A stretch of 64,000 nucleotides of DNA from positions 82,586,001-82,650,000 of the forward strand of contig NC_086097.1 in assembly GCF_963921235.1 (NCBI RefSeq), written 5' to 3'. The notes below the pieces were generated by a model, which ran no database searches, was not told where the DNA came from, and was given only the letters and a program-made list of their open reading frames with translations. This DNA is from Mobula hypostoma (lineage: Eukaryota). Below are positions 1 through 64,000 of this stretch, one piece after another. Position numbers and translations under genes: made by a program. How positions within the stretch are numbered: the first letter of the stretch is position 1; every line of letters begins with the position of its first letter.

Positions 1-363
1 ATGCAGGACTCTTAGCATTGGCAATGATCCCTCCCGTCTGTCCAACAATTCCTTTGACCCCTTACCATTAAGCAAGGGGTACTGTAGTATTAGGCCGAGA
101 ACTGTTACAATGGAAAACAGCTTCTAACCCAGGCCATAAGACTACTGAACTCCCTGCCTCCACCCAGGTCTCATCACGTATGAAGCGTCAGTAGCGTTAC
201 ATTCGTACTTTTTAACATGTATTTTAAGTGCACCTTATTATCTGATAATTTATTTGTGGTAATATTACTTTGTGTTACGTGTTTGAGTTATGTGCACTGT
301 GTTGTGCACCTTCGTCCAGATTGTCTTGGTTGAACGACAATCAATTTGAATCTGAGTTTGAAT
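1..363 (+). mobile_element. 3' end of a degraded Rex1/Babar-like LINE
   Basis: AACAGCTTCTAACCCAGGCCATAAGACTACTGAAC resembles the C-terminal 'NSF.PQAIRLLN' motif. It ends in a degenerate (TTGAAT)n tail at about 345-363. Confidence 0.55.
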
Positions 364-1599
364 ATTTACATTCCAAGAGACAAGAATCCTGGCTACTTAT
401 TTGCATTTTAAAAGACAAACTCTGGGATTACATTTAAAGAGTTGCCACAAAAGAATTTAAAATAACTGAATCAGAAGTGTTGCGCAAAATCAACACCCAG
501 AGAGCTCAAATATGCTCTGTTGACTCAAAAACTTGCAGCAATTCATAGTATCTATGTTGCAATAGTTACATGCAGATTTTACAAGTTCACAGTAATTCAA
601 TGGCAATGTTTGATCTTTGTTTTTCTCTGTGGAAGTTGCCTTTCATTGCCTGACTTATCCATCATTTGCTTGATAGCCACTTTTCTCTGTTCTCTCTGCT
701 CTACTGTAGGACCTTGTGTTTATGTTATGACTCCATATGATCAGCTTATGATCAGCTCTCCTGCACTTAGCCTGCATTTCTATTTGTCTCTGCTCCTCGA
801 GCTTGCTATGCCTTACGATCTAAACACTTCCTAAACCTAATCAATGCTTTATTTCTCCTAACATGACTTCAAGCTGTCTTCACCATTAGCCCAATTTCCA
901 GTTTGAATGGCATCTAGGTTGACATATAAGAAACTTTTCCAATTTTATGATGCTAGATGATTCCTTCATGTACCTTAACTGTTTGGACGTAGTGGGAGGG
1001 TAGAATGGAGTTTATGGCCCATGTGGGGAAATAGTCAAGGACAAAAAAGATTGATTTCTGATAGGCTGTTGGTATTGCCCAAGGGTGAGTTACAGTCATC
1101 AGAACACCCCTGCATAAAAGGAGAAGCCTGACATCCATTGTAAATGATAGCATGAAGCATCATTGCTTTTTGAATCTCTCTTTGTCATTTTCAATGACAC
1201 TTGAACCATCTAGTTGTGTCACATAATCAGTCTACGTTATTAACTTGCTTTGTGTTTAAACCTGCTGCTACTGGAAAGCAATTTTAACTATAGGGTAAAT
1301 TTACTTTTACCTGTGCATCCATCAATAATAAAGTAAAAGTGCTATGTGTGCGTAGAATTTGATACCAGATTTGTGGATGGCATAGTCAAGGTAACAGCAA
1401 GTGACAAACTGGAAACAGTGAGGTGTCATTGCCGCAAGGCCATCTTGAGAACATTTACAAACCAAGTGGAGAAAATAGCAAATCAAAGATGACAGTAAAA
1501 GCCATTTTGTTTTAGGTAATCGAGGAAGCTCTTGGCAGTTGTAGATGGGGAAAATTGTAAAATGACAGATTTCAATTGACACAAATAGATCCTGGATTC

Positions 1600-2220
1600 A
1601 CCTCTGCCTGGAGCAGTAAATTGTAGATTATATACACTGCCAATCCATCCTCTCTCCCTCCAAAAATTCTGATCATATACTTGACAGTGAGGAACCAAGC
1701 TTTATGGAGGGCATGGTTAATTGAGCAAAAAAAGAGGTAAATGGAATTCTTTCCAGTGAAATGTCAGGTACATCATTTGAGGGGGTGCAGTAAAGCAAGG
1801 AAATGGACAATAAATAGGAATTTGAGTGGTGTGGTAGAAGAAAGGGATTCTATGTCCGCAATTGTTTAAATAAAACGGGGTAGTTGATAAGATAAACACC
1901 AGAGGGATTCTTTACTAGCTGAGCTATAGAATATATGAGCAGACAGATTGTGGTAGAATTATATGCAATACTAATTTAACTGGAATATCATATTACACTG
2001 GAGAGGATAGTGTTAAGATTTTTTTAGGACATTGATAGAATTGAACAAGTAGGTGAACTTCCTTTAGCAAGGAGTTAAAGCCCAGCAGCCAATCATTGAA
2101 GGTGTCTGGGTAAAGGATTAGAAGAAAGTGAGGAAAGGTTTTTAGCACATAGAGTACCTGGGATCTGGATCTAACTACCTGAAGAGGTGGTAGAGGCAGA
2201 AATCTTTATTACAACTGTTC
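1600..2220 (+). mobile_element. Highly degraded CR1-type LINE fragment
   Basis: Patchy nucleotide similarity to the RT/3' region of the better-preserved CR1 copies in this window. Confidence 0.45.
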
Positions 2221-2779
2221 ACCGTATGCTAGCTGAGATTTCCATGTTTGCTGCTGCTTGAATTTTGGATTGGAACTTGCACACTAATTTTCAAATTCTT
2301 TCCTAACCTCATTTCCCAATCTGCCCCCCTCCCCACATCATTTTACAATTGCCTTTCAAAGACTAGTTCTTTATCAGTTTAATCCCCTCCCAACAAATCA
2401 TCCTAAATTTTTTATGAAGGCAATTAAATCGAACCTGGTTGTCCATGTGCAACACTGCATACAAAACAACTGGTGGTTGCCAATTAAATCTTTCTTTTAC
2501 AGGGGATCAACCAAAGTCTGGCGTTCACTTCAAATGCATCAAGCTGTACCTAGTGATCCACTTTATCACCTTCACTCTCATCCCTTTTGTGTATACTTTC
2601 TTCTGTAGCTTAATGTCAAATATTTAGTTACATGCTTATGAAGTACCTTGGAATGTTAACTCAATGAAAACATTATACGTGTAAGTTGTTAAAGTGCTAG
2701 TGCCCATGTGAATAGCTCCACTGTGCAAGAATTTGTATACACTCAAATGTAGCATTTTTATGACAAATGTATGGCCAAT

Positions 2780-3183
2780 CACTTGTCAAGATCTAACTGG
2801 TCTTCAAGACAGCTTTCCAATTAGTCACAGTCCCTTGCTATTTCCTTGTGGGCCTCATTTGTTTAATTTTGTATTAAATACTTCATAACTTAGGCAGGGC
2901 ATTCTACTTTGTAAAAATAATGTTTTGTTAAGCTCACATCATACCTTCTACTTTTTATACCTATGGAAATCGTTTTACTTCCTGTCTACCCTCACAAAAC
3001 TATCATTATTTTGAAAGTGTTTGGTGATTCTCTTCTTAACCTCTTATGCTGAAAAGGAGAACCTCTCAGTCTTCTTTGGGGTCTTCACTTAACTGGAATC
3101 CCTCATCTCCTGATAAATTTCTTGTGCACCCTCTCCAAAGTCTAGATATGCCTCATAAAAGTGGGAATGCAGTTTAACTGTTC
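2780..3183 (-). mobile_element. Degraded CR1 3' fragment, adjacent to or interrupted by the L1 insertion
   Basis: Similar to minus-strand CR1 3' ends elsewhere in the window (e.g. CTTGTGCACCCTCTCCAAAG). Confidence 0.45.
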
Positions 3184-3194
3184 ATTCATAATCT

Positions 3195-4274
3195 TTCTTT
3201 TCTTTATTAATCTTTTTATTGATTTAAAAGGAGCATAATTACAATCAAGAGGAGAATTATTTTGAATATATATATCAGTAACAATATAAACCGAGATTAA
3301 GATAGACATTGTCAAAATCATAGATATTGTTAAACTAGTATAAAATATATAATTAAAAAATGAAAATAACAATTCTCCTCTTATCAGTTTATGAAGAGAA
3401 AAGAAAAAACATTAGGTTTTAAATGGAAAGGAAAAAAAAACCACTACACTATATTAAAAAAAACAAAAAAAACAAAGAGAAAAGGGGCTGGACAGTCTAT
3501 CTTGAGGATACAACCAAAAAAAAAGAAAGAAAGACTTTCTGATCAAATCTAAAACTTCGAAAGAGTAATAAATCAGATTAAATGAAAATATTGGATAAAA
3601 GGTCACTAGATTTGCTCAAATTTAAAGGATGTATCAAATGTCTGACTTCTTATTTTCTCTAAACTTAAACAGAACATAATGGAGGAGAGCCAATAAAAGA
3701 CCGTAGATGGATTAGAATCCTTCCACTTCAATAAAATGGCTCTCCTAGCCAGTAAGGTCGAAAAGGCTATCATACATTGAGCGGAAACAGGAATATTTCC
3801 TGCTTCTGATAGGATAATCCCAAAAATTGCCGTAAGCAAATTAGGTTGTAGATCCAGATCCAAAACTTTGCATAGTGTTATAAAAACATCTCTCCAAAAG
3901 TTATCTAGCTTTATACAAGACCAATACATATGAGTTAAAGTGGCCAGCTCAGTGTTACATCTGTCACAAGTAGGATTGATGTTGGAGAAAATATGTGCTG
4001 GTTTACCCTTTGACATATGGGCCCGATGCACTACCTTGAACTGTATCAAGGAATGATGGGCACAAGTAGATGAGCTGTAAACCGAATGAAAAATTTTACT
4101 CCATTGATTATCTGAAAATGACTCTTGAAATTCCGATTCCCAAGCGCGTTTAATTTTATCATTAGATATCATTCATGAATTCAATAACCATTTATAGATT
4201 ATAGCTATCAACCCTTTTTGAAATGTGTTTAAACTGAAAGAGAGCATCTGTCATATTCGGTGGATAAGCAGAAG
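3195..4274 (-). mobile_element. 5'-truncated L1-clade LINE (ORF2 C-terminal CCHC region, 3'UTR, A-rich tail)
   Basis: ORF 3606-4172 reads ...IQFKVVHRAH...CDRCNTELATLTHMYWSC...FWRDV..., typical of fish-type L1 ORF2. AATAAA and an A-rich tail lie on the - strand near 3195-3220. 11-bp TSD ATTCATAATCT at 3184-3194 and 4275-4285. Confidence 0.9.
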
Positions 4275-4988
4275 ATTCATAATCTAATTGGAATCCAGGA
4301 ATCTCTGTAATTTTGTTTCTATCAACTTTCTGCTTTCAGTGGTTTACATTTGTTAAACTGATAAATGTCTGTTTCCCTACATCCACTTTGCAATTGTGAC
4401 AGAATTAAGTATATTTATTTTTGTTAGTTTTCGCCATGTTTTTTTTCCTTTGAGTCAATACCAATAACAATGATGTTGCTGTGGAGGTTCTTCATTCAAG
4501 GAATGGGCTTATATGGGTTTTCATCCTCAACCTGAATCCTTAACTTGCTGTCTCAGACTTGTAGGCTTGTAAACTTAAGAAAATTGGAAAGCAGGTACCT
4601 TGTTATCTCCTTTGTTTCACCTTCTTAGTAGCTGTTAGTGAAAAGGACTGACAGTGTTCTGTATAGTTTTTCTGATGGAGACCTGCATGTAGCAAAGATA
4701 TTTATAATGAGAAATCAGAATCCTTTATTATCGGCAAGTATGTGGACACATACAGGGAATTTGATGCCGGTTTCCCTGAGCTCTCACTGTACATAATCAA
4801 AAAGCAAACAAAATAATAGTGCAAATAATCGTGAACTATATACAATGAGGTATACCTGTGTATGTACAGGTGGACTTGGTTTATAATAGACTAAAATTCA
4901 AGTGTTCATAAGACTGATGGCATATGAAAAGAACAGTTAAACTTATAAAAGGTCCTTCTGTAAGCTCACTCTGTTTCTTTCCAAATAG

Positions 4989-5124
4989 GGTAACACATGC
5001 TTAGAGAATGGCTCCTATCTACTGAATTATGTGGGTTGTGCTAAGTGCAGTAAAAGAGACTTTGTGCTGATTACTAATAGAACCCAGGACGATGATGACG
5101 GAGAAGAAATTGTTACATATGACC
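4989..5124 (+). CDS. CHURC1: Churchill zinc-binding protein, coding exon 2 ([45 protein letters not shown])
   Basis: Acceptor AG at 4987-4988 after a pyrimidine tract and donor GTGAGT at 5125. 136 nt, phase 0 to 1. The translation is recognisably vertebrate Churchill. Confidence 0.96.
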
Positions 5125-6588
5125 GTGAGTTACTGGCTTTTAAATCTTCAGTTCAAGTTGAAGTTAAATTTTTAAACATCGAAAAAGATTGTATTTCAAT
5201 ACCCAAAAGTGGCCAAAAGTATTTGAGCGTTATGTTTAAAAAGCTCAATTCTTATGCAATAACACTAGAAACAGGTTTCCCTTAAATTTTCCTTTTATGA
5301 AGAAAAATTAGAGGGTGGAGAAAAATGTTTGCAATCTTTGTTACTTGGGAACTTTAGTATCCAGTGTACTCTTGTTAAATCCTTGCTATTACAATGTACT
5401 GTCAGCAATCAGTGGGGAGTGGGGGTTGCAGTACTGATCACATGAGAATTACTCCAAGCAGTTCTGGTGCACCATACACTAGTATGCTATGCATCAACCT
5501 TAAAATTGCTGTACATCATTTGCTTATCCTTTTAAGTAATATTTTACACTGCAGTTCTATATTTTATTGTGAAACAATATAAATATAAAATGCAACGAAA
5601 ATAAGTGGACGATTGGTGCTCACCATTACATGAAGGGTCAAGTCCTCAGAGTATTGTTGCTGAACAGGCTGTAACTGTACATCCGAATGTGATGTGTAAA
5701 TGAAAATGAACTGAAAGCACCTTTTCACACTTACCTTGCAGAATGCTTGAAATAAAATTCTCTGCTAAGCTCATATTTTTGTAAAAACGGGTTTTTTTTG
5801 GCCAGGTTGCATGAGTATTCCAGATGAATGAATACAGGATAAGTGAGAACTTGCTATATTGAATGCATTACTGTATATACATTTGTCTGGATTTACAAAA
5901 TGGAATTTTATAGATCCAGAGCACTGAAATAATAGAATGGCAAGGAATGCTGATGTAGCTGTTTGAGATTCCACTTGTTTGAATTGAGATAGTAAGCTGT
6001 TTTAAGCTTTTGTTGAATTAGCATTGGTGTCTTATTAAAATTTGAAGATCCCAGAATTAGCTGAATGACATAAACTTCGATTTTCATTGCAGATTTCTTT
6101 TTACAGCTTGAAGCGACATGGGAGAGAAAAATATTGATCTAGAAATTGTGAAATAAATTAACATTTTCCTGTAAATATTTTTGATTGACATTCCGTGAAA
6201 ACCATTATATTCTGTAATAGCTATCTGTAAAGGTTCTTTAATAGGCGATCTGTATTATTTGTACTTACTGAAAGTGTTTTAATATATCGTCACATGCAAA
6301 AAAAAACTCAAAATAGTACCATTATTGTGATGTCCTCAGCAAGTACCATGTAAACTAACCAGAGAGATTCCAAGGTATTAATTTGATCCTTGGATATAAA
6401 ACAATTGTTTAAGATTTGCCTTTGTAGTTTACTAATGCATATAGAGGCCCTTATTATATAGTTGTTGATTTATCTATTTAGTAATTTATTTATATATAAT
6501 TAAATAATGCATATAGAGGCCTTTATTATATATCATCCTGAACTGCACTGCTGAACAACCTCCATTTGCATCATTTGTGTTCTTTCAG

Positions 6589-6659
6589 ACATATGTCAGA
6601 ATTGCCACCATATTATAGCAAGACATGAATACACGTTTACTGTTGTTGATGAGTACCAG
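6589..6659 (+). CDS. CHURC1: Churchill coding exon 3 ([24 protein letters not shown])
   Basis: TTCTTTCAG acceptor and GTAAGA donor. 71 nt; the phase joins exon 2 (C|AC = His) and exon 4 in frame. Confidence 0.96.
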
Positions 6660-6779
6660 GTAAGAACTAGTCCCTGTTTGTTAAACATTGTAAATAATGA
6701 CACATTTTTTTAATAATAGCATACCCAGCACTGTAGTTTTATTTACAGAAAATGTGATATGTCATTCTGAATCTATATC

Positions 6780-7705
6780 AGTGATAGGAGGAAATCAGGA
6801 GGTCGTAAAGGGATGGTGAGATATCCCTGCTAGATAAGATTAGGAATAATCCTAAAAGATTCTGTTTATTAAGAGCGAAAGGGTAATTAGAAAGAATATC
6901 CCTTAAGGGTCAGTGTGGTAACCTGTGTGTGGAGCCAAGGGAAATGGGCAAGATCTGAAATGAATATTGATTGTGAAGAAGGATATGGGTGTCATTGAGT
7001 TCAGGGGATGGGACAGTGATATCCTGGAGCATATTGACATGACAAGGGAGGAAGTGATGGAGGTCTTGAAACCCATAAAAGTCAATAATCACAGAGCCTG
7101 ATCAGATGTACATGAGGATATTAAATGAAGGAACAAAGAGGTCGGCAGAGAATTTTGTGTCTTTGTTAGCCACAGGTGAGGTATGTGAAGAGAAGGTTAC
7201 TTATATTGTGCCTTTATTTAAGAAGGGCAGCAGAAACAAGCCAGGAACTTCAGACTGGTGAACCATGCCCCACGGGGTGGGAAAGGTATTGTAGGGAATC
7301 TGAGTGACGGGATTTATTTGTAGTTGGAAAGATAGGGATAGTGAGCATGGTTTTACACAAGAACCCAAGAAATAGGAGCAAGAGTCAGCCATCTGGCCTA
7401 TTGAACCTGTTCCACATTCAATAAGGTCATGGCTGATCTGGCCGTGAACTCAGCTCCACCTATGTTGTCTTTTCCCCATCACTCTGCTAAACAAAAACCT
7501 GTGAACACTGTGTACAGTTCTGGTCGCCACACTCAAGGAAGGATTAAACTTGAAGGAGTGCAAAAGAATTCACAAGGTGTTGAAGGGCTTGATTTATGGA
7601 CTTGGATTTAATCAAATAAGTGGGATTACTGTAGATAAAAATGATGATGAGCATGGCTGTGGTAGACCAAGGGGCCTGCTTCTATGCTGTGCAACTCTGT
7701 TATAT
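6780..7705 (+). mobile_element. Degraded, internally deleted CR1 fragments in CHURC1 intron 3
   Basis: Remnants such as GTGCCTTTATTTAAGAAGGGCAGCAGAAACAAGCCAGG (VPLFKKG..KPG) and a CR1-like 3' tail. Confidence 0.65.
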
Positions 7706-8139
7706 CCATTAGAATGTCTGGAAATCAAGCAAAATTGGATCTTCATTCTGTTCTAAGTATTTTAAACATTGACCTTCAAAACTGATTTTAAAAATTACTT
7801 GTTTCCCAACAGTTGTTCATGCCTGTCAGCACTCTTGATATAAATGAATAATTTCTCATCTCATGACAGCATTGTCAGGTCTGCTATTGAACAATATCCA
7901 TCATATATATGTAATCAGATAGTATCAGTTTGAGACAAATGCTTAAGTGTGCATAAAGGAAAACTAAGGTGATTGGGGCACATTTAAAACTTAAAAGAGT
8001 ACAGCTGGGTAGAATTTTTCATTCATTACTACTATGGTTAAAGTGTTGCCTTGGTTTGAAATCATTCAGTCATTCTTACCTTGTATTGATACAACATGCT
8101 TCCAAAATTAATTACCCCTAGGTGCCTAATGAGTGTCAT

Positions 8140-8391
8140 TATTAGGCATCCGTTAGTCTCGTGAGACCATGGATTTGCGCCTTGGAAGGTTTCCAGGGTG
8201 CAGGCCAGGGCAAGGTTGTATGGAAGTCTCAAGTCTGCAAGTCTCCCCTCTCCACGCCACCGATGTTGTCCAAGGGAAGGGCACTAGGGTTAAGTGCCTC
8301 GCTCAAGGGCACACCACGCTGCTTCAGCTGAGGCTTGAACTAGTGACCTTCAGATCACTAGACCGACGCCTTAACCACTTGGCTACACGCC
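8140..8391 (-). mobile_element. tRNA-derived SINE with an RTE-like 3' part
   Basis: The minus strand begins GGCGTGTAGCCAAGTGGTTAAGGCG (A box) ... TAGTTCAAGCC (B-box-like), then TGCCCTTGAGCGAGGCACTTAACC. Confidence 0.75.
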
Positions 8392-8618
8392 AACACATGA
8401 GTGTTAATTGCGGTTAATTCCCTAACTAGCCAGCTCAATCTGCTTCAAATTCACCTTGGTCTCTTTATACCCCCACCTGGAAAATGCACTAATGTTGTAA
8501 TAAGAAATTCAGTTTTTTATTTGACAAGAAACTGCTTTAACACTGAGCAGATTGATGTTTCATATTTGCAGTGCTGATGTTTTTGAAGTACTAAATCTTT
8601 TCTTCCTTTTTACTTCAG

Positions 8619-8711
8619 GAATATACTATGTTGTGTATGCTGTGTGGAAAAGCGGAAGACTCTATCAGTGTATTGCCAGATGATCCACGGCAAATGGCTC
8701 CCCTCTTCTGA
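8619..8711 (+). CDS. CHURC1: Churchill last coding exon ([30 protein letters not shown])
   Basis: Long pyrimidine tract plus CAG acceptor; 93 nt ending in TGA. Matches the Churchill C-terminus (LCxLCGKAEDxISxLPDDPRQ). Confidence 0.96.
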
Positions 8712-8862
8712 AATCTGTTTCTGTACAATTCAGGGAATGTGTTTGCATAGGGTATGCGATATCAAGTTAGAGAAATGAACGATAAACTGAAATGGAAACC
8801 CCTTCATTTAAACTTGCTACTAGAGGATGTTCCATAAATAGTCCTCTTTGGCACTTCTCAAA

Positions 8863-8868
8863 AATAAA
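8863..8868 (+). terminator. Candidate CHURC1 polyadenylation signal AATAAA
   Basis: About 150 nt after the stop codon, followed by a T/GT-rich stretch (TTTTTGCTTGTATTGTTGTATTT). Confidence 0.55.
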
Positions 8869-9568
8869 TTTTTGCTTGTATTGTTGTATTTACCAGTACT
8901 ACCTTGCAACTCAATTGTTTTAACCTGCTGAGTTTCCTGCCTAATGTACAACTTGCATGACCTTCCAAAGCATTCTGAGAAAGGAGATGATGGTTCTGTT
9001 TTTAATCCCTTTATCGTGAATAATTCCAAAACAATTTGTATTCTATTTATGTGTCCCTCTTTAACACCTCAGAAGGCTGTGTGCCTTGCTTTGGGAAATA
9101 ACTTCTAATGGGTCTACAACCCAACTTTTCCTAATTCTTAGGTACTGGCTGAGCTAGGGTGCTAGTTACAACGACTCAGCGTAGTTAATAGATCCAAAGA
9201 GAACATTGTCCCAGTGCACAGTGCAGTGCAAAACCAATCAGGTTCTGCCGCATCTTGTATTTTATTTGTTGTAGGATGTGGAAATTTCAGCAATGTTATC
9301 CATCCTAGTTCCCCTGACGTATGAGGCAGTTAGAAGTCAACTGTGTAGCTGGTGTGGAAGTAGAGTACAGGTAGGCCAGATAAGGATGGAAAGGTTTCTT
9401 CTCAGAAAGTTTTCTTCTCTGAAAATTTTTGCATTTTTGAACCAGACAGGTTCTTATGTTGACCCAGTGGAGTTGTCAAGCACTCCAGAATTTAAACACA
9501 ATATTGCACTATATTAAAATTTCTATTATATTCTAATATAATCCCAGTAAAATAGTTTGGGGTTAGAT

Positions 9569-9666
9569 CACAAACATGAGAAAATCTACAGATGCTGGAA
9601 ATCCAGGCAGCATCTGTGGAAAAGAGTGAACAATTGATGTTTTGGGCTGAGACCCTTCATCAGTAA
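9569..9666 (-). mobile_element. 98-bp Penelope-derived mini insertion with a decayed hammerhead motif
   Basis: PLE terminus (AAATCTACAGATGCTGGAAATCC...GAGACCCTTCATCAG). 12-bp TSD TTGGGGTTAGAT at 9557-9568 and 9667-9678. Confidence 0.8.
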
Positions 9667-12149
9667 TTGGGGTTAGATTATTGGGTTTCTGAATAACTTC
9701 CTTGTCCTTTGAAGCCGAATTGAGAATTGTATCAAAGTGAATTTGAACGCTTATCTTTGTTCAATAAATGAGGATATGAAATTCAGGGAGAAAAATAATT
9801 ATATTTGTGGCTGCTTGAACAAATGTCTTTAATATGTGTTCTGTCTTAGAGCAAACTTGTTTGCATCATAAAGATCACCTAATGTTGTGCCTTGGGCTGC
9901 CAACTGCTAGGAATATATTCACTTGTACTTCATTTAACAGGCTAATGAGGTACTGCCACACCGAGCTACCACGCTAGGCATTATTTTTTGTTAGTTGATC
10001 TGTTGAATAAGTTGAAATTTTATCTTCTGATGAAGGATAGCTTTCATTCACACTAAACCATAAGATCTGTTCTCTTTTGGAATTGATGTATTTTGCTCAG
10101 AAACTCTTAATATCTGCAATAATGAAACTAGTATACCATCACTATGTGGTTATTTTATTCATTACTGCTCTGCATTGTATGAAGAGTCATTAACTAGGGC
10201 AATAATGAAAGCATTTTAAAGCAAATTAAAACTAGACTGACAGTCTTTCTTAGTCATCACTGGACCAAGAAATTTCCAAGATGTTCATCAGATATACCCA
10301 ATTACTGCAGGAGCGGATAGAAATAACACCTACAACAGTGTTTTAACAGACACCAGACAACTGACTGGGCATGTCTTGATAAAGGTCCAGGTTGCTTCTT
10401 GGCTTGACATTGTTTCTTGTGAGATAACACATAAAGGAAATTGAGGTGATATTTTCTTACATCAGCCGATTACTGAATTTTCTGAACCACGGCATTTGAG
10501 ATATCTTACACTTTGGTTTTTAAAGTATTGCTTTTCTGGAGCAGCTTGATTGGGATGGACCTTGGGGAGCAAAATTATCTGTGCAAGTCAGCAAGAGAAT
10601 GCTGGTTAATTTATTTATTGCCATCCTCAGCCTCTTAAGCTGCTTTTATCTCGGGTTGACTGCAGGGAGGATTAAATATTTGAAATTAATTTTGTTAGTG
10701 ATCTAGTTTGTGTTTGGATATGCCCTGTAGCCAAGAGGCTGTTAACATTCCTCAGATAATTGTGGCTAATCACTGCCTACACTGCCGTGTGAAGTGTACC
10801 TCGTTAACATCTGTTTGTTGCTCAATAGTTCATTGCTTTTGTAATACTTGATTTAACCTGCTAAATTCTACCTGTGAGTAATTTTGGTAAAAGACTCTTT
10901 TAAATTGCAGTTTAAAAAATAAAAATTTGTTATTTCAATATTTATACTGTGGGTCTTTAATTTCCTTGTGGGACATCTGTATTGCTATTAGGGCAGGTGT
11001 TTATCGCTGATTTTAGTTTGCTCTTTAAAATGGTGGCAGGTAATCAGTTTAAATCGTTGCTGTCCTGCAGTGCTGCTGGGCAATTCCATGATTTTTATCT
11101 AGTAACGATCAAGAAACAATGGGCATAAATTGGAAATACACCTGCTGCTATTGTCTGTCTAAATGCTTGAGGCTGTGGATTTAAGAGGTCATGCTGAGCA
11201 TGCCTTTGGTATTTAATAAAGTGTACACTGCAGCACTAGCGAATTGAATGAATATTTGGATTGTGGATGGCATGCTATTCAGTCAGGCTTTCTTCTTTCA
11301 TTTGGTGATGTGCTTTGTAATGAACATTGAAAAAAACAGCAGATGCTAAAAACTTTGAAATTAAAACAAAATATTGGAACATTGGGCCAAATAGCATCCA
11401 TGAAAGCAAACAGAATAATGTTTCCGTTTGGAGAGTCTTTGTCAGAAATTTACAGTAAAGGTGGTGGAGGAGCAGTAGGACAAAGAGAATGTTTGTCATT
11501 AGCAAAGGGTTAATAGGGGCAGTGAGAAGGTGATTATGTATTTTTTGTTGTAATTGCATAGCTGTGGGATAAACCCACAGTCCATTGAGAGAGAAGGAAA
11601 TTAATGGCGAAACCAGAGCCAATATCGCTGGCAGTAATAGTCTGGAAGATCTGCTGGTCCAAAACAATGAAAGTTCTGAGAATGTTGGATGATCAGAGTT
11701 GTGCTGTATTTTCTGTTTTATGTAATTTACCTTTCACTTGTTCCCGTCATTTCTAATTATTCACTGACTCATCTGCAACATAAATTATTTCCAGATATGC
11801 CTTTGCTCTTCTGCCAGGCTATTCAACTCAATATATCTCTCTATCGACAGAAGAAACTTACTGTTTTCTCCCCTCATTCTGGCTTCTTTGTTTGAGAAAT
11901 GCATCAAGACTTGTTTTTCCAGTCTGTGATATTTTGCAAATAGATTAGGTGGGTCCTTTTCATTCCTGCTGTTTAATATCCAATTTGAACATGAATATTA
12001 CTAATACTGTTCAATCCTTGTCAGATAGATTACTGCAGGAGAGGAATACATGTATATTAGAATGAAATGGGTTATTTTATGTGTCTTCTAATTTTGAAAG
12101 TAAATATTTCAAGCTGGCAATTTTTCTTATCATATTTTAATATTTTTAT

Positions 12150-12422
12150 GGAGCACCATGTTAGTGTAGTGGTTAACATCATGCTGTTACAGCTTGGGGC
12201 ATTGGAATTCAAAGTTCATATTTGGCATCCTCTGTAAGAAAGCTTGTATGTCCTTCCCGTGAAGCGCGTGTGTTTCCTCTGGATGCTCCTGTCCAAAGAC
12301 CTACCAGCTGGTGGGTTAATTCATCATTGTAAGTTGTCCTGTGACTAGGCTTGGGTTGAATTGATGAGTTGCTGGGTGGGCTGGAAGGGCTCGTTCCACG
12401 TTATATTGCTAAATAAATAAAA
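12150..12422 (+). mobile_element. tRNA-derived V-SINE/HE1-like SINE
   Basis: TAGTGTAGTGGTTA A box; V-domain-like TTGTATGTCCTTCCCGTG...GTTTCCTCTGGATGCTCC; (TAAA)n tail. Confidence 0.65.
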
Positions 12423-12616
12423 TTTCTTCCAATTGACATTAACATTCGGAATATAGACAGGAAAGTTTACAAAATTACATATTTACAGTGGCAGGACATT
12501 CCAACTAGTTTCTGAGTACAAACTGCAGACAACCAAAATATAAATCCCTTTTGAAGGATTGCTCCATGAATATACAACTGACCAGAAAGTTAAGTGATAA
12601 AACAGATCTGTAATGA

Positions 12617-14915
12617 ACCCCGCAGTAATGACCCTTTCTCCCGTCTTCAAACCTCCTCCTCTTGCGAGGCACCCCACACTGGACTTCTACCTGCTCTGGA
12701 TCTTTTCATTGCCAACTGCTAACGGGACATCAACCATCTCGACTTAAGCATGCCGCTCTCCTATTCCAACCTCACCCCTTTCAAATGCTTTGCTCTCCAC
12801 TCCCTCCGTACCAATCCTAACCTCACCATCAGACTCACAGATAAAGAGGTGCTGGCAGACTGACCTCTACCTTGCTGAGGCCCAGCAACAACTCTCAGAC
12901 AGTTCTTCTTACTTACCCCTTGAACAGGACCCCAGCAAGGAACACCAGGCTATTGTTTCCTACACCATCACCAACCATATTAGCTCTGGGGATCTCCCAT
13001 CCACTCCCAACCTCATAGTTCCCGCACCTTCCATTTCTACCTCCTACCCACGATCCACAAACCCACTTGTCCAGGTAGACCCATTGTTGCAGCTTGTTCC
13101 TGCCGCACTGAACTCATATCAGCGTATCTCAACTCAGTTTTATCCCCCTGGTTCAATCCCTTCCTACCTACATCCGTGACACTTCATATGTTCTGGATCT
13201 TTTCAACGATTTCAAGTTTCCTGGCCCCCATCATTTTATTTTTACTGTGGATGTCCAGTCCATATAAACCTCCAACCCCCAACAGGAAGGCCTGAAAGCT
13301 CTCCATTTCTTTCTGGACACCAGACCTAACCAGTTCCTCTCCACCACCATTCTCCTCTGTCTAGAGGAACTTGTCCTCACTCTCAATAATTTCTCCTTTT
13401 ACTCCTCCCACTTCCTTCAAACAAAAGGTGTAGCCATGGCCACCTGCATGGGTGCCAGCTATGCCTGCCTTTTTGTCAGCTACGTGGAACAGTCCATGTT
13501 CCAAGCCTGCACTGTTGTCTGTCCGCCACTTTTCCTACACTACATCGACGACTGCATTGGTGCTGCTTCCTGCACTCATGCTGAGCTCGTCGATTTCATC
13601 AACTTTGCCTCCAACTTCCACCCTGCCCACAAATACACCTGGTCCATTTCCAACACTTCACTCCCCTTTCTCAATCTCACTCTCTCTATTTCTGGAGACA
13701 GCTTATCAACTGATGTCTATTATGAACCCACGGACTCTTACAGCTACCTTTTCCCACCCTGTTACTTGTAAAAACATCATCTCCTTCTCTCAATTCCTCC
13801 ATTTCGGCAGGAGATATCTTCCTTTTTAAAAGAAAGGGGCTTCTATTCCTCCACCATCAACACTGCTCTCAACTGCATCTCTTCCATTTCACACACATCT
13901 GCTCTGACCCATCCTCCTGCCACCCTGCCAGGATAGAGTTCCTCTTGTCCTCACCTACCACACCACCAGCCTCCACGTGCAGCACATAATTCAACAGAAT
14001 TTCTGCCATCCCCAACACGATCTCACCACCAAGCACATCTTTCCCTCTCCCCAATTTCTGCTTTCTGAGGGATTGCTCCCTATGCGACTCCCTTGTCCAT
14101 TTGTCCCTCATCACTGATCTCCCTCCTGGCATTTATCCTTGCAAGCAGAACAAGTCCTACACCTGCCCCTACACCTCCTCCCTCACTACCATTCAGGGCC
14201 CCAAACAGTCCTTCAGGTGAGACAGCACTTCACCTGTGAGTCTGTTAGGGTTTATATACTGTGCTCGGTGCTTCCTGTGTGGCCTCCTGTATAGCGGGGA
14301 GACCGCTTTGACAAGCACCTATTCACCATCCGCCAGAAAAAGTGTGATCTCCCAGTGGTCACCCATTTTAATTCTATTTCCCATTCCCATTCCCATTCCA
14401 ACATGTCAGCCCATGGCTTCCTTTACTGCTGCGATGAGGGCACACTCAGGTTGAAGGAGCAACACTTTATATTCTGTTTGGGTAGCCTGATGGCATGAAC
14501 ATCGATTTCTCGAATTTATGATAATGGCCCCCAACCCCCTCCTTTACCATTTCCCACCCACTTTTTCCTCTCTCACCTTATCCTTGCCTTCCCATCGCCT
14601 CCCTCTGGTGCTCCTCCCTTTTCTTTTTCCTCATGGCCTTCTGTCCTCTCCTATCAGACTCCCCCTTCTCCAGCCCTGTATCTCTTTCACCTATCAACTT
14701 CCCAGCTCTTTACCTCATCCCTTCCCCCTCCCGGTTTCACCTATCACCTTGTGTTTCTCTCTCCCCTTGCCAACCTTTTAAATTTACCCATCTTTTTTGA
14801 TCACAGCCTGAAACGTCAACTGTACTTTTTTCAATTGATGTTGCCTGGCCTGCAGAGTTCCTCCAGTATTTTGTGTGTGTTGCTTGGATTTCCAGCATCT
14901 ACAGATTTTCTCTTG
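12617..14915 (+). mobile_element. Penelope-like retroelement (RT + GIY-YIG endonuclease + terminal repeat), frameshifted
   Basis: RT motifs FTVDVQS (about 13240), QTKGVAMATCMGASYACLF and YIDD (ORF 13436). GIY-YIG-like IYCARCFLCGLLYSGET (ORF 14236). PLE terminal repeat ending CCAGCATCTACAGATTTTCTC. Confidence 0.9.
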
Positions 14916-14991
14916 TCTAAAATGAACTGTGCCTTAAGTAGCAGGGATACACATTTAGTAATGTTCTAAAAGCAAGAACATTCATCATTTG

Positions 14992-15369
14992 ACACACATA
15001 AAAGTTGCTGGTGAACGCAACCGGACAGGCGGCATCTCTAGGAAGAGGTACAGTCGACGTTTCGAGCCGAGACCCTTCGTCAGGACTAACTGGAAGAAGA
15101 GCTAGTAAGAGATTTGAAAGTGGGAGGGGGAGGGGGAGATCCGAAATGATAGGAGAAGACTGGAGGGGGAGGGATGGAGCCAAGAGCTGGACAGTTGATT
15201 GGCAAAAGGGATATGAGAGGATCATGGGACAGGAGTCCTAGGGAGAAAGAAAAGGGGGAGGGGGGAAAATCAGAGGATGGGCAAGGGGTGCAGCCTGGCC
15301 TGCTGCATTCACCAGTAACCTTTATGTGTGTTGCTTGAAATTCCAGCATCTGCAGATTTCCTCGTGTTT
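14992..15369. mobile_element. Young Penelope-derived non-autonomous insertion with inverted termini
   Basis: A minus-oriented terminal repeat (14992-15290) is fused to a plus-oriented terminus (about 15295-15369). Perfect 14-bp TSD ACATTCATCATTTG at 14978-14991 and 15370-15383. Confidence 0.88.
15051..15088 (-). ncRNA. Minimal type I hammerhead ribozyme, intact core
   Basis: The minus strand reads UAGUC-CUGACGA-A-GGG-UCUCGG-CUC-GAAA-CG-UC-GACUG. Stem I UAGUC/GACUG, CUGANGA and GAAA boxes, stem II, palindromic ACGU stem III and a GUC cleavage triplet are all present. Confidence 0.82.
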
Positions 15370-15474
15370 ACATTCATCATTTGTCTTTCCCTATGTAGAT
15401 TCAATGGGACAGAATCAGAAATGTACCACACCCAATAATTGGTTTCACTAGCCACTAGATATCATTTGGATGTG

Positions 15475-15630
15475 AAACACAAGAGATTCTGCTAATACTG
15501 GAAATTTTGAGCAACAAACACAAAATGCTGGAGGAACTCAGCAAGGCAGGCAGCATTTATGGAGAGGAATAAACAGTTGATGTTTCAGGCCGAAACCCTT
15601 GATCAGGACTGAAAAGGAAGGGGGAAGATG
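15475..15630 (-). mobile_element. Penelope terminal-repeat fragment with a mutated hammerhead (CUGAUCA)
   Basis: ACAAAATGCTGGAGGAACTCAGC...GATGTTTCAGGCCGAAACCCTTGATCAGGACTG. Confidence 0.75.
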
Positions 15631-15699
15631 ATGGAAATTAAATTGTGTACAGGTTTTATTTCCCGAAGACAGGTTCTCTTTTTAGTTAATCGATACTAC

Positions 15700-15996
15700 T
15701 CTGGTGGCGTAGTGGCATCAGCCGCTGGACTTTGGGGTGAGACGACCCGAGTTCGAGTCCGGCCAGCTCCCTTGCACGCTCTCCATCTGTGCCTGGGTTG
15801 AGTGTTGAGCTAACAACTTGACCTCGTAAAAAAAGACCCGGAGAGGGATGGGCTCCGCCAGGTTTCAGATGCCCAAGACACGCTGTATGATGAGCAAACC
15901 AAAAAGATCGATGCAAAAAGCTTGTCATGATGGCACCCTGACGACTCCACCAGGAGTTAAGGGCGCGCGCGCGCGCGCACGCACACACACACACAC
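15700..15996 (+). mobile_element. tRNA-derived SINE ending in a (GC)n(AC)n microsatellite
   Basis: A box TGGCGTAGTGG (about 15706) and B box GAGTTCGAGTCC (about 15749); tail at 15963-15996. Confidence 0.75.
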
Positions 15997-15999
15997 TTG

Positions 16000-17770
16000 A
16001 TAAATTTGTAACCCTAGAATGATCCCTAACAGTGGGTGGAGTCTTTGATGATACAGGCTGCTTTACTGAGGCAGCAAGAAGTATAGACAAAGTCAAAGAA
16101 GGGGAGGCAGATGTGTTGAGCTATGTCCACCATTCTGCAGTTTCTTGTAGCAATGGGCAGAGAAGAAATTTATTATCACTAACATTTGTTCTTTTGTAGC
16201 CACAGTACAGTGCAGGCTTAATAAATTATGCTAAGTTACAATATATAAAAAAAGTGCAAAAGAGGAATAGCAAGGTAGTGTTCATGGTCTGGTCAGAAAT
16301 CTGATGGTAGAGAGGAAGAAGCTATTCTTGAAACACTGAATGTGTGGCTTCAGGCTCCTGTACCTCCTCCCTGATGGTTTGCAGTTGCCATATCAAACTG
16401 TGATGGATCTGGATAGGATGCTTTCTATGGTGAGTCGATAAGAATTGATGAGGGTCAAAGGGGCATGCCAATTTTTTTAGACCTCTGAAAACCCTTTCCA
16501 CCTCAGCACCATTGATGATAGCAAGAGCATATGCACTGCCCTCCTTCCCAGTTCTTTGCAGGATTATGGCTACCAGATCTTTTTATTTTTGAGAAATTCA
16601 TGAAATGATCTGTTTACCCAAGTAACAATATGATCAGAATCAGGTTTATTATATGATGTGGAAATCATTCTTTTGCAGCAGCACTACAGAGCAAAGACAA
16701 AGATTTATTATGAATTACAAAATAAATAAAAGGAATAATGTGGTAGCCATTCATGGCTGTATGGGCCATTCCAGAAATCTGATGATGGTGGGGAAGAAGT
16801 TCCTGCTGAATTGCTGAGTGAAGGTCTTCAGGCTCCTGTACCTCTTCCTTGATGGTAGTGTTGAGAAAAGGGTATGTCCCAGATATAAAAGTTCAGAATG
16901 ACGGATGCTACCTCTTGAAGTCCTCAATGGTGGGAAGGGTTGTGCCGGTGAGGATGCTGACTGAGGCTGCTGTCTCTTATGATCCTGTGCATTGGAGCCT
17001 CAATACCAGGCTGTAAGGTAACCAGTCAGAATGCTCTCCACCGTACATCTATAAAAATTTGGAAAAGAGACTTTGGTGACCTACCAGATCTCCTCAAACC
17101 TCCAACAAAGTAGAGACACTGGTGTGGCTTTTCAGCATTGCATCATGTTAGGTCATGTGAGATGTCAAATCTGAAGGGCACAGCCTCAAAATCGAGGGGC
17201 GACCTTTATACTGTAATGTCTGTAATATTAACTCATTTCCCTTTTTCTCTCTCCACAAACACTGCCTGATCTTATGGTATTGGTTTATTTTAGTTACATA
17301 TGCTGAAATACAGTGAAAAGCTTTGGTTTTGTAGGCCATCCAAACAGATTATTTCATACCTAATTATGGTAAAGGAAACGGAATGCAGCAAATAGTGATA
17401 CAGTAGAGAAAGAGCAGTGCAGCTAAACAAAAAAAAGTGCGTTGGCTCTGAGTTGGATTGGGAGTTCAAGAGTTCATCTCTTAGCATATGAGAGGTCCAT
17501 TCGAGACTCTGATAGCAGTGGGAAAGAAGCTGTCCTTGAATCTGCTGGTTCATGTTCTCAGGCTTTAATTTTTTTCCTGACAGAGGAGGGGAGCAGAGAG
17601 ATTTACGGGGCTGGAGGAGTCCTTGACTGTGTTGGCTGCTTTCCTGAGGCTGCAGGAAGTGTAGATAGAGGGGAGGTTGGTTCGCGTCTTGAATTGAGCT
17701 GCGTTGACAACTCTCTGCAATTTCCTGTGGTTTGAGCAGAGCGGTTGCCATAGCAAGCTGACCCATCTGG
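16000..17770 (-). mobile_element. Cluster of several degraded Rex1/Babar-like LINE 3' fragments
   Basis: Repeated CTTCAGGCTCCTGTACCTC.TCC.TGATGG segments and an AATCAGGTTTATT tail. ORF 17565 reads 'RKLQRVVNAAQ...LPSI'. Confidence 0.7.
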
Positions 17771-18716
17771 ATCTGATCTATTCTCAGTTCAATTGAAAAA
17801 AATTACCCTGCTTTTTTTGCTCTTGATTATTTCTTATGCTTTTCCACTTTTCTATTACAATCACTGCCCACTGAAACATGCACTTCTGTAGTTCCTTCGC
17901 CAGAACTAAATCCACCATTACCTCTTTCCACTTATACTTCAAGTACCAACCCCCATCTTTACCCTTTACACTAGCTATGTTAGGAAAACTGAACTTACCA
18001 CATCACTTGTGTAGTTATTGAAATTTCTGTAGTTTACCTACAAAATAGCTCCTCTAATGCCTTTCCACTATTTGATAGCCTTTAGTATATATTCAGCAAC
18101 ATTAACATCTCCTCTGTATTCCTTAATATAATTAAAAGGATTTTTTTGAAACCACACTTCTGCTATTGCTGTAATAGTTTACAGTATATGATCGATACTT
18201 CTACACCCCCTGTGTTCCTCCCCTTTACTGGATTACTTGTGGCTGAGAATACTGATATCCTGATGCTCCTCTGCTGCATACAGACTTTACTGTCTCCTAA
18301 TATGCAATCTCACTGCAACACTGCTCGACTGGAACTGGAATTGCACTAATCAGCCATATAAACAAACTTTAAACATGCTGTGGCTGACTTAGTATCTCCT
18401 GAGCCTGACAACAAATTCCTGAAATTGGTAAGAATACCATTTCCAAAAATTAACTTTCTGTAACATGACATACACAAAAGTTGAGCAAAGAAAGATATGT
18501 GTGGAATGCAATGCTGATCCAACATTTCTCTGAATAAATAAATGTCTTTTTAGTTTCCAGGCTGCAAAAACTTCCTTCTAAAGAGCAAAATCTGATAGAA
18601 GCCCTCAGAATAATAGATTTAAAATAATTACAAGTCATTCATTATCAACCTTATATTAATTAAATCTTTGGAAAATAAATTATAACATTAAAGGGATGCA
18701 AAATGTCATTAAATGC

Positions 18717-18991
18717 CAGTAACACAAACAAAATACTGGAGGGACTCAGCAGGCTTGGCAGCATCTATGGGAAAGAGTAAACAGTCAATGTTTCAGGCTG
18801 AGGCCCTTCATCAGGTCTGGGGGAGAAAAAGATGAGAGGTCAGAGTAAGAAGGTGGAATTCCCAGTCCTGATGAAGGGTCTCAGCCGAAAATGTTGACTG
18901 TCTACTCTTTTCCTGGCCTGCTGAGTTCCTCCAGCATATTGTGTGTATTGCTTGGATTTCCAGAATCTGTAGATTTACTCGTGTCTTTGGT
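18717..18991. mobile_element. Penelope-derived mini element made of two inverted termini, each with a hammerhead motif
   Basis: Minus HHR motif at 18782-18819 and plus HHR motif at 18863-18900 (CAGTCCTGATGAAGGGTCTCAGCCGAAAATGTTGACTG). 11-bp TSD TCATTAAATGC at 18706-18716 and 18992-19002. Confidence 0.85.
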
Positions 18992-20284
18992 TCATTAAAT
19001 GCTAATCTGGGGGAGATGAAGTCAAAGCATCATTGTATATTTGTTAAATGTAGATTTTTTTAAAACATAGCCTGCAGGACAAGTTTATATTCTTGTGGTT
19101 CTTGTACCATATGGGAACACCAGACTGCTTCAAGTCTCCTTCATATCCGCAAGTGTAGGAGGTAACCTTAATGACTCCCTGTCCCCTGCTTTTTGTTGTA
19201 ATTTGTTTTGCATTTAGTTTGGCATCTTTTCAGCAGTAGGTTTTATTGACTTGAAACTAAATGCAGTTACTACTGTGCTCAGGTCCTTGGGAGTAGGTCA
19301 GAAGGGTCAGGATCCCTCACATTTCTTGGTTCAGAATGCGTTGTCTTAGCTCATGTTTTGTGCTTGGCAACTACAGGATCTTATTGATTGAAAATGGTAC
19401 TCTTCTTCAGTTTCAGGAATTCCTGTCTGACTTGTGTGCTCCCTCATCACCTATGGTAAATTGATATGGCTGAATAATGCAGTCCTGGTGTTAAACAGGC
19501 AATTTTTGCTCTAAAATAATGGTTGTTTTTCTCTGATTGGAATGATCAGCTGGAGATAAGTTACACTCTAAACACTTGGGTTGAAGTTTGAGTTATGAGG
19601 TCAATTTGGAAGGAGATTTACAATAATGGAAGTTAATTGAATAACATTTTTTTGCAAAAGAACATTATGTGCATGGTGTTTGAAGGTATTTATGTGTACA
19701 CCAATGCTGTTAAACCTTGTCCAGATAAACACTCCTCATTTCACTCTGAAGCATTTGACACCTGACTCTGTAATTAGCCAACCAAATGAGTGTTGGTGTA
19801 TCACTTCCCACTTTAACTCTTTGGTTAAAAAAATGCATTTTTACTCCATGTGACAATATCACCACCTGCTGCAGCTGTGGGATATTACTACACCAATTAT
19901 TGCATGTGATTGACAATTAATTGGTCATTTGAGTAAAGTGATAGCTATCGAGTCAAAACACTTTTTCATCAAATCATTCATGCCAATAATATCTGAAACC
20001 AGTCAGTGAAAGCAGAATGCAACCCGGTATTTTAGAGGAAAGATCTGTTTGTCAGCACACAGCACCACCTAATGATGTGTAAATAAATTACATCTAAAAA
20101 TTTTCTAAGGTCTTTTGTCCCTCTAATTCAATCTCTCCTAATAAAAAGGCAAAATCAATTCAAGCTCTAAATATTAAAAAAAAGTTTTGTTGATGTATTT
20201 GCTAATGAGAACTAAAGATTAAGATGGAAGAGTGATTGAATAATGCTTGCAATAATATGGGATGAATTTTACAATTCTGATCTT

Positions 20285-21030
20285 AGTCATAGTCATACTT
20301 TATTGATCCCGAGGGAAATTGGGTTTCGTTACAGTTGCACCAACCAAGAATAGAGTATAAATATAGCAATATAAAACCATAAATAATTACATAATAATAT
20401 GTAAATTATGCCAGATGGAAATAAGTCCAGGACCAGCCTATTGGCTCAGGGTGTCTGACCCTCCAAGGGAGTAGTTGTGAAGTTTGATGGCCACAGGCAG
20501 GAATGACTTCCTATAACGCTCTGTGCTGCATCTCGGTGGAATAAGTCTCTGGCTGAATGTACTCCTGTGCCCACCCAGTACATTATGTAGTGGATGGGAG
20601 ACATTGTCCAAGATGGCATGCAACTTGGACAGCATCCTCTTTTCAGACACCACCGTCAGCGAATCCAGTTCCATTCCCACAACATCATTGGCCTTACGAA
20701 TGAGTTTGTTGATTCTGTTGGTGTCTGCTACCCTTAGCCTGCTGCCCCAGCACACAACAGCAAACATGATAGCACTGGCCACCACAGACTCGTAGAACAT
20801 CCTCAGCATCGTCCGGAAGATGTTAAAGGACCTCAGTCTCCTCGGGAAATAGAGACGGCTCTGACCCTTCTTGTAGACAGCCTCAGTGTTCTTTGACCAG
20901 TCCAGTTTATTGTCAATTCGTATCCCCAGGTATTTGTAATCCTCCACCATGTCCACACTGACCCCCTGGATGGAAACAGGGGTCACCGGTACCTTAGCTC
21001 TCCTCAGGTCCACCACCAGCTCCTTAATCT
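20285..21030 (-). mobile_element. 5'-truncated young Rex1/Babar LINE (RT C-terminus, uninterrupted 192-aa ORF)
   Basis: ORF 20438-21016: YKYLGIRIDNKLDWSKNTEAVYKKGQSRLYF..RLRSF...KSFLPVAIKL. (ATGACT)n tail at about 20285-20297. Confidence 0.9.
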
Positions 21031-22376
21031 TCCACTAATAACTAACAATTCTAACTTGTAAAAGGTAATTTAATTTGGCAAATGTTTGCTATGTATATTG
21101 AAAAAGGGTTTAAGATAGCAGAGATTTTTTAAATCAACATTTTAGTGAACAAAATTAGAAGCTAATATCAATATTATGTGATATCCTGTGATTCTGAAAG
21201 AGATTTCTGTGAAGACTGCATAAATTACCAATTAAGCCATGACCAATTTTGATCATTTAAGTTTGAAAGAACATAAAGGTCTCGCAGACAGTGCTAGAAT
21301 GGATCCAGGAGTGGGAATCTTTGGGAAAAAGGATGGACCTGGAGAATACATGATTGCTCTTGAAGAGATTTAGTACAGGTGTAAAAGGTTTAGCTGAGGT
21401 TCTAGTAGGAACAGGGTGCAGGTTTAAAATTTTAGGCAAAGGTTGCAAAAGGGATGTGAAAAAAAGCTTTTTTTTGCACTAAAAAGAGCTAAGTTATAGA
21501 ATTTTTTGTCTGTAGGGGTAGAAAGAGATTGAATTATGAATCTCAACAGGGAATTGTCTGGTATTGAGTAAAAAATAATCCAGAAGATTACCAAGAAAGA
21601 ATAAGCAAACAGTTGACAGGATTGTTCTTTTGGAGCTGACATTTACCTGATGATTTGTATGTTCTCCTTTAATGCACTAATAATCTATAGTAATAAGAAA
21701 CCAATGTCCTTTCTAGGTTCAGCATCAAATACCAGCAGTAATATACTACAAATCCGAATGTGGATACTTTGCTGCATTCAGATGCCTCAGCTCCAACCTC
21801 AACTTTTAGATAGCACTTGTTTCTATTCTGTAGTTTGAGCTAACTCACTATCACAAGCAAAAAGGTGGGAAAAAAATCATGGATTGTGCTACTGAATAAT
21901 CTTTACTCATAATCTTTAACTGCTTTTTGTTGCTCATATTGCAAAGGCCACATGGTTTAAAAGTTCCCTATAGCATTGATCAAAATATGAATAAAATACA
22001 TACGTTCCAATGGCAAGGTGTATGTTCCAACCTTATAATCCATGTGTTTTCAACTAGACCACATGGAAAATAACATTCAATGCCCCTCATGCGTCTAGAA
22101 TTCGGAATGTTTGCTGATGATTCAGAGAGTTCAGTTCCATTTACAGCTACTCATGTAATGGAGGAATTTATTTTAGCATGTAACAAGACCCAGGCAACAC
22201 TCAGGCAAGGACAAATGTGATCTGTAATGTGCCACACAAGCACCAGACAATGATTATTTCTAGAAATAAATTCAAACCAATTTCTCTTGACATTGAATGA
22301 CATTACGATCACTGAAAGCCCCCTAACAATATTTAGGGGAGGGCCACTATTGACCAGGACTTAACATAAGCAATTT

Positions 22377-22710
22377 ATAAGTTCGTGGCCAAGGGTAGAA
22401 GGAGATTAATTATACAGCTCTTGTTACATACACGTGCAGTTCAACTCTTTATGTGATTATGCAGAAAGTTTTAAATTAATAACTCATCTCCTTCTACCTT
22501 AGGCCACGAATTTATCAATCACCCCTGCTGTGGACCACTTTCTGGAGGTCCAAGACACCAACTTCTACAAAGAAGGGATCCATATGCTTCACGACCGCTG
22601 GACTAAGTGTGTAAATGTAGGAGGGGACTATGCTGAAAAATAAATGTACTAGGTTTTCTAAAATTGACTCCTTCTGCCTTAGGCAATGAACTTATCAATC
22701 ACCCCTTGTA
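22377..22710 (+). mobile_element. Mariner-family deletion derivative with three TIR copies and the transposase C-terminus
   Basis: 22530-22643 translates VDHFLEVQDTNFYKEGIHMLHDRWTKCVNVGGDYAEK*. TIR-like CTCCTTCT.CCTTAGGC.A.GAA.TTATCAATCACCCCT at 22488-22526 and 22668-22706, then TG and TA. Partial inverted copy at 22377-22405. Confidence 0.85.
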
Positions 22711-23980
22711 AGTATTTGGATAGACATGGACTGATTAAGGATATTCAGCATGGCTTTGTATGTGGTAGTTCATGTCTAACCAATCTTATAGAGTTTTTTT
22801 GAGGAAGTTACCAGGAAAGTGGATGAAGACAAGGCAATGGATGTTGTCTGCAAGGACTTTAGTCAGGCATTTGACAAGGTCCTGCAAGAAGGTTTAGTCA
22901 CTCGGTATTCAGGATGAGGTAGTAAATTGGATTAGACATCGGCTTTGTGGGAGAAGCCAGAGAGTGGTAGTAGATGGTTGCCACTCTGACTGGAGGCCTG
23001 TGACTAGTGGAGTGCCGCAGGGATCGGTGTTGGGTCCGTTGTTGTTTGTCATCTACATCAATGATCTGGATGATAATGTAGTGAACTGGATCAGCAAATC
23101 TGCGGATGACACCAAGATTGTGGGGTGGTGGACAGTGGGGAAGGTTATCAGGACTGGCAGAGGGATCTGTAGCAGCTGGAAAAATGTAGGCAAGGGCAAA
23201 GTTTTGTACTTCGGTAGGACCAACCAAGTCAAGTCTTACACAGTGAACAGCAGGGCAGCGAGGAGTGTGGTAGAACAAAGGGATCTAGGAATACAGGTAC
23301 ATAATTCATTGAAAGTGGTGTCACAGGTAGTTAGGGTCACAAAGAAAGCTTTTGGCACATTGATCTTTATAGTACAGAAGATGGGATATTATTTTGAAGT
23401 TGTATAAGATGTTGGTGAGGCCAAATTTGGAGTATTGTGTCGTCTAACTACATGAAAGATGTAAACAAGGTTGAAGAGTGTAGAGAACATTTACAAGGAT
23501 GTTGCTGGATCTGATGGACATGAGTTATAAGGAAAGATTGAAAAGGTTAGGAGTGTATTCTTTAGAACATAGAATATAAAGAGGAGATTTAATGGGGGTA
23601 TACAAAACTTATGCGGGGGGGATAGGGCAAATGCAAGAAGGCTTTTTTCACTGGGTTGGGTGGGACTACATCCAGAGGTCATGGGTTAAGGGTGAAAGGG
23701 GAGAAGTTTAAGGGGAACATGAGGTGAAACTTCTTCATTCGGAGAGTCATGAGAGTGTGGAATGAGCTGCCAGCACAAGTGGTGCATGCGAGCTTGATTT
23801 CAACATTTGAGAGAAGTTTGGGTAGGTACATGGATAGTAGAGGCAATGTAGGGCTATGGTCCCGGTGCAGGTCGACATGAGTAGGCAGTTTAAATGGTTT
23901 TGGCATGGACCAGATGGGCCCAGGACCCTTTCTCTGTGCTGTACTTCTCTTTGCGTCTATGACTCTAAAGCTCTATGACT
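22711..23980 (+). mobile_element. CR1 LINE, RT region to 3' tail, frameshifted
   Basis: ORF 22964: [24 protein letters not shown]...SADDTK. (CTATGACT)n-like tail at about 23957-23980. Confidence 0.92.
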
Positions 23981-24574
23981 TTATCTCTCTCGGATGTTGT
24001 TTGGGACACATTTTCCAGTTCAATGGTGGGAAAGAGCTCTATGAATGCATTTTCCTTTAGTTTCTAAAAACAGTAGGTGTGTTACCTTTGTCAAGAAAAA
24101 TGAAAAAAAAGCATGTTATCTGAATGGTGAGAGACTGGAGAATGCATTGGAAGGAGTTACCAGACTACCACTGGGAATTTGTATCTATTCTAATGAGGAA
24201 AATTTGTCAGTGCAGGCTTGTATCCGCTGGAATTTAAAAGATAAGCCATGTAATTGGAACATCTATGATTAAGAGGGCCTCCTCAAGATGGATGTGAAAA
24301 AGATGTTTCCTCATGAGAGAATCTAGAATAGTTTAAAAATAAATGGCTGCCTCTGTAAGACAGAAGTGAGAACTTTATTTTCCCTCAAAGACTTCAAAGA
24401 GTCTTTGAAGCTCTTCCTCAAAAGGCAGTGGAAGCAGGAACTTAGAATATTTCTAAGGCAGAGTTGATTAGATTCTTGATAGGCAAGGGTGTGAAAGGTT
24501 AGCTGTGGAAGGTGGGAATGTGGAGATGCAGACCGGAGGGACGAGTGGCCTACTCCTCCTAATGTTGTTCAGTT

Positions 24575-24775
24575 TTTATTTAGTGATACAGCATGGTAAC
24601 AGACAGATTTGGCCCATTGAGCACGTGCTACCCAATTACACCAGTGTGACCAATTAACCCTCTAATCCATGAGTCTTTGGAACGTGGAGCTGCCGGAGAA
24701 AAACTACATGGTCACAGCAGCGGTGGAATTGAACCTGGGTTACTGGCACCGTAATAGCATTATGCTAGCCGCTAG
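24575..24775 (-). mobile_element. V-SINE-like tRNA SINE fragment
   Basis: GGAATTGAACCTGGGT (reverse B box) ... GCATTATGCTAGCCGCTA (reverse A box), plus a tail beginning TTTTATTTAGTGATACAGC. Confidence 0.6.
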
Positions 24776-25519
24776 TTTTTGAAAATAAAATCTCTCTGTT
24801 GACTGATCATTCCAACCGTGTCCGCGATTCTCTGTAACAGCCATTATTTCTGTAGTTGTTGCTGTGATACGTGGATTCAGTTTTAACCATTACTTCATTT
24901 CCCTGCAGTTTAGAGGCTCTGTAGCCTGGCCATTGGGTGGCACTGTAATGTATAGAGTTAAAATTCATGTCTGAATATGAGAAGGCCTCTTGAACTTGGT
25001 TTAGGGATTGGAATTATTTTAAATAATATTACTTCTGGTGGGATTATCTTATCAATTTTCCTGCATAAGTACAATTCTAATGACACTCAAAGAGCTCAAG
25101 GACAAAAGAACCCACTTGATTAACTCCCATCCACCATCCCAAACATCTATTTGTATACCATTGGCAGCGTTAAAAAATTGCTCAGCAGTTACTTAGTTAG
25201 ACGTTTTTGACATCATCTCTGAAATCCACAATCTGTTTTGGGGGACACAAAGCCAGCAATTTGATGGGAACATCAGGTTCACATAAAGTAGTATTCCAGT
25301 CTGAATTGAAAGTTTATCTCTGTGCCACCATTGTCACTGTAACTGCAACATCAGAAGGGCTGTAGTGTTCATGATGATAGCTCTCCACCATCTTCTCAAG
25401 ACTGCGAGGGGACGGTCAATAAATGCTGATCTTGCCAGTTACGCCAATATCCTGAAAATAAATAAGCATATTCAGCACACAGATTTCAAGTCTGATTCAT
25501 AGCTTGTTTCTTTCATTTG

Positions 25520-25675
25520 ACTTCTTCCCCCTTCCTTTCCAGTCCTAATGAAGGGCCTCACCCTAAAATGTCAATAACCTATTCCCATCCATAGATGCTG
25601 CTGAACCTGCCGAGCTCCTCCAGCACATCGTGGGTATTGCTCTGAATTTCCAGCCTCTGCAGTACCTCTTGAGTC
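25520..25675 (+). mobile_element. Penelope terminal-repeat fragment with a decayed hammerhead
   Basis: CCAGTCCTAATGAAGGGCCTCACCCTAAAATGTCAA...GATGCTGC...GAGCTCCTCCAGCA. Confidence 0.7.
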
Positions 25676-25997
25676 TATACTTTTTAAAACGTTCCTTTCC
25701 TTGAAATGATAGCAGGATTCACAGGAAAACAGCCACTCTCACCATGCACTTGTTTAAAATATACCATGGATAAATATTTCATATTGCACATACTAGTCAC
25801 TAAGTTTCTGCATACAGTCAAAATATTTTTATACCATTTTATTACCTGACATTGCTTTTAATGAGTATTTTTTCAATGTCCAAAATAATGCCCTCATTAG
25901 CATTCTTATTTGATGCAATATCTCATGTAACTGTGTCTAATTTCATTTATTAACACTCCTGTGGGATACCTTGTGAGATTATTGACAGTAGATTAAT

Positions 25998-27582
25998 TTT
26001 TACAACGTTGGATCACAGGTGATTTAATTTGGCTTCTTTTGACACTGATTAACAGAAAAAGACTCTTTCGTGTTAAAGTGAAAATACGGTGATCTAAATT
26101 AATTACAAATATAAAACACAAAATAATTGATTGCACAAATATTCTCCCCCTTTAATATGACACACCAAATCATCACTGGTGCAGCAAATTGATTTTAAAG
26201 TAACATAGTTAGCTAAATGGAGATCTGTTTTTGAGATCTGTGTGCAATCAAGGTGTTTCAATTGATTGTAGTGAAAATACACCTGTATCTGGAAGGTGCA
26301 TCTGCTTTTGAGTCAGTATCCTGGCAAAATATATATCATGAGGACAAAAGAACACTCCAAGCAACTCCATATAAAGGTTATTGAAAAGCACAATTGAAGG
26401 TTATTGAAGGATACAAGAAAATTTCCAAGACACTGAATATCCCTTGGAGTACAGTTGTCAATCATCAAGAAATGGAAAGAATATGGCACAGCTGTAAGTC
26501 TGTCTGGAGCAGGCCATCCTCAAAAACTGAGTGACCTTGCAAAAAGCAGACTAGTGAGTGAGGGCACCAGGAGACTCTTGACAACTGCGGAGGAGTTACA
26601 AGCTTCAATACCTGACGCAGGAGAGACTAGCATACAACAATTGCTGTCCGGGTGCTTCACCAGTCACAGCTTTATGGGAGAGTGGCAAAGGAAAAAGCCA
26701 CTGTTGAAAAAACTCACATTAAATCTCGGCTAGATTTTGCCAGAAGGCATGTGGGAGACTCTGAAGTCAGCTGGAAGAAGGTTCTGTGGTCTGATGAAAG
26801 CAAAATTGAGATTTTTACTATCAGACTAAACGTTATGTTTGGTGTAAACCAAACACTGCACATCATCAGAAACACACCATCCCTACTGTGAAGCTTGGTG
26901 GTGGCTGCATCATGCTGTGGGGATGCTTCACTGCAGCAGGCCCTGGAAGGCTTGTGAAGGTAGAGGGTAAAATGAATGCAGCAAAGTACAGGAAAATCCT
27001 GGAGGAAAACCTGCTGCAGTCTGCAAGAGAACTGCAACTTGGGAAAAGATTTGTTTTCCAGCAAGAAAATGACCCCAAGCATAAAGCCAAAGCTACACAG
27101 GAATGGCTTAAAAACAACAAAGTTAATGCTCTGGAGTGGCCAAGTCAAAGTCCAGACCTCAATTCAATTGAGAATTTGTGGCTGGATTTGAAAAGGTCTG
27201 TTCACTCACGACCCCCATGCAATCTGACAGAGCTTGAGCAGTTCTGTAAGGAAGAATGGGGAAAAATTGCAGTGTGCAGATGTGCAAAACTGATAGAGAC
27301 CTATCCACACAGAGTCAAGGCTGTAATTGCTGCCAAAGGTGCATCTCCTAAATACTGATTTGAAGGGGGTCAGTAATTATGCAATCAATTATTTTGTGTT
27401 TAATAACTCTAATAAATTTAGACCAATTTGTAGAAATTTGTTTCTACTTTGACACAAACGAGTCTTTTCTGTTGATCAGTGTCAAAAAAGCCAAATTAAA
27501 TCCACTGTGATACAACGTTGTAAAACAACAAAACATGAAAACTTCCGAGGGTGGGGGGGGTGAAAACTTTTTACAGTGCACT
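25998..27582 (+). mobile_element. Tc1-like DNA transposon fossil with a near full-length, frameshifted transposase
   Basis: ATG at about 26338, stop at 27356-27358. Motifs VLWSDESKIE, GGGCIMLWGCF, FQQENDPKH and WPSQSPDLNSIENLW. Long inverted repeats at about 25998-26152 and 27362-27582; the outer left end is missing. Confidence 0.93.
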
Positions 27583-28052
27583 CAAGAACTAATTTTCTCC
27601 TTGAGTAGAGACCGGTTTGGACATGAGGGTTTTTCTGAACTGTGGGCTGAGGAATTAATAGGCTGCACACATGCTCTGCAGAGTCCTCCATATGTGAACC
27701 CAGCTTGTTTATCAACAGAATGATCTACTTCACCCTGTCTGTCCAAGCAAGCAAATAACACAGTCAAAAGATATTCCTGGCTCAATACTTACCTGTGGCA
27801 TTCGTTTATTCTGACGCACACAGCTGGTCGCTGAAGCTTGTTGTCAATATAAGAAATATGCATATGGGGGTTGTGGTACAGGAGACAACCGAGGGAGTAC
27901 TCTGGAGTACGTATAAGAGAGTCTCCTGCTTTATTATTGTGTGTTTTAAACATAGGTCTTGCTCTGAGCAGAGTAATAGAAGAAGGGGGGAATGATAGGC
28001 AAGTGGTTCTTAACGACTGTTCTGTATGGACCTGCTTACTACCCTGGCATTC

Positions 28053-28562
28053 ATAGAAACATAGAAAACCTACAGCACAATACAGGCCATTCTATGCCGA
28101 CCATGTCCTTACCTTAGAAATTACCTAGGGTTACCCATAGTCCTCTATTTTGCTAAGCTCCATGTACCTATTGAAAAGTCTCTTAAAAGACCCTATTGTA
28201 TTTGCCTCCATCACCATCACCAGCGGCCTATTCCACACACTCACCTCTCTCTGCATAAAAAAAACTTACCCCTGACATCTCCTCTGTACCTACTTCCAAG
28301 CACCTTAAAATTGTGCCCTCTCGTGTTAGCCATTTCAGCCCTGGGAAAAAGCCTCTGACCATCCACACGATCAATGCCTCTCATCATCTTATACACCTCT
28401 GTCAGGTCACCTCTCATCCTCCGTTGCTCCAAGGAGAAAAGGCCGAGTTCACTCAACCTATTCTCTTAAGGCATGCTCCTCAATCCAGGCAACATCCTTG
28501 TAGATCTCCTCTGCACCCTTTCTATGGTTTCCACATCCTTCCTGTAGTGAGGTGACCAGAAC
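28053..28562 (-). mobile_element. CR1 3' fragment
   Basis: ORF 28241: LGLFSLEQRRMRGDLTEVYKMMRGIDRVD. (TTTCTATG)n tail. Confidence 0.9.
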
Positions 28563-29739
28563 AATCTGAGACTACTAATATGGGCACAGGAAAACAGGAC
28601 ATCTATGCAACGGGAACTTGCCAATAAATAGGATTACAATAATAAATGAAAGATAGCCCTGGTGTAACACAGGAGCATGGCATGTTTCAACATAAATCCA
28701 ATCATTACCACTGGTAGTACCAATCCCTGTTTATTCATCATTATATTATTAATGTGAGATCAAATTAACTGTGCTATTCCCTACATTTCAATAGCAATTA
28801 CAATTCAAACAACCAAATTTGCTATAAACCACTTTAAGGTCCAGAAAGAAATCTGAAATATAGTATACAAGCACAGGTTTCTTTTCCTGATACCCAATGT
28901 TTACACCTTATCTATAAATTGAGTTTGACCTCATACCGCAGAACAATTTCGACGTTTAACATTGGTCGGTACAGTATGGAAGAATTTAATGTAACAAAAT
29001 GCATATCATCATTCTTACATCAGCTTTGTGCAATTCTCCACATTCCCAGCCTCTTGATCAAATACTTCCTGGCAGGCAGTATTTTATGCATAAAATAAGT
29101 TGCAATGGCAGGAACATTCTTTATACATTACAATGTATAATCCTTTATTCACAGAAGCAATGCTCTATGGAAATTATTTCAAAGGAAATAATAATGCTTA
29201 TTCCTACCAGAAACTATTTTAGAAGGACACAATAGCCCACAAGTATTACATCATTAATCATTGTACTTGCGGGTTTTATAAATAATAATTTATATTTAGT
29301 TCAGTAATCCTCAGACTGGCGTGTTGTTTCCTAGATGTCATTTATCCGTCATCTGATATTTCAGTGAGTTATTATCCTTTCCTAGTGACTGATTGATGAT
29401 TTGTTGGTGGGGATTAAACTAACCCGTTAAAAAAAGCATTTGAATGAAGTTAAAGGAGACCATTTGTCAGAAAATTATACAAAATATTTTGTGCACCATC
29501 ATTGATAAAGCACCATAGCTTAGCTCGAGGGATCAGATGATGTTTGTAGATAAATTCTGTAAAAGTAAATCTGAATCTGTACAAAGATGACCTGATCTGA
29601 TCTTCTGATGAAAGATCATGAAGCTGAATCATTAAGTCTTGTTTCTCTCTCCATGGTTGCTGCCTGAGCTGCTGAATGTTTCCATCATTCTTTGATCTTA
29701 TTTCAGATTTCCAGTATTTTCAGATGTATGTTTTTTGCC

Positions 29740-31120
29740 AAACAGGCCCTCCGAACCACAGTGCCTGTTCTGACAATTATGCCAAATTAATCTAACCCCA
29801 TCTGCCTGCACAGGATCTATATCCATCTATTCCCTACGTGTTCATGTGCCTATTGTATTTAAATGTCTCTGAAACACCACAGTAGTGTCAGCTTCCATCA
29901 CGACCCCAGGCAGCACATTTCAGACACCTACCACTCTGTAAAAAAACTTGCCTCACATATCTCCTTTAAATTTTCCTCTTTTCATCTTAAAACTGTGTCC
30001 TCTAGATCTTGACATTTGGGAGAATGACCATGACTGCCCACTCAGTCTGTGCCTCTCAATGTTTAAAAAATATCTATCAGGTCCCCCTTCAGTTTCCAAT
30101 GCACTAGAGAAGACAATGTGAGTGTGGCTAGTCTCCCCTTGCAGCTAACCTAGGCAGCATCCCGGTGAACCTCTTTTACACCCTCTCCAAAGCCCTCTGC
30201 ATTCTTCCTCCAATGGGGTGATCAGAACTGAACACAATACTTCAAATGCAGCCCAATTAAAGTTTTACACGGCTGCAATGTGACTTTCTGACTCTTATGC
30301 TCAATGCTCCAACCGATGAAGGTAAGTATGCAAGATGCTTTCTTTGCCATTTTCATGGAGCTATAGCCTTTACCCCAAAATTTTTCTGTATATCAGTACT
30401 GTTAAGGGTCCTGCCATTTACTTTTTCCCCTGAGATTTGACCAAAGTGCAACACCTCATTTTTGAGAAGACTAAACTTGATCTACCATTTCTCTGCCCAT
30501 GTCTAGAACTGATCTATAATCCATTGCATATTTTGACAAATGTTCTTCACTATCTACAATTCACCAATTTTAATGTTGTCTGCAAATTTACTTATCAGGC
30601 CATCTACATTTTCATTTAACTCCTTTATATATTAGGTCCATGGATGAGGGTGATATGGAGGGCAATGATGTGGGTGCTGCTAGATGGGACTAAGCAGAAA
30701 AACAGGTTGGTGTGGACTAGATGGGCCAAAGAGCCTGTTTCACTACTGTTAGTGCTCCAAAGGCTCTATATTTCACAAATAACAGTGCTCCCACCTCTGA
30801 TCTGTGTGGAACAACACAAATCACAGTCCTCCAATAGGAATAACACCCATTCACCACCACCCTCTGTCTTCTGTGGCCAAATCAGTTTTGATTCCAGTCT
30901 ACCAAGTCATCATGAATCCTGTGCATCTTAATCTTCTGGATCAGCCTATCATGAGTGACGTTGTGAAATGCTATACTAAAGTCCATATAGACATTATCCA
31001 CTGCCCTATCCTGATCAATTAATGTTTGTCATTTCCTCAAAGAAATCAATCAATCATGACCACGCTGATGATCCCTAATATGGTGATGTTTTTCTAAGTG
31101 TGTGTAAATTATATCCCTAA
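29740..31120 (-). mobile_element. Degraded CR1 fragments
   Basis: Nucleotide similarity to the minus-strand CR1 RT/3' region (GTCTGCAAATTTACT, AAAGTCCATATAGACA). Confidence 0.65.
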
Positions 31121-34100
31121 AAGTCCTTAAGATTTGAAGGACAGGCATTTTGTGCTTTATGCAATATTTAGAAAATTAGAACAGTTTTTCCCTGATTTTT
31201 GTTTTACAGACTCTCTGAGCCGCAGCCCAGGTGAGAATTGAGAAATTATCTATGCTGACAGCTTTCCTTTGAAGGGTGTTTGATAGAGGTGATTGTATGG
31301 AGTACCTTCATGTGACTTGTTCCTGTTACCGCCCCACCCCCATCAGAAACATTCATTTGCATCAGGCACATACGTACATGTCACATGTACCACTCCATTC
31401 TGACACACAAATACATGCATACTACACGTGTAGTGGAGAATTTTAACTATGAAAAATGTATATAATTTATAATAAGCGTTCACCATCTTGGAAGATCCCC
31501 TAATACTGAAGTGTACTCACTGCTGTAACATAAGAAATGTGCAGCAAATTTGCAGAAGGTCCCACAAAAGTTAGAAGATTTTAACCATATTATTTGCTTG
31601 AGTAAGTTTGATTGAGGGCAAGATATAACTTGAGATTAGAGACAACTGTCTTGGTCTTCATTGGATTAGTGCCCATGGAACTCAGATATGTAAGAAAGCT
31701 GACATTTTAATATCTCATCTGAAAGAGAGCATCTCCTTCAGTCGTACACTGAAGCACCAACCTAGATTTTTATGCTGAATTTTGGAACTCTCCAACTGAG
31801 TTTGATAATTAACCTGGCATCCTCTTATTTTGTCAGAATTCATAATGTCTACTGCATCTTCTCAAGGTGAAAATTAATTTGATGTAGTGCACTATTAAAA
31901 GAAGCCTCAGTAGAGAAATGAAGCTCCCCCACCCTGTGTATACAGCTGTTGATTAGGAGACAGGCATCATCAACAAATCCTTATAGATCAATGTAACAAC
32001 TCCCTTCTGCCCATATAATAAGTTTAGTTTTGAATGTTTGATGCAATATATTTGGAAAACTGGGGCTGGCCAACACTGAAGCATTTTTTTCAGACTTCAA
32101 GCTGAAACTCTTTACTCCAATTGAAACTAAATGAAGAAAATAATTTCCAGATTAGGGTTAGATTATGGGATATTTTCTTTTATGTCTTGGTTTTGTTTAA
32201 GATTTTCTTAGGAAGTAAAAACACCTTAGGTGCAAACTAGCTTCAACCTTTCAGTAACCTGCCTCAACAACACTGGAGATTATCCTGACATTTAAGGATT
32301 AGGTTAAAAGCAAAAGCTTGGCATGTATGATGTGTTAGATGAAGCTGAACGTACTGATTGTAGTTCAAAATTTAGATAATCAGTATTGCACTTCACAAAA
32401 TCTTTGTTGAAAGTATCTTCCCACAAATGGTTGCAGCTTGCTATCAAACTTTTATTTTGTTAGTTCAAGACTGTTGAATGATAGCTGTCAGACATTTGGT
32501 AAAAACTGGCACGTGGTCATGGAGGTACAGCAGCTGACTTTTCACACCGAGCACCCTGGCTCTTTCTGAGAAGTTACCTCCATTTGGAACATAAATACTC
32601 ATCTGTCAGGAGTCCTGCTTCAGGAATATTTCTGGCCCTGTTTCTAATTTTGAACCATATCTTCCTTGCTGAATCTCAATCTGATTCTGTTTTGACTAAT
32701 TAAATAGTGCTATTAATTTGTTGGTGATTGTAACACTCTTAAACGCAATGAGTAATATTCTTTCCTCAAGTTCAGTGTAAAGAACTGGAAGTAGATTCTT
32801 TGAGTCTCTCCACCTTATTCATATTTCCTTTCTGTTTGGAAAATAGATGATTGAGTTTCCCTCACATTTTATAAACTATGGGAGGCTGCACACATTTATT
32901 AGCTACTGTCCTTTGGTGTGTGCAAAATTTAGCATGGACTCTTAATAACGTTTGTAATTTTTACCATGTAAATGGTGGGTGCTTAAGATTTTTGCAATGG
33001 AAAACATTAGTTAGTTTCTGTTCTCATTATTACCAAGGGAAGCAAAGTGAAAAATTGTTAGATACCCAGACTTTACCACAGCAGGGTCCGAACACATTGT
33101 AATGTAACTGCTGCACAAACTGTATTTAAATTTATTGACTTCTACTGCAAGTGTATGTAAAAAGTAATCTATTAAACTTTTATATCCAAGTTAAAACTGT
33201 GAATACAAAAATGGTAATATTCAGCAGTCAAACCAGCATGTGTGGAGGGAGAAATCCAGTTAAAACTATTCTGGTTGATTATCTTCCATTTGTACAGGAA
33301 AACATCACTGACAAATATTAAGTTGTGAAATGAAAGTTTGAGGAGGGGGTCATGAAGATGGTGGGAGGAAGAACAAACCCAAGTGCTACCTTAGGGCAGA
33401 AACCAGGAGAGAGTAAGAAATTGGAAGTTACAGTGGTGTAAATCAAAAGCAGATTATGGTGGGAAATATAAAGAAGCAAAAGACAGATCTAGTAAAAGTG
33501 GAAATAGGAACGGTAGGTTTGCAATTTAAAATGATTGAATTTGTTAGCCTTTATTACAAAGTGGTTGGAACGTAAAAATACAGGAACCATACCTGTAATG
33601 TAACATGCAGTAGAGCTACTAGGGCTTGATGTTTCAATCCCTATGGTAAGTCGGCACTCCCGATGTTGGCAGTGGGCTTGGAGTGGTGACAAGGAGGGAG
33701 GGTAGGTACGTCATTGGGGTCATCAGGTGGGCACCCTCCTTCTTTGATGTTTTGTTGATAAGCCCACGACATCTCCAGGGGGCTCAACGGTGCTACCTGG
33801 CATCCCAGATACATCCCCCTCTGTTCCATACCCTCCTGTCTTCATCTTGTCTTTTAGATCAGTTGTTGTCTTTCCTTTTAATCCAAATCCAATTGCTGCT
33901 TTCTTCTGCTGCATTTGACAAGGACTTGATTTCTTGTTGGAGGGAGTGACCCCCCCCCCGCCCCACCACCCCCATCTTCTTCAATAGACTGGTCATAGAT
34001 GCAGCAACAGATCTCCTGCATCCCACTTCTACAGGGAAAATCTTGGTCTTCCAGCCATTCTGGGCAGCTTCATTTGCCAGTTCAGAGTACTTGGTCTTTT

Positions 34101-35044
34101 TCCTCTCATAAGCTGTATTTATTTCCTCCCTTAAGTAGGGATGTACCTACATTGCAAGTTCTCAAAAGGCATCATTATATAATGAAGTGATTGACTGGAG
34201 ACGAAATTGGGTCCACACACTGGAGTTTAGAACCAGAGCTGATCTTCTGGAATGTTACGTGATTCTGAAGGGCTAGACTGGGTAGATGTTGAGAAAACGT
34301 TTTCTTCTGCGGAAATCTAGAACTTGGCAATATATATTCAGAACACGATGTCATCATTTTAGGATAGATTTGAGGAGGATCATTCCTCTCAGAGTTTCAC
34401 AAATCTTCGTTATTCTCTACCATTGGGAGCTGCGTAGCCTGAAGCATTGAACATTTTCAGGGTAGAGTCAGATGGACGTTCTGCTCCGCTGCAGAGTGGA
34501 GACAGGAACGTAGAACTGAGGCCAATATCATTATCAGCCATGATCATTATCATTATCAGCCATTTATTAGCGCAGCTAATTCAAGAATTACTGCTTGGTC
34601 TAATTTCTCACGTTGTTTCATCCAGTGTTAGATCTGGAAGGTTACAGTTGCTTACTTGCAAAGCATTGTTTTGGGAAAGCACGCTCAGCTTCTTTGTAAC
34701 ATTTCAGGATGTGTATTGTATACATTTCTCTGACATTAAATTGTACCTTTGAACAGTGCACAAAGCTGAGCTCGGAGATGGAGAGAAGCTAAGAAACGGG
34801 TACTGGAAGCTTAGCGTGAGAGAACATCGGTATTCCAGCAAGCAGTAGCTTCGTCTTTTCTGTGAGACCTTTATAACTCAATCGCCAAACCACTTAGATC
34901 AGGTATTATAGGTATTATATGGGCTGTCAGGAATACTATTGGGTGCCTTTTGGAAGTGAAGGGAGGTCTCGGCATCAGGGAGCCAAAAACACATGTTGGC
35001 AATAATTAATACCTGAGTAATTAAGAGTTTTTGGAAAACTTTAG

Positions 35045-35290
35045 TTAACGGGCATACGCGCTCCCGGTCTACATCCGGTCGGGTTTGAGTGCCCGCTGCC
35101 TTCAGAGGAGACTGGCGGCATTCCTGCCGGGGGCGCGCACTGAGTGCCGCGTCCGATCGGTGGGTGACATTGGGACGAGACTGATGCTCAGTTTTGCTTC
35201 ATTGCTTGAACAGACTCGCTCTGGGTTGGGAGGCAGCAGCACCTTCTCAATCCCTGTCAAACACTCTCCGCGCTACCAAGCTGTTTGAAG
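35045..35290. promoter_or_regulatory. CpG-rich promoter-like island, probably with a non-coding first exon (candidate donors at 35373 GTAGGA and 35578 GTAAGT)
   Basis: Dense CpGs and high GC in non-repetitive sequence against a CpG-depleted background. TGACGTC CRE-like site at 35570. Confidence 0.6.
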
Positions 35291-36199
35291 GACAGAGAAA
35301 AGAGAAACTCCTTCCCTACCTTCCCCACGTTTTTCATTTTGAGTAGAAACCTGACTTCACTTGCCAGGAAAGGTAGGAATTAATTGACACACGTTTTATT
35401 TGTTCCAGCTCGACAAATACAGTCTTTGTATCCGCTGCTTGTTTAAGCACTAAATACGATTGCTTGTCTGAAGACTGGTATAAATTAATGTAATTGCAAT
35501 AATATTAGAATATCGTTGTATGAAAAGAAAAAGTAAGGTGGCTTTGTTGATTTTGTTTACCGTCGGAATTGACGTCGGTAAGTTATCTTTTTACGGGGGC
35601 ACAATAATAGTTTCAGAGCTAATTTTAGAAACCTTTTCAGTATTTTCCTGTCAATCTCACTTTCTCCGAACATTTATTCCTTAGTTTGAATCCACAGGAG
35701 AGCTCTCGACTTTTGTTGAAATGAAACTGATTAAAAATCCATGTATTGGGTCATTGACCCGACAGTAACCTTTAAATGTAGAGGAATAGTTTACAATTGA
35801 CTGCAAGTGATATATTGCCTGCCCTCAAAACTGACCTACATTTGTGTTTGTATGATAATCAATTCCATTTGCAACTCCACAAATAATGAAATAGACCATA
35901 ATTTTGTGGGCATGACCTAGACAACACTCAGATGTGGCTTAAGTACGTTTGCACAGTGCAAGTGATTCATTTCTTGACTTTTCAAAGATTTCCTAGTTGC
36001 TAATTGAGTGTAACTTCAGCAGCACTTCAGAAGTGAATCCAGGATAAAATAGCTTATTTACCTGTTACCCAAATGTTGTTCTAAATATTCACTCACTGCC
36101 CTTCTGCCACACCATGCCCTCAGCTTTTATTACAGTATCTTCAAAAAGCACTGGAGTAACTTGTCACAGCTCCTTTAACAGCACCTAGCAAATTTACAT

Positions 36200-37105
36200 T
36201 CACAAAATGCTGGAAGGACTCAGCAGATCAGGCAGCATCCATGAAATGAACAAACGGTCGACATTTCGTGCTGAGACCCTTCATCAGGACAGGAAAGGAA
36301 GGGAGAGAACGCCAGAGTGAAAAGATGGGGAGGGAGGAGGGGAAGAAGGATAGCGAGAAGGTGGTAGGTGAAACCAGTTCGGTGGAAAAGGTAAAGGGCT
36401 GGAGATGAATGGATCTGATAGGAGAGGAGAGTGAACCACAGCAGAAAGGGGAAAAGGAGGGGACCCAGAGGGAGGTAATAGGCAGACAAGAAAGGGTTAG
36501 AGGCCAGAGTTGGAAATAGAAGAAGAGCCGGGGGGGAGGGAATGTTTTTAACGGAATGAGGAATCAATATTCATGCTATTGGGTTGAAGGCTACACAGAT
36601 GGAGTATGAGGTGTTTCTCCTCCATCCTGAGGGTGCCATGGACTGGCATGACGGAATGGGAATCATAATTGAAATGCTGGGCCATCGGGAAGCTCTGGTT
36701 TTGGCAGATGGAGTGGAGATGCTCGATGAAGTGGTCCCCCAATTTATGACGGGTCTCGTAATATAGAGGAGGCTGCATCGGGAGCACTGGATGCAATACA
36801 TGATCCCAGCAGGTTTGCAGGTGAAGTGTTGCCACACCTGGAAGGACTGTTTGGGCCCTGAATGGAAGTGAGGGAGGAGGTGAATGGGGCAGGTGTAGCA
36901 CTTTGGCTGTTTGCAGGAGCAAGTACCTGGAGGAATGAATGGACGAGGGAATCACGGAGGGATCAGAACCTGGGGAAAACGGAGAGTAAAGGGGGAGGGG
37001 GTAAGTATGTGTTTGGTGGTAGGATCTCTTCAGAAGTTGTGGAGAATGATGTGTTGGATGCGAATATTCATGGGGTGTTAGGCAAGGAGAGGAGGACATC
37101 ATTCC
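36200..37105 (-). mobile_element. Penelope-like element, left (inverted) arm: GIY-YIG region + terminal repeat
   Basis: ORF 36571: QHFTCKPAGIMYCIQCSRCSLLY; ORF 36548: ETRHKLGDHFIEHL. HHR motif at 36255-36292. Confidence 0.85.
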
Positions 37106-37109
37106 CTGT

Positions 37110-38820
37110 AATGCTCCCCAACTCTTCCTCTGCTACATTGATGACTGCATTGGTGCTTCTTCATGTATGCATGCTGAGCTGGTCAATTTCATCAATTTTG
37201 CCTCTAACTTCCACTCTGCCCTTAAATTCACGTTGTCCATTTCTGACATCTCCTTCCACTTCTGGGTCTCTCTTTCTCCACCTCTGGAGACAATCTGTTG
37301 AGCAACATCTTTTATAAACCTAATGATTCCTATGACTATCTTGATTATACCTTTTCGTACCCCATCTCATTCCCTTTTCATCTCCACCGCATCGGTTTCC
37401 AGGATGTGGTTTTCCTTTCCAGGATATCAGAGATGTCCTCCTCCTTCAAAGAATGAGGTTTCTCTTCCTCCACCGTTGATGCTGCCCTCACTCGCATCTC
37501 TTCCATTTCCCAGACATCCACACGTACCCCATCTTCCCACTGCCTTAATAGTGATACACCTACCTCCCCATGAGTCTCCACTTCCACCCGTTGTTCTCCA
37601 CAACTTCCACCATGTCCAAAGGGATGCTACCACCAAACACGTGAGACCCCGCTGGTTTCTTTGGCTTTGTAAGTCTAGGGAAGACACACTCCGGTCCTGC
37701 CAAACCAGTGAGATTGAGATGTGTCTTACCCCAAACCCTGGTTTGTGTGGATGCTGTGTAGTTTGGTACCCTGTTACAACTCAGTGCCAAGAAACAACAG
37801 ACAGCACACTGCATATGATTAAGGGAATTATATTTATGAATCTTAACAAAAGGGTTAGTAAAGAAAGGAAAGAAAAAACAAAAAGGGCCCATTATAGTTT
37901 ATCAGTCAAATGTGCACCAGCTGGAGCTCAATTCACCGATCCTCAGTCGATCTCGCCGTTTGGCTCCATCAAATCACAATCTCCCCACCAGGTCGTATCC
38001 TGTGACCGGTTCTCTCCAGCGTCTTCTCTCTCCATCTCATGCCGAGCAAAAGACCCAACTCACATTCCAAAGCACCCATCATCTCTAACCATAACCCAAA
38101 CACTGCTTCTACAGAAAGACCATTCCTTTCACAGTGAAACCTTTCCCAGGGTGTTACACACATCTTTACAAACACATCTCCTCCCCCTCCCCCTTACTCT
38201 CTGCTTTTTGCAGGGATTGATCTCTCCATGATTCCCTTATCCATTTGTCCCTCCCTGTTAATGTCTCTCCCGGCACTTACCCCTGTAGCAACGAAAGTGC
38301 TACACCTGCCCATTCACCTCCTGCCTCACTTCTACTCAGGGCCCCGAACAAGTCCCTCTAGTTGAGGCAGCACTTCACCTGCAAATCTGCTGGGGCTGTC
38401 TACTGTATCCAGTGCTCCCAATGTGGTCTTGCCTACACTGGTGAGACCTGTAGTAAATTAGGGAATCGATTCATCGAGCACCTCCGCTCCCTCCACCAAA
38501 AGCGGAATGTCCCAGTGGCCCAACATTTTAATTCCAACTCCTATTCCCATTCTGACATGTTGGTCCATGGCCTCCTCTTGTACCACGATGTGTGAAGGAG
38601 CAACACTTCGTATTTCCTCTGGGTAGCCTCCAACTAGATGGCATGAACATCAATGTCTCCTTCCAGTAAAATAAAATTTGCCTCTTCTCACCTGTCTATC
38701 ACCTCCCCCTGGTACCTCTCATCCTTCCCTTTCTCCTATGGTCCACTCCCCTCACCTATCAGATTCTTTCATCTCCAGCCCTTTACCTTTTCTACCCACC
38801 TGGCTTCACCTGTCACCCCT
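37110..38820 (+). mobile_element. Penelope-like element, right arm (RT C-terminus + GIY-YIG), interrupted by a solo LTR
   Basis: TACATTGATGACTGCATTGG (YIDDCIG) at about 37135. ORF 38362: RQHFTCKSAGAVYCIQCSQCGLAYTGET...RFIEHLRS. Confidence 0.85.
37640..38158 (-). mobile_element. Probable solo LTR inserted in the Penelope element
   Basis: Unrelated 519-bp segment bounded by (C)GTGAGACCC...GGGTGTTACA, an imperfect TG..CA inverted end. It splits the PLE motif ACCAAACACATCTTT; imperfect 4-bp TSD AACA/CACA. Confidence 0.65.
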
Positions 38821-38999
38821 CTTTCTGGAATTAAAGATGTATCACCAGACTTTACTATTGCTAGGTCAAATTTTTGACCATAGTGGGAGCACTATGACCA
38901 CAAAGGCAGCATTGATTCAAGAAGATAGCTCATCACCATCTTTTGAAGATAAGTAGGAATTGACATGGAGGATAGGGATCAATCTTCGAGTCCCATCTA

Positions 39000-39715
39000 T
39001 TCAAAGTATCAATGAATGATTTGAATGTGAAACCCAAGGTAATAAATTCAAAGTTCTATGACAACACTTGTGTGGATTGTGATTTGTATGGTGGATGTAA
39101 AAAGGCTTTAAGGTGATTTTGTCAAGTTGAGTGAATGACCAAATACAAAGTAAAAACAGAAAATGGAATATTATTTAAATTGTGATAAATTGGGCAACTT
39201 GATATACCGACAATGTGGTCCTTGTACCCCATTCACTGAAGACAGGTGCCAAAGTGATGAAGATAGATGTTATGATGACTCTCATTACAAGAAGTTTGGA
39301 GTTAAAGAGCAAGGATATCTTACTTTAACTCATGAAGTCATATGAGAAGGGAGTGGATTGACTATGCCTATATTCACTAGAATTTAGAATTAGGGATTTC
39401 ATTGAAACACGCATGCTAGATGTAGAAAGGGTACTTCCCTTGAGGAAAACCAGAATAAGGAGTCACAGTTTCAGGAAATGCAAAAAATCGTTTGTAACTG
39501 AGGTAGGGAGGAACCTGTTCACCAAGAGTCTGGTGAACCTTTTGAATTTTCAACCACAAAAAGGCTAGAATGGCCAAGTTGCTGAACATATTTGAGAAGA
39601 AGACAAAGATTTCTTGATACAAAAGGCATGATTGGGTAATAGTGATAGATAGTACTATTGCACTGAATGGTGGAGCAGGCACAAAGGGTCAAATTGCATA
39701 CTACTGCTCCTACCT
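39000..39715 (+). mobile_element. Degraded CR1 fragment
   Basis: Similar to the CR1 3' half (TATTCACTAGAATTTAGA..., TGAATGGTGGAGCAGGC..AAGGGTCAAAT..CTACTGCTCCT tail). Confidence 0.6.
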
Positions 39716-40759
39716 GGTGTATGAGTAGAAAATAAACTTAGTGATGGTTTAACTTTGTTGCCCAATTTTAGCATGTATGAAAAGAAATAGAATTGTGTGA
39801 TCAAACCAAAGTGTTCCAAAGTGTAGATATGTATGGTGAATCCTGCTCAGCTCTTTTCTCAAATAATTGGATTACTGACCTTTGGGAAAGTTGCATTGTT
39901 TAATATTCTGCAAGCTGCTGAGCAAACTATGTAAGCAGTGTCCAGTTGCCAGAGATATCTAAAGTACTGTCTTTGACACAAAAATGTCATTGAGCCCCAT
40001 TCAAAAATAATATTATGTTTCATATAGGAAAGGCTTTGAAAATGGCAAAAATCTAAAGTTGTTTTGCACAGATATCATCAAAAGAAATGGAACAGAACCA
40101 CAAAAGGAGATATTGGAATTCAGCAATCATCATTAATTCAGAATGAAACAATACCTGTAAAACACATGGCTGAATCTACTAAAATTCATCCAGCTGAAAT
40201 CATGTACAGGGAACTAACCTGTGATTCTCTGCCTTCCTCTGGCACAACCCTGCCTGTTTATTATGAGCCTACCTTGCCACTTAGTATGTAAAGAATCACT
40301 GTTTTTTCAGATCCCATTTATAAGTCAAGTCTTCAGTTGCCATTGGAATCATCAGGGCATTGGTGGATGCCCTTCAGTCTCTACAGTATGTATGTATTGT
40401 CTCTATATTACAGCAATCGAGTTAGTTCTGCTCCCCTGACCTTTCCACATAAACTTAAAAATAATTTCCTTATTAAGGCCCCTCTGCCACTAATTCTGGT
40501 TCCTATTATTTGTCACTCAACTTCTTTTTCTTTGCATCATTCTTGTTTCAAATGTTTTTATTGTAAAGCAACATCAGCTTAACCACACCCGACAATGTCC
40601 TGAAGTACAATGCTTCTTTTTTTTTTCTTTCTTATAACAACATAATGAAAATCAAATGAATGTATGTATAGTAAACAAAGTAAAAGCAAAGGAAACCCTA
40701 CCACCCCGTCTCCTTTCCCCTTCCCAGCCCTCCCCTCCCCTCACCCCTCCCGTATGTGC

Positions 40760-41250
40760 TGTTTAGGTCTTTGCGTCACTTGATTATTTTCTCCAGTCAC
40801 CTCCATTCCCTACTTTCTGGTTCTTAAAGAAATGGGAACAGTTCCTCTCTACATATTCTGTCCAAACCTTTCATGATTTTAAATACCTCTACTAGGTCTT
40901 TTATGGATGACCTCATTTGCAAGGAGAACAGCCCCAACTGCTCCACTCTATCCACAAAATTGAAGTCCTTCACAAGGACATAGGGCACGAAAGCAGGGTT
41001 GTTCATGTAGCACTTTGAGTCTCTTGTGCCAGTTAACAGGACCATGACATCTTTTATCTCAGTGCCACTTTCCTACACTAACCTCACATCTCTTGTTCCC
41101 TTTTACCTAACAATTTATTGTTCTCTGCCTCTTCAGCTCTCTTGGTAGAGAATTCCAAAAAGACACTGCTTTTGAAATTGTTTTCTGTATCCAGACTTGA
41201 GACTTGTAATACTTGATTCCAGAATACTTAGCTTAAGGAAACATCATCTC
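40760..41250 (-). mobile_element. Degraded CR1 3' fragments
   Basis: ORF 40824: LGLFSLQMRSSIKDLVEVFKIMKGLDRI. Confidence 0.65.
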
Positions 41251-43711
41251 TTTTACAAACTATGAAGGTATCTACTATATATCCCATTGAAGCAAATTGG
41301 GGTACTAATTATGTAAAAAAAATTAGTTCCTGCTGTCATACTCAAGTAATTCCAAGTTGCTCATAACCAGATGCTCTGGTAATTCCAAGCACCTACCTCA
41401 GGAGAGACATTTTGATGTGTCTTAGCTTGGATAATGAAGACTAAGAATGCTACTGCAGCACAAATAAATGCTGTTTAATAGGTGATAAAGTAATAAAGCA
41501 GAATTTAAAATAGCAATGTAGATGCTGATCCAACAATTTTTAGAATTTCTTTAGTTGTCCTTATCTAATGTGGTATGAAAACAAATATGGCACTGAACTT
41601 CAAAAAAAAAGTTATAATATCTGTTGGTTTCCACGTAATGGTATGCAGAGAACTAGAAAAATAATAAAATGTGCAGAGCTGCACTACTCATTAATACTCT
41701 GCCTTGAGATGCCTGAAGGTCTGCCGCATAATGCATTTAGTTTCTGTTAGAAATTCCAGATATGAATTTTTCATTGGACTTGATCAGTTTTGAACTACAT
41801 GATAACATCCTAGTTTCTCTGATCATTGAGTTATTTGCATATTTAAATATTAGAATAGTTTTTGTATTCTGCTCCCCCCCCCACCCCCCCAAGTATTTGA
41901 AGACAGACTTTTGGAAGGCATTGAGTGATCTTCATCTGTGAATAGGGCCACCACAGCCAAGGCTCCTCCTGTCTTCAGCAGATGTTCCTGGACAGCAGGC
42001 AACAGGGCGACTTATGTTGATCTCGTTTTGCCTCGTTTAGGTAGATCGATATGTCTCTGCTGCCCCCTAATCAGGCCATCATGCTGGTTTTAGAAGCTTC
42101 ATATTGCTGGACAGCTCATTTGGGGGGGAAGGGGAAAATGCTTTTGGTAAAGTTAAAACTATCAGCTAATAAAATTTTGCCTGGCACTGTGTAAATTTAG
42201 ATCAGAAATTGATTCCTAAGCTGAAGTAAAAAATTGACAGCAGCTGCCTAAAGCTCTATTGCAGAATCTATTTATTTCCTATTATGTCTATAAATATTAT
42301 CAACATTTTTTCTCATGTTCATTTGGTATTTGAATCTTAGAGTGTCTATGTGTTCTTAATGTAGTTCTTCACAGAAGATAAAGAACTGCCCTTTCTGTTC
42401 AAAGCAAAATTTTTTATATTTTTAAACTGTGATTATATTGTAGCATATTTTAATTTAAATATTTGAAATGACAAAATAAGATCAAATTGTTTTTCTGAAA
42501 AGCTTTTACTCAAATATGTTCTGTTCAAAAAGTGAATTCAAATGGCTGATCAGTTTTCAACTCCCAACAGTGATCAGCTAAGAAACTGTATTATTGTACA
42601 TACTGAGCTGCATAATTTGAGTGTAAATTGTGCATTAAGTTAACATCATTGCTCAGATTTGGAATCGTAATTTTTGGAGGCAAGAGTATGACTTACCCCT
42701 CGAGCAGGGCAAGATTTTTCTCTTCTCGGAACTCTCCTTCAGTTCCCGCTTTCAGATGTAAGTATAACACCACATTGTGTAAAGATTTCAGTGTACAGGC
42801 ACATTGCATTATCTTTGCATTTGTTTATACCCAATTTTGGATAGCTTTTAGTTATTTTCTTTCCTCTAGAATTATCTGTATAAATGCACTATTATTCTTT
42901 TGACAGATGCTTACATTAAAATATATTCTGAGTTTAAGACCTGGGGGGACGTGGATGGACGTTGTGCAATTGGTTGTCCCCATGCATTTGAAAACATTAG
43001 AGATCACAGGAAAACCTTGTGCAGTTTACCATGATGCAGCAGCTATGCATCACTGCCTGGGCAATTACTGGTCTTAGCACTGAGACCTGGCCTGGAGTGG
43101 ATAGCACCAAAAGAATCAATCTGAGGTTTGTGCCCTTTTAAAGGGGTGATGCTTGGTGGTTGAAATGGTACTGAAATTTCTTTCGCAGACTGCAGTCCAC
43201 GCTGGTGGCTGATCAGGAGAACAGACACAAAAGAAAGGAAAAATCCTGGCGGTTTGATGTTTATCTTCAGAAGCTTTATGTATGACGCATGGCTCCAGGG
43301 TTGAACACCTAATGGGGGTTTTTCCCCCACTTTTTCTTGCTTCGTAGGGTTTTATTTAATATCACCAAAAATATTTCAATCTTTAAAATAATGTTTTTTT
43401 TTCTTGAGACGTTGTAAATGTTGCTTACTTCGATGTACTCTTGTTAATTTTGGATAATAATAATAATAAAAAGATTTGAAAAGAAAGAGAAAGGAAAAAT
43501 CCAAATCAAAAGATTGGAAAGGTGTGATGTAGGAGAGCGAAAGAATTAGCTGCTGATTATGGATTGTTCCTCCCCTGCCCCTCCTCCCACACATCTGGAA
43601 AAAGGTCACAATAATAATGATAGCCCTCCAGAAGCATACTTTAATTAAGCTAGTTTATAAATTGCGGAACATAATTTATTCACTTAATAATTTAGAGACC
43701 ATATGTTGAAG

Positions 43712-43779
43712 TACCAAGAACAATCACGTTCGAAGACCATGATCGCCCAGGTCTTACGACACGGCACATGATGATGATG
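43712..43779 (+). mobile_element. 68-bp RTE-type 3'-tail insertion
   Basis: Ends in (ATG)n. TSD ATATGTTGAAG (43701-43711) / ATACGTTGAAG (43780-43790). Homologous to the tail of the 62180-62570 element. Confidence 0.7.
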
Positions 43780-44984
43780 ATACGTTGAAGGTGTAGTACT
43801 TGGGGCTGGCTGACCACATCACTGTGATATACTGGCTTCGATCTTGAGGCTGAGCTTTGGACACGCTGTATCAGGGAGGGAGAAAGTTACCTGAACACTT
43901 CAGAAGTCAGTCGTACCCTCTTAGGTTATGTACTGTGGATTTAGTAGTGATTAGATACAGGAGGGTGCAACAACATGTGAGGGATGGAGATGAGGTCATT
44001 CAAATTGGTAGTTGAGGGAAGAGGAGTGCAGCAGTGACAGAGCAAATTATAATCAAGGTAATCATTTTACAACTGGAAGTGTGAATCCAGGAAACCACAC
44101 TGCTGGTTCAGTACCAGTTTAAGCATATTTTCATAGGGCTGGAGAGGGATAGTGAAAGGAGAAGAAACACCTGAATCCTCTCCCAGCCCTATGATATATT
44201 GCTGGAAGTTCTTTAAGCAATATAAGATCCATTTCAGTTCAAGTGGAGCCTGTCCCAAAAGAATAATTCCTTCCTTCCCACTACTTTTTCTAGTGCCCTG
44301 TGCATTGGAAAAATAAATTCTCCACCAACCTTTGTGCCATACATTCAACTCTTTGATGATGTCGAACCTAAACTAATTTGCATATGTGCCTCAGATATTA
44401 ATCTAAAAATATAACCTTTGTGGTTCTGTTTTGTAATTCCAATCCTAGCTCTTTGTACTGTCTCAGAAGTACCTTTCTTAGTCATACTGGCCCCATCTCT
44501 GTGACATCAATTTTCATTTTAAATTAATTTTATTTACATTTTTCCAAAAGCTCCTTTCTTATTAGTCACCACAAAAAGGTTTGCATTGTACAGTTTCATT
44601 TGCACCTGTGAAGTTTAAAGGACTGCTCATAACTTTGATGTGATGAGAAAATATGAGCAACTTTCATCAGAGGTAAAATATGAGGCAGACTAAAGGCTCC
44701 CCTCCACCCACCACGCCCCCCCCCACCAAAATCCTGGAACTGATGGTCCTCATAGTTAAAAGAAAAGGCTGCAGAGATGGTGAATGCACTGTGACTTTCC
44801 AAAGCACTCTTGACTCCAGAATGGATAAAGATAGCCACAACTGTTACGTTTAATAAGTAGGAAGACCAGCAAGAAGGATTAGTCAGGCAGCCTTGCATAT
44901 CATTGGGGAAAATGCTGGCATCCTTTTACAGAAGCAGTAATAAAATGTTAAGATTCAAATCAACAGAGTTTAGGTTTGGGAAGT

Positions 44985-46007
44985 AACACACACAAAACGC
45001 TGGAGGAAGTCAACAGGTCAGGCAGCATGTATGGGAAAGAGTGAGCAGTCAATGTTTTGGACTGAGAACCTTCGACAGGACAGGAAAGGAAGGGGAGAAG
45101 TCAGAGTAAGAAAGGGGGGGCAGTGGGGGACGTAGTACAAGGAGGCAGGTGATAGGTGAAACCAGGAGAGGGGGAGGGGTGAAGTAAAGAGCTGGGAAGT
45201 TGATTGGTGAAAGAGATAAAGGGCTGGAGACGGACAGGAGAGGACAGAATGCTACAAAATAAAGGGAAGGGGAGGAGCACTAGGGGAAAGTGACAGCTAT
45301 GTAAGGAGAGAAGGTGTGAGAGAGAAACAGGAATGGGGAATGTTGGGGGAGGGGGTATTACCAGAAGCTCAAGAAATCGATGTTCATGCCATCAGGTTGG
45401 AGGCTAGCCAAATGGAGTATAAGGTGTTGCTCCTTCAACAGTGTGGCCTTATCCTGGCAGTAGAGGGGGCCATGGACTGACATACTGACATGTTGGAATG
45501 GGAGCAGGAAGTAGAATTGAAATAGGTGGCCACCAGGAAATTCTACCTTTTGTGGCAGGTGCAGGAAAGGTGCTCGACAAAGCGGTCTCCTAATTTACAT
45601 CGGGAGTCACCAATATACAGGAGGCCACACCAGGAGCACCACATTCAATGATGACCACAACAGACTCAGTGGTGAAGTGTTGCCTCACCCTGAAGAACTG
45701 CTTGGTGCCCTGAATGGTAGTGAGGGAGAAAGTGTAGGTGTAGGAGAGAGATCAGTGAGGAGGAAGAAGTGGACAAGGGAGTCACGTAGGGAGGGATCCC
45801 TGTGGAAAATGGCGGGGGGGGGGATGTGGTTGGTGGTGAGATCCGATTGGAGATGGTGGAAGTTATGGAGAACTACGTGCTGGACGTGGAGGCTAATGGG
45901 GTGGTAGGTGAAGACAAGAGAACCCGTATCTCCGGTGTGGCGGCAGGAGAATGGGGTGAGGACAGCGTTGACCGTGGAGGAAGGGAAGGCCCTTTCTTTG
46001 AACATCA
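44985..46007 (-). mobile_element. Penelope-like element fragment (GIY-YIG region + terminal repeat, decayed hammerhead at 45046-45083)
   Basis: Collinear with 13830-14915. ORF 45685: FKERAFPSSTVN...YHPISLHVQH...RDPSLRDSLVH. Confidence 0.85.
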
Positions 46008-47202
46008 GTAGTGGAGGCAGATACACTAGTGAAATTTAAGAGACTACTAGACAGGTATATGGAGGAATTTAAGGTGGGGGGTAATATGGGAGGCAGGGTT
46101 TGAGGGTCAACACAACAATGTGGGCCGTAGGGCTTCTACTGTGCTGTACTATTCTATGTTTTTTATAAGAACATTAGAAATTGGAGCAGGAGTAGGCCAT
46201 CTGGCCCGTCGAACCTGCTCTGCCATTCAATAAGATCATGGCTGATCTGACCATGGACTCATCTTCACCTACCTGCCTTTCCCGCGTAATCCTTAATTCT
46301 CCTACTATGCAAATATCTATCCAACTTTGTCTTAAATATATTTACTGAGGTAGCCTCCACTGCTTCATTGGGCAGAGAATCCACAGATTCACCACTCTTT
46401 GGGAAAAGAAGTTCTTCCTCATCTCTGTCCTAAATTTACTCCCCTGATTCTTGAAGCTATGTCCTCTAGTTTTAGTCTCACCTACCAGTGGAACCAACTT
46501 TCCTGCCTCTATCTTATCTATCCCTTTCATAATTTTATGTTTCTACAATATCTCCTTTCATCCTTCTGAATTCATCAACTACAGTCCGAGGCAACTCAAT
46601 CTCTCCTAATAGTCTAACCCCCTCATTTCTAGAATCAACCTGGTGAACCTCCTCTGCACTGCCTCCAAAGCCAGTATATCCTTCCTCAAGTAAGAAGACC
46701 AGAAATGCATGCTGTACTCCAGGTGGGGCCTCACCAGTACCCTATACAATTGCAGCATAACCTCCCTGCTCTTAAATTCAATCCCTCTAGCAATGAAGGC
46801 CAACATTCCATTTGCCTTCTTGATAGCCTGCGGCACCTGCAAACCAACCTTTTGTGATTCATGCACAAGCACTCCTAAGTACTTCTGCTCAACAGCATGC
46901 TGCAATTTTTTTACCATTTAAATAATAATCTGTTCTTCTATTTTTCCTTCCAAGGTGGATGACCTCGCATTTACCAACATTGTACTCCATCTGCCAGACC
47001 CTTGCCCACTCACTTAACCTATCTATATCTCTCTGCACAATTTGCTTTTCCACTCAATTTAGTGTCATCAGCAAATTTAGATACACTATACTCGGTCCCC
47101 TCTTCCAGATCGTTAATGTATATTGTGAACAGTTGTGGGCCCAGCACTGACCCCTGTGGCACACCACTCGTCACTGACTGCCAACCAGAGGAACACCCAA
47201 GT

Positions 47203-48587
47203 TGTCATGGTCCGGATCGGGGTTCCTTTAAATTTACCTTGTTTATGTTAGGATCCGGACCGTTGATTCCCTGTTTTCCCGTGTCCCTCGGCTTTGGTGA
47301 TTAGAGGCAATTAACGTTCGGCTGAACCGGTAGTTTATAGTCTCCAGCTTTCAGTTGTTCGGCGCGAGAGCGTCGGCAAAGTCATCAAAGGTACAGTGTG
47401 CCGATGTCATCTGGCCGGAGCAAGCCTAGTCTCTGCCGAAGCGAGTGCCAGTAATTCGCCCTTCCTCACCGGAGCAACCCTGTCAAGTTACCTCGCCGAA
47501 GCAAGCCTGCAAAGTTTCCGCATCAAGGTGTATCTGTCAGTTAACCCGCCGGAGAGAATCAAGAGCTGCTGTCTACTGTTCCCAGGCCGAATCTAGAGCT
47601 CGCCACTACCCGGAGGTTCCAAGTACCACGCCCAAGTCCTGGCTCCAGCAGCGTCCAAGTCCTGGCTCTGGCGGCATCCAAGTACCACGTCCAAGTCCAA
47701 GTCCTGGCTCCGGTGGCATCCAAGTACCATGTCCAAGTCCAAGTCCTGGCCCTGGCAGTCTGTGATTCCTGTCCTATCCCCCTGTCTGAATCCCTTCTCT
47801 GCCCCTCTCGCCTCTAGCCCTCGTCTGTAGCCCTCGCCTGCACTTCGGTCTAGTTCTATCGCTGGAACTAGATAGGAACTGTGTTGTTCTTTGGTGTTTG
47901 TCTTGTCTTGTCCTCGCCTCCGTGGGGTCAGTCAGGCTGTCTTGCCGTTGCTCCGCGGGGGGTCTTGTCTTGTCCTTGCCTCCGTGGGGTAAGTCAGGCC
48001 GTCTTGCCGTTGCCCCGCGGAGGGTCATGAGTCCCGGCCCTGTGTCCTGTATCCAAGGAGGGGTCCCGGCTCTCTGTTCTGTGTGTGAGTCCCGGCCCTA
48101 TGTCTTGTACCCAAAGAGGGGTCCTGGCTCTCTGTTCTGTGTGTGAGTCCCGGCCCTATGTCCTGTACCCAAGGAGGGGTCTCGACTCTGTGTTCTGTGT
48201 ATGTGTCCATGGTTCCATGTACCTGCTCTCCTGAGACCAAGGCTCTGTTTTCCATGTTTCTCCTCTCCCTAGCCCATGTCATGTCTATGCCTGGTTCTGG
48301 GGTCCAAGCCCGAGGCAAGACCCAGGTACTGGGTCCTTGCCCAGTCTCAGGCTCAGAGTCCATACCCTAGCCTCTTCATGCCTCCTCTAGTTCTGGGAGC
48401 CGATTTCGCATCCTAGCCCAGACCCTTGGTCCCAGCCTAGTCGTGGTCCTCAGTCCTTGTCCAGTTCGCTATTCCTACTCCTGCCTTGCTCTCCTGGTTT
48501 CGAACATAAACTAAATTTAGTTAACCTCACAAGATGTGTCTTGCATTTGGGTCCACCGTTGCTCCCAATTCCTCTGCCAATGTGACA
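47203..48587 (+). mobile_element. Solo LTR (probably Gypsy-type), 1385 bp, with internal tandem repeats
   Basis: Termini TGTCA...TGACA; perfect 5-bp TSD CAAGT at 47198-47202 and 48588-48592; CpG-rich. The CR1 sequence resumes on both sides. Confidence 0.9.
48028..48201 (+). repeat. 58-bp tandem repeat, 3 copies, inside the LTR
   Basis: Units beginning TGAGTCCCGGCCCT start at 48028, 48086 and 48144. Confidence 0.9.
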
Positions 48588-49764
48588 CAAGTATCCCAAA
48601 TCTCTGCTTTCTATTGGTTAACCAATCCTCTAATATACTAATACATCATCCCCAACTCTTATGGATAAGTCTTTTATGTCTTTATCAAATGCCTTCTGGA
48701 GATCCAAGTAAATAACGTCCATCTGTTCCCCTCTATACACTGCGCTTGTTATGTGCTCAAAAAACACCAGTAAGTTTGTCAAACAGGACCTGCCTTTGCT
48801 GAATCCATGCTGTGTCTGCCTGATGGATCCATTTCTTTCCAGATGCCTCACTATTTCTTCTTTAATGATAGCTTCAAGCATTTTCCTAACTACAGATGTA
48901 AAACTAACTGGCCTAATGTTACCTGCCTTTTGCCTACATCCTTTTTTGAAGAGTGACATGACATTTGCCTCCTTCCAATCTGCCGGGATCTGCAGAAGAG
49001 TCCAGAGAATTTTGGTAAATTATCACCAAAGCCTCAACTATAACCTCTGCCATTACTTTCAGTACCCTGGGATACATTCCATCAGGACCAGGGGACTTGT
49101 CTGTCTTTAGGCCCACAAGTTTGCACAGCACTACCTCTTTAGTGATAGTTGTGGTATTGAGGTCCTCACCTCCCATCACATCCATATCATCTCTCTTCGG
49201 CGTGTTAGACATGCCCTCCACCATGAACACCGACACAAAATAGTCATTCAAAGCCTCACCCATTTCCTCATTACCCAATATCAATTCCCTCTGCTTGTCT
49301 CCCAGGGGACCCATGTTCACTTTGGCCACCCTTTTCTGGTTTATATAGTTATAAAAACTCTTACTATCATTTTTATATTTTGAGCTAGTTTATTTTCATA
49401 ACCTATCTTCCCTTTATTGCTCGCTTAGTGGTTCTTTGTTGCATTTTAAAGTTTTCCCAGTCTTCCAGTTTCCCACTACTCTTGGCAACTTTGTTCACAC
49501 AAGCTTTTAGTTTGATGCCTTCCTTTATTTCCTTAATTCCCCACCCTTACTGTCCTTGCTTTTAACTGGAATATACTTTTGTTGAGACCCATGAAAAGTC
49601 TCTTTGAAAGTCTTCCACTGTTCTGCAATTGTCCCACCATACAGCCTGTGTTCCCAGTCTACCCTATTGAATTTCTCCCTTATCCCATTGTGGCCCCCCC
49701 TTGTTTAGGCATAATAAACTGGTTTTAGATCGAACTATTGCACCCTCCATTTGTATGAGAAGGA

Positions 49765-50215
49765 GAATATCTCAGTTGTTCTGGAATGAAGACCCTCATC
49801 CTGAGAGCATATGTGGCAGAGATGGAGGAACTAAGAAAAGAGAATGGCATTTTTACAAGTGACAGGATGGGAAGAGTTATTGTCCAGATAGTTATGAGAG
49901 TCAGCGGGTTTGCAAAATATATCAATAGATAAACTGTCACCAGAGTTGGAGACAGAGAGATTGAGAAAGGGGAGAGAGGTGTTGGAAGCGGACGAATTAA
50001 ATTTGAGGACAGGGTGAAGTTGGAGGCAATGTTTTGAAATTGAGTGGATGAAGTAGCACCAATACAGTCAACTATGTAGTGTAGGAAGAACTGGGGAGTG
50101 ATGCCTGTGTAGGCTTGGAACAAGGACTCTCCCATGTAGCCGACAAAAAGGATGGCATAGCTGGACCCAAGCAAGTGTCCATGTTTTGGAAATGGTGTTT
50201 GACAACTTTATCTCC
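49765..50215 (-). mobile_element. Penelope-like RT fragment
   Basis: ORF 49725: LGSSYAILFVGYMGESLFQAY...FLHYIVDCIG. Confidence 0.8.
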
Positions 50216-50553
50216 ATTTTAATGGAGCTCATTGATGTATAAGGGAGGAAATATAGTGAATTTAGATTTGCAAAAGGCATTCGATGAGATGCCACATAAA
50301 AGAGTACAAGCTAAGAGCTCAAGGCATTGGGGGTGATGTATTAGAGTTGGCAGTATATTAGCTAACTAATTGAAAACAGTCAGGATAAATAGATCATTTC
50401 CAGATTGCAGGTTGTAATTATTGGGTTGCTACAGGGATTATCATAGGGATGCACTGTTTTCAATCTATATTTATAGCAGTTGAGGGAACCATGTACTGTA
50501 AATAGCTTGCTGACAGTTTGAAGTTGGGTAAGAAAGTAATTTGTGAAGACATA

Positions 50554-50624
50554 CAGCATTGTGCAAAAATCTTACAAATATATTTACACATGTAGCTAGT
50601 GCCTAAGACTTTTGTACAGTACTA
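50554..50624. mobile_element. Tiny Tc1/mariner-type MITE (about 70 bp)
   Basis: TA-CAGCATTGTGCAAAAATCTTA ... GCCTAAGACTTTTGTACAGTACT imperfect TIRs. A related deleted copy lies at about 51841-51883. Confidence 0.65.
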
Positions 50625-50934
50625 TCTTTGTCAATGTGCAGTGGAGAGTGAATTTGTAAATCTGGCAGGAGCAAAGGATGCTGGGAACGACGAGGGTGGA
50701 GCACTGTGGGAGGGGTGTTGGGCAGGTGGCAGAGAAGGAATACCAAGGCAGGGACTGGTGTGGGTGCAGACTCACCTAGCCCTGAGACATCAGGCAAGGT
50801 CATTTGATTCCAAACAGAATTTGATTTCAATGCAGAATGTCTCTCTGGCACTTCCCTCTCCCTTCCCCTTTCCCAACTTTGATTCCCCTCTCTTACCATC
50901 CTTCCCCCTCTCAATCCACAATAGAGACCCATTT

Positions 50935-51755
50935 AAAATTTGACACAAAATTAGGGGGACAGGCTGATAACATTCAAGCAGCAGAATCAATACTGTTAGA
51001 TCTAAACAAAATCCAGATGTGAGGAGATGAATGGCAGATGAAATTTTTTGTAAGTAAATGTAAAATATTACATATAGTAAGTAGAAATATGAGATATAAA
51101 TATACAATGGGTGAGTTAGAAAGTACACTGTATGAGAAGAATCTGGGTGTCCTGGGAGACTCATCACTATCAACATCTAGACAATGCGTAGACACAATTA
51201 GGAAAGCTAATAAATGTTGGGCTACATAATGCACTCAGTGGAGTTCAAGTCTAGAGACATTCTCCTTAAGCTGTATAATGCGTGTGAGGTCACACTTTGA
51301 GCACTGTGTACAATGTTGGTCTTCATATTTTGTGAGAGATGTAAAGACACTGGAGAGAATTCAGAGAAGGGCGACGAGACACATTCCAGGTCTGCAGGGT
51401 ATGAGCTATGAAGAAAGATTGAAAGAATTAAATCTTTTTAGCCTAAGCAGATGTAGAATGAGAGGAGACATGATAGAAGTGGTCAAATTCATTAAGGGTA
51501 TAAGTAAGCTGAATTCCAACTTTGACTTCAAAATAGGTTAAAAGATTTCAGACTAACATCAGGAAGCATTTCTTTACACAGCAAGTTGTGGACACATGGA
51601 ATAAACTACTTAGTTGTGCAGTTGAGAGTAGTACCTAGAGACTTTGAAACCTAAACTCAATAATTATTTTATCACACTATGTGAATGGGAATTTGGCAAG
51701 CTTTTTTGGGCCGAATGGCCTGTTCTCATCAAAACCTTTCTAATATTCTAATATT
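50935..51755 (+). mobile_element. CR1 3' fragment (distinct subfamily, (TTCTAATA)n tail)
   Basis: ORFs 51038 (MKFFVSKCKILH) and 51278 (VRSHFEHCVQCWS..LERIQRRATR..SYEERLKELNLFSL). Confidence 0.88.
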
Positions 51756-52399
51756 AAAATCAGGTTTATTATCACTCACATATGTCATGAAATTCGGTTT
51801 TTTTTGTGGCAGCAGTACAGTGCAATACATAAAATTACTACAGTACTAAATATACATGCCTAAGACTTTTGCACAGTCCTGTAGATACTGCTATGGGATA
51901 TCATTAGATTGGCCAAGTGGACTAGCACTCTGTTTGTTGTGTTGTAAGATATGATGTTATTGAGGCATGGCACAGGAAAGCAGTTTATTGTTTAAATGGA
52001 GAAAAGCTGGAATATGCTGCAGTACAGGGAGATTCGGGTATCTCTGGATATGAAACTCAGAAGGTGATTTTGCAGATACAAGTAATGAAGAAAGTAACTT
52101 GAACATTGGTTTTCATGGCACGGTGAGGTGGCATACAGAAACAAGACTGCACTTGTGAGCCTGCGCCAGGATAAATCGTTAAGTTTTGGTCTCCTTACCA
52201 AAACTGAAAACAATTGGACTGTATGATTTGTAAGGAGGGTTCCCTAAGTCGATTCCTGGGATGAAGAGGTTGTCTTATGAATTGCAATTGCAAGATTAGG
52301 TCTATACTCATTTGATTTTGGAAGAATGAGATGTGATTTTACAGTAACAAAAGATTCTGAGGGGACTTGACATAATTGATCCTGAAAGTGTTTTATTCA

Positions 52400-53305
52400 G
52401 GACCAGATTCAGGTTTATTATCACCGGCATATGATGTGAAATTTGTTAACTTAGCAGCAGCAATTCAATGCAATACATAATCCAGCAGAGAAAAAAAAAT
52501 AATAAACAAATTTTTTTAAAAGGCTAAATAAATAAATGAGTAAATCAATTACTATATTGAATAGATTTCTTAAAATGTGCAAAACAGAAATACTGTATAT
52601 TAAAAAAAAAGTGAGGTAGGGTCCAAAGCTTCAATGTCTATGGCAGAGGGGAAGAAGCTGTAACTGAATCACTGAGCGTGTGCCTTCAGGCTTCTGTGTC
52701 TCCTACCTGATGGTAACAGTGAGAAAAGGGCATGCCCTGGGTGCTGGAGGTCCTTAATAATGGACGCTGCCTTTCTGAGACACTGCTCCCTAAAGATGTC
52801 CTGGGTACTTTGTAGGCGAGTACCCAAGATGGAGATGACTAGATTTACAACCTTCTGCAGGTTCTTTCAGTCCTGTGCAGTAGCCCCTCCATACCAGACA
52901 GTGATGCAGCCTGTCAGAATGCTCTCCATGGTACAACCATAGAAGTTTTTGAGTGTATTTGTTGACATGCCAAATCGCTTCAAACGCTTGATAAAGAATA
53001 GCTGCTGTCTTGCCTTCTTTATAACTGCATTGATATGTTGGGACCAGGTTAGATCCTCAGAGATCTTGACACCCAGGAACTTGAAGCTGCTCACTCTCTC
53101 CACTTCTGATCTCTCTATGAGGATTGGTATGTGTTCCTTCGTCTTGCCCTTCCTGATGTCCACAATCAGCTCTTTTGTGTTTCTGATGTTGAGTGCCAGG
53201 TTGTTGCTGCAGTACCATTCCACCAGTTGGCATATCTCACTCCTGTACGCCCTCTCATCACCACCTGAGATTCTACCAACAATGGTTGTATCGTCAGCAA
53301 ATTTC
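52400..53305 (-). mobile_element. Rex1/Babar LINE 3' fragment inserted in an older CR1
   Basis: FADDTTIVG at about 53277-53303. ORF 52867: NNLALN..TKELIVD..FKFLGVKISEDLTW..KKARQQLFF. Confidence 0.88.
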
Positions 53306-54172
53306 TTTATGAGAAGACCAATAACCTTGGATATATTTCAGAATAAGGTCTTAGAGGTCACGAATCTATGCTAGAGAGCTGAAGGCATTGAATCACTGAA
53401 TAGGTGGAGAGTTTTGATCAAATTATTTTTGTATTACAGGGAAGTTGAGGGCAGGCAGGAAAGTGCTAAGGCTCAGTTCCAGTCAGTGATGATCTTATTG
53501 AACATTAAAGTTGAAAAATATTCACGCCATTGCCAGAATATGAGGTGTTATTCCCCTGGTATATGTCAGGCCTCACTGCAGTAGTGGAGAAGTGTAAGGA
53601 TGGACACGTTTGTGGAAGAATGGGAAACAGAATTGAAATGGCATGTAACTGGGAGCTTGGGATAGCCATTTTGGAAAGAAGAAATGTTCTGAAAAATGGT
53701 TGCTCAAAAACCTACACTTGGTCTCACCAGTGTAGAGGAGGCCACATCCGGAGCAACAAATGCAGTAGATGAGGTGAAGGAGGACATGTTTGTGAATCTT
53801 TGCCTCATCCGGATGTAGTGAGGGAGGAGTGTAAGAACAAGTGTTACACCTTTTGCAATTGCAGGGGAAAGTCCCAGGGGTCAGGGATATGTGGGTGGGG
53901 AGGTCTGTGTGGACCAGGGAGTCACAGAGAGAGTGGTTCCTCTGGAAGGAGGAAAAGTGGAGTGAGGAGAAGACATTGCAGGATATTGTTGTAGCTGGTG
54001 GAAATAATGAATGATGTGCTGGATGTGAAGCTCGTGGAGTAAAGGGAGAGGACTAGGGGACCTTTACCACTGTTTGGTCTGGAGGAAGATAAGGTGAAAA
54101 ACAGAGGAGGTGTGTGAGTGTTCTTAATCAACTACAGCAGAAAGGAAGCCACATTTCTTGAAAAAGGAGGAT

Positions 54173-57100
54173 CAGTACTTGGAGCTATGATGTTGTGGCC
54201 ATTACAGAGACTTGGATGGCTTAGGGGCAGGAACGGTTACTTCGAGTGACAGGCTTTAGGTGTTTCAGAAAGGACAGGGAGGGAGGCAAAGAGGTGGGGG
54301 CATGGCACTGTTGATCAGAGATAGTGTCACAGCTGCAGAAATGGAGGAAGTCATGGAGGGATTGTCTACGGAGTCTCTGCGGGTGGAAGTCAGGAACAGG
54401 AAGGGGTCAATAACTCTACTGGGTGTTTTTTGTAGATCACCCAATAGTAACAGGGACATTGAGGAGCAGATAGGGAGGCAGATTCTGGAAAGGTGTAATA
54501 ACAACAGGGTTGTTGTGGTGGGAGATTTTAATTTCCCAAGTATCGATTGGCATCTCCCTAGAGCGAGGGGTTCAGATGGGTTGGAGTTTGTTAGGTGTGT
54601 TCCGGAAGGTTTCTTGACACAATATGTAGATAACCCTACAAGAGGAGAGGCTGTACTTGATTTGGTATTGGGAAATGAACCTGGTCAGTGTCAGATCTCT
54701 CAGTGGGAGAGCATTTTAGAGATAGTGATCACAATTCTATCTCCTTTACTATAGCATTGGAGAGGGATAGGAACAGACAAGTTAGGAAAGCATTTAATTG
54801 GAGTAAGGGGAAATATGAAGCCATCAGGCAGGAACTTGGAAGCATAAATTGAGAACAGATGTTCTCAGGGAAATGTGACAAAGGTTCAGGGGATATTCGT
54901 GTGGAGTTCTGCATAGGTACATTCCAATGAGACAGGGAAAGTGTACAAAGGCTGTTGAAAATCTAGTCAAGAAGAAAAGAAGAACTTACGAAGGGTTCAA
55001 AAAACTAGGTAATGATACAGTAGAGATCTAGAAGATTATAAGGCTAGCAGGAAGGAGCTTAAGAATGAAATTAGGAGAGCCAGAAGGGGCTATGAGAAGA
55101 CCTTGGTGGACAGGATTAAGGAAAAACCCAAGGCATTCTACAGGTATGTGAAGAGCAGGAGGATAAAATATGAGAGAATAGGACCAATCAAGTGTGACAC
55201 TGGAAAGGTGTGTATGGAAGTGGAAGAGATATCAGAGGTACTTAATGAATACTTTGCTTCAGTATTCACTACAAAAAAGGACCTTGGAAATTGTAGGGAT
55301 GACTTACAGTGGACTGAAAAGCTTGAGCATATAGATATTAAGGAAGAGAATGTGCTTGAGCTTTTGGAGCAGACGAGATGTACCCCAGGCTACTGTAGGA
55401 GGCGAGGGAGGAGATTGCTGAGCCTCTGGCGATGATCTTTGCATCATCAATGGGGACGGGAGAGGTTCCGGAGGATTGGAGGGTTGCAGATGTTGTTTCC
55501 TTATTCAAGAAAGGGAGTAGAGATAGCCCAGGAAATTATAAACCAGTGAGTCTTACTTCAGTAGTTGGTAAGTTGATGGAGAAGATCCTGAGAGGCAGGA
55601 TTTATGAAAATTTGGAGAGACATAATATGATTAGGAATAGTCAGCTTGGCTTTCTGAAAGGTAGGTCGTGCTTTACGAGCCTGATTGAATTTTTTGAGGA
55701 TGTGACTATACACATTGATGAAGGTAGAGCAGTAGATGTAGTGTATATGGATTTCAGCAAGGCATTTGACAAGGTACCCCATGCAAGTCTTATTAAGAAA
55801 GTAAGGAGGCATGTAATCCAAGGGGACATTACCTTGTGGATCCAGAACTGGCTTGCCCACAGAAGGCAAAGTGCGGTTGTAGGTGGGTCATATTCTGCAT
55901 GGAGGTCGGTGACAAGTGGTGTGCCCCAGGGATCTGTTCTGAGACCCTTACTCTTTGTGATTTTTATAAATGACCTGGATGAGGAAGTGGAGGGGTGGGT
56001 TAGTAAATTTGCTGATGACACAAAGTTTGGAAGTGTTGTGGATAGTGTGGAGGGCTGTCAGAGGTTACAGCAGGACATTGATAGGATGCAAAACTGGGCT
56101 GAGAAGTGGCAGATAGAGCTCAACCCAGATAACTGTGAGGTGGTTCATTCTGGAAGGTCAAATATGGTGACAAAATATAGCATTAATGGTAAGACTCTTG
56201 GCAGTGTGGAGGATCAGAGGGATCTTGGAGCCCAAGTCCGTAGGACAGGGGTCCCCAACCTCTTTGGCACTGCGGACCGGTTTAATATTGACAATATTCT
56301 TGCAGATTGGCCGACCGGGTGGGGGGTGGGGTAGGGCTGCCAACAGACAAGAATAGCAGTCAAATACATTGTGTTTACCCCGAGAAAGACTACCATGACC
56401 ATGAAGCCTTGCACAGACACCTATGTGCGCATGCGTGACATGCGCATACGAGTACGTGCCCATTTTTTCCCTACAAATCATTTTTGGCAATTCTTTTCAG
56501 TGAAACTACACTGTACATGCATTATTTCTACTTTATTTAGGCTGTGTATTTATCATATCATTCCTGCTTTTACTATATGTTAGTGTTATTTTAGGTTTTA
56601 TGTAACAGTGCATGATAATAGTGATAAGTCAATTATAGGTCACTTATAAGTTAATAGCATCATAACATTTTAAGTAACGTTTGGATATTAAACACACAGC
56701 ATATATTTTCCCCATATGAACATATAAGATCATTGTAACACACCAATATCGCTGAATCAGTGGGAGCCCTGGGCTTGTTTTCCTGCAACAAGACGGTCCC
56801 ATCGAGGGGTGATGGGAGACAGTGATACTCGAACGGGGTTCCTTATGTCCGGTCTATTCTGCAATTTAGTTTTCGTTGCATTCCTTGCAGAGATATGTTG
56901 GAAATGGAAGCAATGTTTTCAGTGATTTCGTGGCTATCTCAGAATATTTAGCCTTGACTTTGATCCAGAATGCCGGCAGAGATGTTATGTCAAACATACT
57001 TTTCAGCCCGCCGTCATTTGCAAGCTCGAGGAGTTGATCTTCTTCCTGCGCTGACATGGATGACGCACAGGTAATGACCTCGCATGTGTTCAAATTCAAC

Positions 57101-57880
57101 AGTGGCGGGACAGGGAATGAGGAAAGGTGCAGCTGACTCATATCGCCAAATCATATCGTTTCCTTGCGGCCCGGTAGCACATGCTTTGTGGCCCGGTGGT
57201 TGAGGACCGCTGCCATAGGACACTCAAAGCTGCTGCTCAGGTTGACTCTGTGGTTAAGAGGGCATACAGTGCATTGGCCTTCATCAATCATGGGATTTGA
57301 GTTTAGGAGCCAAGAGGTAATGTTGGAGCTATATAGGACCCTGGTCAGACCCCACTTGGAGTACTGTGCTCAATTCTGGTTGCCTCACCACAGGAAGGAT
57401 GTGGAAACCATAGAAAGGGTGCAGAGGAGATTTACAAGGATGTTGCCTGGATTGGGGAGCATGCCTTGTGAGAATACTGTAGGTTGAGAGAACTCGGCCT
57501 TTTCTCCTTGGAGTGATGGAGGATGAGAAATGACCTGATAGAGGTGTATAAGATGATGAGAGGCATTGATCGTGTGGATAGTCAGAGGCTTTTCCCCAGT
57601 ACTGAATGACTAGCACGAGAGGGCACAGTTTTATGGTGCTTGGAAGTAGGTACAGAGGAGATGTCAGGGGTAAGTTTTTATGCAGAGAGTGGTGAGTGCG
57701 TGGAATGGGCTGCCAGTGACAGTGGTGAAGGCGGATACGATAGGGTCTTTTAGGAGACTCCTGAACAGGTATACGGAGCTTAGAAAAATAGAGGTAATTT
57801 CTAAGGTAAGGAAATGTTTGGCACAGCTTTGTGGGCCGAAGGGTCTGTATTGTGCTGTAGGTTTTCTGTGGTTCTATGTT
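54173..57880 (+). mobile_element. Near-complete CR1 ORF2 (APE endonuclease + RT) with 3' tail, frameshifted and split by a hAT element
   Basis: YDVVAITETW, VVGDFNFP, LDLVL and SDH (APE). ORF 55432: [40 protein letters not shown]. Resumes at 57213 (LVRPHLEYCAQFW). (TTCTATG)n tail. Confidence 0.95.
56246..57212 (-). mobile_element. hAT (Charlie/Buster-type) deletion derivative, 967 bp
   Basis: TIRs CAGGGGTCCCCAACC / GGTTGAGGACCGCTG; 8-bp TSD CCGTAGGA / CCATAGGA. The minus strand encodes a hATC dimerisation remnant (SLPAFWIKVKAKYSEIATKSLKTLLPFPTYLC ... KQAQGSH*). Confidence 0.93.
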
Positions 57881-59257
57881 ACTATTTTGGATGTCCTGAA
57901 GTGGAAGGCTTCATCTTGAGAGCAGATACTGTAGCGATGGAGAAACTGGGAGAGAGGGTTGGCATCCTTATAAGAGATGTGGTGGGGAGAGGTGTTGTTT
58001 AAGTAACCGTGGGAGTCAGTGGGTTTATAGCAAATATCAGTGGATAGCTGAGATGGATACAGATAGATCTTGAAGCATCATTGGGTTTTCCCATTTAGGT
58101 GAACTTTCTCTCTTGTGAATTTATCCCCTTCCCCATCCATCTCTTTTTTTAAGTTCTCCTGTTCTCCAATTTTTGCCCCCTACCACCATCTTCGTTCCCC
58201 TTCTCCTTCCAGGTTCCATTCACCCACTGCACACTGTTCATTCACAGGCTACCCTTCTCCCTACCCCTGCCTTATTCAGTTCTGGTTCCTTCTGCCATTC
58301 ACCTCACCTGCAATGGTTCCCATTATCACTCCAGCACTGACTGTCCTTTGTGTTCCTGTTGATCACCCCCCCAGCAGCTGCCTCCAACCTTCATACTCCC
58401 CTGCCACACCTTGCTCCATCTGCCTCTCATTTATTTTCCACTCATTGCCCATCATGCACCTGCCACTGTCTCCCCTCTCATGGTGCAACCTGTCCATCTT
58501 TCACCCCTCCTCAGTCCATAAATCACCTTGGGTTCCTGTATCATTGCTCCCCTTTTCCTCTTCATACTGGCCATCTCCCCTTCCACTCTCTGACCAGATG
58601 CACAGCTTCAAGCTGAAGTGTCAACAGATCCTAACACACCACTCACCCCTAACCCCCCCCCCCCCCGGTAGATGCCGCTCAGCCAGCTGAATTTCTACAA
58701 TAGATTATTGCCCAGATTCCAACATCTTAGTTCTTACAAGTGTTCTCCAAGGGCAGTTAGGAATGAACAAAATGTTGGGCTAGCCATGATTGTCAAGGTC
58801 CAGTGATTGAATAGATGGAGAATCTGCAGGGACATGATGATTATATTTTTTGCTGTTCTTTGTCTTTGCTGGATATAGGAATGAAAATATTGTGGAAAAT
58901 AGAGTGTGTGTATTTTCTGTGTTTTTAAATGAAGAGACATGATTATGAAGTACATTGCCAGTTTGGCAAACCAGGCGTCAAATCTGCATTTCACATGGAT
59001 GTCATCAATTCTGCCCAATTTCTGTTTTCTGCAATCAGCACTGAAATTGTGCACACAATTAGCTCGTAAACAAGACTGAAGGCTCTTCTGCACTTGGATT
59101 GCTGAAATGATCACAAAAAGGAACGTAATTTCTTTCCCACATTTTTAGAAGTAACAAGTGGCAACCCACAATTGTTTCACTGTACAATTAAAAAATCACT
59201 GCTATTTATTTTAACCTTTTTGGCTGTGTTACATTTCAGCTTGTCAACTAGTGTAAG

Positions 59258-59453
59258 GACAGCACACAAGATGCTGTAGGATAGGAACTCAGTCAGTCAG
59301 GCAACATCTGTGGAGGAAATAAACAGTCACATCACAAAATGTCGTCTGTTTATTCTCCTCCATAAATGCTGCATGATTTCCTGAACTCCTCCAGTGTTTT
59401 GTATTTTGCTCAAGATTTCCAGCACCTACAGAATCTCTTGTGTTTATGAAGGG
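59258..59453. mobile_element. Penelope-derived mini element of two inverted termini with the hammerhead deleted
   Basis: CACACAAGATGCTG..GGAACTCAG..GGCAACATCTGTGGAGG followed by its inverse; short flanking repeat GTGTAAG. Confidence 0.65.
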
Positions 59454-61474
59454 GTGTAAGAAAGTTTTATTCCTTGAAATTTTTTTTATTTGTCTGTCAG
59501 CTGAGCAAAGTAAATTTGTTTTTTTTTGCTGAGTGCGCTTTAGTGGCTAGATAAAAGTAACAATTGCAACATGAAAAATGGGAATTGATTCTCTGACAGA
59601 AAGGCATGATTTTGCTTTTCTTTCTATTTAAAATGAGACTTTTTCCTCAAAGGAACAAACACACAAGAACGTTTTGTTTTCTTTGAGATGGGTGGCACTC
59701 TCTCCTATCAGAAATGTAACTCCAAAAAATAGTTTTAAAAATGGGAGAGAGGGAGCAGTTTCTGTTGTATAATTCTGAACTTCGTGCATAAGAGTACAAT
59801 TTACAGTAATTTAAATATGTTTCTCAATCTTGATTTTGCTGGCATGGTAAACCCAAGACTTAAAGCCAGGTCTTTATGCCCAAGATCCTTAAGTTCCTCC
59901 TATCCCAGTTAAATATCAATAAATTATTTTGCTTTTCATATTGCAACTCCTTTCTCTCGAGTCAGAACAGAAATTGCCAACGGTCACTTCTTCAGTCTTC
60001 TTATCATCATGCAATTGTGGACCTCCCATCTTATCAAGAAGGACAGCTTTCTGTAATGACATCGACAGAAGTGGTGAATTTCTCTCCATGTCCATCTCGG
60101 AATTACTTTTTGGTGACTGGCTGATGCAATTGCCACAATTTTAGCTATTGCACTCAGAAGGAAATGATACAAACATTTACCAGTTCTAACTTGGATAACG
60201 GACATTGTTCCCAGCTTACCTTAATGTAAGTAATAAACACATTATTTTCAAAATTATACCATGGATCATTGGCATTAGATTGGCATTACAGCATTTATTT
60301 TAAACAGTGGCCGGTGGAATTTAAAAAATGATTCACATGCCACTTATTCAAAGGCATGATGCTAGAAGTGTGGCAGTTTAATTTGCTTGGTATGCGTTTA
60401 CACAATATTGTGAAGTAGGTCCTGAGTAGAAAGATTTGTGAGTAATGATCTTGCATAGTAATGTTTATCTGAGCAAAGTGGTGCCATTTATCTTTTCAGG
60501 TTGTAAATAAAGGTTTAATGAAATTGTTCATGCTCATATGATATAGTAAATCACTTGGGGAGTATGTTTCCTGTTGTTTATTTGCTGAAGGGTTGAAGGC
60601 AGTGACATCTGCAATCCATACCTGAAAATTGATTGTTCTTGCTGTCACTGTGCAATTAAGTCATCACTGCTTATTTGTTTTGACTGATTTAAGTGCATTG
60701 CATTTCAACCTGTCAAGCACTTGCTAATTGTTTCAGGGTCCTGTGGAATAATTAAAAATAAAGTATCGCTGATCTGGTTCAGGGTAATAACTTTATCAGT
60801 TTCTAAAATGAAGTGTTAAAAGTGGTTCAAAATTAAGGAAGTGTATAGAAGAACCTTAGCCAAACAAATAAATATTTCAAAAAGTAAAACCAATGAAAAT
60901 AACTGAAAATTATGCCCATCATTTAAAGTTCTAAGCAAATTGTATATGTCAACATATACAACCCTGAGATTCATTTTCTTGTGGGCATACTCAATAGACC
61001 TATAGAGTAAGTATAACAGAATCAATGAAAGACCACCCATCTAGAGTGTTCAACTAGTGTGCAAAAGACAACAAACTGTGCAAATGCAAAAAGAAGACCG
61101 CCGTTGATTTGGTCTACAAGAGTGGTGTCATCCGCAAACTTGAGTATGGCATTGGAGCTGCACTTAGCCACACAGTCCAAAGTGTAAAGTGCGTAGAGTT
61201 GGGGGCTAAACACACAGCCCTGTGGTGCACCTGTGCTGATGGAGATTGTGGAGGAGATGTTGTTGCCAATGTGAATTGACCAGGGTCTTCGAGTGAGTAA
61301 ATTGAGGATCTAAATGCACAAAGAGGTATTGAGGCCAAGGTCTTGGAGCTTATTGGTTAGATTTGAAGGGATGGTGGTATTGAATGTTGAGCTGTAGCCA
61401 ATAAATAGCATTCTGATGTATGCTGAGGGGTTGAAGGCAGTGACACCTGAAATCCAAATGTGAATCTAGCTAAA

Positions 61475-61779
61475 GCAAACACGAGGAAATCTGCAGATGC
61501 TGGAAATTCAAGCAACACACACAAAGGGGTCATGTCAAGTGACTATCCAACTCGCAACACACACAAAATGCTGGTGAACGCAGCAGGCCAGGCAGCATCT
61601 ATAGGAAGAGGTACAGTCGATGTTTCGGGCCGAGACCCTTCATCAGGACTAACTGAAAGAAGAGATAGTAAAAGATTTGTAAGTGGGGGGGGGGAGGGTA
61701 GGGAGAGATCCAAAATGATAGGAGAAGACAGGAGGCGGGGGGGATAGAGCTAAGAGCTGGAAAGTTGATTGGCAAAATG
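61475..61779 (-). mobile_element. Young Penelope-derived mini insertion
   Basis: Near-identical to 14992-15205. 13-bp TSD GAATCTAGCTAAA at 61462-61474 and 61780-61792. Confidence 0.88.
61614..61651 (-). ncRNA. Minimal type I hammerhead ribozyme, intact core
   Basis: Minus strand UAGUC-CUGAUGA-A-GGG-UCUCGG-CCC-GAAA-CA-UC-GACUG, with an AUC cleavage triplet. Confidence 0.78.
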
Positions 61780-62179
61780 GAATCTAGCTAAAATTGTTTG
61801 AGGATTGAGTGAAGAGCCAATAAAATGACATCTGCCATGGACCTGTTGTTCTTCTCAGGCAGGAGTTGATATGTTTCATCACCAACTTCCCAAAAACTTC
61901 ATCACTGTGGATATAAGTGCTACTGGATGATAGTTGAGGCACATTACCATGTTCTTCTTGGGCACTGGTATTTTTTTTTAAAGAGCAAAAGAACTAAAAA
62001 CATAAAAGGAAACAAAGAGCACCTTTGCAGCAATATCCAAAATTTTTAAACAAGAGCAACAATTAAAAGTCATGGATAACACTTTCTCTGCTGGCAGAAA
62101 TGGGTAATTGCTCATCAATTATCTTATAAATTCTGTTTTCAGTTAATTTTACATAACTTTGGAGTCTCACATTAAACCA

Positions 62180-62570
62180 CCACCATCATCATCATTATGT
62201 GCTGTGTCATATGACGTGAGTGATTGTGATCTTTCCATGACCATGATTATTCTTGGCAAATTTTTCTATAGAAGTGGTTTGCCATTATTACCTTCTGGGT
62301 AGTGTCCTTACAAAGCGGGTGACTTCATCCATCAGAGATTGTCTGCCTAGTGTCAGTGGTCATATAACTAGGATTTGGGATATGCACCAGCTGCTCAGAC
62401 AACCATCTACCTCCTGTTCCCATGGCTTCACGTGACTCTCATCAGGCTGGGAGGGGGGCTGAGCAGGTACTACACCTTGCATAAGGGTGACCTGCAGGTT
62501 AGTGGAGAGAAGGAGCACCTTACACCTCCTTTGGTAGAGACATACAATATCCCCACCCTGACACACACAT
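62180..62570 (-). mobile_element. SINE or short element with an RTE-type tail
   Basis: (CAT)n on + corresponds to an (ATG)n tail. GAAGTGGTTTGCCATT...CCTTCT is a typical RTE-related 3' motif. Confidence 0.65.
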
Positions 62571-63574
62571 ATCTTCTTGGGGGTATTTAAAATAATAATA
62601 TTAATTCCAAAGCGCAGAACATTTGATTTTGGACAGTTAACGATATTGGCAAGTCTTAAATAAATGATGTCCTAACTTTATACAAACTCTGAGCTGAAGT
62701 CAGAGATCTGCAGACAAAAGAAGTCCTTATCTAATTCATAACAAGGCTGTTGCTGCATACAAAGGGAAGTGATTAATGGATTTTATATCAGGGGAGGTAT
62801 CATCACACACAAGTTTGGGGACCAATTTTGTCCTCTCATTGAGATAATTCACATTTTCTAAATGTGAAATATTTGCAAATGGATGATTATTGGAAGAATT
62901 AAGACTCATTGATGCAATTGACTAGCTAAATTATGAATAAAGAATAAAATTAGGGAATGTAATGTGGTCGATATTTTAACTAAGCATAACACCAGAAAAG
63001 AAAGAAATGGAATTAAATATGGTTAGTGGAGAAAATATATTTAGTTTAATAGGTATCCAGATTTTCAAGCTGGCTCTTCCAGATTTGGTGATACCAAATA
63101 TTAAACATTATGTATGCTTATTGTTGCTATACTGAAGAAAACTGCCAGTTATGATTCAGTGGATATTGTATATTTTTAGGTATATTTCTGTTTTGTGATC
63201 TGTAATCAGTTCAAGGTTTTGTAGCAGCATTTCTAAATTTAAAACAGTCTTGTTACCACTGTAAGTCTGGAATTGCAGGAGATTTTAAAATATCCATTGG
63301 GATTTTAAAAATGTTTAGTCAGGAATTAATAATTGGAAACAACGTAGGCATATAAAGGTCATAGAAGACACAGGAGTGACTGTGAGACTGAGAAGTACCA
63401 GGAATAATTTAACAAGGTTAAGGTTTTGGTCTTGCTTCACCGATAGTAATTTTTTATAAGTTAGATAGTTGTGAATTCATGTTCCATTCTGAAGACCTGG
63501 AAGTATAATCTTGGCTGGCCAAGTTACTACCGAGGGAGTGGTGCATGATCAGAGGACCTGGCTATAAAATCATG

Positions 63575-64000
63575 AGATATAGGAGCAGAATTAAGTCATT
63601 TGGCTCATCAAGTCTGCTCCACAATTTTATCAGGGTTGATCCAATTTTCGTCTCTGCTCCAGTCTCCTGCCTTCTCCCCATATCTCTTCATGCCCTGACC
63701 AATCAAGAATCTATCAGCAACTGCCTTAAATATACATAAAGGCTTGGCCACCACAGCTGCAGGATGCAAAGAAGGCCACATATTCACCACTCTTTGCCTA
63801 AAGAAATTCTTCCTCATCTCCATTCTAAAAGTACACCTCTCTATTCTGAGGCTGTCTCTTCTGGTTTTAGATCCCCCCAAAATAGGAGCCATCATCTTCA
63901 CATCCACTCTATCAAGGCCTTTCACCATTCAATAGCTTTCAATAAGGTCACTCCTCATTCTTCTGAACTCCAGTGAATACACGGCTACAGCCATGAAATG
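63575..64000 (-). mobile_element. CR1 3' end, running off the window
   Basis: ORF 63608: KGLDRVDV...FRMEMRKNFFRQRVVNMW. Confidence 0.88.

Follow-up and report, generated by a model that had tools for sequence, protein, structure and literature searches.

The window, that is the whole 64-kb stretch of DNA analysed here, contains numerous copies of Penelope-like elements (PLEs), which were mapped to 15 intervals accounting for 12.7% of its length; weak profile matches at 11334-11469, 33211-33299 and 58575-58727 (E 1e-4 to 3e-3) are excluded from all counts. A scan for short motifs revealed no exons of the neighbouring GPX and Rab genes.

Four short insertions are each flanked by a target-site duplication (TSD) of 11-14 bp, which flank comparison within the window found to be exact in all four cases, just as the initial annotation had proposed. 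Among 400 random intervals of matched length, none featured an exact flanking repeat of at least 11 bp, the largest being one of 10 bp, found in 2 of the 400. The TSDs have a GC content of 27-42%, their targets being AT-rich. As units, the four insertions are quite different: two are monomers (A and B, of 305 and 98 bp) and two are fold-backs involving both strands (C and D, of 275 and 378 bp).

Insertion B (9569-9666, minus strand; 12-bp TSD at 9557-9568/9667-9678) is composed of a PLE 3' end and its tail, with about 39 nt deleted internally, as judged by alignment. Its 5' end is the first base of a hammerhead core, the 5' strand of stem I being absent, and G12 is changed to A; the insertion likely lies antisense within the CHURC1 3' UTR. 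Insertion A (61475-61779, minus strand; 13-bp TSD at 61462-61474/61780-61792) also carries the tail, and its 5' end is located 133 nt upstream of the core. At the tail boundary it hosts a nested, unrelated 28-nt piece (61526-61553), enclosed by exact 14-bp direct repeats, for which no match longer than 10 nt was found elsewhere in the window. The description of these insertions as made only of Penelope terminal-repeat sequence is thus not exact, given the foreign piece in insertion A and the internal deletion in insertion B.

In insertion D (14992-15369; 14-bp TSD at 14978-14991/15370-15383), the left arm (14992-15287, minus strand) extends from a tail-less site to 204 nt past the hammerhead, and the right arm (15288-15369, plus strand) begins 22 nt after the cut site and ends with the tail. 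Insertion C (18717-18991; 11-bp TSD at 18706-18716/18992-19002) is made of a tail-less minus arm, with its 5' end at +45, and a plus arm, with its 5' end at +10 and the tail at its end. The two arms meet at an 8-bp palindrome (18855-18862), and each strand features a hammerhead motif.

Coding relatives, also anticipated by the initial annotation, were mapped in the same window as remnants of the RT, linker and GIY-YIG regions. The 5'-truncated coding copy P1 (12619-14916, plus strand; 12607-14927 including TSDs) contains a broken RT and remnants of the Zn-finger linker and GIY-YIG domain, and a pLTR that has lost its hammerhead; its tail end coincides with that of the short insertions, and its 12-bp TSD has 2 mismatches. 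A large fold-back with coding arms, copy G, spans 36200-38817 on both strands: the minus arm (36200-37100) includes the tail-less end, the pLTR and the EN, the plus arms (37104-37640 and 38169-38817) include the RT thumb, the EN and part of the pLTR, and a 37-nt deletion is common to both arms. Copy H (44981-46002, minus strand), a 1-kb 5'-truncated element with a mutated core, starts at the tail-less site and reaches the RT thumb region. Three internal ORF remnants for which no 3' end was mapped are found on the minus strand at 49759-50201, 53684-54066 and 57877-58074.

The remaining copies are small. Copy E (15475-15630, minus strand) is a monomer with tail, mutated at G8, whose 5' end precedes the core by about 23 nt; copy F (25507-25678, plus strand) is an old monomer with tail, mutated at core position G5; copy J (29604-29730, plus strand), a decayed monomer of a more distant subfamily, begins at the hammerhead edge. 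Copy I (59262-59447) brings to four (C, D, G and I) the number of fold-backs in the window; both its arms begin inside the hammerhead, the left one near the predicted cut site. A search for TSDs yielded nothing for copies E and J, and only weak candidates for F, G, H and I.

At E<=0.001, a search with the RT fragment of P1 retrieved 59 longer homologues, the best of which, 73-78% identical, come from Mobula and Hypanus. Of four full-domain homologues scanned, three contain both RVT_1 and GIY-YIG, and one homologue, P0015, aligns its RT, linker and EN, in this order, onto window remnants contiguous with the same pLTR; a Pfam search with six PLE peptides from the window gave no matches (0/6). 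In the end module, identity ranges from 76 to 87% between P1 and the short copies, and from 76 to 91% among the short copies themselves. A CX4CxxC Zn-finger linker is found between RT and EN at 36915 and 53863, and linkers of the CX2-5CxxC type are described as common to Neptune and Nematis (PMC8557442). Judging from sequence, the parent is an EN+ Penelope-like element (RT, Zn-linker and GIY-YIG), likely of the Neptune clade. A literature search retrieved no paper on this PLE family, which may be catalogued in Repbase or Dfam.

Hammerhead motifs and copy ends

Alignment and profile search identified nine hammerhead motifs of the family, seven on the minus strand (9663, 15083, 15606, 18814, 36287, 45078 and 61646) and two on the plus strand (18868 and 25542), along with a tenth, older one (29605, plus strand) belonging to the more distant subfamily; the initial estimate of roughly nine in 64 kb was therefore accurate. 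A 27-nt hammerhead pattern, searched with up to 3 mismatches, has 6 matches in the window and none in 100 shuffles. Outside the window, a first pattern scan for further copies gave 0 matches, and later ones 32 metagenome loci and 1 viral locus, which are to be regarded as chance hits, none of the 33 having further homology to the window.

All these putative hammerheads are of the minimal type, and eight of the nine family motifs are altered in the core, the stems or the palindrome, the only fully intact one being found in insertion D (approximately 15050-15088). An Rfam search of the window, at E up to 1, retrieved no hammerhead and a single match, to a miRNA, due to chance. When five motifs and one longer stretch were folded as monomers, no z-score fell below -1.4, and inactive rod folds were predicted. 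It is plausible that such motifs are abundant genome-wide, an abundance reported before for the minimal hammerheads of PLEs (PMC4209133).

Window copies use two 3' termini, about 38-43 nt apart, which bound the tail and lie about 88-93 and about 131 nt from hammerhead C3; the same two are shared by short insertions and coding copies. The tail is present in all six single-orientation copies having a 3' end, and an inverted partner lies beside four of the five tail-less ends. The two termini are also found in contigs of relatives: among the loose-end rows listed (24 of 18,325), the element is left at 14916 by 855, 1372 and 1199 contigs in three relatives, and at 15518 by 665 and 617 contigs in two of them, in each case with entry into unrelated AT-rich flanks. 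Summed contig depth (X13) rises from the 5' part of P1 towards the terminus, from 15,065 (12540-12873) to 118,577 (13208-13541) and 1,342,049 (14878-15211), figures which do not correspond to copy number; the gradient is partly inflated, as a younger subfamily falls in the terminal bin. Insertion B is also present in three related organisms, and insertion C in related organisms as well; no empty orthologous site was found among the 15 joints listed, of 10,785, B and C being occupied in the relatives compared.

At the opposite side, all 15 mapped 5' ends differ: relative to the core, they fall between 50 nt downstream and 2170 nt upstream, and the arms measure 70 bp to 2.3 kb. The zone reaching from the core to 45 nt upstream of it (0-45 nt) holds the starts of six of the 15 arms (binomial p 0.003, calculated post hoc), the hazard of ends there being about 5-10 times that of neighbouring zones; in a strict set, from which three loosely bounded copies were dropped, the figure is 3 of 12 (p 0.09). 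This excess suggests that truncation is probably not uniformly random. I-left is the only arm whose start is close to the predicted cut site, and 12 of the 15 include or pass the entire hammerhead core, indicating that they were copied from uncut RNA.

Discussion

The insertions are very probably pieces of the 3' end of an abundant coding PLE, 5'-truncated or folded back by the element's own enzyme. Extreme 5' truncation had been put forward in the initial annotation as one of two alternatives, and it is supported by the shared 3' termini, the 15 different 5' ends out of 15, the occurrence of several subfamilies and the PLE-typical fold-backs. If the enzyme acts as its Anolis counterpart does (PMC11167929), the GIY-YIG endonuclease would nick the two strands of an AT-rich target at positions separated by 11-14 bp, giving rise to the TSD, and the RT would start inside the RNA at either of two sites with about 40 nt between them, producing ends with or without the tail. 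Extension of one nick, followed by early joining, would generate a short monomer with tail; if both nicks prime, one per site, the cDNAs could meet head to head, in a fold-back with one tailed arm. The putative hammerhead is likely carried along because it lies 90-130 nt from the copying start and, to judge from the pattern of changes, would decay after insertion, largely at CpG positions.

For the Anolis enzyme, PMC11167929 reports two RT starts corresponding to the tail, cutting and extension of both strands, and a hammerhead dispensable for insertion in vitro, while inverted 5'-truncated copies, with a 30-40 bp tail and 8-10 bp TSDs, are described in PMC8557442 and PMC3846280. The observed insertion architecture and the genome-wide occurrence of minimal hammerheads are, in fact, already published.

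The other initial alternative, a true non-autonomous retrozyme-like family, is very unlikely; its short units would be transcribed from tandem or solo master loci, self-cleave, circularise and rely on the PLE enzyme for insertion in trans. Short TSD-flanked non-coding copies are frequent in the window, PLE-derived retrozymes with monomer derivatives are reported, including in one chondrichthyan genome (bioRxiv 2026.07.22.740005), and a pLTR was described as sufficient for trans-mobilisation in a rotifer (PMC3846280). However, the 10 tandem-repeat rows of the window include no head-to-tail hammerhead unit, so the definition of a retrozyme fails here; the nearest same-strand motifs, 523 bp apart, belong to separate insertions, and the pair within insertion C lies on opposite strands. 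The four insertions have no common 5' end, length or structure, nor do they feature shared internal breakpoints or a sequence of their own; their 3' ends are those of coding copies, and the motif, of the minimal PLE type, is mostly decayed, being intact in 1 of 9 cases. The ends, moreover, lie off the cut site, and it appears very improbable that they were set by hammerhead cleavage: arm I-left does begin only a few bases from the predicted cut, and one copy retains a complete motif, but 14 of the 15 arms start away from the cut, and 12 were copied from uncut RNA. Predicted folding of monomers into an inactive rod points in the same direction, as does the Anolis enzyme, which takes uncut RNA, no RNA-seq ends being reported at the cut (PMC11167929). 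If the paired pLTRs of longer copies recombined with each other, this would leave a TSD around a non-coding remnant, such as the solo pLTRs known in rotifers (PMC3846280), and could explain some monomers (B, A, E, F and J) as well as the ends upstream of the hammerhead. We regard it nonetheless as improbable, since head-to-head fold-backs, as seen in C, D, I and G, cannot be formed this way, and 5' ends would be expected to vary only as much as those of the original 5' pLTRs.

Somewhat greater weight, although it is still doubtful, may be given to the possibility that the RT starts in the 5' pLTR copy of the transcript and stops at the RNA 5' end, producing a defined class of mini-insertions of 130-180 bp with no need for a separate family. 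Transcription would then begin a short way upstream of the hammerhead, and the scenario would refine, rather than exclude, the explanation preferred here. The clustering of 5' ends between 0 and +45 speaks for it; a transcription start within the Penelope pLTR is described in PMC8557442, and the in vitro template used in PMC11167929 was the pLTR-ORF junction, 5' truncation of which shortened the product. On the other hand, the six ends are scattered over 45 nt instead of falling at a single point, and are few; the zone was picked after the data had been seen, significance being lost in the strict set, and an upstream polypyrimidine tract blurs the boundaries. If true, an autonomous element would mass-produce ribozyme-bearing mini-insertions, as a "strong-stop" signature, genomic fossils would map the PLE transcription start, and a direct route would lead from PLEs to retrozyme monomers.

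As it stands, the significance of truncated and folded-back PLE ends at this locus is limited, as they represent a very abundant cartilaginous-fish PLE family following a published insertion pattern. Their value lies in the many TSD-bounded copies, which offer a statistical read-out of the PLE cycle in vivo: which strand goes with which RT start, where cDNAs stop, and whether the hammerhead ever cuts. Should the excess of 5' ends hold genome-wide, internal initiation would be tied to the birth of retrozymes.

Comparison with known elements

Similarly to metazoan non-LTR retrozymes (PMC7229834; bioRxiv 10.64898/2026.07.22.740005), the short insertions are non-coding, carry a type I hammerhead, have long TSDs and are akin to PLE pLTRs. 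Retrozymes, however, are defined in these sources by a head-to-tail arrangement, in which two or more complete motifs follow each other, and by a unit-length circular RNA; a chondrichthyan is reported to have hammerheads repeated in tandem (bioRxiv 2026.07.22.740005), but no consecutive complete head-to-tail motifs are found in this window.

The resemblance to the minimal type I hammerheads of PLEs described in PMC4209133 is close, and includes the CUGAnGA core, the extra base before stem II, G10.1-C11.1, the GAAA, the palindromic 15.2-16.2 and a 5-bp stem I. There, too, most motifs are single and lie on truncated PLEs, pairs are found 100-700 bp apart on opposite strands, and thousands occur per genome. 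Stem II is 3-4 bp long here, as against 7-8 bp in the schistosome families, and abundance in this genome probably exceeds by far the 4,000-9,000 of coelacanth and Xenopus reported in the same source.

AT-rich targets, and a tail delimited by two RT start sites (predicted ones here), are shared with Poseidon PAc of Anolis carolinensis (PMC11167929), whose ORF begins within the hammerhead motif. The sites also lie a similar distance downstream of a minimal hammerhead: counted from C3, about 88-93 nt for one and 131 nt for the other here, while one site of Poseidon PAc lies 111-118 nt into the ORF. The present element differs in having a CX4CxxC linker, of the Neptune/Nematis type. More generally, the features described for EN+ PLEs (PMC8557442, PMC3846280) recur in the window: a high rate of 5' truncation, head-to-head inverted partners with the tail on one arm, a short palindrome at the junction, the TSD and a hammerhead in the pLTR. 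Compared with these published elements, both arms are often tiny here and the density of copies is high, and TSDs are 11-14 bp long, in contrast with the 8-10 bp of rotifer PLEs.

Insertions and hammerhead motifs

The four short insertions with exact target-site duplications (TSDs) reported in the initial annotation were confirmed at 9569-9666 (insertion B, 12 bp), 14992-15369 (D, 14 bp), 18717-18991 (C, 11 bp) and 61475-61779 (A, 13 bp); an exact flanking repeat of at least 11 bp was found around 0 of 400 random intervals. The hammerhead-like motif, read on the sense strand of the element, begins with a stem I strand of 5 bp, followed by CUGAnGA, a single additional base, a short stem II whose first pair is G-C, GAAA, the palindrome ACGU, UC and the stem I partner, in agreement with the features published for the minimal hammerheads of Penelope-like elements (PLEs) in the available text of PMC4209133. 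The 27-nt pattern, with up to 3 mismatches, has 6 copies in the window versus none in 100 shuffles; in total, nine motifs belong to this family and a tenth to a more distant subfamily. An Rfam search of the window gave no hammerhead match.

The sole complete motif is the copy at about 15050-15088 (minus strand). The core is mutated in B and in copies E (15475-15630), F (25507-25678) and H (44981-46002); stems or palindrome are broken in A, in the large fold-back G (36200-38817) and in both arms of C. Single motifs are predicted to fold into an inactive rod, with a stability devoid of significance, as would be expected for a hammerhead of the dimer type. In B (9628-9671), the flank beside the truncated hammerhead complements the mutated stem I 3' strand over 5 bp, probably by chance.

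Parent element and its termini

The hammerhead lies in the terminal repeat (pLTR) of a coding PLE, one copy of which, P1 (12619-14916), contains in order a broken reverse transcriptase (RT), a linker, an endonuclease and the terminal repeat common to the short copies; it ends at the same base as these, and is flanked by a 12-bp duplication with 2 mismatches. The RT fragment has 59 longer protein homologues among 932 candidates, the best, at 73-78% identity, being from Mobula and Hypanus, which suggests a ray as the likely host; 3 of 4 unnamed homologues scanned contain both RVT_1 and GIY-YIG. Four of the homologues are ray proteins annotated as host genes, P0002, P0004, P0007 and P0056 (chitinase domain protein 1, divergent kinase 1C, nicotinamide riboside kinase 1 and SLAM-like, respectively), whose PLE RT is an exonised or mis-annotated insertion. 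A CX4CxxC linker, found at 36915 and 53863, is of a type attributed to Neptune or Nematis in the accessible part of PMC8557442 and, as a sequence motif, points to one of these groups. Mapped PLE intervals number 15 and cover 8,131 bp (12.7%) of the window.

The preserved 3' ends all map to two sites, one about 88-93 nt and the other about 131 nt downstream of the core reference base C3. Contigs of related organisms pass from the element into unrelated AT-rich flank at these two termini in hundreds of records (855, 1372 and 1199 at 14916, 665 and 617 at 15518, among the 24 of 18,325 rows listed). The interval between the termini is the PLE tail, ascribed by Frangieh et al. to two internal RT start sites; in the same source (PMC11167929, available portion) the enzyme cuts and extends both target strands, and inserts in vitro without need of the hammerhead. 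The tail is present in all 6 single-orientation copies; 4 of 5 tail-less ends lie on an inverted arm partnered by a second arm (C, D, G and the small fold-back I, 59262-59447), the fifth being H, where no partner arm is recognisable. The C fold-back has a z of -10.6, and G folds back similarly, with coding arms sharing a 37-nt deletion. Some 500 bp of other sequence (37655-38165) split the right arm of G. In A (61512-61567), exact 14-bp direct repeats at the tail boundary, that is, the second RT start site, enclose an unrelated 28-nt piece; it arose either as a micro-insertion into the pLTR, complete with its own TSD, or through an RT template jump and restart.

Truncation or separate family

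Relative to C3, the 5' ends of the 15 arms, read by eye, lie at -50, -28, -20, 0, +3, +10, +23, +30, +45, +133, +204, +810, +924, +1270 and +2170 nt: all are distinct, and continuous with the coding copies. Over the end module, short copies are 76-91% identical to each other and 76-87% identical to P1, so that sequence does not set the two groups apart. Along P1, the summed depth of relatives' contigs rises toward the terminus, although depth differs from copy number and the last bin is raised by a younger subfamily. Of the two readings initially proposed, extreme 5' truncation is supported by the distinct 5' ends and by the 3' ends shared with coding copies. The insertions are, in all probability, truncated and fold-back copies of a PLE carrying a known minimal hammerhead, real and ordinary in kind.

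The other reading, a true retrozyme-like family, is very improbable. Retrozymes are defined, in the available parts of PMC7229834 and bioRxiv 2026.07.22.740005, by head-to-tail units, two or more complete motifs and a circular RNA of unit length; the window copies depart from retrozymes in all three DNA-level features assessed. The motif occurs in 0 of 10 tandem repeat rows, the nearest same-strand motifs are 523 bp apart in separate insertions, and the two hammerheads of C point in opposite directions. With no head-to-tail unit in the window, no shared 5' end and mostly broken motifs, the family claim is not supported.

An excess of 5' ends just upstream of the hammerhead does count against plain truncation: 6 of the 15 arms begin in the zone from 0 to 45 nt upstream of the core, a truncation hazard of 0.016 per nt versus 0.003 and 0.002 in flanking zones (binomial p 0.003, the zone having been picked after seeing the data; p 0.013 for 0-25 nt). 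When E, F and the more distant copy J (29604-29730), which lack an exact TSD or junction, are left out, p becomes 0.09-0.13. The excess would suit reverse transcription beginning at an internal site of the 5' pLTR and running off the RNA near its start, since the transcription start of Penelope lies inside the pLTR (PMC8557442, accessible text); we regard this as a tentative, rather doubtful explanation. Recombination between pLTRs or RT pausing could also contribute. Hammerhead cleavage is unlikely to set the ends, because a start near the cut site is seen in a single arm.

Age and genomic setting

Contigs of three related organisms traverse unique flank into B, and those of two into C; both are therefore old shared insertions. 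No empty site occurs among the 15 of 10,785 joints listed, for a comparison stretch that excluded A. An upstream exon matches Pfam Churchill, and CHURC1 exons occupy 4989-5130 and 8620-10940. B likely lies, in antisense, in the CHURC1 3' UTR, because it is downstream of the last coding exon (8620-8711) and upstream of an AATAAA at 10918, and because 9200-9599 and 9634-10899 are covered without differences by a sequencing run that may be of RNA. Being antisense and core-mutated, its hammerhead would thus not cut CHURC1 mRNA.

The window also contains a Tc1-like DDE transposase remnant (26714-27358, Pfam DDE_3), LINE RT remnants, presumably of CR1/L2 type (55016-56334, with an RVT_1 match for 55399-56334, 22898-23407, 48630-49389 and 46606-46917), and a GC-rich minisatellite cluster (47464-48208, periods 23-62 bp) devoid of the hammerhead motif.

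Comparison with known elements

Pattern scans for further copies returned chance loci only, and a literature search, made without repeat libraries, found no paper on this PLE family. Canonical PLEs, as described in the available text of PMC8557442 and PMC3846280, feature partner arms that are 5'-truncated and inverted, with the tail on one of them, palindromes at the junction and TSDs of 8-10 bp; like them, the window copies show 5'-truncated inverted arms and a tail on one arm.

Follow-up and report, generated by a model that had tools for sequence, protein, structure and literature searches.

A 38-nucleotide motif on the minus strand of the Mobula hypostoma DNA analysed here (64,000 nucleotides, hereafter the window) has the make-up of a hammerhead RNA, which raises the question of whether this copy is a working ribozyme or what is left of a mobile element. 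Sequence comparison and folding predictions point to a passive relic of the known Penelope hammerhead class, not a working ribozyme, as very probably the right answer. The copy is likely inactive because a mutation in stem II is predicted to weaken its fold and because it has no intact neighbour to pair with. Behind this reading stand direct observations, namely the motif, its place in an inverted pseudo-LTR (pLTR), the tail and target-site duplication (TSD) of the insertion, the private change in stem II and the neutral decay of sister copies.

The hammerhead motif and its relatives

Read from 15088 to 15051, the minus strand is UAGUC CUGACGA A GGG UCUCGG CUC GAAA CG UC GACUG, letter for letter as the first-pass annotation had quoted it, and the core, stems, palindromic stem III and predicted cut assigned there all hold. 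In stem I, 15088–15084 pair with 15055–15051, with a U·G at the terminus and Watson-Crick pairing at the other four positions. The core CUGACGA (15083–15077) is followed by an unpaired A (15076) between positions 9 and 10.1 and by stem II, in which 15075–15073 form three pairs with 15066–15064. G15075-C15064 is the G10.1-C11.1 pair, and a fourth pair (U·G, 15072/15067) is possible, closing a 4-nt loop. Within this hairpin (15064..15075) a private change at 15065 turns pair 10.2–11.2 from G-C into G·U. GAAA occupies 15063–15060. The palindrome ACGU (15057..15060), which contains a CpG, represents stem III, C17 is at 15056 and the predicted cut falls between 15056 and 15055. Because ACGU has no loop, formation of stem III requires two molecules. 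A reading of 15051..15088 as a canonical, monomer-active hammerhead was rejected.

A descriptor scan, one of the checks that the first-pass annotation had proposed, combined the core, a stem II of at least 3, a palindromic stem III and a stem I of at least 4. It matched the window once, at 15051..15088, and found a match in one of 300 dinucleotide shuffles; the bare CTGANGA…GAAA pattern is unenriched in the window, with 10 matches against 7.65 expected. A covariance model (R1), built solely from 12 motifs of non-ray loci, scored the motif at 36.8 bits (E 6.9e-9), which ranks second among 35 matches behind a sister copy at 61611–61653 that has lost the palindrome. Shuffles and model score together rule out a chance match. 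The proposed search with Rfam Hammerhead_1 failed to detect the motif: at gathering scores, hammerhead families included, the window gave no match, and at E≤10 the region 14800–15800 gave three, none to a hammerhead family. A miss is what one expects of a motif lacking helix III, and it counts solely against Rfam membership. Judged by its sequence, the motif is a real minimal hammerhead motif (min-HHR) with every testable sequence feature of the minimal hammerheads of Penelope-like elements (PLEs).

Min-HHRs in the pLTRs of metazoan PLEs were described by Cervera and De la Peña (2014, PMC4209133), and the class, the dimer logic and scattered single copies are already published there. As far as the main part of that paper describes them, they resemble the ray motif in being of type I without loop 3 and with a palindromic 15.2–16.2, in the unpaired base between 9 and 10.1, in G10.1-C11.1 and in a stem I of 4–5 bp. 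They also occur mostly as single motifs in truncated copies, with some opposite-strand pairs 100–700 bp apart. Unlike the Schistosoma families, where helix II has 7–8 bp, the ray motif has 3–4 bp in this helix, and it carries a private G·U. Fish min-HHRs are reported in Xena, Poseidon and Neptune elements, whereas cartilaginous fish are unnamed in the main part of the paper (PMC4209133). A literature search that was thin on subscription journals, with paper and preprint supplements outside its reach, returned no paper on hammerheads in elasmobranchs and one preprint that names Chondrichthyes.

Homologous elements of other animals provided 80 related loci, kept from 217 found in metagenomes. 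Twenty-nine of these were eligible for comparison, as they extend at least 150 nt past the ORF end. The minimal motif lies in sense, 90–304 nt downstream of the ORF, in 9/29, and the other 20 have no descriptor match; it was found neither antisense (0/29) nor inside the ORF (0/29), nor in 100 shuffles. Across 12 distinct related motifs, seven of eight stem pairs have changed on both sides, with a covariation score of 0.91 that drops to 0.12 or less when the alignment is slid. Since the descriptor demanded pairing, the pairing rate of the relatives is partly circular; their place and strand, as well as the unpaired A and G10.1-C11.1 (both invariant in 12/12), are free of that circularity. The palindrome reads ACGT in 11 relatives and ATAT in one. 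Motifs of three loci (L027, L029 and L036) naturally carry G·U at pair 10.2–11.2, so the private change of the ray copy need not abolish activity. In some loci the motif is present in both flanking repeats, either inverted (L027:2014(-) and 4185(+); L036:975(-) and 4328(+)) or direct (L002:1028 and 4094; L006:269 and 3421). Exact-pattern scans for further ray copies came back empty on viral and on metagenome contigs (0 stretches each).

The 378-bp insertion and its parent family

The motif is embedded in a Penelope-like insertion of 378 bp (14992–15369), delimited by target duplication and alignment, whose two arms stand head to head. The larger arm (14992..15288, minus strand) is an inverted, tail-less 3' part of a pLTR. 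It spans 297 bp, bears the motif and is without the terminal 38 bp of the repeat. It can be aligned with the terminal repeat that follows the RT-EN copy next to it and, at 86%, with 61557–61781. The other arm (15289..15369, plus strand) is a direct pLTR end, truncated on its 5' side to 81 bp and including the 38-bp tail (~15332–15369); it starts downstream of the hammerhead and therefore has none. Its first 43 bp mirror 15034–14992 at 36/43 positions. The 7/43 differences between the mirrored arms (14992–15034 and 15289–15331) lie above the ~3% found elsewhere in the insertion, which may reflect small numbers together with unlisted positions, or different templates for the arms.

Identical 14-bp duplications of the target flank the insertion on the left (14978..14991, plus strand) and on the right (15370..15383, plus strand), and a common 14-mer was seen in 1/1050 control window pairs. 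The duplication is A/T at 10/14 positions and contains ATT. We placed contigs of four public runs (X1, a DNA run, X5, X12 and X19) on 1.2 kb around the motif at 85% likeness. X12 and X19 may be RNA runs, but contigs do not reveal RNA ends, so the cover of these two and their lack of end pile-ups carry no information on expression or cleavage. The right duplication is spanned by contigs of X1 (15348–15530, 0 differences) and X5 (15348–15504, 1 difference), and 526 X1 contigs depart from the family sequence at 15369. Both kinds of end (14916 and 15369; 15510 and 15518) are points at which public contigs break away from the family, and among the 15 joints listed from them none was an empty-site joint.

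An inverted pLTR, a 30–40-bp tail at one end and a TSD are all present and are features of EN+ PLEs. In the accounts of such insertions that we draw on (PMC3846280, PMC8557442), the arms are likewise head to head, with the inverted arm shorter by the tail (here 38 bp). Unlike those insertions, the ray copy has no ORF between its arms, and its direct part is cut to 81 bp; its TSD of 14 bp compares with 8–10 bp in rotifer elements (PMC3846280, PMC8557442). The anole Poseidon element PAc (Frangieh et al. 2024, PMC11167929) also has a hammerhead in its pLTR, an AT-rich target and an optional tail between two reverse-transcription start sites. PAc differs in belonging to the Poseidon clade and in an ORF start inside stem II, whereas the ray family has a Neptune/Nematis-type linker. 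Cleavage of PAc was measured and is protein-dependent (PMC11167929), whereas that of the ray copy is a matter of prediction.

The neighbouring copy (12612..14918, plus strand) is an older PLE with frameshifted RT and GIY-YIG remnants (12612–~14520), a direct terminal repeat after the ORF and a broken hammerhead near 14790–14825. The motif-bearing repeat of the insertion also follows the RT-EN remnant here, in sense. Pfam returned 0 families for 8/8 broken frames of this element, which was therefore identified through its homologues. Among 932 candidates, 59 were homologous to the RT part of 12612–14495, the best at 78% and from Mobula and Hypanus. RVT_1 was found in 6/7 and GIY-YIG in 3/7 of the homologues scanned, and in tblastn the RT and GIY-YIG homologues tile the 12612–14495 remnant. 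Alignments, homologues, related loci and the R1 score agree with the first-pass assignment of the motif to the minimal type I hammerheads that Penelope-type elements carry in their terminal repeats. Between RT and EN, the consensus of the homologues contains a CX4CxxC linker, which is present in a window copy at 53863; the neighbouring 12612..14918 copy has lost one of the cysteines. A CX2-5CxxC linker in this place is described for Neptune and Nematis (PMC8557442), and the ray family may belong to one of these clades.

Three Penelope-type pieces of differing age lie within 3 kb (12612–15631), the 378-bp insertion starting 73 bp past the old copy. This clustering agrees with a reported preference for inserting beside earlier copies.

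These features can be brought together in one explanation. The terminal-repeat hammerhead of a ray Penelope-like family was very probably copied into a truncated head-to-head insertion and acquired the stem II mutation afterwards. In a tandem transcript of a master element, two motifs may join through ACGU and exchange their stem I strands, likely aided by the element's own protein, and the cut would fall after GUC. If target-primed reverse transcription began at two start sites 38 nt apart, it could produce both the direct end with its tail and the inverted copy without one. Cutting of the present copy would require minus-strand transcription and a second family RNA in trans.

Abundance, age and decay of the copies

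In X1, 189,912 contigs were placed on the 1.2 kb, and over the motif their depth adds up to 5.9 million, compared with 10.8 for the junction contig of the locus itself. The family is very abundant, although depth gives no copy number. At 15065 the other base accounts for 5,345,285 of 5,421,059 depth units of X1 (98.6%), and the same is seen in X5, X12 and X19; the stem II G·U is private to this copy. At least 12/378 positions of the insertion differ from the family majority (at least 3.2%), and within 15051–15064 no difference of 20% or more from that majority occurs among the rows listed.

The right junction is also spanned by a contig from a second organism that shows 1 difference over 157 positions. 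This contig has 22 letters inside the insertion, fewer than the 31-letter rule asks for, and is weak evidence for a common junction. The organism is ~1.2% away by a rough estimate from word shares, and the right junction appears to be shared with this sister species. Over the aligned stretch the copy is 50–66% identical to an older subfamily. It is young relative to that subfamily, yet probably older than the species split. The first-pass annotation had called the ribozyme intact and the insertion young. All core bases and the palindrome are indeed there, but stem II carries the private G·U and the fold is predicted to be less accessible (see below). Youth likewise applies relative to the older subfamily but not to the family at large, given the distance from the majority and a junction apparently found in a second species.

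A profile search of the window gave 16 matches, of which 14, at E<0.01, are terminal-unit pieces, and none in the reversed window. Ten of the 14 pieces were aligned, the other four being short, tail-only or very old. The copy at 15051..15088 is the one among the ten with a complete motif; in the palindrome column two copies keep ACGU, five have ACAT and three ATGT. When a younger pair is set against seven older copies, differences fall on 3/34 resolved columns of the motif, compared with 10/12 and 10/46 columns (20/58 together) in the flanks between the same two subfamilies. The expectation that the motif would be better conserved than its flanks is borne out at the family level. Within single copies, non-CpG divergence is 49/340 in the motif and 82/496 in the 3' flank (p 0.44), and CpG columns are changed at 16/40. 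Small as these numbers are, they fit a motif that was selected in master elements and copies that decay neutrally after insertion.

The decay extends to the nearest potential partner. An older terminal-repeat fragment (15475..15631, minus strand) has the same orientation as the motif and lies 0.5 kb upstream of it. The hammerhead of this fragment (15571–15613, R1 21.4 bits), the nearest on the minus strand, has a broken core and no palindrome, which makes it a poor partner.

Target duplications were absent at 6/10 intervals tested. Short terminal-repeat insertions at 61477–61781, 18711–18986 and 9571–9663 each have a duplication of 13–14 bp with one mismatch. The first of these repeats the tailed and tail-less build, with ~26 foreign bases between its arms, and in 18711–18986 each arm holds a decayed motif, the two lying 77 bp from each other on opposite strands.

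Prospects for cleavage and for a host role

In folding models, which ignore tertiary contacts, Mg2+ and proteins, the private G·U leaves the stem II hairpin at -0.7 instead of -3.7 kcal/mol, a cost of 3 kcal/mol; in context the predicted cost is 3.5–4.7 kcal/mol. With the private change, the predicted cost of the active fold rises from 4.2 to 7.7 kcal/mol with 10-nt flanks and from 6.0 to 10.6 kcal/mol with 40-nt flanks. Twelve relatives span 1.3–6.1 kcal/mol at 40 nt, and the active fold is predicted to be less accessible here than in 12/12 of these related motifs. In the bare 38-mer the core bases are predicted to pair with the cleavage-site strand (-9.9 kcal/mol, compared with -4.5 for the open-core fold), and with at least 10 flanking bases the predicted stem pair values are no higher than 0.03. 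The double hammerhead reaches a predicted -7.9 kcal/mol, far from the -28.1 kcal/mol of the best competing dimer.

The published record points the same way. A minimal motif from Schistosoma did not cleave as a monomer and cleaved weakly as a dimer (PMC4209133). The anole motif was cut only with the protein of the element, its cleavage was dispensable for insertion in vitro, and no RNA-seq ends appeared at its site (PMC11167929). A review agrees on low or protein-dependent activity of minimal motifs (PMC6765202).

It is against this background that a still competent copy has to be weighed, one that would occasionally cut in trans with family RNAs via ACGU and stem I and be neutral for its host. 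Such a copy would draw on a full set of catalytic-core bases with the palindrome, on a family majority that appears to keep stem I and ACGU (15051–15064, among the rows listed), on relatives with G·U at the same pair and on the very high abundance of the family. We nevertheless consider it unlikely, given the competing dimer, the opening cost that exceeds those of the 12 relatives at 40 nt, the weak dimers and missing RNA-seq ends of the published cases, and a search that found no minus-strand host gene. The earlier suggestion that this copy could be active is thus upheld as far as the complete core goes, but it is weakened by the lack of a complete partner in the window, by the antisense position relative to CHURC1 and by the weakness of published motifs.

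A bolder idea, to which we give a still smaller chance, follows from the many near-identical copies with a common stem I and ACGU: in rays, transcripts running through such insertions could pair up in trans and cleave one another, forming a transposon-seeded layer of self-cleavage across the transcriptome. The single copy described here matters little, the class being abundant and published. The ray family, with its high numbers and natural variants such as the G·U copy, is a test bed for the in vivo role of PLE hammerheads, a role that has been called unclear (PMC8557442).

The host gene nearest to the relic is Churchill (CHURC1), with three coding exons at 4995..8711 on the plus strand. Two exons match Pfam Churchill (E 7e-17 and 7e-9) and the last was found by motif and translation. 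The CHURC1 stop lies 6.3 kb before the motif and on the opposite strand, with nine A(A/T)TAAA signals between it and 12412. Because the motif is downstream of and antisense to CHURC1, read-through would not yield the ribozyme strand. A scan of 150 frames for host exons on the minus strand detected none; two frames matched Pfam, both as RT. The scans covered frames of 45 aa or more outside masked repeats, with 149/154 frames on the plus strand, and short or non-coding minus-strand exons would escape it. The remaining 55 kb of the window gave no other host exon, and searches with short motifs of candidate CHURC1 neighbour genes gave nothing convincing.

Domesticated host hammerheads of the conserved intronic type lie in sense in the host transcript and are conserved above the neutral rate. 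The ray copy is antisense to and outside the CHURC1 coding span, and it carries a private stem II change. That selection keeps it for a host role, for example by cutting antisense transcripts that enter the 3' end of CHURC1, is in our judgement highly improbable. The copy is the sole complete one among 10 aligned, it points towards CHURC1 on the antisense strand and its junction is apparently common to two species. Its completeness, however, is accounted for by its being among the least diverged copies, it has acquired a destabilising change, the copies as a group are without constraint, and two species roughly 1.2% apart are too close to reveal constraint.

That the insertion is a non-LTR retrozyme unit, or its motif a chance match, has next to no probability: a preprint (bioRxiv 10.64898/2026.07.22.740005) does report retrozymes derived from PLE pLTRs in one chondrichthyan, with a mean consensus of 363 bp, and these are, like the 378-bp insertion, non-coding, pLTR-derived, of similar length and equipped with a type I hammerhead, but their definition asks for at least two tandem units, each with a complete motif, whereas this locus is a single inverted insertion with one motif, no tandem repeat and inverted arms within a TSD, and chance is opposed by one match in 300 shuffles and E 7e-9. 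The retrozyme unit is refuted for this locus, which has no tandem array and one complete motif in the window.

Elsewhere in the window we noted a LINE remnant with endonuclease and RT Pfam matches (54260–56331, plus strand), a Tc1-like DDE transposase remnant (26385–27355, plus strand) and a cluster of GC-rich tandem repeats with periods of 23–62 bp (47464–48208).
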